Source of the DNA: Promethearchaeota archaeon | GTDB taxonomy: Archaea; Asgardarchaeota; Hermodarchaeia; Hermodarchaeales; Hermodarchaeaceae | Direction of reading: 5' to 3' | Length of the DNA stretch: 45,058 bases | NCBI GenBank assembly: GCA_048938385.1 | Contig: JBHLMG010000017.1 | Coordinates: forward strand, 1 to 45,058 | Shown here: positions 1 through 45,058 of the stretch, in pieces | Layout: each line of letters begins with the position of its first letter | Position numbering within the stretch: position 1 is the first letter of the stretch | Translations under genes and position numbers: made by a program | Notes under the pieces: generated by a model | Seen by the model: the letters and a program-made list of their open reading frames with translations, nothing else | Database searches by the model: none | Told to the model about the DNA's origin: nothing

Positions 1-18
1 GCGGTTGAATCAGCACCG

Positions 19-312
19 TTAGATGTCTGGGAGTTGTCGACTAAGAATCCAATAGGAAGGTTGGGGAACACGGTGTCGATAGATTTCAAAGCGTTCCCCT
101 GATTCGACTATTACGATGAAATAATCTCGGTGTTTGCGTCGGTACCAGGTCGTTTTGAGGTCCAGCCGACGATTGCTAGCGATGATTTCACGGATAATAT
201 ACTCTCGGTTCCGCCAAGTGAACTTCACGGGTTTCTCCAAATCCTCCATTTCGACGGAGATGCGTTCACCGATAAATTTGCCTTCGCTTGTCATCTTGGA
301 TATTAGATTCAT
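19..312 (-). CDS. DUF6504-like small protein
   Basis: P-x-x-F-T-W-R-x-R-E-Y ... W-Y-R-R-x-H-R-D-Y-F ... G-E-R-F-E-I-Y ... W pattern; start trimmed to avoid overlap with the divergent PAC2 gene. Confidence 0.55.
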   Translation of the reverse strand: MNLISKMTSEGKFIGERISVEMEDLEKPVKFTWRNREYIIREIIASNRRLDLKTTWYRRKHRDYFIVIVESGERFEIYRHRVPQPSYWILSRQLPDI

Positions 313-357
313 GTACCCCGTAATCTTTTTTACTCTCCAGCATGCACTCAACACGCA

Positions 358-1140
358 ATGGAGGAAAAAGACATTTTGATGGTCCAAGAGACTCTCTTCG
401 AGATTGTCGAGTTGATAAAGCAACCCAAAGGCAAAAAACACGCTATCATTGCTTTGCCTGATGCAGGGTTAGTTGGTACAATCGCAGGAATGCACATCGT
501 TCAAGAGCTCCACTTGGAGCTTGCAGGTTACATTGATACCGAGATTATGCCGCCTGTCGCCGTAATTCATCACCGGAAAGCACGCCCGCCCATCCAAATA
601 TACGCCAATGCTGACCTGCTACTTATCGTATCCGAAATTCCCCTACCTGCAGAAGCCATGCGCCCCGTATCTATTGCTATTTTGAAGTACTTGCAAGAAC
701 TGGAACCGAAATCTATTGTGGCTCTGGGAGGTTCAGCAGTTCCCCCAGCCCTACGAACGCAGGTAGAGACACCTGAGGTCTTTGCAGTGACAACTACGCC
801 AGACGAATATGAACGGGTCAACAAACAGAAAATCAAATTTCTGGATGAAGGCATCGTAGCTGGAACCTACGCAATCATCTTGTTAGAAGCCGAGCGCCAG
901 AAAATCCCTGTGACTTATGTGATGGCGCAATCGTTTCTCAACATTCCAGACCCTGGAGCCGCTGCGGAGACCATTAAGACGCTCTCCCAGCTTACCGGGA
1001 TTTCTATCCCGACGAACAAGCTCATCGAAGGCGCCGAGGAGGTGCGTGTTCGAGTGCGTGATTTAATGAACCAGACTACGACCTCGATGCAGACGACCGG
1101 GAAGGACCAGGAATTCCAAATTCCAGCCTTTTATTCGTAG
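358..1140 (+). CDS. PAC2-family proteasome assembly chaperone (PbaB-like)
   Basis: LPDAGLVGTIA, P-x-Q-I-Y, SEIP, PDPGAA motifs; C-terminal F-Y-S fits the HbYX proteasome-binding motif. Confidence 0.9.
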   Translation: MEEKDILMVQETLFEIVELIKQPKGKKHAIIALPDAGLVGTIAGMHIVQELHLELAGYIDTEIMPPVAVIHHRKARPPIQIYANADLLLIVSEIPLPAEAMRPVSIAILKYLQELEPKSIVALGGSAVPPALRTQVETPEVFAVTTTPDEYERVNKQKIKFLDEGIVAGTYAIILLEAERQKIPVTYVMAQSFLNIPDPGAAAETIKTLSQLTGISIPTNKLIEGAEEVRVRVRDLMNQTTTSMQTTGKDQEFQIPAFYS

Positions 1141-1155
1141 TGAGGTGCGAGGAGT

Positions 1156-1626
1156 ATGCCAAGAGTAAAGCGGGATGAAGAAAAGAAGAACGCGTTACAG
1201 CGTTTAGACGAATCAGTGAAAGCGCTTCAACGCCGATTTGATGAGCTCTTTGGAGCAATGGATAGGATTCGACCACGCACCTCCACCCTGTGGGATGGTG
1301 ATTCCTGTTGCTTAGAAGCATTAGGCGAAGTGGAAGAAACCGAAAATGAATATGTGGTTACATTGGATCTACCCATGGTGAATAAAGAAGACATCGAAAT
1401 CACGGTAATGGATGATCACCTAGCTGTACAAGCGAAGATGCGGCAGGAAATGCATTTTGAACGCTGGGGTACGGTACAACGCGAAATTCGATTCCAAAGT
1501 CTAGCCAAAAGAGTGCCCCTTCCTAAGAACGCCGATGCAGAAAAGGTTCGAGCGTCCTTCCAGAACGGCATCTTAGAGATCCGAATTCCCAAAACCGAAA
1601 AACAACGACGCATAGCTATCGACTAG
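1156..1626 (+). CDS. Hsp20/alpha-crystallin small heat shock protein
   Basis: ETENEYVVTLDLP...ASFQNGILEIRIPK; GAGG-type RBS upstream. Confidence 0.92.
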   Translation: MPRVKRDEEKKNALQRLDESVKALQRRFDELFGAMDRIRPRTSTLWDGDSCCLEALGEVEETENEYVVTLDLPMVNKEDIEITVMDDHLAVQAKMRQEMHFERWGTVQREIRFQSLAKRVPLPKNADAEKVRASFQNGILEIRIPKTEKQRRIAID

Positions 1627-2186
1627 TCTGAGGATTCCGGTCGTAGATGCTTCTGGACGAGTAGGAGTCCAATAATCGATACACAATCTGTAATTTCAAA
1701 GCGTGTGACCATTTCCATCGCGAGGTCTAAGGATACAGAAACTACCTGAAAAGCTTCAGTTTCATCAGGTATCGCTTTGGAAGGGGCGAGGCCTGTTGCG
1801 AGGAAAATAAACCCCTGATCATCCATAACCGATTTGTTTGAACGCATCAAGCTCAGCTGTTCGAAATGGTTTGCCTGATAACCGATTTCTTCCCGCAGTT
1901 CACGCTGTGCCGCTTGATGAGGGGTTTCCCCCGCTTCCATTGCGCCGGATGGAATTTCCCAGGTTACCTTATCTTGAATGTACCGATACTGCCGGACGAG
2001 AATTACGGTCTTTGAGTCAAGGAGGGGAACGATGCCGACAAAGTCGTGAGGGGGAGTCACAACCCCATAGATGGTAGTCTGCCCGGTGGGGAGTTGGACT
2101 TGATCTTCATACACTGTAATCCACGGGTTTTGGTATACTGCTACGCGATGGAGGCGTTTCCACGCAGGGATTGTAGGGTCTGGCAT
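1623..2186 (-). CDS. NUDIX hydrolase (ADP-ribose pyrophosphatase-like)
   Basis: Nudix box GAMEAGETPHQAAQRELREEIG; QYRY...WEIPSG. Confidence 0.9.
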   Translation of the reverse strand: MPDPTIPAWKRLHRVAVYQNPWITVYEDQVQLPTGQTTIYGVVTPPHDFVGIVPLLDSKTVILVRQYRYIQDKVTWEIPSGAMEAGETPHQAAQRELREEIGYQANHFEQLSLMRSNKSVMDDQGFIFLATGLAPSKAIPDETEAFQVVSVSLDLAMEMVTRFEITDCVSIIGLLLVQKHLRPESSD

Positions 2187-2281
2187 GATACTGCACTGTT
2201 GGGTGGTGCGACTTCTTATGTCCTGCTGGTAGCCTAGAATAGGAGGAACATTAATATGGTTTTGAATATATATTCATAATT

Positions 2282-2719
2282 GTGCCGCGACCTCATAAGC
2301 GCAGGTTCGTCCGCGCAGAACCCAATATAACCTATTACAAACCCCGAGGGATCCCCATCGGAACTATCAGTGAGGTTGTACTCAATGTCGATGAGTTCGA
2401 AGCCCTTCGCGTGAAGGATCTTCTTGGGCTCCCTCAAAAGAAGGCAGCTCAGCAACTCAAGGTATCCCAACCCACGCTACATCGCATCCTCAAGACCGCG
2501 CACACCAAAGTAGCCGATGCATTGGTGAACGGGAAAGCTCTTCGAATTGAGGGCGGTCCCTTTGAATTGCCGTCCGTGCGCTGGTTCCGTTGCTTTACCT
2601 GTCAACATCAATGGACTGAACCCTTTGGAACAGGAAGACCGAGTAGTTGCCCACACTGTCAGAGCCTCTACCTGCGGAGGTTGGCACCATCCGAAGTCGA
2701 AGAACAAGAAGATGTATGA
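2282..2719 (+). CDS. DUF134 (UPF0251) HTH protein with C-terminal Zn ribbon
   Basis: MPRP..R...YYKPRG...DEFEALR..D..Q..AA..L.VSQPT..RIL; CxxC...CPxC. Confidence 0.88.
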   Translation: MPRPHKRRFVRAEPNITYYKPRGIPIGTISEVVLNVDEFEALRVKDLLGLPQKKAAQQLKVSQPTLHRILKTAHTKVADALVNGKALRIEGGPFELPSVRWFRCFTCQHQWTEPFGTGRPSSCPHCQSLYLRRLAPSEVEEQEDV

Positions 2720-2720
2720 T

Positions 2721-3122
2721 ATGAAAATCTGTATAACTGCTCAAGGTCCGACCTTAGAAGCCCCCGTGGATCCTCGGTTTGGACGCTGTGCAAACTTCGT
2801 ATTTGTAAATCCGGAGACAATGGAATTTGAAGCAGTACCAAATCCTGGCGCGATGGCCAGTGGGGGAGCCGGCATACAGGCAGCCCAGTTGGTTATGGAT
2901 AAGGACGCCACTACAGTGCTAACTGGCCAGATAGGACCAAATTCGTACCAAGCACTCATCGCCAATGGTCTTGAGGTATTCCTTGGCATAACTGGTACTG
3001 TAAACAACGCGATAGCCCAGTTTCGTGAAGGGAAGTTATCGAAGGCTTCCTCACCGACTGGCCCAGCCCATATGGGAATTGGCGGTGGGAGAGGACGCGG
3101 TGGCAGAGGAAGACGCAGTTGA
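2721..3122 (+). CDS. NifB/NifX family Mo-Fe cluster-binding protein
   Basis: MKICITA...VDPRFGRC...GAGIQAAQ...TGQIGPN; Gly/Arg tail; start set at MKICIT. Confidence 0.88.
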   Translation: MKICITAQGPTLEAPVDPRFGRCANFVFVNPETMEFEAVPNPGAMASGGAGIQAAQLVMDKDATTVLTGQIGPNSYQALIANGLEVFLGITGTVNNAIAQFREGKLSKASSPTGPAHMGIGGGRGRGGRGRRS

Positions 3123-3153
3123 CTGCAATACAGTCATTGTGTGGAGAATTGTG

Positions 3154-3528
3154 ATGAGGGAACGAATTGTTTTACCTGTCATGAATGATGCAGGAGAGTC
3201 CAGTCGATTATCAGGACATTTTGGTCGGGCCCCATGGTTTGCTATTGTTGAACTCAAAGCTGATGGAAAAATCGGAAAACTTGAGTTTCGACCAAATCGC
3301 AGCGAACACTTTGGTGGTCAAGGTCGACCACCAGATATTCTACTAGGATTCGAGCCAGATGTAGTGATCACATTCGGGATGGGGCCCCGAGCAATGCGCC
3401 AATTTCAATCAGCCGGGATTGCTGTTATGCAAGCCAATTCTGATGTTCTCGGTGAGGTTCTACGATCCTTTGCCCGAAATGAACTCACAGAATTAACAGA
3501 AGGTTGTCGTGAAGCCCGACACCCATAA
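3154..3528 (+). CDS. NifB/NifX family protein
   Basis: LSGHFGRAPWF...GMGPRA motifs. Confidence 0.85.
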   Translation: MRERIVLPVMNDAGESSRLSGHFGRAPWFAIVELKADGKIGKLEFRPNRSEHFGGQGRPPDILLGFEPDVVITFGMGPRAMRQFQSAGIAVMQANSDVLGEVLRSFARNELTELTEGCREARHP

Positions 3529-3565
3529 GAAGAAGCGCTCCGTTCGTATCAAGAGGCGTCTAAGC

Positions 3566-4414
3566 GTGATTATTGCTGTTGCGAGTGGAAAAGGTGGCAC
3601 TGGCAAAACCTCCCTTTCTGTGAATCTAGCCTTATCGATCCCACATCCGGTCCAACTGCTTGATTGTGACGCTGATGAACCTAATGTGCACACCCTTCTT
3701 CCCCTCAGAAAAGGATCTGTTAAGCCTGTCCACACATTGGTCCCAAAATTTGATGAGGAGAAATGCCGCAAGAGCAAAAAGTGCGCGACCTTCTGTCCAA
3801 ACCATGCAATTCTCGTGAGTAGTAAAGGAATTACCTTCTTTCCCGAGCTTTGTATTGGTTGTGGCGGCTGTATTCTAAGTTGCCCCAATCATGCTATTCG
3901 TGAAGGAACCCGGCGTGTGGGGACCTTACACAGGGGGATTTCACCAACAGGGATCGAAATTGTTTATGGTAATCTCGATGTGGGAGAAGCACTCGTCATT
4001 CCAGTTATCAAAGCCGTGAAAGCATCTGCTCGAACCAAAGATGATGCAACTGTAATCATCGACTCTCCTCCTGGCGTATCTTGTCCGATGGTAGAATCAG
4101 TTTATGGCGCAGACTATTGTCTGTTAGTGACCGAGCCCACCCCCTTCGGTCTCCATGATTTGCGACTAGCCGTTGATACAATTCGGCAACTCAAAATTCC
4201 AATTGGGGTGGTTGTTAATCGTGCAGGTGTTGGCGATCAACAAGTTTACCAATACTGCGAAAACGAGAATCTCCCAATACTACTTGAAATTCCTCACAGC
4301 CGTCAAATTGCAGAGCTGTTTTCTGAAGGGATTCCATTCGTGACGCAAATACCAGAATGGAAGCCTCAGTTACTAACCCTGTTTCACCAAATCCAGCAGG
4401 AGGTATTCCAATGA
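3566..4414 (+). CDS. MinD-superfamily P-loop ATPase with inserted 4Fe-4S ferredoxin domain
   Basis: VASGKGGTGKT, DCDADEPN, CxGCGxCxxxCP, DSPPG, TEPTPFGLHDL; GTG start after GAGG. Confidence 0.9.
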   Translation: MIIAVASGKGGTGKTSLSVNLALSIPHPVQLLDCDADEPNVHTLLPLRKGSVKPVHTLVPKFDEEKCRKSKKCATFCPNHAILVSSKGITFFPELCIGCGGCILSCPNHAIREGTRRVGTLHRGISPTGIEIVYGNLDVGEALVIPVIKAVKASARTKDDATVIIDSPPGVSCPMVESVYGADYCLLVTEPTPFGLHDLRLAVDTIRQLKIPIGVVVNRAGVGDQQVYQYCENENLPILLEIPHSRQIAELFSEGIPFVTQIPEWKPQLLTLFHQIQQEVFQ

Positions 4415-5289
4415 AAGAGTTGGTCTTGCTGAGCGGAAAAGGTGGAACAGGAAAAACCTCGATTACTGCGGCGTTAACTATGCTAGCACCAAAACCCGTG
4501 GTTGCAGATTGTGATGTTGATGCACCGAATTTACATCTCCTGCTCAACCCTGAGATCCAGCACTCAGACGAATTCATCACATCAAAGCAAGCGATCATAA
4601 CTCCTGAACTCTGTTTTGAGTGTGGCGCCTGTCAACTCGCCTGCCGGTTTGGTGCAGTTACTCCCGAATTTACAATCGAACCGATTCTGTGTGAAGGCTG
4701 TGGGGTTTGTCAAATGAGCTGTCCCTACAACGCCATCCAAATGCAGGACCGCCTTTCTGGATACATCTACTCATCGACTACTGCCTACGGCCCTATGGCC
4801 CACGCTCAGTTGCTAGCTGGGGAAAGTAATTCAGGGAAACTCGTCACGAAAGTTCGAGAACTCGCCCGAAATATAGCTGAAGCAAGCGGAAACATTTTCA
4901 TACTCGTCGATGGCCCCCCGGGAATCGCTTGCTCAGCAATTGCAGCTGTTACCGGCGCGTCAATGGGATTGATAGTTGCAGAGCCAACGGTTCCTGCCAT
5001 TCACGATCTGCACCGCGTAGTGCTTCTTCTCAATCACTTCCAAATCCCAGTAATGGTGCTCATTAACAAGTACGACTTGAATTTGCAGAAAACCAACGAG
5101 ATCGAAGGATTTTGTCAAGAACATGATATTCCAGTTGTCGGACAAATTCCTTATGATTCGATTATGTATGAAGCGGTCAGCGCGGGCCATCCAATCATTG
5201 AATACGCTCCCACTCACTCGGTGTCCGCAAGCTTAGCAAAAGTTTGGAAAAGGGTGGAACACTATCTGATGGAACTAACGATTGAATAG
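4411..5289 (+). CDS. MinD-superfamily P-loop ATPase with inserted 4Fe-4S ferredoxin domain (second paralogue)
   Basis: SGKGGTGKT, DCDVDAPN, two CxxCxxCxxxC motifs, NSGKLV, DGPPG; ATGA overlap with the previous gene. Confidence 0.9.
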   Translation: MKELVLLSGKGGTGKTSITAALTMLAPKPVVADCDVDAPNLHLLLNPEIQHSDEFITSKQAIITPELCFECGACQLACRFGAVTPEFTIEPILCEGCGVCQMSCPYNAIQMQDRLSGYIYSSTTAYGPMAHAQLLAGESNSGKLVTKVRELARNIAEASGNIFILVDGPPGIACSAIAAVTGASMGLIVAEPTVPAIHDLHRVVLLLNHFQIPVMVLINKYDLNLQKTNEIEGFCQEHDIPVVGQIPYDSIMYEAVSAGHPIIEYAPTHSVSASLAKVWKRVEHYLMELTIE

Positions 5290-5320
5290 CCCTAAATTCG
5301 CCCTAAGACCATTGCTACAT

Positions 5321-5605
5321 CTAGTTTCCCGTTTTAGCTCCGCATTGTGAGCAATATTTCGCGAATGGAACTAAAGACGCATTACATTTCGGGCAAAAAC
5401 TAATGCTAGGAGCGGGACGGAGAGGAACCGTTGAAGGCGGTTGGGGTACCGACGCTGTATCTCGTTGATAGAAATACCAGCAACTTCCAGGTCCATATAA
5501 CCAGCCTGGGCGTTCCCACGGAGGAAGATGCGAGAAGGGACCATTTCCTGGCCATGGACCCTGGTTTCTTCCGCGTCCTCTACCACGACTACTGCGTTGC
5601 CACAT
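5321..5605 (-). CDS. small Gly/Arg-rich protein with C-terminal zinc ribbon
   Basis: GRGRG, PWPGNGPFSxLPPWERPGW, CPKC...CSQCG. Confidence 0.7.
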   Translation of the reverse strand: MWQRSSRGRGRGRNQGPWPGNGPFSHLPPWERPGWLYGPGSCWYFYQRDTASVPQPPSTVPLRPAPSISFCPKCNASLVPFAKYCSQCGAKTGN

Positions 5606-5708
5606 GTTTTTTCCTCCAGAAGTATTTTGTGCGAATGCACAAATCTATTTTGTGATAATGCACAGAAATATATAAATGCACCGACTGGACAACTCCTCCT
5701 GAACAACC

Positions 5709-6035
5709 ATGAGACACCGCAGAGGTTGGGGAGGCCGTGGTCGCCCACCAAAACCCGTAGTCTTAGGCCATACGCCAGTTCCCACGAAATTTATTCCACA
5801 TGTCTTGGGTGAAGCGCGCACTTCGCCTCTCCGCGACCCCGTTGAACTCTCCTATCCAGAATTAGAAGCATTACGCCTGGTTGATCGGGAAGGCTTAGAT
5901 CAAGAACAAGCAGGAGGAAAAATGGGCGTGTCGCGTGGGACAGTATGGCGTCTGCTTAACGAAGGTCGGAGGAAGGTCGCAACCGCATTAACGGAGCTTC
6001 GACCGATTTTAATTACTCCACAGTTCATCGAATAA
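5709..6035 (+). CDS. DUF134 HTH protein
   Basis: GRPPK...ELEALRLVD.EGL.QE.AG.KMGVSRGTVWRLL. Confidence 0.88.
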   Translation: MRHRRGWGGRGRPPKPVVLGHTPVPTKFIPHVLGEARTSPLRDPVELSYPELEALRLVDREGLDQEQAGGKMGVSRGTVWRLLNEGRRKVATALTELRPILITPQFIE

Positions 6036-6054
6036 CAAACACCAGAGAAAAGAG

Positions 6055-7320
6055 TTAATCTTGTTCACGACGATATTGGTCAGGCTCAGCCCGGTATACC
6101 TTCTCAACCGTTTTTCCCGCACCCGGAGTATCCAGTTCTACATCTCGTTTCTCACCATGTGGCTCGTTGAGCGTCTCTTTGAACACATCGCTTTGAATAA
6201 TAAGGCGCATGATCTCACTACTACCCGTCCAGATAGTCGCAAGTCGGGCATCTCGGAAGAGCCGCTCGATCGGGTAGACATCAGTGTACCCAATTCCGCC
6301 AAGAATTTGCATGGATTCAGAGACCGTTTGGAAACACGCTTCAGTCGCGAAGAGCTTGGCCTGAGATACCGCCTTTCGGCTGGGTTCACCTGTATCAGCC
6401 AGTCGCGCTGCATGGTATACCAGTCCACGAGCGGCATCGAGTGCGGTTGCGCAATCGGCGATTTTGAAATTGACGCCCTCGTACCTGCTGATGGTCTTAC
6501 CGAAGGCTTCTCGTCGTGCAGCATAACGGATAGCCAGTTCTAAGGCCGCGCGACCAAGCCCTATTGCACCCGCCGCAGAAGTGAGTCGTTCAGGGACCAT
6601 CATGGCATTGAAAATATCGGTAGCTTCATCGAGTTGACCAATCAAATTGTCCTTGGGGACCTCAACATCCTTTAACACGATTCGGGCTGCACCCATGCCA
6701 CGGCACCCGAGCAGGCTATAATGTTCATCCACTTCGACACCCATATCACGATCAACGAGAAAAGCACTCAAAGATTTGTGTGGTGGAGCCTCGAGGTTGG
6801 TTTTAGCGTAAATCAGGAAGTAGTCGGCACCCACTCCCCCTGCTACAAAGCGTTTTTCGCCGTTAACCAGAAAATGATCTCCATGAGGAGTGGCAGAGGT
6901 TATTGTGCCAAAGAAATCAGATCCTCCCCGTGGTTCAGTAAGCCCCTCTGCACAGATTTTTTCTCCATAGATTGTCGGTGCGAGATAATTTTTTTTCTGT
7001 TCTTCAGAGCCAAACTTATCAATCGCTTCACCAACAATACTGGGGAGAGAATAGGCACAGCCAAGCGCAATTCCGAGAACACCTATTTCTTCGATAGCCA
7101 GCATTTCCGAGACCCAGTTGAGACCTCGACCCCCATATTTTGTGGGAAACCGGAGACCGATCAGGTTAGCCTTTGTCACGGCCGTGACAAACTCGTAAGG
7201 ATATTCCTGTTCGTTGCCATCCATTCGCACAAGCAGATCCGGATTAACCTGATCGCGAACGAATTCTCGGACTTCATTGCGAATTTGCCGCTCTTTTTCC
7301 GTCAAGAGAACATCAAACAT
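6055..7320 (-). CDS. acyl-CoA dehydrogenase
   Basis: LTEPRGGSD, NGEKRF, R.AFG..I, QILGGIGY...ERLFRDAR...G.SEI. Confidence 0.93.
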   Translation of the reverse strand: MFDVLLTEKERQIRNEVREFVRDQVNPDLLVRMDGNEQEYPYEFVTAVTKANLIGLRFPTKYGGRGLNWVSEMLAIEEIGVLGIALGCAYSLPSIVGEAIDKFGSEEQKKNYLAPTIYGEKICAEGLTEPRGGSDFFGTITSATPHGDHFLVNGEKRFVAGGVGADYFLIYAKTNLEAPPHKSLSAFLVDRDMGVEVDEHYSLLGCRGMGAARIVLKDVEVPKDNLIGQLDEATDIFNAMMVPERLTSAAGAIGLGRAALELAIRYAARREAFGKTISRYEGVNFKIADCATALDAARGLVYHAARLADTGEPSRKAVSQAKLFATEACFQTVSESMQILGGIGYTDVYPIERLFRDARLATIWTGSSEIMRLIIQSDVFKETLNEPHGEKRDVELDTPGAGKTVEKVYRAEPDQYRREQD

Positions 7321-7369
7321 TTACAGTTCACCTTTTTACTGGCGTAGTCTTTGTGGCGATATTATAGCG

Positions 7370-7705
7370 TCAATCCAATAAAGCGCTTAAGGTATCGGCG
7401 TGAGGGGGATTACGAGTGATATAGATCGCATCTACTGGGCAAACGAGTTCGCAAGCTAAACATTCAAGGCAGGCAGTCTCGTTGACAGGGTCGGCTTTAA
7501 TCGTCTGAGGCTGCGCCTTCCATTTGATGAAAACCTCAACTGGACAAACTGCAAAGCACTTCAAGCATCCCGTACAGGAATCAAAGTCAACAGCAACCCG
7601 CGTACCATGAATGCCTAACTGGGCTTGCGTAGAAGCCCACACAGTGTGTCCTTCATGGGTGCCCTTACGCTTCCATGTCGTTTGAAATGACCTGTCGATT
7701 GGCAC
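7370..7705 (-). CDS. 4Fe-4S dicluster ferredoxin (archaeal Zn-ferredoxin-like N-terminus)
   Basis: PID...LGIHGT.VAVDFDSC..C..C...CP and KADP.NE..C..C..C...CP. Confidence 0.8.
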   Translation of the reverse strand: MPIDRSFQTTWKRKGTHEGHTVWASTQAQLGIHGTRVAVDFDSCTGCLKCFAVCPVEVFIKWKAQPQTIKADPVNETACLECLACELVCPVDAIYITRNPPHADTLSALLD

Positions 7706-7796
7706 AAGACCACACCTAACCATAGGGAGGAAGTAGACAAAAGTTAAGCTGTTTAAGACCCTGACATGTAATAATAATACCAAGACTAGTCATTAC

Positions 7797-8324
7797 TTGA
7801 AAATCGGGAGCGGAACCACCTCGTCATCAATTCAGATTAAGGACCTAACCCATGAAAACCTCACTAAAGCCACATTAGTTTACGCTCAAGGAGTGTTAAT
7901 GGAAGTCCCTCCAGGCTCAACTGCTCCCTTGGAGGTTCTGGCAGTATCCTTAAAGACAGATTTAGAATTTTATTTATCCAAGAAAAGGAACAGAACCATC
8001 TGGCTAGCGATGGAAGACAAAGAGGTCAAAGGACTTGTAGACTTCTTTCTTAAACCTCCACGCGTACACATCAAATTTCTTTGCGCCATTCCTCCTGGCC
8101 AGGGTACAGGCACACTCATACTCCGGTATCTTGCGAACTATTGCCTATCTCGGAAAATAAGCACCATAACAGCCGAGGTGAGCAAAGATGATTCACGGGC
8201 TTGGAATTTCTACTTCAACCATCTAGGATTCCGAAACCAGGGAATAAGCACCGAAGAACCGGATTTAACACTTCATCAAGCAATAATTCAGCCTCACACT
8301 CTTCTCGACAACTTAAAAGGCTAA
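7797..8324 (+). CDS. GNAT family N-acetyltransferase
   Basis: GQGTGTLIL acetyl-CoA motif; A.NFY...LGF. Confidence 0.75.
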   Translation: MKIGSGTTSSSIQIKDLTHENLTKATLVYAQGVLMEVPPGSTAPLEVLAVSLKTDLEFYLSKKRNRTIWLAMEDKEVKGLVDFFLKPPRVHIKFLCAIPPGQGTGTLILRYLANYCLSRKISTITAEVSKDDSRAWNFYFNHLGFRNQGISTEEPDLTLHQAIIQPHTLLDNLKG

Positions 8325-8325
8325 C

Positions 8326-8370
8326 AAAAAAAACAAGAATGCCTTCACGCCACAACTTATGGCGTGAAGG
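8326..8370 (-). terminator. hairpin plus T-tract between the convergent GNAT and SSB genes
   Basis: CCTTCACGCCA-caactta-TGGCGTGAAGG 11-bp stem (8342-8370); A-run on + gives a T-tract on -. Confidence 0.7.
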
Positions 8371-8397
8371 AAGCAGATTGTAGGAACTAATGCGGAC

Positions 8398-8880
8398 TTA
8401 GTAGCGACGACTGCCTCTACGGTCACGACCGCCTCGTCGATAGCCAGAATCGCGAGATTGATAACCACCGTACGAGCGACCACCATAACTGGGTCGACGG
8501 GGTCGCTGTTCATGTTCTTCAGCGGAGAGATCGTTTTCTCTATCAACATCTTTGATTTCAGCGTCCGCTTCCTTGAGTTCACCGTACCGCCCAATGTTGA
8601 GTCGGAGGTGCCCTTGGAAGAGGCTGGTGTAGCCGTTTTCAATTCGGTAGGTTTTGTCTAATTCTACGGTGTCGATCATGTCATCCCAAAGGGATAGAAT
8701 CACTGTGCCAGATGTGTCGCCCACAACAGCGTCGACGACACGGTGCGTTTCGTTGTCACGGCGTGAAGTGACTTCTCGTTCATCGCCTTTTTCAACGATT
8801 TTAATGGTGATGTTCAGACTTTTCATGTAGGGTCGCAGTTCTGCGACTGTAGCCTCAATAGGCTCTCGATCTGTGCTCAT
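8398..8880 (-). CDS. ssb: single-stranded DNA-binding protein (single OB fold, RG-rich tail), copy 1
   Basis: GD.SG...LSLWD...IENGYTSLFQGHLRLNIGRYG; Arg/Gly tail as in crenarchaeal-type SSB. Confidence 0.85.
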   Translation of the reverse strand: MSTDREPIEATVAELRPYMKSLNITIKIVEKGDEREVTSRRDNETHRVVDAVVGDTSGTVILSLWDDMIDTVELDKTYRIENGYTSLFQGHLRLNIGRYGELKEADAEIKDVDRENDLSAEEHEQRPRRPSYGGRSYGGYQSRDSGYRRGGRDRRGSRRY

Positions 8881-9439
8881 TTTTGGTACCACATTTCTTG
8901 CATGATCAGGCTTCAAAATGAAATGTTTTCCCTCGGTCTGCCGCAAGGGGGATAGCCACAAGAGAAAAGTATTCCAGTTTGTCGGCACTGCCTTCAACCC
9001 CAATCCATCTCGCCTATAAAAAGGCTCCGGGATAATTGACTATTTAGACATTTGAACCTGTCATAAACCCGCGGAAAAGATAAATAGCAACCGTTGTATA
9101 CGCGCAAAGAGTCTATGTGGTACTTGAGGAGCAATCTCTGGTTCTTAGAGATATTTTCGGTGACGCAGATGGTAGAAATTAAACGATTTGTCAGTAACTG
9201 TAAACCACGAAGCAATTTCTTTGTGAAAGAAAGAATCAGTGAACTCAGCGGTAGTTTAGATGAGATGCTTGAGCCATCTCCTTCACAGCGTAAAACCTCC
9301 TATGACGAAGCCTTGCATATGATAAAGCAGTTTACTCGTCTTATCAAAGACTGTAACTACCAAATTTCACCTGATAATTAGGCTCCTCTTCGTAGTGCTC
9401 CAGACCAGTCCCTGCTGTTATAAACGGGAGTGATACGCT

Positions 9440-10150
9440 ATGACCGGAAACCTAGACTCTAGCGTGCTAAACCTTCTTAGTTACGGCCTATACATTGTTG
9501 CTTCTCAGTCTAAGGGGAAAATGAACGGACAAATCGTTAACACCGTGTTTCAGGTGACCGCGATTCCGCCTCGTGTAGCTGTAAGTATTAACAAAGAGAA
9601 CCTCACCCATGAATACATCTCGGAAAGTAGATTATTTTCTGTCTCAATTCTTGATGAATCTACGCCGATGCAGTTTATCGGGCTCTTTGGATTCCGATCA
9701 GGACGAGAGGTGGACAAGCTTCACGATGTTACTCATGTCAAAGGGAACGAAAATTGCCCAATCGTCACGGAACATTCCCTCGGAATCTTCGAGGTGAAAG
9801 TAACTCATCAAATTGATGTGGGAACGCACACCCTGTTTATTGGTGATGTAATGGGGGGACGGCGGCTCCGCGAAGGAACGCCCCTGACATACGCATACTA
9901 CCACCAAGTTAAACGCGGGAAAACACCGAAAAGAGCAGCCACTTATATCGAACCAACTAAAGACATTCCAGTGAGCCCGACAAGGGACAAACTACAGCAC
10001 TATCGGTGTGAAGTGTGCGGATGGGTCTATAACCCACTAGTAGGTGACCCAGATAATGGAATACCACCTGGAACCCCATTTGAGGATTTACCCGACACTT
10101 GGGTATGTCCGCTTTGCGGAGCAAGGAAAGATCAGTTTAAACCCCTCTAA
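9440..10150 (+). CDS. flavin reductase-rubredoxin fusion (high-molecular-weight rubredoxin)
   Basis: LSYGLYIV...FGFRSGR..DK...GTHTLFIG; C-terminal [12 protein letters not shown]...[17 protein letters not shown]. Confidence 0.9.
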
Positions 10151-10251
10151 AGGTTGGCTTTCACCTCTCGCGGAATTTGATGTTGCGAGTTGACTAAGCC
10201 GTCCGAAACGGATAATAATAGTATTCAACTGTGCCTTGTCAGTGATTGAAA

Positions 10252-10707
10252 ATGCCTACACCTAAAGTGGGACAAAGAGCCCCAGATTTCACTGGAGTTA
10301 CTGATGAGGATATTAAATTGCATCTTGGTGACTTGGTAGGTAACATCGTGGTTTTGTACTTCTACCCCCGAGCCAACACGCCAGGCTGCACCAAAGAAGC
10401 CTGTTCATTTCGAGATAACATGATCCGCTTGGTCGGAATGGGCGTAAAGGTGATCGGAGTGAGTACTGATACGGTGAAACGCCAAGCCGGATTTAAAGTA
10501 AAGCATAACCTCAACTTTCCCCTCGTTGCTGATGCCGACAAAACCATCGTCAAACTGTATGGTGTTCAAAAAGCGGCGATCGGAATAGCAAAGCGTGTGA
10601 CCTTTCTAATTGACCGCGAAGGAATTATTCGCCATGTGTGGCCCCAAGTCAAAGTTTCAGGTCATGTTGACCAAATCATAACTAAAATTGAAGAGCTGGG
10701 GCTTTAG
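10252..10707 (+). CDS. bcp: peroxiredoxin (BCP/PrxQ)
   Basis: VVLYFYPRANTPGCTKEAC; RVTFLID. Confidence 0.92.
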   Translation: MPTPKVGQRAPDFTGVTDEDIKLHLGDLVGNIVVLYFYPRANTPGCTKEACSFRDNMIRLVGMGVKVIGVSTDTVKRQAGFKVKHNLNFPLVADADKTIVKLYGVQKAAIGIAKRVTFLIDREGIIRHVWPQVKVSGHVDQIITKIEELGL

Positions 10708-10720
10708 GTATAGTTCTCTG

Positions 10721-10978
10721 CTACTGAGCTTCCGAGGCTGGCGTGAGTTTCAGAGCATGGTTCGGACAGGTTTCTAAACACGCACCACAGCCGTTACAGA
10801 AGAACTGCATGGCTGGTGAAATCACAAATTTTGTTGGTGGTATACCTTCCTCACGCTCCGGGGCATACATGGCAAAAACCGCTTGTGGGCATACCTGGAG
10901 ACATCGAACACATTCATCGGGATGCTGACACTTTTCGTTACTCCATTCGATCTTGTAGTAATTCTTCACCTTTACCAC
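10721..10978 (-). CDS. 4Fe-4S dicluster ferredoxin
   Basis: C...CVRCLQVCP and CNGCGACLETCP. Confidence 0.85.
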   Translation of the reverse strand: MVKVKNYYKIEWSNEKCQHPDECVRCLQVCPQAVFAMYAPEREEGIPPTKFVISPAMQFFCNGCGACLETCPNHALKLTPASEAQ

Positions 10979-11832
10979 CAGTCCTTCAATGCAGGAAGCG
11001 ATTCCCGTTCGATAAGGGCAATTGCCCCTTCAGGACAGGTTTCTGCGCACAACCCACACCCATAGCATTTCCACATATCAATATTCGAACGCTCTGTTGA
11101 ATTCTGAAAAGTCACTGCACCAAACTGGCACCGGGACAAGCATTCTCTGCACCCAGTACATTTGTCTACATCGACTTTTGCAACCCAGTGACTCCTGATA
11201 ATGTACTTGAAGCCCATATCGACGCGAGGTCGAAGTGCAATGCAATAGGGAATTTCACAGTTACAAAGTGCCATTGCCATGGGGAGAGGCGTGCCCGCAA
11301 GGGTATGCACTCGTCCCTCTTGATTGAACTGGCGAGTAAGCGCGATGGCTTCATCAACACTAATGCGCTCTACCTTTTCACCCTTCGATGGAAACATTTC
11401 AGCTGTTTCGCCATGAAGCCCCAGAGGGATACAGCAGCGATCGTTAGCACCATTAATCATCTTTCGACAGAGACATTCCACACGATATGGTTCTCCAGAG
11501 AGTTTGATGACACCTTCGACTTCTTCCCGGGTGAGAACCTGAGCCCCATGGCCTTGGGGAAAAGTAAATGTCACATTCTTGTCGAGCGGGTGGATGTTAA
11601 ACACCATATCATCAATCATTTTCCGAACGCTATCGGCCATTGCAGGATTCGCCATGGCATCGCCAGCTTGCGCTGCAAGTTGAGCGTATTGTTTATGGAC
11701 ATACTGCCAATGGTCTTTTTCCCACGGTTCAAAGCCCATTTCTTTAGCAAATTTTACTTCGACATGGCGTTTAACTTCGAACCATTTCTTACCAGCACCA
11801 TGTGCAGTGCAGATTTTACACATCAATGTCAC
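10972..11832 (-). CDS. 4Fe-4S binding protein with C-terminal dicluster domain
   Basis: N-terminal CKICxxHG..KKW, CLCR, LCNC, CTGCRECLSRC, CYGCGLCAETCP. Confidence 0.82.
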   Translation of the reverse strand: MTLMCKICTAHGAGKKWFEVKRHVEVKFAKEMGFEPWEKDHWQYVHKQYAQLAAQAGDAMANPAMADSVRKMIDDMVFNIHPLDKNVTFTFPQGHGAQVLTREEVEGVIKLSGEPYRVECLCRKMINGANDRCCIPLGLHGETAEMFPSKGEKVERISVDEAIALTRQFNQEGRVHTLAGTPLPMAMALCNCEIPYCIALRPRVDMGFKYIIRSHWVAKVDVDKCTGCRECLSRCQFGAVTFQNSTERSNIDMWKCYGCGLCAETCPEGAIALIERESLPALKDWW

Positions 11833-11896
11833 CAGATATTAGAAACCCGGCTAACTGTGTTTTGTGCGCTTTTCTTTGTTACTCTGGTATCAAGGT

Positions 11897-12328
11897 TTAA
11901 CCCGCAGTTTGTAGCTTCTTGATGATCTGGAAGTGACTATCTTCGAGTTGATCAAAAATATCAGGAAAATCCTCCAGATACACGATTTGATTGCTCACTG
12001 TTGAATAGTAATTCGCAACAAGTTCTTCCATTGCTGAAGCGAGTTGAAGCAATTTCGTATCAGGACACCCCGGAGGGCATTCCGTCTTTGGTCGAAATTC
12101 CTCACTTTCGATTGGTGCCCCCTCCTCGTCAAGTAGGCTGGGGCTCAATTGCTGCTGGAACTCTATCAGAGAGTGAATTCGAGCCTGACCCTGAATCAAA
12201 AGCGTTTCAAAGAGGGCTTTGAGCTCTTCGCTAGTCGTGATGGTAATAGCCGTTTCATAGAATGCACTAGTCATTGCTTCAAGGTCGAGGGCAAACTGTA
12301 ACAGGGTACGGATACTGGAAAGCTTCAT
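11897..12328 (-). CDS. ferritin/rubrerythrin-like four-helix protein
   Basis: FALDLE....FY and A..ME.....YY helical repeats. Confidence 0.6.
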   Translation of the reverse strand: MKLSSIRTLLQFALDLEAMTSAFYETAITITTSEELKALFETLLIQGQARIHSLIEFQQQLSPSLLDEEGAPIESEEFRPKTECPPGCPDTKLLQLASAMEELVANYYSTVSNQIVYLEDFPDIFDQLEDSHFQIIKKLQTAG

Positions 12329-12435
12329 GGGAGTTAAGCAGTCCTGGTCGAATAAAGGCTTATCGAGTTAGCGACATTGTTTTTTCCCAAAGGTAAAAGA
12401 ACGGGAAATACAGGGTGAAGGTGGGTGTGTAGCTG

Positions 12436-13827
12436 ATGCCGAAGTTCGATGTGGTCATTCGCAACGGAACTATTGTAACAGAAAAAGAACCCTTGAAAGC
12501 TGATTTGGGTATCACGGGTGACAAAATTGTCGCGCTGGCTCAGCATCTCGAACCGAAAGATACAACGCGTGTTATTGATGCGCAAGATAAGTTTGTGTTA
12601 CCAGGAGGAATCGATGTCCATGTTCATCTTCAGCTTCCCGCCTATGGAACGGTTTCCACAGATGATTTTGAAAATGGAACGAAAGCCGCAGCAAGGGGAG
12701 GTATCACAACCGTCATCGACTTTTCCACGCAAGAAAGGGGGAGCTCCCTTATGGAATCTATCGAGGCTCGTCGAAAAGAAGCAGAAGGCAAAGTTTGCGT
12801 TGATTACAGTCTTCATGCATCCATTACTGACTGGAACCCCCAAACCCAAGCTGAAATTAAAGAGATTGTTAATTATGGAATTCCCAGCTTCAAGATGTTC
12901 ATGATCTATAAAGACAGAGGAATAATGGCCCATGACGGTATGCTCTTCAGCGCGCTCGAAGAAACCAAAAAAGTCGGTGGCACCATCATGGTGCATGCTG
13001 AAAACTACGATGTCATTGAGACCCTGAAAACCCGTTACGCAACAGAGCTAGAGAAATGGGGGGCGTATGCGCACACGCTGAGTCGCCCTTACTATACCGA
13101 ATCCGAAGCCGTATCCCGCGCCATAAAATGGGCAGAAGTAACAGGCGGTCAGCTTTACATCGTGCACATGTCCGCAGGAGAAAGCGCTGACTATGTTAAA
13201 ATGGCTCGTACAAATGGAGTCCGCGTTTTTGCAGAAACTTGTCCGCAATACCTCCTTCTCAACGATGAAGTGTTCAAAGGCGAATATGGACACTATTATG
13301 CGACTTGCCCCCAGGTGAAAAAAGAGACGGATAACATGCGTCTATGGCAGGCTGTGAAAGAAGGAGTCATCCAAATCTTAGCTTCGGATACCTGTACCTT
13401 CAACACTCAACAGAAGGACCAGTGGAATGGCGATTTCCGGCAAATCCCCTTCGGTCTCCCCGGGGTTGAGACGCTTCTACCCCTCCTGTATACAGAAGGG
13501 GTAGGAAGGCATAAGATTTCACTGAACCACCTTGTCTCCCTGATAAGTACCAATCCTGCGAAACTCTTTGGCATGTATCCACAAAAGGGCACACTTGCCG
13601 TGGGCAGTGATGCGGATGTAATAATCTTCAACCCCCATCGGAAAATCACTCTCCATTCCCACAATTTACAAACAAATTGCGATTGGAGCCCTTACGAGGG
13701 ATGGAATCTACAAGGGTATCCTGAAACCACGATTCTCCGGGGACAAGTTATCGTTGAGAATTATCAATTCGTTGGCCAAGAAGGATTTGGTAAATTTCTA
13801 CACCGAAAACCCCATGGATCCTTATAG
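12436..13827 (+). CDS. hydA: dihydropyrimidinase/D-hydantoinase
   Basis: PGGIDVHVH, GGITTVIDF, SFKMFM, MVHAEN, YIVHMS, ETCPQYL, GSDAD. Confidence 0.92.
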   Translation: MPKFDVVIRNGTIVTEKEPLKADLGITGDKIVALAQHLEPKDTTRVIDAQDKFVLPGGIDVHVHLQLPAYGTVSTDDFENGTKAAARGGITTVIDFSTQERGSSLMESIEARRKEAEGKVCVDYSLHASITDWNPQTQAEIKEIVNYGIPSFKMFMIYKDRGIMAHDGMLFSALEETKKVGGTIMVHAENYDVIETLKTRYATELEKWGAYAHTLSRPYYTESEAVSRAIKWAEVTGGQLYIVHMSAGESADYVKMARTNGVRVFAETCPQYLLLNDEVFKGEYGHYYATCPQVKKETDNMRLWQAVKEGVIQILASDTCTFNTQQKDQWNGDFRQIPFGLPGVETLLPLLYTEGVGRHKISLNHLVSLISTNPAKLFGMYPQKGTLAVGSDADVIIFNPHRKITLHSHNLQTNCDWSPYEGWNLQGYPETTILRGQVIVENYQFVGQEGFGKFLHRKPHGSL

Positions 13828-13841
13828 AAAAGCATCAGAAA

Positions 13842-14291
13842 TCACGATTCTGAACTTTCCTGTAGGATCACCTCTTCCTGCGCGGGTGTTTCAATCGAAC
13901 CTGAACGAAGGCTTCGAATTGTGGCAATTGCCTTTTTGGCATCCATTCCCTTTTCTCGTACCAGATATAAAGCAAGAATCATTCCCGTTCGTCCTAGCCC
14001 TCCTTTACAATGCACGAGGGTCGGCGCTGAGTGAGTCAAAGAACGCTGAATGGCGACCAACACCTTGTTTCGCTGTTCACGGGTTCCCGTTTCAAAATCC
14101 TTGATTGGCACTAACATCACTTTTATTCCCAACTGTTCAGCTTGTTGCAGGTCTTCTGGGCTTAACGGATGGAGAGAGACAATAGAACGGATACCCATTT
14201 CTTGAGACAACCACTCTAGACAAGGACCTGGATAAGCGGAACCCGCAAGCCGATCAGGATACAACCAATAAAACTGACAAGTATCTCGCAT
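13842..14291 (-). CDS. dual-specificity protein phosphatase
   Basis: HCKGGLGRTG CX5R loop; IR..R.GSIET..Q. Confidence 0.88.
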   Translation of the reverse strand: MRDTCQFYWLYPDRLAGSAYPGPCLEWLSQEMGIRSIVSLHPLSPEDLQQAEQLGIKVMLVPIKDFETGTREQRNKVLVAIQRSLTHSAPTLVHCKGGLGRTGMILALYLVREKGMDAKKAIATIRSLRSGSIETPAQEEVILQESSES

Positions 14292-14391
14292 TGCAATTCT
14301 CAGTTTGAAAATACAGGAAATAACAGTGGATAAGCTTTTAGTTGAAAAGAAGCCCTCTGAAAAGCAGTGTGTGTTACTCTTCCAGATGTGA

Positions 14392-15198
14392 ATGATATTG
14401 GTTACAGTTGCTTTGATGGAAGTGGGGCAAAATGTATCGAAGTCATTTGCCGAAGCATTGGATTTGATTGGAGGCATTTCAGACCTCAATGTCTATGATC
14501 GGGAAGTACTCGTTAAGGTAGGCGTATTTGCTCCGAAGCAAAAGCAGTACACCACCATTCCTATAGCGAAAGCAATAATTGATGGTTTTGATTTAGCCCC
14601 AAAGCTCTGGTTCATTGAATCAGATAATTACCGTGGTTCAGGCTTAGAGCGCTTAGAAATTTGGCATGAGCTCTACTCAGAAAGAGTGGTTCCGCATAAC
14701 CTTTCAGCCGACACCGAGACGCAAACAGTGACCATTTGCGATGAGGAGATGGAGCTATCACACTTGCTTTTCGAAAATCGCGTGTTAGTGAGCACGCACA
14801 CTTTGCGCTACTATGAGAAAGGGTCAGTGATGAAGAACCTCTTTGGTCTTCTACCCATGATTCAGAAGGCTCGATTTCACAAGAACCTCGAACCCATTAT
14901 CCTCGATGTGTTAGAGGTAGTAGGAGGTATCGACTTTGCTGTATTAGATGGTACCTTCGCCTACCCTGGACCCGGTGCAAGAATAAAAACACGACTACCT
15001 GCGAATGTGTTTCTCGTTGGCCGAGATGCTGTGGCTGTTGATGCCGTCGGAGCGGCGTTAATGGGATTGAATCCCGAGGAGATGCCAATTATCCAGATGG
15101 CGATGGAACGCGGACTGGGACAAGGGGATCTTGAACAGATCGATATCGTGGGACTCGACTTTGATGTAATAAAAGAGAAGCTGAAAAAGGAGAGCTAG
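14392..15198 (+). CDS. DUF362 domain protein
   Basis: VLVKV, KNLFG.LP...K..FH, DAVAVDAVGA.LMG..P. Confidence 0.75.
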   Translation: MILVTVALMEVGQNVSKSFAEALDLIGGISDLNVYDREVLVKVGVFAPKQKQYTTIPIAKAIIDGFDLAPKLWFIESDNYRGSGLERLEIWHELYSERVVPHNLSADTETQTVTICDEEMELSHLLFENRVLVSTHTLRYYEKGSVMKNLFGLLPMIQKARFHKNLEPIILDVLEVVGGIDFAVLDGTFAYPGPGARIKTRLPANVFLVGRDAVAVDAVGAALMGLNPEEMPIIQMAMERGLGQGDLEQIDIVGLDFDVIKEKLKKES

Positions 15199-15204
15199 CG
15201 TAAT

Positions 15205-16347
15205 CTAACCTGTTAGAGAACCCCTGAGTTTATCGAAGGTATCAAGGATTCGTGGATGCCATTCACGAAACAGATTGAGGCGTTGTTGATCTGCGAGTAG
15301 AAATTTCTCGACTGCCGGGGATTGTAGGATCTGATTGAGAAACAAGGCGTTGTTCAGGTAGGGAATGGCGGCTTCAGTAGTAGCCTGCCAGATGGTTAGC
15401 GCTTCTTCGGCTTGTTGCAGTGCTAAAGGCAGTGTATCCATCGGAAGAACATCAGGGAGCAACTCGTCAACTGATTGCGCAGGATTTAATCCCACAGTGA
15501 GGAGAACATGCTCAGTTGGCATCTCTTCAGGGAGAACGGCGAACAAGAGCGTGTTTTGCTCTTGAAGTAACACAGAGTACATTTGTGACCGTAACTTTAC
15601 GAACTCCTGAAGTTGTTCTATGCCTTCTATCAACTGAGTAATGATTTTTTCACTATTTCTCACTGTTTGGGGGGAATAGGGTGTAATCGCAGAAGAACTT
15701 GTAAGTAGCATGGGCATTACGGAAGCAGCTTGAATAATTGTGTCAAGGTAGCGCGCAAACTCCTGTAAGGTCTCCTTCGGAGTTCCACTAGTGTCAATCT
15801 CTTGAAGAATCGCCGAAATCGGCAAGAATAGGTCTCTACGCAGATGTTCTTGCCAGTTTTGCACAATATGCTTTGCGTTTTGAAAGAACGGGCCCTGAAA
15901 AGCGTCAGCCATATGGATAATTTCTCTCGCATCGTGTAACAACTGGTTTGAGGCGGCCATAAGTCGATCTAGCTCTTGTGCTGTGTCTTCCAACACCCAG
16001 CGAAGGTACTTCTGGTCAAAATCTTTGGAAGGAAGAATTTGCGAAGCAGGGACTAAGAGGTTTTGTATTTGCTCGATTTCGTTGGGTGTTGCTCCAAGGT
16101 TCTTGGTTAAACCAACTGTATGTTCTTCCCATTTTGCGACGAGTTCTAAATAGTCTTGGAGCACTAGTAGTCCGTGCAGAAGTTTCTGAAGCCATTCAGT
16201 TTCCAATTTAATAGTTGTGTCAGGCTCTTGTAAAATCGCTCTGAGTTGATTGGTATCGTAAATTCCTGAATCTACTTGGACAAACCCGTGGATGAAGTCG
16301 CGCACCGTATCGGCATGTTCGACGAAGGCTTGACGAAGAGATTTCAT
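15205..16347 (-). CDS. hypothetical alpha-helical protein
   Basis: 380-aa open frame rich in L/Q/E; no recognised motif. Confidence 0.6.
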   Translation of the reverse strand: MKSLRQAFVEHADTVRDFIHGFVQVDSGIYDTNQLRAILQEPDTTIKLETEWLQKLLHGLLVLQDYLELVAKWEEHTVGLTKNLGATPNEIEQIQNLLVPASQILPSKDFDQKYLRWVLEDTAQELDRLMAASNQLLHDAREIIHMADAFQGPFFQNAKHIVQNWQEHLRRDLFLPISAILQEIDTSGTPKETLQEFARYLDTIIQAASVMPMLLTSSSAITPYSPQTVRNSEKIITQLIEGIEQLQEFVKLRSQMYSVLLQEQNTLLFAVLPEEMPTEHVLLTVGLNPAQSVDELLPDVLPMDTLPLALQQAEEALTIWQATTEAAIPYLNNALFLNQILQSPAVEKFLLADQQRLNLFREWHPRILDTFDKLRGSLTG

Positions 16348-16541
16348 TACAGAAGGCTTAGCCGAACATGGTAAAGAGGTTTCGGCGTAAAAATAAATTC
16401 GTCATTTGTCTTATGAAAAAATTAGTTTTGAGCCTTATGCTATCGTGTACAGATTTTTGCGCGGATTTCTGAGGGGTTTTTGTTCTCTATTGCAGCAAGG
16501 TTTTTGTGAAATCTATTACTTCAACTGATAAGGAGTTACCA

Positions 16542-17843
16542 GTGAAGAAAGAAAAACCACCCGGTCTCCGACCAAGCGTGGAAGAGGTTTTTAAAGCGGT
16601 AGAAGAAAAACGCGACCGATTAATTACCCTCCTCCAGGACCTAATTCGCATCCCCACCATCGTTCCCCCCGGGAATAATTACGAAAACATCATCGAGTAC
16701 CTTGAACCCCTTTTCCAGAACCTCAAGTTCTCTACTAACCGTGTAATCGTTCCAGCTGAACACATTAAGAAAATTCCCCTACCCTTGGAGGGTCCACGAA
16801 TCAACCTAGTTGCCAGTCGAAATTACGAAAAAGGCCACACAGCGACGATCTATGCGCATACGGATATAGTTCCCATCGAAGAACCGTGGACCAAAAAGCC
16901 CTTTGATCCCGTTCTGGAAAATGGGAAACTCTATGGCCGGGGAGCTATCGATATGAAATGCGGTATCGCAGGAATGCTTGTAGCCCTCGAAGTCATCGAC
17001 GCGTTGGGACTGGAACCCCATTTTGACATCACCTGTACCCTCTGCACCGATGAAGAGATCTGCGTCTACCCAGGCATTTACCACCTAGCAAAAGAAGGAT
17101 ATGTTACAGGGCATGTCATCAATACCGAGTTAGGAGCCCAAAATCCTCTAATCATCGCAGGGATAGCTGGAGCTGTTGATGTTAGCATTCGTACCAAAGG
17201 ACGAAGTTGCCATTCGGGGATGAATTTCATGGGGATCAATGCCGTCGAAGCGATGATCCCCCTCCTCAATGAACTCTATGCCCTCAAAGAAGAAGTAGAG
17301 CAGCGCGAGTCTTCTATACCCATCGTTCCGCTTCTCAAAGCCTTCGGAGCCCCTTCCGACCATGTCACACCGATGTTTAACATCGATATCATCAAAGGCG
17401 GAGTGAAGAGCAACATAGTCCCTGCAGAATGTGAGGTGGTGATTAACCGCCGTTACATTCCTGAAGAATCCTATGAACAAGTAGTGAAAGAGATTCAAGA
17501 TGCTGTTGATCGCGGGAAAGCCCAAAGCAAAGCCCTCGATGTGGAAGTCACATTTCTCCACTTAGCACCACCATTCACAGCAGACATCACGAGCAGATTC
17601 GCAAAGAAAATGAAAGAAGCCCTCAAAGCCGTCCATGGCTATGACGACAGCGAGTTCGTCCTAGGTGGTGCTGCCGCCTCAACCGACATGGGGTTCATTC
17701 CCCTCGGGTGCAATGTCAAGCACATCATCGGACTCGGCGCGGCAACGATTGACAACACTTCTGCGCATAAACCCGATGAGTGGGTCAGCATCGACTCTCT
17801 GGTAAACATGACTAAGCAATTAGTCCACTACTTAGCCCTTTAA
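16542..17843 (+). CDS. M20 family metallopeptidase (ArgE/DapE-like)
   Basis: AHTDIVP, YGRGAIDMK, TDEE, SNIVP, AHKPDEW. Confidence 0.9.
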   Translation: MKKEKPPGLRPSVEEVFKAVEEKRDRLITLLQDLIRIPTIVPPGNNYENIIEYLEPLFQNLKFSTNRVIVPAEHIKKIPLPLEGPRINLVASRNYEKGHTATIYAHTDIVPIEEPWTKKPFDPVLENGKLYGRGAIDMKCGIAGMLVALEVIDALGLEPHFDITCTLCTDEEICVYPGIYHLAKEGYVTGHVINTELGAQNPLIIAGIAGAVDVSIRTKGRSCHSGMNFMGINAVEAMIPLLNELYALKEEVEQRESSIPIVPLLKAFGAPSDHVTPMFNIDIIKGGVKSNIVPAECEVVINRRYIPEESYEQVVKEIQDAVDRGKAQSKALDVEVTFLHLAPPFTADITSRFAKKMKEALKAVHGYDDSEFVLGGAAASTDMGFIPLGCNVKHIIGLGAATIDNTSAHKPDEWVSIDSLVNMTKQLVHYLAL

Positions 17844-17960
17844 CCCGAATATCGTGTCAGATTCGACCGTTTACACCAGGTTAGTTTATATCCCACAAAA
17901 AACGGATTTTCACATCCAAGAACTTATTTGCGTAGACGCCGCAACACCGAAAGGATGTAA

Positions 17961-18854
17961 ATGGTACAGGACTACCTTGAACCCATAACAGAGCAGATCT
18001 TTCTGGTTCACGGTGAAAACCAGGGTCGGTTTCCACGAGCCCACGCAGTTCTTATCAACGCTGAGAAGGTTGTATTAATTGATACGGGGTGCGGCATTAG
18101 ACGACTTCAGGCTGTGCAAAAGGAATTCGCCGTCAGCTCTGTCATCAATTCTCACACGCACATTGACCATGCTGCAGGGAATTGGGTCTTCCATGGAAAG
18201 CCCATTCTCGTGCCTGCGGAGGCCTTCAACTCGGCAGGGAATCTTGACCGATTATCCCGTCGATTTGTGAGCGAAGAACTTGCACCTGTGTGGCAGCGAT
18301 TTGCTCAATTAGAGCTTGGGTTTCAGGACTGTCCTCCTACAGGAATGTACAATGAGAACACCGAATTTCGATTTGGTGATGTTGTCTTGACTCCCGTTTA
18401 CACTCCTGGCCATACCCTAGATCATTATTGCCTTTATTTCGCAGCAAAACGCATTCTGTTTACTTTTGATTACGACCTGACAAAATTTCCGTGGTACGGT
18501 CATAAAGAATCGGGCCTGGCAGAATTTCGACGCTCAATCGCGAGATTAGAAGCCCTGCCTACAGATGTAGTTGTATCCGCGCATAGGGGAATCATCAGGG
18601 AGAATATCCGAGCCGAGTGGGAGGCTTTTCGGCAGCGACTTGACGATAGGAATCATCGAATCCTAGCGCTCCTCGATTCTCCCAAAACATTGGAGCAACT
18701 CGTTCAAGCCGCTCCTATTTACCGGAGATTTCCCTATCAAGAGCAGTTGCTTCGTTTTTGGGAAGGTATTATGATTCAGCATCATCTTCAGGAGTTAGAA
18801 GCAGCAGGGAAAGTCAGTCGGCAGAAGACCAAAATTATTCGCGTGAAAAAGTAG
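17961..18854 (+). CDS. MBL-fold metallo-hydrolase
   Basis: LIDTG, SHTHIDH, TPGHT, SAH. Confidence 0.9.
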   Translation: MVQDYLEPITEQIFLVHGENQGRFPRAHAVLINAEKVVLIDTGCGIRRLQAVQKEFAVSSVINSHTHIDHAAGNWVFHGKPILVPAEAFNSAGNLDRLSRRFVSEELAPVWQRFAQLELGFQDCPPTGMYNENTEFRFGDVVLTPVYTPGHTLDHYCLYFAAKRILFTFDYDLTKFPWYGHKESGLAEFRRSIARLEALPTDVVVSAHRGIIRENIRAEWEAFRQRLDDRNHRILALLDSPKTLEQLVQAAPIYRRFPYQEQLLRFWEGIMIQHHLQELEAAGKVSRQKTKIIRVKK

Positions 18855-18859
18855 TTGAG

Positions 18860-18878
18860 GGGAGGTAATACCTCCCCT
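18860..18878. terminator. inverted repeat GGGGAGGTA-a-TACCTCCCC
   Basis: perfect inverted repeat between convergent genes; same GGGAGG/CCTCCC core as the island hairpins. Confidence 0.6.
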
Positions 18879-18913
18879 CCAATTGTCCGAAACCGAAGGC
18901 CTGAATTATCGAC

Positions 18914-19150
18914 TCATTTAGGTGCCGTAGTGATGTGGATATCGACTTGCGGAAGCCCATCCCAACCCATGAAATAGTATTCAAACCATGGGTAATCTGC
19001 GGTTATTTCGATGTCACCGGCACCTGGACCCGCGGCAGGTTCCAGAACAGGTGGTCGTGCGGTGACTCCTCCAAAGGGCAATAGCACCACTAGTAAAAAG
19101 AGACCCAGTGCGACTCCGAACAAGGTAATTTTTCGTTTAGTCCATTTCAT
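18914..19150 (-). CDS. short secreted protein, possibly an internally deleted surface-protein gene
   Basis: MKWTKRK plus hydrophobic signal peptide; ends TAPK* like STPK*/TQPK* of the PGF-anchored proteins. Confidence 0.5.
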   Translation of the reverse strand: MKWTKRKITLFGVALGLFLLVVLLPFGGVTARPPVLEPAAGPGAGDIEITADYPWFEYYFMGWDGLPQVDIHITTAPK

Positions 19151-19371
19151 TTCCTTATCCCTCCAGTGGATTGCAGCCATTTTCCGGCTACAATCACCGT
19201 GTCGGTGAATTAACTACCTCACAATTAGATAAGAATCAACGGGAGCTAAGGTGTGCAAAAAGACGCACAAATTCGGAACGGAGCGTAAAATATTGCACCA
19301 GCTGGGTAAAAAATCCGCCATCCAATGATAGGGGCTTTTGACATCGAATGAGTTAGAGGTAAACCGCTCGT

Positions 19372-19920
19372 TCAGAGGCTGTTTATTTGATAGAGGAAAA
19401 GGGGAATAGTCTCATCAACCTTTATTGGTTGCCACCCTTCGAAGGTCCATTGATTTGATACAATTCGTGTTTCAGGACGCAGCTCTTGAAGAAATTTGGG
19501 TTTGATTTTCTGATTCACTCGTTGACTTTGAAAGATTGTGATTACCGTCGCCTCGGAAAGGTTTTGCTTGAAAAAGTTCCCGTGGATGAGGCGCACTTTA
19601 TGGTCAAGTCCCATTCGTTCAATCTTCCGTTTTGTCCGATAGAACCGAATTGGATCAGCTTCGATACCCACAGCTTTAGCACCGTACTTCTTAGCAGCCA
19701 TAAAAAGGACACGACCATCACCTGAACCAAGATCGTAGAGGATGTCATTCGGCGTTACTTCAGCAATTTCGAGCATTCTCCGAACGACAGCGTCGGATGA
19801 AGGCTGGTACATTGCACCAATAACTATAGGCCAGACAAAATAGGCTAGAATTCCTGCAACGATGAGTAAGAAACCGATTATCGAAAAACCAAGAACCAAC
19901 CATACATCCATTAGAACCAC
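19372..19920 (-). CDS. membrane-anchored class I SAM methyltransferase (protein-lysine MT/FAM173-like)
   Basis: N-terminal TM helix; YDLGSGDGRV; GIEADP. Confidence 0.85.
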   Translation of the reverse strand: MVLMDVWLVLGFSIIGFLLIVAGILAYFVWPIVIGAMYQPSSDAVVRRMLEIAEVTPNDILYDLGSGDGRVLFMAAKKYGAKAVGIEADPIRFYRTKRKIERMGLDHKVRLIHGNFFKQNLSEATVITIFQSQRVNQKIKPKFLQELRPETRIVSNQWTFEGWQPIKVDETIPLFLYQINSL

Positions 19921-20001
19921 GGGGTCTCATAATTCTACGAGCTTTATAAAATAGTCACTCCTGATAATTCCCGCCGTTGTTTGCCGTCCCCGTACCTAGT
20001 C

Positions 20002-21081
20002 CTAGAGTGGTTTCTTGCTTCGTCGTTTCCAGAGAACTATAGCCAAGACGCTAGTAATGATGCCCCCGATCACGATAACTCCTCCAATGAGGAAGGGATT
20101 AAGGAACGGAGCTAGAGAAGAGGTGGCGGCGTTTACTACAATTTCGAGGGTTTCACTGCTATCTTCGACTTCGACATTTAGTTGATACTGTCCTGGGGCA
20201 AGTCCAGTTACGGTCCCTAAATAGATACCATCATAATCGGGATCGTATAACTGTAAGGTGGTCACAGCTTCTGTTGGTGTCTGTGTTAGATAGAGTCCAA
20301 TAGTAAGGGAAGCAATTTCATTCGAGGGGATGCCGATTAAGTAGGCAGCGGGATCCTGGGTTTCTACTGTGACAGCGAATCCGGTTCCGTCAGGCAAAGG
20401 TTCCATGGTGGTAGAACGAACATAGGAAAGCCCGAGTGCAGCTTTAACCATGGCTAGGCAGACTTCATAGGTAGGAGCGTATTGGTACCCGTCTGGAAAT
20501 CCACCACCTGTAGCACCTGTAACAATGTGATGATCTACGACGACTTCAACTCCGGAGACGATAGAAGCGCCAGCCTGTTCCATGGCGACATTGGATTGGG
20601 CATAAGACACCACTGTGCAACCATCAACTATTTCGTTCGAACGCGCCACCACCATATTTCCAATGCATACTGAAGCAATGACCAATCCTTCTGTAAAGGC
20701 AGTGGACACGAAATCACGGACGGCTTGACTATTAACTAAAGCCTGCCAGTGACCACCTGACGGAATAAACAGGCAATCATACCCTGTAAGATCGTTGACA
20801 TCAAAAGTTGTAAGAAGTAAATCAGCAGTAATCGGCCGCGGGGGATGATTGGGACAAGAATCAATTGTCACATCCAGACTATGGGCGATGACATCGACAT
20901 TGACTCCCCAGGATTCAAGGTAGTCGACGGCATCAAAGAAGGTCCAACCAAAACCATCAGTCACGAGGATTAATGCATCAACCGTGGCTTGAGTTTCGAC
21001 AAGAGCAGAAAAACCAATAGCTGTACTTCCCAAGACCAAAGCCAGAAGTAACAGGAGAGATTTGTAACTCGAAGACGCCAT
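20002..21081 (-). CDS. secreted, C-terminally anchored DJ-1/PfpI family protein
   Basis: signal peptide; YDCLFIPSGG, ASVCIG nucleophile elbow; C-terminal TM helix plus KRRSKK. Confidence 0.75.
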   Translation of the reverse strand: MASSSYKSLLLLLALVLGSTAIGFSALVETQATVDALILVTDGFGWTFFDAVDYLESWGVNVDVIAHSLDVTIDSCPNHPPRPITADLLLTTFDVNDLTGYDCLFIPSGGHWQALVNSQAVRDFVSTAFTEGLVIASVCIGNMVVARSNEIVDGCTVVSYAQSNVAMEQAGASIVSGVEVVVDHHIVTGATGGGFPDGYQYAPTYEVCLAMVKAALGLSYVRSTTMEPLPDGTGFAVTVETQDPAAYLIGIPSNEIASLTIGLYLTQTPTEAVTTLQLYDPDYDGIYLGTVTGLAPGQYQLNVEVEDSSETLEIVVNAATSSLAPFLNPFLIGGVIVIGGIITSVLAIVLWKRRSKKPL

Positions 21082-21266
21082 GATTAGAGTTGCTAAGTCT
21101 GAGTATTAAACCGAAACTTATGCGGCAATCGATTTTTTTCAATGAACGAAACCGGCTCTAAGTCATTTCTTTGCCTGTAAAGGTGTGAGGTTTTTTACCA
21201 TTTTTCTTGAAGACGGTATCGCACATAATACTGCTATGATCATTGCGACCTGTTGAGGTTATTCAA

Positions 21267-21701
21267 ATGAGGCTTGATTTCGAAAAGCTATACGCTGATT
21301 TATCCGATGAGGACCGCGAGGACTTGGAGGGATTTCGGAGACATGTCATGCATTTCAAATGGTTCACCGATAGCTGTGAAACTTGGGAAGAACTGATCGG
21401 TGCACTATTAGCCCAAGTCCATCACATTCGTGAGCTCCAAGCGAAAGGGGCCGTCATTGTTGACACCGATGGTGAGACTCTGTACTATACAATTCCATGT
21501 GAGACACCTGTCTACGCCACGCTCTCAGGCATCGATGAAGAACAAATCACGTTCACGCTCACCGATGGTTCAATCATCTCCGCACCTCTCATTGAATGGG
21601 AGGATCTTTATGGCGAACCCATTGGACGCCAGCTCATACTCTTTGTCAATGAGTTAGGGCGTGTGCAAGGCTACATCCTTGCTCATGAAGGAGACTCTTA
21701 G
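21267..21701 (+). CDS. hypothetical protein
   Basis: open frame with GAGG RBS. Confidence 0.55.
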   Translation: MRLDFEKLYADLSDEDREDLEGFRRHVMHFKWFTDSCETWEELIGALLAQVHHIRELQAKGAVIVDTDGETLYYTIPCETPVYATLSGIDEEQITFTLTDGSIISAPLIEWEDLYGEPIGRQLILFVNELGRVQGYILAHEGDS

Positions 21702-21885
21702 CGAACGCTTCGAAAAGACAGGGAATAAAGATAAGCTAAAGGCAAGTCTTTTTATACTGGTTTTACCGCAGCAAACCTATCAGTACCTATAAGTGAATGT
21801 TTTAGGGGAGTCTTTTCCCGAAAAGGCGTTTGCCAATTAACATTTCCTTTTAGAAATCTGACATGATAGAATTGTGGTACCGAAA

Positions 21886-22386
21886 ATGAGTTACGAACGA
21901 GAGCCTGTTGAGGCAACTGTCGCAGAACTGCGACCTAATATGAAAAGTCTGAACATCACCTTCAAACTCGTTGAAAAAGGTGAAGAACGAGAAGTCACCT
22001 CACGCCGTGACAACGAAACGCATCGTGTTCTTGATGCAATCGCTGGCGACACATCTGGTATAGTGACTTTGTCCCTCTGGGATGACATGATCGACACCGT
22101 AGAATTAGACAAAACCTACCGACTTGAAAACGGCTACACCAGCCTCTTCCAAGGGCACCTCCGACTCAACATTGGGCGGTACGGTGAACTCAAGGAAGCC
22201 GAAAACTCTATCGAGGATATCGATACTGAAAACGACTTGTCCGCAGAAGAGCATGAACGCCCACCCCGCCGATCCTATGGCGGATATGGTGGCGGTCGAA
22301 GTTATGGCGGTGGCGATAGAAGCTATCGTCGCGGTGGCGATTCACGTCGTGGTGGCGGTCGAGACCGCGGTCGTCGACGCTACTAA
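21886..22386 (+). CDS. ssb: single-stranded DNA-binding protein, copy 2
   Basis: close paralogue of 8398-8880 in inverted orientation. Confidence 0.85.
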   Translation: MSYEREPVEATVAELRPNMKSLNITFKLVEKGEEREVTSRRDNETHRVLDAIAGDTSGIVTLSLWDDMIDTVELDKTYRLENGYTSLFQGHLRLNIGRYGELKEAENSIEDIDTENDLSAEEHERPPRRSYGGYGGGRSYGGGDRSYRRGGDSRRGGGRDRGRRRY

Positions 22387-22620
22387 AACATCCAAGAACT
22401 CCTCTAATGGGCACTTCCTCTCAAAAAGGAAGGCCCTTTATTCCTTTTTTTTAAGAATAGTAATTTCCTGTTAAACACCCATGAACAGGCCAGGTTGATT
22501 GAAAACTCACCTGGAGCTCTATATTCATCTCATTCCGGGTAAGTTCAATAAATTTAACCGTATTCCCCGAGTAAAAGCGGTAAAACTTCTCGTGTGGATT
22601 TTTTTGATGCAGAAGGTTTA

Positions 22621-23079
22621 TTACAAGTAGGTTTTCGTAGCCTGTTGTTTTTGTGTCCGTCGATGTATTCCCACCCAATTCCGAAGTTGGCTGAAATGAC
22701 CGATTGCATGAAAAAGATTCTGAAGAATCGCACCTTCCACTGTAGAGTGTTCACCCCATTGAAAGGTAAAAGCCATGGATAATTTGTCATCCGAAAAATC
22801 CTTGATAGCGTCTATCATCCGATCGATTGCCCGATTCAAATCTGCCTTTGGTAACTGCGATGGGGAAAACCGCGTTGAGTCATTCAGGAACCAATTTCCC
22901 GCATCTTCGAAAATGGCTTGAACTGTGTGGTTGAAAGTCTGCCGTACGCTGTATTCATGTTCATTGACCTGAAACTCCCAACAACGCGCGTTTTCGATTA
23001 CTTCAATCGTTTGGGCACCATGCCTACGCAATTCTTCCCACAATCGAACAATCACAGCAATAGCGGTCACAACACTCAC
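22621..23079 (-). CDS. DinB/YfiT-like protein
   Basis: SVRQ.F.H ... H..GH..QL metal-binding histidines. Confidence 0.65.
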   Translation of the reverse strand: MSVVTAIAVIVRLWEELRRHGAQTIEVIENARCWEFQVNEHEYSVRQTFNHTVQAIFEDAGNWFLNDSTRFSPSQLPKADLNRAIDRMIDAIKDFSDDKLSMAFTFQWGEHSTVEGAILQNLFHAIGHFSQLRNWVGIHRRTQKQQATKTYL

Positions 23080-23236
23080 CTATGCTAGTTCGCAGTGAAT
23101 GTAAATTATGACTCACTTTGATAAAAAGATGAAGAGAATACCTGCGTCTATTTGTGCATTTCAACCGACACAATGAGCGGTACTCTTAAGGGGACACTCC
23201 AGCTTATTTTCCAAAACCGCCTTTGAGGTCATCAAG

Positions 23237-23578
23237 ATGCCAAAGATTCAGAAAAGCGCATCTGCGCAAAAAATTGGACAAATCCACTATGATGCTGCCA
23301 TGAAGGGTGATCGCAAGACCTGGGAAGCCACGCTCACTGCAAGAAACCTACGCACTCTCAAACGCAGAGGAACCCCGTTCTATTGGTGGGATACAGCCTG
23401 TCAACGAGCAGAAATTGGCGTCCGCTATAAGTTCGAACGGGAGGATAAAGTCACGGACACCAGAGCCAAACTTTTTTTCAAACGGTTCAACAAAGACGGA
23501 AGCCTGCGGGGAAAATCTGTCCCACTCACCCTCATTAAAGAAAACGACGAATGGCGCATCCACATTGCCAGTTACTAA
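23237..23578 (+). CDS. hypothetical protein (NTF2-like C-terminus)
   Basis: GAGG RBS; ends LIKENDEWRI. Confidence 0.6.
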   Translation: MPKIQKSASAQKIGQIHYDAAMKGDRKTWEATLTARNLRTLKRRGTPFYWWDTACQRAEIGVRYKFEREDKVTDTRAKLFFKRFNKDGSLRGKSVPLTLIKENDEWRIHIASY

Positions 23579-23725
23579 ACCCCTAAACGATGACCACGGA
23601 TCCTCGTTTCGAGTCTAGCTACATATTCGTTATTTTCTCGTTTGTAAGGAAAACCCACTCGCAAGCTATTCCATGGGTCGTTTCCTAATCGCTAAACCGT
23701 TGATTCAACCTTTCAGAACGCCTCT

Positions 23726-23923
23726 TTACATCGAGCCCTTCGAGTCGAGCATTAGTGACAACCCTAAGCCAACGAAGAAGAATGCTAGAAACCCAAAAAC
23801 TGCGCCATACATAAAACCAGCGCTAATGTAAGCATCTAACGCATCACCAATGGCGAGGGCTAACGCCACGACGAAGAGCGCGCCACCAACGCTAAACAAT
23901 AAGAGACCTGTTCCACTTCGCAA
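23726..23923 (-). CDS. small two-TM membrane protein
   Basis: two hydrophobic helices; GAGG upstream. Confidence 0.6.
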   Translation of the reverse strand: MRSGTGLLLFSVGGALFVVALALAIGDALDAYISAGFMYGAVFGFLAFFFVGLGLSLMLDSKGSM

Positions 23924-23995
23924 TGAAATCCCTCAACTGCATCTTCCTTGATCTCGTACTTAAAATTAATCACACGATCAGTACAAGAAAACCAA

Positions 23996-24052
23996 TTGGA
24001 AACAGCAGTGAATTATGCTTACACCTTGTTCAGTGTGAGTTTTTCTTATAAT
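23996..24052 (-). repeat. actin 3'-end remnant (IIRKTHTEQGVSIIHCCF, stop decayed to CAA)
   Basis: manual minus-strand translation, in register with the consensus. Confidence 0.75.
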
Positions 24053-24125
24053 GATAGATATGTTAATGGGTAGATGATGTATCGTTGAATCCGCTTGAGC
24101 GCAATCACGGTTTGTTGGTGTAGCT

Positions 24126-25568
24126 ATGAGCACTCAACCTCCAACTACAAAAAAGCCCCATCGCTTTGGCATGGATGAGAAGCAGTGGGTAGCCTTTACA
24201 TCCGTGATTGCCGCGATCATCCTCACCACAACTAAGCTAATCGTAGGGCTATGGACCAATAGTTTAGGGATCCTCTCAGAGGCCCTCCATTCAGCCCTAG
24301 ATCTATTCGCCGCAGGAATAACGCTATACGCTGTTCGAAAAGCCGCAACACCAGCCGACACCGATCACCACTATGGACATTGGCGCGTCGAGAACCTATC
24401 CGCTCTCACTGAAACCATTTTGTTACTAGTAACCGTGATCTGGATAATCTACGAAGCGGTCCGCCGTATCATTTTCTATGATCTTATCATAGAGGTCAAT
24501 CTGTTAGCTTTTGGCGTAGTCATATTCGCCATTATCATTGATTTTTCACGCTCACGCGCATTAAAACGAACCGCCAAAAAATACGATAGCCAAGCCTTGG
24601 CAGCAGATGCCCTCCATTTTAGCACAGACATACTCAGTTCCAGTGTTGTCTTAGTCGGATTACTTTTCACTTTCTTTGGATTCCCCCTTGGAGACCCTTT
24701 GGCGGCAATAGGAGTCGCTATTGTCGTGCTTTTCCTGACGATAAAACTAGGTCGGGAAACCGTCGATATACTGTTGGATCGGGCACCGTCCGGCTTAGTA
24801 CCGCCCATTAAACGAGCCATTGAACAGATCGACGGAATCAGAGAGTGTGGCCGGATCCGACTGCGCAAAGCAGGGCCAATAACTTTTGTTGATATTGTCT
24901 GTCATGCTGACCAAACAATTCCTCTTAGCGTCGCCCACGAGATTAGTGTGAAAGCCCGAAACACCGCAGAGCGAATCGTGGGTCGCGCTGATGTCGTCAT
25001 CCATATGGATCTAGCATCGAAACAGCACCCTCACCTTGGTAAAAATCTTCGAAAAATCGCCAAAAACTTCTCCTGGATTAAAGACATCCATGGTATTGAA
25101 ACCTTCGAAGAAAACGATCAGATTGCCCTCGTATTAGACCTTCAAGTCGACCGGAAAATGAGCCTCGCCAAAGCCCATCACCTCGTCACCGAATTTGAAA
25201 CACACATCAAATCACAGTTCCCCTACATCAACGAAATAACCACCCACCTTGAACCCAGCCGTTCACCGGAAACACTGCTTCGAGATCCAACAGCCATCGA
25301 AGCCAAAATACATACCCTCGTTAGAAAGAACCCCCTCCTACATAATTGCCATGACCTCCAACTCATCTCCCTCTCACCTAACTTGTACAACCTCACCTTC
25401 CATTGCGAAGCATCTCCCGAACTCACCGTTGGAGAGATACACAGGGCGACAACACTGCTCGAAGACGAAATCCGTGACGCGCTCCCTATTTTTTCTCAAA
25501 TCATCATCCAAGCTGAACCATTTAAGCCAAAACCGACAAGGAACCTTGGAAAAAATCACGCCAAATAA
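24126..25568 (+). CDS. cation diffusion facilitator (FieF-like) with repeated C-terminal dimerisation domains
   Basis: EALHSALD, PAD.DH.YGH...E, ADALHF.TD; three ZT-dimer-like repeats ending H/Q-x-E/D. Confidence 0.9.
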   Translation: MSTQPPTTKKPHRFGMDEKQWVAFTSVIAAIILTTTKLIVGLWTNSLGILSEALHSALDLFAAGITLYAVRKAATPADTDHHYGHWRVENLSALTETILLLVTVIWIIYEAVRRIIFYDLIIEVNLLAFGVVIFAIIIDFSRSRALKRTAKKYDSQALAADALHFSTDILSSSVVLVGLLFTFFGFPLGDPLAAIGVAIVVLFLTIKLGRETVDILLDRAPSGLVPPIKRAIEQIDGIRECGRIRLRKAGPITFVDIVCHADQTIPLSVAHEISVKARNTAERIVGRADVVIHMDLASKQHPHLGKNLRKIAKNFSWIKDIHGIETFEENDQIALVLDLQVDRKMSLAKAHHLVTEFETHIKSQFPYINEITTHLEPSRSPETLLRDPTAIEAKIHTLVRKNPLLHNCHDLQLISLSPNLYNLTFHCEASPELTVGEIHRATTLLEDEIRDALPIFSQIIIQAEPFKPKPTRNLGKNHAK

Positions 25569-25623
25569 ATAACATCCGCTTCCAGCTTCGAACGGCACAT
25601 ATCTTATTAAAGAGTACCAAGCT

Positions 25624-27282
25624 ATGACAGCCATGGACATTCTGACCATCGTTTTTACCATCGTCGGTGGTCTTGCTCTCTTTATGTATAGCATCAAATT
25701 GCTCAGCGATAGCCTTTCAAAAATAACGGGTCCACGCGTTGTTAGAATTCTTGAAAAGGTCACTGATAATCCTGTGAAAGGCATGGGTGTAGGAACAGCC
25801 ACTACCGTGATGACGCAAAGTTCGAGTATTACGGTTCTAACATTGCTAGGGATGGTCAATGCAGGAATTATGACCTTTCGACAATCTGTAAATGTCATGC
25901 TGGGGTCTGAGATAGGAACCACAATAACAGCCCAGATTGTGTCATTCAATATTGGTTTGACGTATTTTCCACTAATTGCAGTAGCCTTCTTTGTTGGATT
26001 TCTTTCTAAAAATGAAAAGGTAAAATTCGTAGCGAAAGTCGTGTTTAGCTTAGGCTTGCTCTTTCTAGCCATGGATTTGATGGGATTGGGAATAGAACCC
26101 CTTGTGAATCTCCCAATTTTCGTTGACTTACTTAACACCTATGGGCAAAATCCACTTATCGGGGTACTAATAGGCGCCTTGATTGCGGGAGTAACCCAAA
26201 GCAGCTCAGCTACCACTAGTCTCATAATCGCATTTGGCAGGGCAGGTGCCATCAGTTTAGAAGCCGCAATAGCTAATGTGATGGGTGCAAACATCGGAAC
26301 CACTTTCTTAGAATTATTCGCTGCTGTCGGAGCAGCACCCCCAGCGAAAAGGACAGCTTTGGCTCAAGCAATGATTAACATCGTTGGGGTTCTCGTTTTC
26401 TTGCCATTTCTTGTGCCATTCGCTGGACTGGTGACCCTGACTAGCCCAGACCTTGCCAGGCAGATAGCTAATGCACACACAATCTTCAATGTGTTGGTTA
26501 GCCTTATGTTCATTCCACTAGTCGGCGCTTTAGTGTGGTTCTGTGAACATGTAATTCCAAAACGCGAAGGCGAACTCAAGTCGAGGCATTTCTTTGATGA
26601 AAAAATGCTTAATGTTGCACAACTTGCAGTAAGAGAGGCAGAAAGAGAAGTGGTTAGCATCGCAGAAAAAACTCTCAAAATGCTGAACCTGAGTAAAGCT
26701 GCACTAATTAACGAGGACCTAGATGCTGCAAAAGAGGTGATCGAGTTAGAAGATGAAGTAGATGCCTATTGCGATGAAACAGAACTCTTCATCGACAAGA
26801 TCAGAGAAGAGGATCTCACAGAAAGGCAAAAGATATGGCGTATAAAATTACTAAACATTCTCACAGATATTGAACGCGTAGGAGATATGACGAATAACCT
26901 TGCTGAATTCGCCATTCAAAAGGTGAAAGACAAAATCCCGTTCTCGGAGATAGCGAAAGAAGAACTAAGCAAGTTATTTGAAAAAGTTGAAGAAACCCTT
27001 ACTACAGCTATCACTGCGATGCAACAGAGAAATGAGTTCCTCGCTAAACAAGCAGTTGAGTTGGAAGACGAAGTCGATGTCTTAGAAAGGAAATACAAGC
27101 GGAAACATATCAAGAGGACAAGTGAAGGAATTTGTGCTCCTGAGGCAGATGTTATGTTCACAGAAACTCTCAGAAACTTAGAGAGAATCAGCGACCACGC
27201 CGACAACATTGCCTATGATGTCTTGGATACTTTCTTCAATCAACACATTTTAGGAACCCGAAAAAGAATAGCAACCCCCTAA
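25624..27282 (+). CDS. Na+/Pi cotransporter family protein with PhoU domains
   Basis: QSSS x2, G.EIGTT/GANIGTT, DIERVGD, LERISDHA. Confidence 0.92.
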   Translation: MTAMDILTIVFTIVGGLALFMYSIKLLSDSLSKITGPRVVRILEKVTDNPVKGMGVGTATTVMTQSSSITVLTLLGMVNAGIMTFRQSVNVMLGSEIGTTITAQIVSFNIGLTYFPLIAVAFFVGFLSKNEKVKFVAKVVFSLGLLFLAMDLMGLGIEPLVNLPIFVDLLNTYGQNPLIGVLIGALIAGVTQSSSATTSLIIAFGRAGAISLEAAIANVMGANIGTTFLELFAAVGAAPPAKRTALAQAMINIVGVLVFLPFLVPFAGLVTLTSPDLARQIANAHTIFNVLVSLMFIPLVGALVWFCEHVIPKREGELKSRHFFDEKMLNVAQLAVREAEREVVSIAEKTLKMLNLSKAALINEDLDAAKEVIELEDEVDAYCDETELFIDKIREEDLTERQKIWRIKLLNILTDIERVGDMTNNLAEFAIQKVKDKIPFSEIAKEELSKLFEKVEETLTTAITAMQQRNEFLAKQAVELEDEVDVLERKYKRKHIKRTSEGICAPEADVMFTETLRNLERISDHADNIAYDVLDTFFNQHILGTRKRIATP

Positions 27283-27432
27283 AAAGGGAACACCACTACC
27301 CTGGCATGTTCTTAATCATTGGTTTTTTGTTATTTTTTTTAACGCCTTGAACTATGTGAATTCAATTCATTGTGGTAGTTGTACTTTCCGAGTCTAGGGA
27401 TATGACTCTTGATGTGTTGCCCTTTTGTATAC

Positions 27433-27470
27433 TTTGAAGCAGAAGCTGGATTCTACACCTTTCTGTTCAA
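27433..27470 (-). repeat. decayed actin 3'-end remnant
   Basis: + strand tttgaagcagaagctggattctacacc..ctgttc aligns with consensus ttagaagcagcggtggattacacc..ctgctc with indels. Confidence 0.55.
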
Positions 27471-27586
27471 AAAAATTACAAAAAAGGGATTACCAGTGTC
27501 AAGTGTTGCACTCCTCAGCTCCCCTTGATTGATATGCCTCGCTAGCCCTTTGTCAGTTGTTCTTCAGAACTCCACAAAGGATGGTG

Positions 27587-27862
27587 ATGGAAAAAATGAC
27601 GCTTAAGGATATGGAACGGGAACCACACCAAATAGGGCATAGCTCCCAAAAGAGGGAAGAGGGAGACACCGATGACTGGGTCTATACGACAATACAAGGC
27701 CACGACATTGATGTTACCGTAGCTCTGGAAGGATATGACCACTACACAATTACTACTCCTTGGTATCGTGCCCAGGTGCGAACTTACGATCTCCTTGACA
27801 CAGTCGTTCAATTCTGTAATGCCCTCTATGGTAGTGGCACTCTTACGATTCTCGTCTCATAA
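27587..27862 (+). CDS. hypothetical small protein
   Basis: open frame between two repeats. Confidence 0.4.
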   Translation: MEKMTLKDMEREPHQIGHSSQKREEGDTDDWVYTTIQGHDIDVTVALEGYDHYTITTPWYRAQVRTYDLLDTVVQFCNALYGSGTLTILVS

Positions 27863-27915
27863 AATCGATGAATCTGAAGTTATATGGAACATCACAAATC
27901 ACACAATATTGGACG

Positions 27916-27997
27916 GAAGGGAAGTAGAACCACTTAGAAAAAACTGACTAACGGTTTAGAAGCACCAATGGATAACGCCTGCGTCTTAGCAGAATTT
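27916..27997 (-). repeat. actin 3'-end remnant (*DAGVIHWCF*) plus decayed hairpin
   Basis: GCA GGC GTT ATC CAT TGG TGC TTC TAA on the minus strand. Confidence 0.75.
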
Positions 27998-28004
27998 TCG
28001 ATAG

Positions 28005-28808
28005 TCATTTTTTTCCAATGGCAAAAATGACGGAGGCATCCATCACGCCGGTTTCTTTTACGCGGGCTTTTAGCCGTTCGGCTTGCAAGAAAAGTTCGGA
28101 TGTCCTTTCCAAGAAGAGTTCGGATGTCCTTTCTCTAGACTTCAACCGTTTGAGAGTCTTATCAATCCCTTCAATGAATGCTACAACCAATGATGCTGAT
28201 TTGGGGTCTTCGCACTCAAACCGTTGAGCACAATGCAAACACTTCACATACCGCGAGGAATACAACACTTCTACCTGAGCTAGTTGGAGGGTGTTCAGCA
28301 ATCCCTCGATCTGACTCCGCGTCAGCGTTTCGTTATGTGTGACCCCCTGCAGTCGATCAATCTTCGCCCCCCAATGGTGTTCCATAATCGCCGTGCGTTG
28401 CGCTTCACTCTGCGCGCCATCCCGATACATCTCCTCTACGATGAGCACCCCGCCAGGCTTGAGCACCCGCTTCATCTCAGCCAACACTTGCGAGGTATCA
28501 TCCAGATGGTGCAACGAATTCGCGATACAAACCGTGTCAAAAGAGGCATCCTCAAAGCGTAAGTGCATCGCATCCATCTCAATGAACTGCACCGATTGTC
28601 CCTCAAATTTCTCTCGTGCTGTTGTTAGATCCTCTGAAGCGATATCCACACCGACGAAGCTGTCAAAGGCCTTCAACAGCTTCATCAGCGTTTCGATGAA
28701 TGTTCCCTTCCCCGTACACACATCCAACACCGCTCCCCCTGAAATCCTTGCCAACTGTTGGGCAATCTCCTGCGCACCAGACCCCTCTAAATTCGGTAAA
28801 TACTCCAT
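28005..28808 (-). CDS. class I SAM-dependent methyltransferase
   Basis: VLDVCTGKG, FEDASFD, LHHL, RVLKPGG. Confidence 0.88.
   Translation of the reverse strand: MEYLPNLEGSGAQEIAQQLARISGGAVLDVCTGKGTFIETLMKLLKAFDSFVGVDIASEDLTTAREKFEGQSVQFIEMDAMHLRFEDASFDTVCIANSLHHLDDTSQVLAEMKRVLKPGGVLIVEEMYRDGAQSEAQRTAIMEHHWGAKIDRLQGVTHNETLTRSQIEGLLNTLQLAQVEVLYSSRYVKCLHCAQRFECEDPKSASLVVAFIEGIDKTLKRLKSRERTSELFLERTSELFLQAERLKARVKETGVMDASVIFAIGKK
28087..28134. repeat. 24-bp in-frame tandem duplication (ERTSELFL x2)
   Basis: aagaaaagttcggatgtcctttcc / aagaagagttcggatgtcctttct. Confidence 0.9.
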
Positions 28809-28875
28809 TTTCAACCGCCACACCCATCTACTCTCAGAAATATTAACCTACTCCACTGACACAAAAAAAGCGCAG

Positions 28876-28973
28876 AAAAAAAGGTAGGAGAACAAGCCTC
28901 CTAGTCAACGCAGAGTTAAGAAACAGTAGTGGCTCAACCCCCCATTCTGCTCCAAGCACTCTAGCTTGATTCA
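28876..28973 (-). repeat. actin 3'-end remnant (IKLECLEQNGGLSHYCF) plus TAGGAG/CTCCTA hairpin and T-tract
   Basis: manual translation; hairpin at 28885-28903. Confidence 0.75.
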
Positions 28974-29057
28974 CCTTTTACTCTTAATCACGAAAGGTTG
29001 ACATTATTTCATCATTCATAACACACACGAACTCCAAAATGTTTTAGGAATGAAATC

Positions 29058-29705
29058 ATGGTAGATATGTGGAGGGCTAGGTTACTGCAATTACCCTTTG
29101 ATTGGCTGACACTGACTGCTTGGTTTATCCTACTGTTCGCTATTTGGCTCATCGCAACGATTTTTTACAATATGTATGAAGAAAAAAGACAAATACCAGG
29201 AGTAAGTCAGTGGATTGCTCAAAAGGGTAAAATCCTTTGCACCCAAGCGGAGTTTAAATCCGGTATCCAACTTTCTGTGAGCCCTTCAGACCCTCGGATT
29301 CAACGCCTTGATTTGGGCTCCTTCCGCACCCGAGATATTCATGGCAATATCCATAGTTTCTTTCGCATGCGCCTTCATTTAGCACTAGACGCTGGAATCC
29401 ACTTTGATTTAACCCCCAAACGCTTTGTTCCCGGTGGGATGATTTTTGAACCAGGTGAAGCCATAATCGGAATTGACGCCATTGATCAAGCCTTCTACAC
29501 AGAAACCACTATGTACAAAGAAACTGCACATCTTCTCCAAACACCCAAAATCCTTACAATCCTTGAAGAGCTCCATGAACTCCGGAAACTCCAAGTTAAA
29601 GGTGATGTCATTGAACTCACCTTCAAACGCAAAGTCGAATTACTTGAAACAATGTACCGACTTGCCCGTACAATTGCCTATCGCCTTGAAGAACTCTACA
29701 TCTAA
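29058..29705 (+). CDS. hypothetical membrane-anchored protein
   Basis: N-terminal TM helix; open frame between repeats. Confidence 0.65.
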   Translation: MVDMWRARLLQLPFDWLTLTAWFILLFAIWLIATIFYNMYEEKRQIPGVSQWIAQKGKILCTQAEFKSGIQLSVSPSDPRIQRLDLGSFRTRDIHGNIHSFFRMRLHLALDAGIHFDLTPKRFVPGGMIFEPGEAIIGIDAIDQAFYTETTMYKETAHLLQTPKILTILEELHELRKLQVKGDVIELTFKRKVELLETMYRLARTIAYRLEELYI

Positions 29706-29727
29706 CCCCATTCCACACGCATTCACT

Positions 29728-29807
29728 AGAGCAGGAATGATTGCCCCCAAAACACCAAGGGATTGGAAACAGGGACCGATCCTGCTCGCGCCGAGTTCTG
29801 TATGGTC
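29728..29807 (-). repeat. decayed actin 3'-end remnant (DHTELGASRIGPCF, stop decayed to CAA)
   Basis: in register with the DYVELGAG subtype; aacacc.agg linker retained. Confidence 0.65.
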
Positions 29808-29854
29808 GCACTACAAGCCAGAATATTTTAACCATGAAAGAGGAAAAACTTGCA

Positions 29855-30610
29855 ATGATGCTTAAACATGCGTTGGTCCGTGAACCCGGAGCCCAATACG
29901 CTCAGTGTATTTCATCCCATCCATGGCATCACACCGTGAATGTGGCCCGGGCTCGAGACCAACATGCCGCGTACACTCACACTTTGGCGGAACTCGGACT
30001 CGAAATCATTCGATTACCTCGCGACGATCAACATCCAGACGCGTGCTTTATAGAAGACACCGCAGTCATTTACGAAGGCAAAGCCCTCCTTAGCCGCCTA
30101 GCCAAGAAGAGTCGGCGCGGCGAAGAAGATTCAGTGGCAGAAGTGCTTCGAGAGCATTTACCAGTACACCGTATCAGAGCTCCAGGCACCCTCGAAGGAG
30201 GCGATGTGATCCAATTACCCCACCGGATCATTAGTGGAATCAGTCAGCGAACCAACCAAGCAGGTATTACGCAGATGCAGTCGTATTTTCGCGTACCAAT
30301 TGACACCATTGTAGACCCCCACCTCATCCACCTGAAGAGCCATGTGACCTACCTGAACAACAATATCATGCTCACCACTCCGATCTATGCCGACCACCCC
30401 ATCCTGTCTGATTTCAAGGTCCTCGTTGTCCCCGATAACGAGCACTATGCCGCCAATACCCTCACCTTTGATGATACCGTGTTAATGCCCGCTGGATACC
30501 CGAAAACCTACCAGATGGTCGAACAATCCGGTTTCACAGTAATTTGTTTGAACATGAGTGAAATCGCCAAATGTGACGGCGCCCTCACCTGTTTGTCCCT
30601 CCTATTCTGA
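29855..30610 (+). CDS. dimethylarginine dimethylaminohydrolase / amidinotransferase family
   Basis: PDACFIED, SRRGE, LEGGD, HLKS, YAAN, DGALTCLS. Confidence 0.88.
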   Translation: MMLKHALVREPGAQYAQCISSHPWHHTVNVARARDQHAAYTHTLAELGLEIIRLPRDDQHPDACFIEDTAVIYEGKALLSRLAKKSRRGEEDSVAEVLREHLPVHRIRAPGTLEGGDVIQLPHRIISGISQRTNQAGITQMQSYFRVPIDTIVDPHLIHLKSHVTYLNNNIMLTTPIYADHPILSDFKVLVVPDNEHYAANTLTFDDTVLMPAGYPKTYQMVEQSGFTVICLNMSEIAKCDGALTCLSLLF

Positions 30611-30672
30611 ACCCCTTCACCCACGCATACTGATTAATAAGGACAAGAGTAAGTAACATGGAGGTCTAATGA

Positions 30673-30933
30673 TTGTCTGAGCACACTATGAAGGACCCCG
30701 TAGGTAAAATTACGAATTATTATGCCAAAATCAGTGTGGCTGTCGTAGAATTAACGGCACCATTAAAGAAAGGCGAGAAAATCGCCATTAAAGGCACTAC
30801 GACCGAGTTCACCCAAACTGTCAAATCCATGCAAATAGACCGGAAAGACATCGATACAGCCCAAACCGGTCAAGCCATTGGATTAAAAGTCAAGGACCGC
30901 GTTCGTCCGGGAGATATGGTTTTTCGCGTCTAA
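30673..30933 (+). CDS. translation elongation factor-like small beta-barrel protein
   Basis: VGKITNYY.KISVAV...G.TT.F.Q.V.SMQI...GQ.IGLKV..RVR.GD.V. Confidence 0.8.
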   Translation: MSEHTMKDPVGKITNYYAKISVAVVELTAPLKKGEKIAIKGTTTEFTQTVKSMQIDRKDIDTAQTGQAIGLKVKDRVRPGDMVFRV

Positions 30934-30950
30934 GCTGACGCACACATCAC

Positions 30951-31012
30951 TTAAAAAGCAGCGGTGGATTACACCAATGCCCTGCTCCTTGGATTCCTTT
31001 TTAATGGCCACC
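30951..31012 (-). repeat. actin 3'-end remnant (IKKESKEQGIGVIHRCF then TTAA)
   Basis: also visible in ORF-track frame 30883..31083. Confidence 0.85.
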
Positions 31013-31018
31013 AGTTCT

Positions 31019-31660
31019 TTATTTCTTTGAAAACTGTTCTGGAAGATGGATGGCGAAAGCGCACTCGTCATCACCACTGGCAATCGTGGTAATCACTTCA
31101 ACCTGGACCGGCTTATCCAGAATGCCTTCCCACAGGGTCTTATACCACCCGGAACCGCAAAAGCAAAAAGTCTTGGATATGGGATCTGTCGATGTCCTGA
31201 TCCAGCCACAATGGCAATAGGCTCGACGTTTCGACTCAGAATCGGTTGCTGCTTCAAACTTTTGAGGGGCAAAGGGAATTTTAGTAACATAGATAATGTT
31301 TCCCTTTCGCTCCGGATACTCATAGTAGGATAATCCATCCCAGGAAGTATCTGTATGCATCAGTTTTAGCAATTCATCGATATCTCTGTGTTTTTGATAT
31401 TCTCGTTTGAGTTTTTTAATTCGAGACATCGGAAAGCGATGAGAACAACAGAGAAGGATTTCTCGGCGGGTATCGTTCTCCTTAACGAGTGCATCAAGCC
31501 GCTCGATCGCTCCTTTCACCCATTCGGCTTTCCGCTTTGGAGAACTTTGGGTGGACACGGGACGCCCATCTTCGAGAACCTGCTCTTTGATAGAGCTACC
31601 CACAAATCGTTCAAGGGCTGCTTTGAACTTATCCAACCAAGTCATAACAACCCAGTACAC
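31019..31660 (-). CDS. DUF6144-like protein
   Basis: CHC....  ...TFCFCGSGW.K.LWE.IL.KPV.VEV..TIASGD.EC.F.I. Confidence 0.7.
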   Translation of the reverse strand: MYWVVMTWLDKFKAALERFVGSSIKEQVLEDGRPVSTQSSPKRKAEWVKGAIERLDALVKENDTRREILLCCSHRFPMSRIKKLKREYQKHRDIDELLKLMHTDTSWDGLSYYEYPERKGNIIYVTKIPFAPQKFEAATDSESKRRAYCHCGWIRTSTDPISKTFCFCGSGWYKTLWEGILDKPVQVEVITTIASGDDECAFAIHLPEQFSKK

Positions 31661-31696
31661 ATATCCGTTTTTATGCCTTCATGTTCACTCCAATTC

Positions 31697-31731
31697 AAAA
31701 AAGAGAGAAACGGGAGATAAAACCTCTCCCG
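31697..31731 (-). terminator. hairpin CGGGAGA/TCTCCCG plus T-tract downstream of the PGF-anchored gene
   Basis: perfect 7-bp stem; A-rich run on +. Confidence 0.7.
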
Positions 31732-31744
31732 AACGAAGAACTCA

Positions 31745-32533
31745 TCACTTAGGTGTTGAAGGTGATTGGCGGCGCCGGTACAGTACGCCGATGGTCAGAG
31801 CACTCACGAGGCCTATAGCGATGGCAACTGCGGGAAATCCCGGAAATGGGGGAGGTGGTGTTGTACCGTTGCCATTGCCACCATCAGGAGGTTGAGTCAA
31901 GATTTGATCGTAGACTTCGATGTCATCGATGTAGCCACCTTCGACCATGAGGACGATGAAATAGACCGATGTAGTATGTCCATTATGTTGAGCTTGAATC
32001 TGATGAACGCCGTTAATCCAAACATGGAAGTATCCTGTGGTATTACGCGTCACAATCACTTCAAGCGGCGTGTTCAGGAGGCCTACAACAGTATAACCGC
32101 CCATCACACTCGCAACCCCTCCAACATTCCGGTATAAGCGAATATAGTCATTGTTCGGAATGAGTTCGAGGTAGTAGCCATCATTAGGTCGTTGATAACC
32201 AACGCCACTCGTATCCAACGCGAGAAAGGCGACACGGATACCTGCCACAGTTTCGCAACAGACATCAAACCGCCACTCACCATATGCCACAGTACTCGCA
32301 TGATGAATCCAATTCCACACATCGACACCAGCTTCGAGCTGCAGATTCGTGGCTGAATACGAACCTTCTTGAACCGTCCACTCCGGCGCGTAAGTACCGT
32401 CGTTGAAGTTATCCGACCACACCGGCAACTGCCCTTCAACCATAGCAAAGCCGCCCAGGGCACTGCACACACACAGCAACATCCCAAGCACTACTACTGT
32501 TGAAAAGCCACTCTTCTGCCATTTCCTTTTCAT
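31745..32533 (-). CDS. secreted beta-sandwich (concanavalin/LamG-like) surface protein with PGF-type C-terminal sorting signal
   Basis: signal peptide; WSDNFNDG; PPPPFPGFP + TM helix + YRRR. Confidence 0.8.
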   Translation of the reverse strand: MKRKWQKSGFSTVVVLGMLLCVCSALGGFAMVEGQLPVWSDNFNDGTYAPEWTVQEGSYSATNLQLEAGVDVWNWIHHASTVAYGEWRFDVCCETVAGIRVAFLALDTSGVGYQRPNDGYYLELIPNNDYIRLYRNVGGVASVMGGYTVVGLLNTPLEVIVTRNTTGYFHVWINGVHQIQAQHNGHTTSVYFIVLMVEGGYIDDIEVYDQILTQPPDGGNGNGTTPPPPFPGFPAVAIAIGLVSALTIGVLYRRRQSPSTPK

Positions 32534-32610
32534 ATTAGGTTTCCTCCAAGAACCTCCCCTCCAATTAAAGGGGAGAATCCGTTTAGTAGCCGATTTTTGG
32601 CATCAACTGC

Positions 32611-32740
32611 GATATAAGCCCGCGTAACCACCTGAGGTTTACAAAGTACGAAAACGCGCCTCGAAATAGCCCTTTTCATAACCAATCAGGTTGTAAACGG
32701 AAATTCATCGATACATTCGAAGGAACCGATTGGTGTGCAA
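32611..32740 (-). promoter_or_regulatory. 130-bp upstream element, copy 1
   Basis: colinear with 41499-41628; TTATAT box on - about 80 bp before the ATG. Confidence 0.65.
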
Positions 32741-32760
32741 TCAAGTCCGGTGCAGCAAAA

Positions 32761-33723
32761 TTAGAATTCCACGCGGTGATTGGACACTTGCACGCCTACT
32801 AGTTCGGCTAAACGAATGTAACTGAGCCCCACAAAGAATGTTTGGGGACGCACAATTACTGCCCCTGCTCGCTTGGCAAATTTCGCCTTTTTCGCCTTGT
32901 CTGTAATGGCTTCAATCGTTGGGAGATCTTTCGCCGTACAAAAATGGAACAAGGTGGGTCTGTTAGCGACCAACCAAGTATTCCAATATTCTCCAGGATT
33001 TTGTTCCATCACCCATTTCGTAACTTCTTGAGGAGACACCTTCGTGTCATCAAAATCAATGACGACATTAAAGGGGATTACCCCACCAGCACTCATCTTG
33101 GTGAAAATGGTGAAATACAGTCCGCCTCCCTGTATGAGCTCTCGAAGCACCTGTCGCACCCGTCGTGCAGAGAGTTTAACTTCTCTGGCGATCTCTGTAG
33201 CAGGGATCCGCGCATCCTCTAATAAACATCGAAGAACCTGCAATTGTTGCTTAGTGAAGGTGGTTTTATTCCCCCGATAAGCATACTGAGACCCAAATTG
33301 TAGGGGCGTGGGCGTGACAGGGTATACGAAATAAATCATCACTTTCTTCACGGACATTAATCCCCGCAGGAAGCGTCCTAACTCAAATAGCCCCAACGGA
33401 CCAACGACTTCCCCAAGCACCCAGATTTTCCGAGGGCTAGTCCTCATGACTACTTTCACTGAAGAGTGAGTGCCGATCAGACTGAAGAAGGCTTCATCAT
33501 GTTCTGTCCCGTCCGTGTTCACTTCGGCAAGACAATAGTCTGCATCAATTGTAGCTAAAGATAACAGCACATAGGGCCGACTCAGAAACTTCACTTCCCT
33601 GAGCTGCGTAATGCGCTTTTTCACGCTTGTCGCCGTTAACCCCAGTTTCTCAGCTATACCTCGATAGGTTGCTCGACAATTCCTGTAGAGCTCTACAATG
33701 ATACTTCGATCCACCATGTCCAC
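32761..33723 (-). CDS. double Lrp/AsnC winged-helix transcriptional regulator
   Basis: MD.VDR.I..EL..NCR..Y..IA..LGLT...VKKR and a second VL.CL.EDAR....IA....LS.RRV. Confidence 0.85.
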   Translation of the reverse strand: MDMVDRSIIVELYRNCRATYRGIAEKLGLTATSVKKRITQLREVKFLSRPYVLLSLATIDADYCLAEVNTDGTEHDEAFFSLIGTHSSVKVVMRTSPRKIWVLGEVVGPLGLFELGRFLRGLMSVKKVMIYFVYPVTPTPLQFGSQYAYRGNKTTFTKQQLQVLRCLLEDARIPATEIAREVKLSARRVRQVLRELIQGGGLYFTIFTKMSAGGVIPFNVVIDFDDTKVSPQEVTKWVMEQNPGEYWNTWLVANRPTLFHFCTAKDLPTIEAITDKAKKAKFAKRAGAVIVRPQTFFVGLSYIRLAELVGVQVSNHRVEF

Positions 33724-33790
33724 CAGTAACCACTCGCATCCAACAAAGCGCTATTCTTGCCTAAATACCATTCGAGCCCAAACCACTAAT

Positions 33791-33834
33791 AAAGAGAAAA
33801 ACGGGAAGCAGGTACCCTCCTACAACACCGAGGA
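33791..33834 (-). repeat. hairpin/linker half of the island repeat
   Basis: gggaagcaggtaccctcctacaacaccgagga versus consensus gggaggtacacgcctcccacaacaccgagga. Confidence 0.65.
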
Positions 33835-33944
33835 GCTTGTGGGAGTAAAATTCGGTGTAGGCATTTTTTACAGCTACGCTTAAGCCAATATACCTCCTTA
33901 GCGCATCCTAAAAGAAGAAGTAAAGCCTAGAAACGATTGATAGG

Positions 33945-33987
33945 CTCGAAGCAGTGGTGGAATGCACCTGCGAATTGCTTATTTTTT
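33945..33987 (-). repeat. decayed actin 3'-end remnant (KQFAGAFHHCF)
   Basis: gaagcagtggtgga..gcacctgc on +. Confidence 0.6.
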
Positions 33988-34075
33988 GACGCTTCTCGAA
34001 GCAGCCTTGATCAGAAGCGAAGAGGATAAAAGGTTCTTTTCCTTGGTTAGTCCTTGCTTAAGGAGGGTTTTCAGT

Positions 34076-34528
34076 TTGAGTTCAAGTCGAGATTGGGTAT
34101 TTCGGGGCGGAACAAAACCTACGAAGGATTCACAATTCTTCGAAAACATGACTCGAATAATTTTCCAGGCCGGTTTAAGTTGGAAGATGATTTCCCAAAA
34201 ATGGCCCGCGTTTCAAGACGCCTTCAGTAAATTCGACATTGGCCGTGTCGCAAAATATACAGCGAACGACATCACTAAATTACTCACAAATCCAGCCATC
34301 GTCCGCAATCAACAGAAGATTCGGGCGACAATTTCCAATGCTCAAGAATTCCAAAAGATCTCAAAGGACTCAGGTTCTTTTCGCCAGTATTTAGACAAGC
34401 TACTACAAACCGAGGGATTAGCGTACACCCTAAAAGATCTCCAAAAACGATTCAGCCGCCTAGGTCCGTCCAGCGCACGAATGTTTCTTTGGAGCATAGG
34501 AGAAGATATACCCCACCCCGAAGAATGA
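34076..34528 (+). CDS. DNA-3-methyladenine glycosylase I (Tag-like)
   Basis: FQAGLSW..I..K...F..AF..FD...VA, IVRN..KI.ATI.NA; TTG start after AGGAGG. Confidence 0.85.
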   Translation: MSSSRDWVFRGGTKPTKDSQFFENMTRIIFQAGLSWKMISQKWPAFQDAFSKFDIGRVAKYTANDITKLLTNPAIVRNQQKIRATISNAQEFQKISKDSGSFRQYLDKLLQTEGLAYTLKDLQKRFSRLGPSSARMFLWSIGEDIPHPEE

Positions 34529-34559
34529 TACCGCTAACAACAGACCATTAGCTCATTGA

Positions 34560-34667
34560 AAGAAAGGGAGGGTAACCACCAACTTCTAAACTACGCCCTG
34601 TTAGTTAGAAGCACGAATGAAGCACACCAGCACCTTACTCTATGCACTCCTTCTTTGTAATCCATGT
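34560..34667 (-). repeat. actin 3'-end remnant (TWITKKECIE*GAGVLHSCF*) plus decayed hairpin
   Basis: TGG ATT ACA AAG AAG GAG ... GGT GCT GGT GTG CTT CAT TCG TGC TTC TAA. Confidence 0.88.
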
Positions 34668-34747
34668 AGATAATAAATTTGCCAGAATCTACACCCAAGA
34701 GATATAAGAAAAGAACATCACTTTTGTTGCTAACATGAGTGGTGCCA

Positions 34748-35455
34748 ATGGTTGATGAAGAAGGATTTCGAACCTTTTTGAAGAACCAAAAAAAACCAGC
34801 TAATATAATAACCCAATTCATTCGCTTCGTTAGCGAGTTCCTCGGCTACCTCCAGAAGTATCAGCAAAAACACCTCGATACCCAACACCCCGAAGACCTC
34901 CACGCGTTTTTCACCTGGTTGGACCAGCACTATCGCCGCCCACGGATCAACCGCTACTTCTACGCGTTGAAATTCTATTACGAATACCTATCAGAAACAG
35001 ACCTTTACTATACCGCCAACGAAATTCTTGGTATTATCTCTCTCGAAGCGCTTGAACTCAAACACTTCGCTGGTGCCAATCCCAAAGTCACGAAAACACT
35101 CGCCTCTCACGACATTCGAACCGCTGCGCAACTGCTCGCAATCACCCGCACCAAAGCAGCAAGAGAACAACTAGCTGAAGAAGTTAATCTTCCAGAGACA
35201 GCCATCCTTGAATTGGTCAAACTGAGCAATTTAGCACGCATTCCCGGACTGAAACAGAAACGAGCCCGACTCTTCTACGATGCAGGGTTGGACACCCTAG
35301 CGAAAATCGCTGCCTACGACGACCCCAAAGAACTCGTTACCTTTTTCGCAAGCTTCGTTGAACGCTCAGGCTTCGATGGACGAGCCGTTTCTCTCTCTGA
35401 AGCCCAATTTACCCTTGGCATGGCACAATACCTCAAACCCATCACTGAATTCTAA
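34748..35455 (+). CDS. DUF4332 HhH protein with integrase N-terminal SAM-like domain
   Basis: C-terminal LSNLARIPGL....A.L...AGLDTL..IA; N-terminal F..FL...F..F..FL...DL..F...L....I..Y..ALK.YY.YL. Confidence 0.7.
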   Translation: MVDEEGFRTFLKNQKKPANIITQFIRFVSEFLGYLQKYQQKHLDTQHPEDLHAFFTWLDQHYRRPRINRYFYALKFYYEYLSETDLYYTANEILGIISLEALELKHFAGANPKVTKTLASHDIRTAAQLLAITRTKAAREQLAEEVNLPETAILELVKLSNLARIPGLKQKRARLFYDAGLDTLAKIAAYDDPKELVTFFASFVERSGFDGRAVSLSEAQFTLGMAQYLKPITEF

Positions 35456-35489
35456 CACCAAAGATGCCTCCACCATGAACACTCAATCG

Positions 35490-35589
35490 AAAAAAAAGGG
35501 GAGGTACACGCCTCCCACAATTCTGAGCGTGATTAGAAGCAGCGGTGGTTTACGCCAGCCTCCTGCTCCAGGTACTTCTTCTTGGACAG
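35490..35589 (-). repeat. actin 3'-end remnant (LSKKKYLEQEAGVNHRCF*) plus intact GGGAGG/CCTCCC hairpin and T-tract
   Basis: manual translation; stop at 35533-35535. Confidence 0.9.
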
Positions 35590-35747
35590 TAAAATGCGTT
35601 AAAACCTCACAGCATAAAGGCTAAATGTGACTAAAAGCATTTGACGCAATGAAGGGAGATTGCTGATTTGGTAGAAGATGTAATTATTGACCAACTAGTA
35701 GGTAACATCCTTGATAGAAAAACAGATCAGGAACCTTTCTTGTGTAG

Positions 35748-37133
35748 GTGTTAGGGTTGAGGGAGTTAGTACAATCCATAATTGACCAAAGACCAAGTGA
35801 TGTACACATTGAAGCTCGCTACCATTCGAAAAAAGAAATGAAAGTGCTTATCAAAAAGGGCGTTCTTCAAACAGCAAAAATAGACAAATTCGAAGGAATT
35901 GGCATTAGAGTGCTTGCAGAAGGTGCATGGGGTTATGCAAGTACTAGTAAATTAGAACAAGGTTCAGTCACTTCGACCCTGAAAAGCGCGTTGGCAGCTG
36001 CAAAAACCCTTGGGAAGAAAAAGCCTCCGATTGAACTGGCGCGAATAAAACCTATTTCTGGTAATTTCAAATCTCTTGGGAAAGACCCGATCAAAAATCA
36101 CAGTATCGAAGACTGCATCGAACTCGCATTAGAATCCGACAAAGCCATCATGAGTTCGGATCAGAGGATTAAAGGTTCAGAGGTCTTGATCGAAATTCCG
36201 ACAAATCACAAAATCATCATGAACACCGATGGCACGGATGCGCAGCTTCATGATACCCGACCAGGTTTCAGTATTCGAGCCGTAGCCTCAGAAGGGGCTA
36301 AGATAATGCCCTATCTTGATTTTCACCGAATTTGTGGGGGTTGGGAAGCCTTTGATCCGCTACTGAAAGGGCAGATGATAACCAAAGTAACTGACACCGC
36401 AATCAAGCTTCTGGATGCACCTCTCGCCAAAGCAGGAAACCACACGGTCGTCCTTAGTCCAGACGCCGTTGGACTTCTGTGCCATGAAGCTATAGGACAC
36501 ACCGTTGAATGTGACCTCGTACTTGCAGGTAGCGCCGCAAAAAACAAGATTGGCAAAGAAGTCGCAACAGAACATGTAACACTTGTAGACTCAGGAGATG
36601 AACCAGCGGCAGGTTGGCTTCCCGTCGATGATGCCGGGGTCAAGACCCAACGAACTGTAATCATTGATCATGGAGTGATGAAATCCTATCTCCACAGTCG
36701 CTCCTCCGCACATCACTTCAATGTGGAACCCACAGGAAATGAACGTGCCTTTGAATTCAATCTTGAACCAATGATTCGTATGAGGAACACCTACCTTGAA
36801 CCGGGTGATTATACACAGGAAGAACTCGTGGAAGACATCGACTTTGGATACTTGTGCGCTAAACGAGGCGGAGGAACTTCAGATGCCTCCGCGGAGTTCA
36901 TGCTCGGATCACTGGCAACCTATGAAATCAAGAACGGCGAGATTGGCAACCTCGTCAAAAATGTTACATTCACTGGGAATGCCTATGATGTTCTGCAAAC
37001 GATTGATGCCGTTAGCAAAGAATGGGAGGTTCTTGGTGGTTCTTGCTGGAAAATGCAACCAGCAAGAATAGGAGGCGGTGGAGGATCAATACGAGCCATA
37101 ATGATGGTCTCAGGAGATATCGGAGGGAGCTAA
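35748..37133 (+). CDS. tldD: TldD family metalloprotease
   Basis: GIGIRV...GAWGYAS; HEAIGH.VE; P.IRMRNTY; C-x-K. Confidence 0.9.
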   Translation: MLGLRELVQSIIDQRPSDVHIEARYHSKKEMKVLIKKGVLQTAKIDKFEGIGIRVLAEGAWGYASTSKLEQGSVTSTLKSALAAAKTLGKKKPPIELARIKPISGNFKSLGKDPIKNHSIEDCIELALESDKAIMSSDQRIKGSEVLIEIPTNHKIIMNTDGTDAQLHDTRPGFSIRAVASEGAKIMPYLDFHRICGGWEAFDPLLKGQMITKVTDTAIKLLDAPLAKAGNHTVVLSPDAVGLLCHEAIGHTVECDLVLAGSAAKNKIGKEVATEHVTLVDSGDEPAAGWLPVDDAGVKTQRTVIIDHGVMKSYLHSRSSAHHFNVEPTGNERAFEFNLEPMIRMRNTYLEPGDYTQEELVEDIDFGYLCAKRGGGTSDASAEFMLGSLATYEIKNGEIGNLVKNVTFTGNAYDVLQTIDAVSKEWEVLGGSCWKMQPARIGGGGGSIRAIMMVSGDIGGS

Positions 37134-37134
37134 A

Positions 37135-38502
37135 ATGGACCCGGATATACTCTCACTCATTCAGCCCTTTGTGAAGAAAGGAATGAAAATGGGAGCAGAT
37201 GAGGTGGAACTATTTGCTGAAAAAGAGGACAAAAACACCGTGAATATTGAGGCCAACACCCTAAAATCCACGGAAATCGGGACCCTACAAGGTGTCGGGA
37301 TTCGGGCTCTAGTTAACAAGTCACTAGGATTCGCCTGTGTTAGCTCGCTAGAACCAGAAAAAATTCGGATAACTCTAAAAAGGGCAATCTCAATTGCGAA
37401 GTCTACTCCGCTAGATGAACATCACCAACTCGCCCCTCAAAAGCAATTAACCAAGGTAAAAGGCGTGTACGATGAAGCGGTAGAACATTTCGGAATTGAA
37501 CAAGCACTTCACAGAGGAGGACAACTCTTAGACTCTGTGAGAAAAATTGACGAAAGAATCTCGATTATGTTAGGAGGATTTGTAACAAGGGTCAATGAGA
37601 AAGCCATTGCTACTTCTACTGATATTGAGGCCTCTGAGAAAAAAACCGCTTGTTATTATTTCCTCGGTGGAATGGCCATTGATGGACCAGACATCGGTGT
37701 TATAGATATCGATGGCCACGCGATGGTAACAGTTGACGACTTTGACATCGAAAACGCCGCCCAACGCTTCGCACACAAAGTCCTCAGTAATCTTGGTGCC
37801 CAACAAGCTAGGTCCTTCAAAGGCCCGGCGCTCCTCTCCCCCTATGCGATAGTAGAGCTCTTTAATACCCTCATTCAATCATCTTATGCAAGCAACATCC
37901 AATCAGGGCAAAGCCATTTCCAAAATCGTCTGGGTGATGAAATCGCATCCAAAGAACTTACAATTGAAGAAGATGGAACTGTGACTCAGAGTTATGCAAG
38001 CAGTATGTTTGATCGAGAAGGCAATCCACACATTGCAATAAAAATCCTCGACTCGGGCAAATTTACTGGCGTACTGCACAATGCATATACCGCACATCAC
38101 GAGGGAATTGAATCCACAGGACACGCTATTGGTACATTTCGCGAACCGCCCAGTATTGGCTCCACCAACCTCAAAATCCACCCCAGCAACCTCTCCTTCG
38201 ATACTCTAGTATCAGAAATCAAACACGGCCTTCTCATCCAACGCATTAGCGTCTTCCCTGACCCCATCTCTGGAAATTTCTCCGCAGCGCTCAAAGGCGC
38301 TAAACTCATCGAGAACGGCGAAATCACCACTACCCTCAAAGAAATCACCGCTCTCGGAAACCTCTACGAGAGCCTCAACCACATCACCGGCATCGAAAAC
38401 ACCCTCCATCCCGGTATCACTGAACGAATCTACATGACCGGCGTGACCAAACGCTGGCACATCCCCCACATCCGCATCGACAACCTCCAATTCGTCGCCT
38501 AA
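37135..38502 (+). CDS. pmbA: PmbA/TldE family protein
   Basis: GADEVE, GVGIR, FDREG, STGHA, SGNFS; lacks HExxH. Confidence 0.88.
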   Translation: MDPDILSLIQPFVKKGMKMGADEVELFAEKEDKNTVNIEANTLKSTEIGTLQGVGIRALVNKSLGFACVSSLEPEKIRITLKRAISIAKSTPLDEHHQLAPQKQLTKVKGVYDEAVEHFGIEQALHRGGQLLDSVRKIDERISIMLGGFVTRVNEKAIATSTDIEASEKKTACYYFLGGMAIDGPDIGVIDIDGHAMVTVDDFDIENAAQRFAHKVLSNLGAQQARSFKGPALLSPYAIVELFNTLIQSSYASNIQSGQSHFQNRLGDEIASKELTIEEDGTVTQSYASSMFDREGNPHIAIKILDSGKFTGVLHNAYTAHHEGIESTGHAIGTFREPPSIGSTNLKIHPSNLSFDTLVSEIKHGLLIQRISVFPDPISGNFSAALKGAKLIENGEITTTLKEITALGNLYESLNHITGIENTLHPGITERIYMTGVTKRWHIPHIRIDNLQFVA

Positions 38503-38514
38503 CACCGACCCAGC

Positions 38515-38615
38515 AAAAAAGAAACAAAACTGGAAGCCCCCCCCCACAACACCGAGTGTGATTAGAAACAGTGGTGGATCATGCCTGTGCCCTGTTCCAG
38601 GTACCCCTTTTTGTA
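38515..38615 (-). repeat. actin 3'-end remnant (YKKGYLEQGTGMIHHCF*) plus linker and decayed hairpin
   Basis: stop at 38562-38564. Confidence 0.88.
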
Positions 38616-38729
38616 CTTCAGATATTTCAGTAGGGGGTAATGAGTATGATTCTCATTATGTAAAGTTCAAAACTAACATCTATGATATAAGGTAGCAACC
38701 CTTCATGACAGCTGAGTTGAGCGTGATAC

Positions 38730-39689
38730 TTGATGGATACCATTGATCGAAAACTGCTTTGGGAGCTCCATGAAAATTGTCGTGCTTCCTATAAGACCTT
38801 ATCCAGTGTGTTGGGCATATCTGCCAATGCCGTAAAAAAGCGAGTAGCAAAACTCATCGATACCGGTGTCATCTTTAATTACACCATAATGTTCTCATTA
38901 GATATGCTAAGCTCAGAAGTTTTGTATGGACTCGTTCATACAGATGGCGAGGAAAAGGCTCAAGACTTTATTAATCAGCTTGGAGCCAACCCCATGATTC
39001 ATGTGGTTGGATCAATCGCTAGCCTAACCGGAGGGGCATACATTATCTCTGCACAATATATTGGAGCCCCTGGGCTATTAGAATTAGGTCGGTTTATTCG
39101 CACCCTTGACCATGTATCAGAAGTTGAACTTTTCCCCCTTTTAATTCCTCAAGACCATGCCGATGCACAGGCATTTCCAATTCGATCAACACGGAGGGAA
39201 GGAGAGTTTACGAAAACAGAGCTGAAAGTTTTGCAGTGTTTGCTTGAAGATGCAAGGATGTCTATCAGTGATATCGCAAACCTCACAGGATTAACAGCTC
39301 GGAGAGTGGGACGAACCATCCAGCAACTTATGAACCGCGGGGTCATGTTTTCAGTACGCTGGAATCTCAGTGCTGGAGGATTAGATGTGGTCATTATACG
39401 AATCAGGGTTGATGAACTACAAAAGTCAATAAGTGAGGTGTCTGGATGGTTGCGTTCTGAGTTCCCAGATGAATTCTGGTTGCCGTATATATCCGCAGAC
39501 GAACCGCTAGTTTTTGCAATCTTCGTAGTGCAAAATATGCAAATCGCAGAAAAAATCGCTCGCACAATCAAAGAAGCCCCCTTTGTAAAATCGATCGCTG
39601 TTTCTGTTCAATTCTCAGAAACTAAATTCCCCTGGCTCGGAGAACTAAAAATTAGAGAAATGATACATAACGCTGGATTAACCGATTAA
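38730..39689 (+). CDS. double Lrp/AsnC winged-helix regulator
   Basis: MDTIDRKLL.EL..NCR.SY..L...ISANAVKKRV; VLQCLLEDARM. Confidence 0.85.
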   Translation: MMDTIDRKLLWELHENCRASYKTLSSVLGISANAVKKRVAKLIDTGVIFNYTIMFSLDMLSSEVLYGLVHTDGEEKAQDFINQLGANPMIHVVGSIASLTGGAYIISAQYIGAPGLLELGRFIRTLDHVSEVELFPLLIPQDHADAQAFPIRSTRREGEFTKTELKVLQCLLEDARMSISDIANLTGLTARRVGRTIQQLMNRGVMFSVRWNLSAGGLDVVIIRIRVDELQKSISEVSGWLRSEFPDEFWLPYISADEPLVFAIFVVQNMQIAEKIARTIKEAPFVKSIAVSVQFSETKFPWLGELKIREMIHNAGLTD

Positions 39690-39697
39690 GCTCGGAG

Positions 39698-39757
39698 TAA
39701 ACACGAGTGAATGACGCTAGCACCCTGCGCCATGCATTCCTTTCTCGGAACTCGCAT
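39698..39757 (-). repeat. actin 3'-end remnant (MRVPRKECMAQGASVIHSCL)
   Basis: in register with consensus MWVTKKEYMEQGA.VIH.CF. Confidence 0.82.
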
Positions 39758-39766
39758 CAATTTCGG

Positions 39767-40720
39767 TTACTCACTTGAGAGGTCTAGCATCTGATGTAAT
39801 CGCGTCTCATTTGGTGCAGGAAATATCCGCATCGCATGATAAATGAGCGTTTCCACTGACTGCACCATGGGGAGTTCTTTCACTGCCTCGGAAATCTCTT
39901 CAACGGTCCGTAAATCGGTAACCACTAGTTTGTTCCAAACTTCTGGTTCCTCTAAGGGCCAATGGGAATGCCAATGCTCGAGGGGATACCGTTCCTTGAA
40001 CCACTCCACAATTTCGAGAGGCCCCCCTTGACCGGGATTATATCCGACTTTGACGATACAATCAAAATCTTCGCCAGCCCCAAGAACCATACGGTGTGTA
40101 AAGTGAATATTTCCGCTGGTTTGAAGCTCTTTAAGCACGCTTCGTACGCGCTTGGGCGTTAATTTGGACTGTCGGGCAATCTCTACGACGGGCATCCGAG
40201 CATCGTCAACCAGACAGCGTAACACCTGTTTTTGGAGCTTGGTAAAGGTCAGCGCTTGACTATCAGTGGCAGGTACACATGGCTTCTGCCCTAGCGAGGT
40301 TATCGCACCACTTGCCACATGGTATCGGTTTATTTCTACCTGAGTGACATGGTCGATTCCGCGAAGTGTGCGTTCGAGGTCGAGCAGCTCTTCCACCCCT
40401 GACACCTGCGCTACACTAACATAGCGTCCTTCGATAATATTGACAACATGAGTAAGTTGTCGGGTGTCACCTAACTGTTGTATGAGTGCCACTTTGTTCT
40501 CGTTCCCATCGGTGGAAAGCGTGATAGCTAACTGCGTTAGCCCATATCTGGTGCAACATAACGCGACAGTGAATCGCACGATTACCCCCGACTCGAGGAG
40601 CTTGTCAACCCGTTTCTTGATCGCATTCACCGTCAGCCCCAGCTTCCGGGCTAAGGTCTGATACGATTGCCGACAGTTCAATGACAACTCAGCCAGCAGC
40701 CGTTTGTCAGTCATATCCAA
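39767..40720 (-). CDS. double Lrp/AsnC winged-helix regulator
   Basis: LDMTDKRLL.EL..NCRQSY..LA..LGLTVNAIKKRV; VLRCLVDDARMP. Confidence 0.85.
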   Translation of the reverse strand: MDMTDKRLLAELSLNCRQSYQTLARKLGLTVNAIKKRVDKLLESGVIVRFTVALCCTRYGLTQLAITLSTDGNENKVALIQQLGDTRQLTHVVNIIEGRYVSVAQVSGVEELLDLERTLRGIDHVTQVEINRYHVASGAITSLGQKPCVPATDSQALTFTKLQKQVLRCLVDDARMPVVEIARQSKLTPKRVRSVLKELQTSGNIHFTHRMVLGAGEDFDCIVKVGYNPGQGGPLEIVEWFKERYPLEHWHSHWPLEEPEVWNKLVVTDLRTVEEISEAVKELPMVQSVETLIYHAMRIFPAPNETRLHQMLDLSSE

Positions 40721-40818
40721 ACCCAAACCACAACACCACAGACGCCACACCTATACCTTCCCCTCCGTAAATACCCCACGGGCAACAGATCTGATTACCA
40801 CACAACTAAAATTAAATG

Positions 40819-40911
40819 AAAAAAAGAAAGGGAGAAACAAGACTTCTGAATGAACACCGTTTACAAATAGCGATAGATGACACCAGCACCCTGCGCCATG
40901 TTTTCTTTTTT
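40819..40911 (-). repeat. actin 3'-end remnant (KKENMAQGAGVIYRYL*) plus decayed hairpin and T-tract
   Basis: stop at 40861-40863. Confidence 0.85.
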
Positions 40912-40912
40912 A

Positions 40913-41377
40913 TCATTCTAACTTGATTGCAGCTTGAGGAGGCTTGAGGACCAAGAATAAGTCCTTTGATGGAGGTTGTTCAAGCTTCATCGAAGCGTTC
41001 CAAACCCCTTCTTCTGCCACAACGGCTAATCCGAAGCCCACCTCACTCAACCTGAGCAGATATTTGAGGTGAACATCCATTTGCCTCAGTATGTTCTGTA
41101 ATTGATGGGTTTTTTCCTCAGACATCTCATTTGCATTCAATTGCGCATTAAGATCAGACACCCAATTTGGAAGAGATACCTCAACTACGAGTTCTACTAA
41201 ACTAAGTGGCTTTATACTGCGAATGAGGAGAATCTGAACCCAGGCGGTTTCATAAACGACGACACTTTGTTCAGTAGAATCCTCTGAAAGAACGGATTTC
41301 ATTGGCTCAGCAACCAACTGTCGATAAACCTTCACCAGATCCGAATACTCCATTCCACACATCACCATGTTCAACAA
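40913..41377 (-). CDS. hypothetical protein
   Basis: open frame; start uncertain. Confidence 0.6.
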   Translation of the reverse strand: MLNMVMCGMEYSDLVKVYRQLVAEPMKSVLSEDSTEQSVVVYETAWVQILLIRSIKPLSLVELVVEVSLPNWVSDLNAQLNANEMSEEKTHQLQNILRQMDVHLKYLLRLSEVGFGLAVVAEEGVWNASMKLEQPPSKDLFLVLKPPQAAIKLE

Positions 41378-41498
41378 TCATGATATAAACATTCAATTCG
41401 TCACTTGGGAACAATGGGAAAAGGGGAAGATGAATACCTTCGAGGAGACCCTAACACTCCAAGAGCCGCCCTTTTGATTTCTAACTAGCATAAACCTG

Positions 41499-41628
41499 GA
41501 TATAATCCTGCGTAACCCCAGAAGGCATTCAAAGTACGAAAACATGCTTCGACAACGCCCTTTTGGAAACCAATCAGGTGGTAAACGGAAATCAGATGAA
41601 TCATTCGAAAGAGTTGACAGGTGTGCAA
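41499..41628 (-). promoter_or_regulatory. 130-bp upstream element, copy 2
   Basis: shares gcgtaacc, caaagtacgaaaac, gcccttt, aaccaatcaggt.gtaaacggaaat, cattcgaa and ggtgtgcaa with 32611-32740. Confidence 0.65.
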
Positions 41629-41704
41629 CGAAGTTTTCTGCGAAATCTCGTGCGGGCGCAAAATCCTTCGAAGTTAAATACGAGATTACTTACAGAAAGG
41701 AACC

Positions 41705-41821
41705 ATGGCATCCTCACGAACCATTTGTGGCGTCATACTCATCATCCTCGTCGCCGCCCTCATCTTATTCTTCGCATACATCAACTACTGGGGAGCGCTG
41801 CGTCCCCACCCCATCCCATGA
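41705..41821 (+). CDS. 38-aa single-TM microprotein (MASSRTICGVILIILVAALILFFAYINYWGALRPHPIP)
   Basis: below the ORF-track cutoff; AAGGA upstream; clean hydrophobic helix. Confidence 0.5.
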   Translation: MASSRTICGVILIILVAALILFFAYINYWGALRPHPIP

Positions 41822-41910
41822 CAGGTACACCCATTAACTAACAGCGACCGCTAGACCACCACAAACTACCCTTCAACCAACAGCACCATCACTCGAACAC
41901 GAAGAGTTGT

Positions 41911-42013
41911 AAAAAACAAAAAAGAGAGGCAAACGCCTCTCACGACACCGAGGATGCTAGAAGCCGTAGTGGATCAGGCCCGCGCCCAGCTCCACATAGT
42001 CTTTCTTTGCCAT
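41911..42013 (-). repeat. actin 3'-end remnant (MAKKDYVELGAGLIHYGF*) plus GAGAGGC/GCCTCTC hairpin and T-tract
   Basis: stop at 41957-41959. Confidence 0.85.
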
Positions 42014-42070
42014 CTGGAACTGCCCAGGTTTTTATCCACGAAACTAGAAGAAACCATGAGGACGAGCAGA

Positions 42071-42493
42071 ATGGCCACCGCTGGATATGCCCAATTTGAA
42101 ATTGAGGGACAGATCAAAGAAATCGTCGAAGCTTTAGAACCGAAGTTTGGTGGGTGCTTCACCCGCTGCTACGAGCACCAAGGACATTGTACCCTCGCCA
42201 TCCTCCTTGGGCAAAAATATTATGTGTTTTGGGGAAACAACGAAGCTGCTGTATCCATCATACTCCGTGACGAAGGATACACCACCTTCATGGAAGTCAT
42301 AGGATTCGCTGGTGGCACCGGCTTACTCCGTCTAGACTACGGGCGTAACAAAAGCATCATCGATGAAGTCGAAATCCACCTCCGAAATACAGGTTTCAAA
42401 CTCACCAGAATTCACTTCAGTGAACTCCCCGAACAGCCCCACCGAAACCACAAAAGCTACACCCGCACTGAACCCCTCACCCTATCCAATTAA
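42071..42493 (+). CDS. hypothetical protein (DUF6054-like)
   Basis: KYY...N.AAVSII....T.....AGG.GLL..D.G pattern; start moved past the repeat. Confidence 0.55.
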   Translation: MATAGYAQFEIEGQIKEIVEALEPKFGGCFTRCYEHQGHCTLAILLGQKYYVFWGNNEAAVSIILRDEGYTTFMEVIGFAGGTGLLRLDYGRNKSIIDEVEIHLRNTGFKLTRIHFSELPEQPHRNHKSYTRTEPLTLSN

Positions 42494-42540
42494 TCGACAA
42501 CGCCATGCAAAAACTCAAACCAAACCATGAGCGATCGATT

Positions 42541-42643
42541 AAAAAGCAACGGGAGGTACACGCTTCCCACACCACTGAGGATGCTAGAAGCCGCGGTGGA
42601 TCATGTCCGCGCCCTACCTGACATAGTCTTTTTTTGCAATCCA
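42541..42643 (-). repeat. actin 3'-end remnant (WIAKKDYVR*GADMIHRGF*) plus hairpin
   Basis: stop at 42584-42586; internal TAG. Confidence 0.85.
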
Positions 42644-42691
42644 CTAGTCCCTGAGCTAGAGTTAAAGCGGAACATTCCAAATTACGAACCC

Positions 42692-43669
42692 ATGTTGGTG
42701 CTAGTAACCGGAGCTTTTGGAAATATCGGGGAAAGTACACTGTTAGCCTTATTTGAGCACAAGCATCAGATTCGATGCTTTGACTTGCACACAAAACAAA
42801 ACGAGAAAACCGCAAAGAGATTGCAAAAGCATGGCGAGTTTGAAACCGTATGGGGCGATGTGCGAGATGTCGATACTACAAAGAACATCGTGGAGGACAT
42901 CGAATGCATCATTCATCTAGCAGCGATCATTCCCCCGCAAAGCGAAACGAACAACGAATTCACCACTGCCGTGAATGTGGGCGGAACATTACGGCTGATA
43001 GAAGTCGCAGAAGCCTTGCCCGTCAAACCAAAATTCATCTTGGCCAGTTCAATCTCTGTTTTTGGACCAACCATGCATCTCCCCCCACCAAGAACAGCGG
43101 ATGACCCCCTTCACCCAACGGACACCTATACCACCACGAAAGTAAAATGCGAAACGGCGCTCCGGGCCAGCGCCCTTCCCTGGACTATCCTCCGCCTGGT
43201 AGCTGTTCCCCCCTTACGAATCAGTGGCGAAATGGACCCGATACTATTCGAAATGCCCCTCGACCAACGCATCGAATTCATCCATACCCGCGATGTCGGC
43301 ACTGCCTTTGCCAACGCCGTAACCGCGAAGACCACGAACAAAGTCCTTCTCATCGGAGGGGGCAAACCCAACCAGATGTATCAACGCGAATTCGTTGCCA
43401 AAATCCTCACCGCCATGGGACTTGGCATGCTTCCCGAGTCCGCCTTTCGCGTTGCAACCAAACCCGACGAATGGTTCTACACTGATTGGGTGGACACCAC
43501 CGAATCCCAACAACTCTTAGAATACCAACACCACACCTACGACCAATACCTCGACGACCTCAAACGCGCAATTGGATTCAAACGCCACCTCGCACGACTC
43601 TTCCGAGGCCTCGCCAAAAAACGCCTCCTCGCCCAATCACCCTACTACCAAAAACCAAGGAATTCCTAA
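42692..43669 (+). CDS. NAD-dependent epimerase/dehydratase (extended SDR)
   Basis: VLVTGAFGNIG, GDV, IHLAA, YTTTK. Confidence 0.9.
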   Translation: MLVLVTGAFGNIGESTLLALFEHKHQIRCFDLHTKQNEKTAKRLQKHGEFETVWGDVRDVDTTKNIVEDIECIIHLAAIIPPQSETNNEFTTAVNVGGTLRLIEVAEALPVKPKFILASSISVFGPTMHLPPPRTADDPLHPTDTYTTTKVKCETALRASALPWTILRLVAVPPLRISGEMDPILFEMPLDQRIEFIHTRDVGTAFANAVTAKTTNKVLLIGGGKPNQMYQREFVAKILTAMGLGMLPESAFRVATKPDEWFYTDWVDTTESQQLLEYQHHTYDQYLDDLKRAIGFKRHLARLFRGLAKKRLLAQSPYYQKPRNS

Positions 43670-43746
43670 CTAGGCTTCAACCACCACCGAAAGCTAATGC
43701 TTCATTGCGCCACACTCGTGCTAATCCCACATCCAGTCAGGATCAG

Positions 43747-43857
43747 AAAAAGAAAGTTGGGAAACAAAACCGCCCAGCCACGAATGAAGACCAACTAGAA
43801 GCAGCGATGGATTACGCTGGCACCCCACCCCATGTACTCCTTCTTCACCGTCCACAC
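43747..43857 (-). repeat. actin 3'-end remnant (VWTVKKEYMGWGASVIHRCF*)
   Basis: stop at 43795-43797. Confidence 0.9.
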
Positions 43858-43888
43858 ACTTATTCCTTCACAAGGAGGATGATTCACT

Positions 43889-44383
43889 ATGTCAATACAG
43901 TCATCTGAAAAAAGAACCAAAACAGAAAGACTTACTCAATTTCTCAATGACGCCTCCAACCGTCTAGAACAGGCAATTGATAACTTACAAGACACGGAAC
44001 TAAATTGGCGTCCATCGCCGAGCAGCAACTCCATTGGCAATCTTCTCAAACACATAGCGGGGGCCGAAACCTTTTGGATTCACCATGTAATCAGCGGAAG
44101 GGAAACCACACGAATTCGCAGCACCGAATTCGAGGTCAAAGAGTTCCATATCGCAGATCTCCGAGAAGAACTCACCGTCGTCAAAAACACGACAACCAAA
44201 CTACTCACGAAGCTAGCCGACAAAGACATAGATAAAACCCGAACCTACTGGTCTCAACTCGCCAATCGGCAAAAGAAAACCACCGTCCACTGGGCTATCT
44301 TACACATCATCGAGCACACAGCCCAACACACAGGTCAAATCTTCTATATCCGAAAAATGTATGCAGACCTCAAACCCCAATAA
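43889..44383 (+). CDS. DinB family protein
   Basis: LNWRP...NSIGNLL.HI.G.E..WI; HIIEH..QH.GQI; AGGAGG RBS. Confidence 0.88.
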   Translation: MSIQSSEKRTKTERLTQFLNDASNRLEQAIDNLQDTELNWRPSPSSNSIGNLLKHIAGAETFWIHHVISGRETTRIRSTEFEVKEFHIADLREELTVVKNTTTKLLTKLADKDIDKTRTYWSQLANRQKKTTVHWAILHIIEHTAQHTGQIFYIRKMYADLKPQ

Positions 44384-44415
44384 CACACAACCCCAGAAAC
44401 ACAATCCAACCCACT

Positions 44416-44520
44416 AAAAAATGAAAAAAGGGAGGTCAGCGCCTCCCACACATCCGAGGATGCTTAGAAACAGCGGTGGATCACGCCCGTACCCTGCGCC
44501 ATGTACGCCTTCTTGGTAAC
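44416..44520 (-). repeat. actin 3'-end remnant (VTKKAYMAQGTGVIHRCF*) plus intact hairpin and T-tract
   Basis: stop at 44464-44466; one of the most consensus-like copies. Confidence 0.92.
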
Positions 44521-44620
44521 CGTTTGCGTACGGTGAAGGTTCGCTGCAGAGTTCGATACGATTTTATGCGACATCAAAACTTGGTACCTCTGAGGATGAC
44601 CCATCTTGCTCGAAGAAAAA

Positions 44621-44845
44621 ATGGCTATTCCCCCCCACACCCATCCCCACCCGCCTCCAGACACGATGGGGCGGTGGCCACGACGGTTACGCCCGTTGCT
44701 CTATGTGATCGTTTTTTTAATCATTTTGATCGCTGTTGCAGTAGTATCGGGGCAGATTTTCTGGGTTGGGGTGCTATTCGTGATCATTTTCGTCACCATA
44801 ATTTTCGGAATTATATGGTCACGGACACACCCAGAGGAAGCTTAA
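44621..44845 (+). CDS. small two-TM membrane protein
   Basis: Pro/His-rich N-terminus followed by two hydrophobic helices. Confidence 0.6.
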   Translation: MAIPPHTHPHPPPDTMGRWPRRLRPLLYVIVFLIILIAVAVVSGQIFWVGVLFVIIFVTIIFGIIWSRTHPEEA

Positions 44846-44870
44846 GCTGAGACGACAGTTCGTAGCACTT

Positions 44871-44903
44871 AAAAAAGAGAAAGAAAGGGAGGCAGCGCCT
44901 CCC
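44871..44903 (-). terminator. GGGAGG/CCTCCC hairpin plus T-tract
   Basis: gggaggcagcgcctccc, nearly identical to the hairpin at 44430-44447. Confidence 0.75.
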
Positions 44904-44917
44904 AAGGATTAAGCCGA

Positions 44918-45058
44918 TTACTTCGGTTGTGTGGGCGATCTGCGCCGCCGATACAGCACACCGATGGTCAGTGCGCTCACAATGCCCACCGCAACGGCAA
45001 CTGCTGGGAATCCCGGAATTGGTGGTGGTGTTCCATCGGTTCCATCGGTTCCATCGGT
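44918..45058 (-). CDS. C-terminus of a surface protein with PGF-type sorting signal (partial, runs off the window)
   Basis: TDGTDGTDGTPPPIPGFPAVAVAVGIVSALTIGVLYRRRRSPTQPK*; paralogous tail to 31745-32533. Confidence 0.85.
   Translation of the reverse strand, partial: TDGTDGTDGTPPPIPGFPAVAVAVGIVSALTIGVLYRRRRSPTQPK

Follow-up and report, generated by a model that had tools for sequence, protein, structure and literature searches.

How does the end of an actin gene come to be repeated, always on the same strand, between genes unrelated to each other? The question is raised by a chromosomal locus of an Asgard archaeon (Promethearchaeota, Hodarchaeales-type), of which a stretch of 45,058 nt (the window) was analysed. 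Between positions 23979 and 44521 it holds 13 same-strand copies of a unit of about 100 nt (REP), made up of actin's final 19 codons, the stop codon, a GGGAGGC/GCCTCCC hairpin and a T-run. The homology runs from a W codon some 57 nt ahead of the stop, the fixed start described in an earlier note on this DNA, to the hairpin and T-run about 45 nt after it. The repeats reported in that note are real: a repeat search and an nhmmer profile located 15 copies genome-wide (E 5e-24 to 1e-3), all on the minus strand of contig C12, 13 in the window and two on the contig tail, and none outside this contig. Spacing between copies is 627-3653 nt. The copies are as follows (evidence: nhmmer profile and R1 unless stated):

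44420..44521, minus strand: REP, best preserved in the window (nhmmer E 4.6e-24; R1 84 bits; sequence read); its coding part has the codons ...TKKAYMAQGTGVIHRCF, then stop, hairpin and T-run
43747..43854, minus strand: REP
42541..42643, minus strand: REP with in-frame stop, sharing a subtype with the copy at 41914 (repeat family D6, nhmmer)
41914..42014, minus strand: REP with compensatory hairpin change GAGAGG/CCTCTC
40820..40918, minus strand: REP
39652..39751, minus strand: REP, degenerate, stop lost
38518..38618, minus strand: REP
35490..35588, minus strand: REP, well preserved (also repeat search)
34560..34664, minus strand: REP
30943..31009, minus strand: REP, hairpin lost, coding part kept
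28876..28971, minus strand: REP, degenerate
27912..28016, minus strand: REP, degenerate, with internal insertion
23979..24049, minus strand: REP remnant, the most distal detectable (R1 E 2.4e-5; nhmmer)
44869..44919, minus strand: partial REP, hairpin and T-run half without the coding part (repeat family D7)

The cassette contents named in the earlier note were confirmed by Pfam (CDF, Na/Pi-PhoU, methyltransferase, DDAH/ADI-like, Tag, DUF4332, TldD/PmbA, three Lrp/AsnC, SDR/epimerase and DinB). The cargo, with Pfam assignments, and the flank are:

24126-25568, plus strand (antisense to the REPs): CDF cation-efflux gene (also blastn, maps)
25624-27282, plus strand (antisense to the REPs): Na/Pi cotransporter-PhoU gene (also blastn, maps)
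28005..28823, minus strand: SAM methyltransferase
29058..30933, plus strand: 215-aa unknown protein, DDAH/ADI-like protein (29741-30610) and 86-aa small protein
within 31019..34528: DUF6144 protein, 262-aa PGF-CTERM-like protein, double-wHTH Lrp/AsnC protein (32761-33723) and Tag glycosylase (33962-34528)
34739..35455, plus strand: DUF4332 protein
35748..38502, plus strand: TldD and PmbA
38730..41837: two double-wHTH Lrp/AsnC proteins (38730-39689, plus; 39767-40750, minus) and small ORFs, bringing the double-wHTH proteins in the window to three
41954..44383, plus strand: DUF6054-like protein, SDR/epimerase (42527-43669) and DinB/MST (43889-44383)
12436..18854: conserved distal flank with amidohydrolase, DUF362, 380-aa ORF, M20 peptidase and MBL genes

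The flank is syntenic in the congeners G011 and G014. The cargo is shared among relatives in changing arrangements. The CDF and Na/Pi-PhoU families occur in G014, G005, G006 and G009 in other order and context (blastn, maps), the families of the interval 29058..30933 are common to 5-9 genomes, and the DUF4332 gene is a cassette of its own in three genomes. Gene order between the repeats differs across relatives, contrary to the invariance that the earlier note named as refuting its proposal, and 17 of the 18 cassette families seen at least three times hold one orientation relative to the REPs.

The earlier note had predicted that an actin gene would lie on the minus strand past position 45058. 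A contig of GCA_048886565.1 (L049), 99.96-100% identical to C12 over positions 42263-47786, extends 6 kb further and places the 3' end of such a gene about 8.4 kb to the right of the window end. The 5' half of the genome's own actin gene is found at the end of contig C15, on the minus strand. In the congener G014 (contig C30), the same array lies downstream of an intact actin gene and shares its strand. In the sister genus (G016), actin lies only about 2 kb from the DUF362 and 380-aa families that form the distal flank here, and no array is present. Together with the differing cassette order, these observations bear out the proposal that units were added sequentially at actin and the oldest pushed leftward. 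Multi-copy arrays are confined to this genus among the 151 phylum genomes compared.

The gene directly downstream of actin, convergent with it and outside the window, encodes a 377-aa double-LAGLIDADG protein (F6). In nine lineages (the G000-type L049, G014, G012, G004, G008, G005, L062, L063 and G011) no other gene stands between it and actin, and it takes this first place at 9/9 assembled actin-proximal ends; the G005 copy carries an internal stop and G011 has a divergent variant at the same site. The F6 stop codon is located 0-25 nt from the REP T-run or overlaps it. Across the 400 phylum genomes searched, strong matches are limited to this genus, and the sister genus G016 has no F6. At least 12 internal REPs in nine genomes are followed by a stump of the F6 3' end of 15-200 nt (nhmmer E down to 7e-61), backed by protein-level fragments; none survive inside the window. 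This pattern of patchy presence, decay and re-invasion fits the life cycle of a selfish element. More distant F6-family genes (Asgard family f15) are likewise bordered by a second copy of one end of the adjacent gene: a 64-nt duplicate of the neighbour's 3' end encoding LRKMVRAGQLGRKTGKGFYDYSK at L058, and 49 nt of the neighbour's 5' end at L060.

For F6, no Pfam family, LAGLIDADG models included, matches at E ≤ 0.1, and a sequence-profile search of the PDB returned nothing relevant. The AF2 model (pLDDT 84.8) shows the doubled alpha-beta-beta-alpha-beta-beta-alpha pattern of a pseudo-dimeric LAGLIDADG fold. In a Foldseek search against the PDB, ranks 1-42 are occupied by LAGLIDADG proteins throughout, either homing endonucleases or a maturase (probability up to 1.00), followed at rank 43 by WhiA, which has the same fold. 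VIA-align Z scores range from 9.4 to 13.6 over residues ~100-377, with 12.5 for I-Tsp061I, 11.6 for an intein endonuclease and 10.2 for I-DmoI; the best belongs to WhiA, a non-catalytic LAGLIDADG-derived regulator, which, like the missing Pfam match, counts against the reading as an endonuclease. Each of the two LAGLIDADG helices ends with a conserved acidic residue (...IAIMLITDGGAG and ...RLAMSTEGSI), and T127-D128-G129 as well as E255-G256 are invariant in 12 homologs, so both catalytic acidic residues are kept.

On balance, we consider it probable that the array downstream of actin is a fossil record of serial invasions of the actin 3' end by the F6 homing endonuclease. F6 would cut an actin allele that is different or lacks F6, close to codons -7 to -5, in the stretch GCTGGCGT/nATCCAC (profile positions 40-49), and the break would be repaired from a donor bearing F6. 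Repair would install the donor's last actin codons and hairpin terminator, followed by F6, and the genes between F6 and the donor's next REP may come along as cargo, while the resident actin 3' end and everything behind it would be displaced one step downstream. The displaced F6 would decay and be deleted, leaving the cargo between two REPs. Some 20 such rounds, with ectopic repair among the direct REPs shuffling, duplicating and deleting units, could yield an island of 30 kb in which the youngest units would stand next to actin. Both the cleavage of the actin site by F6 and the first entry of new cargo are steps that we infer.

The divergence of the copies shows a corresponding polarity. Identity of the REPs to the in-use actin end drops with distance in this genome (G000; Spearman rho -0.71, p 0.002, n=16), which makes the rough rightward trend in conservation seen in the earlier note significant. 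It also drops with distance in L062 (rho -0.81). Across 50 displaced copies, differences from the consensus at codon positions 1, 2 and 3 number 127, 99 and 325 (chi-square p ~1e-36), and several copies code for a perfect WVTKKEYMEQGAGVIHRCF despite up to nine synonymous changes. Because the differences are mostly synonymous and the tail protein is kept, the displaced copies diverged under selection, while they were still working actin ends. Third-position identity between congeneric actin genes averages 0.81 over the 5' 720 nt and 0.63 over the 300 nt that precede the REP, at an amino-acid identity of 98-100%; the drop is seen in six of six pairwise comparisons, which are non-independent. To judge from these alignments, the raised synonymous divergence looks like that of co-conversion tracts.

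The putative recognition site was placed from the breakpoints. In three lineages, the first REP beyond F6 is broken off at almost the same point (to within 3 nt) and gives way to unrelated DNA, and in L049 a gene for a 316-aa protein lies between a REP 5' half (profile 2-40) and 3' half (45-105). The cluster at positions 40-49 was chosen, partly post hoc, among about 30 ragged REP ends. Simple capture at the break does not explain how cargo entered, because most cassettes are flanked by full REPs rather than half-sites. The in-use actin end beside F6 retains the putative site, which counts against homing. An immunity polymorphism at the Val codon was proposed for this end and did not hold up.

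An island resembling integrons or tycheposons, in which a recombinase encoded elsewhere (for example the single XerA-type enzyme, or one that went unrecognised) inserts small circular cassettes with an actin-like attachment site into the actin 3' end and F6 is a frequent passenger, would account for several features: direct REPs of ~100 nt in a single orientation, breakpoints clustered at one spot within them, cassettes shuffled in order and fixed in orientation, and the newest copies nearest actin. The DUF4332 protein also has a weak integrase-type SAM-like N-domain, without a catalytic domain. As the earlier note had observed, however, the window contains no integrase or transposase. The genome's only PF00589 match is on contig C26, and no such gene is present on ~17 array contigs from 15 congeners, each genome having one conserved Xer-like gene of ~315 aa, located elsewhere. 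Integrase-bearing units were likewise absent from these contigs in a systematic search for tyrosine recombinases. The constant first position of F6 and its internal stumps also speak against this explanation, as do junctions that are inexact by 1-3 nt and the signature upstream of the REP, which a conservative site-specific crossover would not produce. The recombinase acting in trans that the earlier note suggested thus finds no positive support, and we regard an island of this kind as unlikely.

On another account, homologous recombination acted alone: the actin end would have been duplicated once or a few times long ago, and the copies would then have exchanged unequally, with circles looping out and re-inserting among the REPs. 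F6 would be a bystander, or a DNA-binding protein that has been domesticated. Exchange is feasible between direct repeats of 100 nt, cycles of duplication and deletion can reorder cassettes, and paralogous cassettes do occur within one array (the three Lrp-type genes; repeat families D4 and D5). Yet stretches of 100 nt with 60-80% identity are ill suited to homologous exchange, and the mainly synonymous differences with an often perfect actin tail point to separate functional sources rather than local decay. The invariable first position of F6, its recurring stumps and the duplicated gene ends that accompany related endonuclease genes at other loci would also be left unexplained, so that this account seems quite improbable. 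The single-crossover integration of circles envisaged in the earlier note gained no positive support either, the neighbour of actin being a LAGLIDADG gene with decayed internal copies; of that interpretation, serial addition at actin stands, and neither proposed mechanism is supported. It is extremely improbable that repeated sequence led to chimeric contigs during assembly or binning: contig ends cut actin in most congeners and C12 has a scaffold gap, but this gap is merely a 29-nt overlap, a single contig covers intact actin and seven downstream REP copies, and the same architecture recurs in over 12 assemblies that are independent and come from different sources.

The proposed serial homing by F6 has a close parallel in fungal mitochondrial mobile ORFs (mORFs), which come with their own copy of the C-terminal part of the host gene. 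Known cases include the Allomyces macrogynus atp6-ORF360 and the Glomus atp6, atp9, cox2 and nad3 hybrids, with a LAGLIDADG endonuclease in three of four Glomus cases (PMC3630166). In both systems a conserved gene has an endonuclease ORF at its end, the element supplies the in-use C-terminus and the native one is displaced just beyond the ORF. This layout of actin REP1, F6 and REP2 is found in the nine lineages, and again around the related L058 and L060 genes. Inserted and native copies are far apart in nucleotides and differ little in protein, as in the 127/99/325 distribution here. The mORF endonuclease, in contrast, is encoded on the strand of the host gene, often in phase, whereas F6 is on the opposite strand and convergent with actin, which is why the duplicated unit includes the hairpin terminator. 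Further differences are the archaeal chromosome and the actin target, invasion about 20 times at one site instead of once, and up to 3.4 kb of unrelated cargo between successive displaced ends, its units common to several species and reshuffled.

Like integrons, the array consists of small, promoter-poor cassettes with a recurring site between them, grows in a polar manner from a single anchor, and has cassettes that relatives carry in differing orders. It differs in that no IntI-type tyrosine recombinase lies beside the site, cassette genes are found in both orientations, and the anchor is the 3' end of a housekeeping gene; attC is a structured imperfect palindrome unrelated to the host gene, whereas REPs are in-frame homologs of the actin 3' end with a codon-position bias. 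Integrase islands at the 3' ends of genes and tRNAs, such as the tycheposon islands of Prochlorococcus and archaeal tRNA-targeting elements, grow into flexible islands by serial 3'-end insertion that restores the gene and leaves a partial end copy. The array has these traits in common with them, but its units are far smaller and the gene upstream of the REP shows conversion-like mosaicism. The free-standing homing endonucleases of T-even phages are encoded beside their presumed target and spread by break repair with co-conversion of the flanks (intronless homing). F6 is similarly located beside, not inside, its presumed target, with a proposed spread of the same kind. Intronless homing in these phages is not known to leave duplicated target ends or to build cargo arrays.

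Most likely, then, the island of about 30 kb behind actin, with its unrelated genes and ~20 fossil actin ends, was built by repeated invasions of the F6 gene. The building of a cassette island by a homing endonuclease would be a route not described before.

The genome holding the window comprises 2.48 Mb in 51 contigs. A repeat search yielded a direct-repeat family of 11-12 members at 27.9-44.5 kb of the window, and a profile made from these direct repeats recovered 15 copies genome-wide (E 5e-24 to 1e-3), all on the minus strand of the window's contig, C12. The identical set of 15 was returned by an Infernal sequence model. Read on the minus strand, the repeat is a roughly 100-nt copy of the actin 3' end, composed of the last 19 actin codons (consensus W-V-T-K-K-E-Y-M-E-Q-G-A-G-V-I-H-R-C-F), the stop codon, about 10 variable nucleotides, and a GGGAGGC...GCCTCCC hairpin followed by a T-run. 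The hairpin fold is kept at -5 kcal/mol or lower in 68 of the 77 repeat copies found across genomes. Inspection of the repeat core by eye gave no convincing Dif-like or dyad symmetry. Successive repeats lie 627-3653 nt apart, and Pfam confirmed that the cargo genes between them belong to unrelated families, in agreement with an earlier note that described same-strand repeats punctuating unrelated cargo.

The same note had predicted a minus-strand actin gene beyond position 45058. The only strong actin match in the genome is a 5' half on the minus strand at the very start of another contig (G000:C15:6-584). The public contig L049 (GCA_048886565.1) matches C12 at 99.96% identity over 42263-45058 and at 100% over 45159-47786. 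The 100-N gap at C12 45059-45158 hides no missing sequence, as the L049-matched flanks overlap by 29 nt. This overlap (window 45030-45058, C12 45059-45186) sits inside a ACCGATGGA (T-D-G) tandem repeat, and a minus-strand gene for a LamG-like secreted protein with a PGF-CTERM-like tail runs unbroken across the gap. L049 extends 6.1 kb past the end of C12, carries five more repeat copies there and terminates in a minus-strand actin 3' end, the stop codon of which lies about 8.4 kb to the right of window position 45058, where the note had placed the gene. The entire array thus comprises about 20 repeat copies in 29.5 kb. The following genes are encoded on the L049 extension:

AsnC-type gene
192-aa ORF
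metallo-beta-lactamase-fold protein
316-aa membrane protein
176-aa ORF
377-aa ORF (F6)

In the congener G014, a single contig holds an intact actin gene followed by seven more repeat copies on the same strand. In six of the eight congeners with a strong actin match, a contig end cuts the actin gene, probably because its 3' third is a population mosaic.

Of the 14 genomes in the genus, 11 carry arrays, which are always confined to one, two or three contigs of a given genome and never mix strands within a contig. Across 151 sampled genomes of the phylum, the matches outside the genus are single actin 3' ends, except in two genomes of another Asgard family, f15, where two contigs bear one match apiece. 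In the sister-genus genome G016, only three ORFs follow actin before two gene families of the array's distal flank, which is conserved in the window's genome (about 12.4-16.3 kb of the window), G011 and G014. This comparison marks the array as an expansion that has separated actin from a long-standing neighbour. SSB-like OB-fold genes, a multi-copy family with 10 members across loci, recur near the distal array edge in several genomes, often as inverted pairs; two are located in the window, at 21874-22386 (+) and 8398-9003 (-). No description of the locus was found in the searched literature on Asgard actin, integrons, LAGLIDADG/homing endonucleases or Hodarchaeales.

Cassette families are common to several species at 65-85% nucleotide identity. 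Their order differs between relatives; the invariant order that the note had named as contrary to its reading is not observed. Among the 18 cassette families seen at least three times, 17 hold one orientation relative to the repeats. The commonest family is a double-wHTH AsnC-type regulator (15 copies across arrays), usually accompanied by a 260-300-aa PGF-CTERM-like protein and a 140-170-aa ORF. The window encodes three paralogs of about 320 aa with two wHTH domains each:

32761-33723, minus strand, AsnC-type regulator
38730-39689, plus strand, AsnC-type regulator
39767-40750, minus strand, AsnC-type regulator

Two further direct-repeat pairs (32600-32746 and 41488-41634, 147 nt, 74% identity; 31744-31857 and 44917-45030, 114 nt, 76% identity) reflect partial duplication of cassette genes inside the array; among the duplicated parts are the PGF-CTERM-like tails of two secreted proteins. 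The DUF4332 protein at 34739-35455 (+) forms its own cassette in three genomes. Its N-terminus weakly resembles the phage-integrase SAM-like core-binding domain, at a sub-threshold 24.8 bits, and it has no catalytic domain; the protein could be an accessory DNA-binding factor. The cargo of L062, a contig from a more distant relative, is a mix of defence-like and signalling genes unlike that of the window (4348-7915: NERD, a BglII-like endonuclease fragment, a PLD-family protein and a Ras/Roc small GTPase).

In every lineage with an assembled actin-proximal end, the first gene after actin is F6, convergent to it:

L049 (G000-type), G014, G012, G004 and G008: F6
G005: F6 with an internal stop
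L062 and L063 (metagenomic relatives): F6, 54-57% identical
G011: divergent variant at the same site

A tblastn search with F6 gave no match in the window's own assembly, because the 6 kb beside actin are absent from it and were recovered from L049. An ORF at 21243-21701 (+) of the window, left of the last detectable repeat, is homologous to a small ORF beside F6 in G014; its position suggests that the array formerly extended further left and that the oldest repeats have eroded.

The F6 sequence matched no Pfam family and no PDB profile, and its identity was given by fold alone. The predicted structure (12 homologs, mean pLDDT 84.8) shows a doubled alpha-beta-beta-alpha-beta-beta-alpha pattern. 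In a Foldseek search of the PDB, the top 42 matches were LAGLIDADG homing endonucleases or a LAGLIDADG maturase, followed at rank 43 by WhiA, a LAGLIDADG-derived regulator of the same fold. VIA-align Z scores were 13.6 for WhiA, 12.5 for the archaeal I-Tsp061I, 11.6 for an intein endonuclease and 10.2 for I-DmoI. The motif ends T-D-G (127-129) and E-G (255-256) are invariant in the family, a pattern that fits a catalytically active F6 rather than a WhiA-like binder. Strong homologs are confined to this genus (400 genomes of the phylum searched). Distant relatives of about 500 aa are found in multiple copies in the Asgard family f15 (g18), scattered over different loci, and a duplicated end of the neighbouring gene flanks two of the seven loci examined. 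On L058, the endonuclease gene is convergent with a dehydrogenase-like gene and is bordered on one side by the in-use 3' end of that gene and on the other by a displaced 64-nt copy (24-87 and 1869-1932), which still encodes nearly the same 23 residues; on L060, the duplicate consists of 49 nt of a gene's 5' end (445-493 and 2585-2633). Gene-end duplication may thus be general for this protein family.

The array itself retains traces of F6. Searches with a profile covering the repeat and the 3'-terminal 400 nt of F6 showed that at least 12 internal repeats in nine genomes still adjoin remnants of the F6 coding sequence, 15-200 nt long (best E 7e-61), and F6 fragments detected at the protein level concur. 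These repeats formerly lay beside an F6 gene, as the in-use actin end does at present. Across 50 displaced copies, differences from the consensus fall on codon positions 1, 2 and 3 in 127, 99 and 325 cases (chi-square p ~1e-36), and several copies with 5-9 synonymous changes nevertheless specify an unaltered actin tail. Displaced copies thus served as functional actin ends while their lineages diverged, and were displaced only afterwards; they did not arise through decay of a single local duplicate. The further a copy lies from actin, the lower its identity to the in-use end (rho -0.71, p 0.002, n 16 in the window's genome; -0.81 in L062), which bears out the polar accretion at actin proposed in the note.

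The actin gene shows a corresponding mosaic. In congeneric actin pairs with 98-100% protein identity, identity at third codon positions has a mean of 0.81 in the 5' 720 nt and of only 0.63 in the 300 nt immediately preceding the repeat; the latter stretch is the lower in six of six pairs, with 60-nt windows falling to 0.2-0.4. Such a synonymous drop is predicted by break repair with co-conversion from diverged donors.

As for a cleavage site, in three lineages the first repeat on the distal side of F6 ends at nearly one position (...CTGGCGT, agreement to within 3 nt), and the DNA that follows is unrelated. On L049, the 316-aa gene is located between the 5' half (profile positions 2-40) and the 3' half (45-105) of a repeat, and another two halves of each kind are broken at positions 42-49. 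This cluster in the profile 40s would be the likely cleavage region, although, with many other ragged repeat ends present, the clustering is only suggestive. Linkage of repeat 5' and 3' halves with the proximal or distal cassette across genomes did not differ clearly from background. A Val-codon immunity polymorphism was also considered, with GTT/GTA in the in-use copies beside F6 and GTG in many displaced copies; it was rejected, as stump-linked repeats carry GTG as often.

Taken together, we consider it probable that serial homing by F6 built the array. F6, a putative nuclease with a predicted site, would cut an actin allele, whether resident or newly arrived, around codons -7 to -5, near GCTGGCGT/nATCCAC. 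Repair would copy from an F6-bearing donor a fresh actin tail with its terminator, F6, and everything up to the next donor repeat, and the old tail with all behind it would shift one step away. The displaced F6, no longer needed, would decay and leave cargo between two repeats. Direct repeats would further permit ectopic repair, with units reordered, duplicated or deleted and orientation preserved. How genes first enter is likewise a matter of inference: capture at the break, suggested by the 316-aa gene, would yield half-sites, yet most cassettes bear full repeats, so that cargo is more likely carried along in the interval from F6 to the next repeat. A more tentative reading, at a little short of even chances, is that a homing endonuclease rather than an integrase drives the acquisition and shuffling of cassettes; breaks at the actin 3' end and at displaced copies would be repaired from non-allelic repeats or foreign DNA, and the selfish gene would in this way build and reshuffle a 30-kb flexible island.

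An integron-like process with a recombinase acting in trans is unlikely. The array works somewhat like an integron but does not qualify as one in membership tests. A conservative site-specific crossover fails to predict the synonymous mosaic in actin, and no tyrosine recombinase was found on any array contig of 15 congeners; the one conserved Xer-like gene of each genome always lies elsewhere. Homologous recombination alone as the source of the array is judged quite improbable, and an assembly artefact hardly credible. The mechanisms offered in the note, a recombinase in trans or circle integration, give way to serial homing by F6, the support for which is good but indirect.

The closest known system is the mobile ORF of fungal mitochondria, in which an endonuclease ORF carries a foreign C-terminus of the host gene and the native C-terminus remains behind as a remnant (PMC3630166). 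Allomyces atp6 provided the first example of this layout, and Glomus atp6, atp9, cox2 and nad3 provided later ones (PMC3630166). Both systems share the layout and nucleotide divergence without protein divergence. The actin array, in contrast, is chromosomal and archaeal, targets actin, has recurred about 20 times, and holds cargo that is common to and shuffled among species. Its endonuclease gene is encoded on the opposite strand, and the terminator hairpin is therefore included in the duplicated unit.

If the homing model is true, this would be the first chromosomal, archaeal and many-times-iterated case of an endonuclease gene replacing a host gene end, and the first such process to assemble a cargo-bearing island that varies between species. 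Flexible genomic islands would then be possible without an integrase or transposase, and F6 would be a compact new meganuclease candidate whose target can be predicted. Hodarchaeales-type Asgard actin would be a mosaic, its 3' third repeatedly overwritten by foreign alleles, which bears on actin phylogenies and on the assembly of Hodarchaeales-type genomes. The island, with its transporters, regulators and repair genes, would be anchored on the actin of a lineage that ranks among the closest archaeal relatives to eukaryotes.
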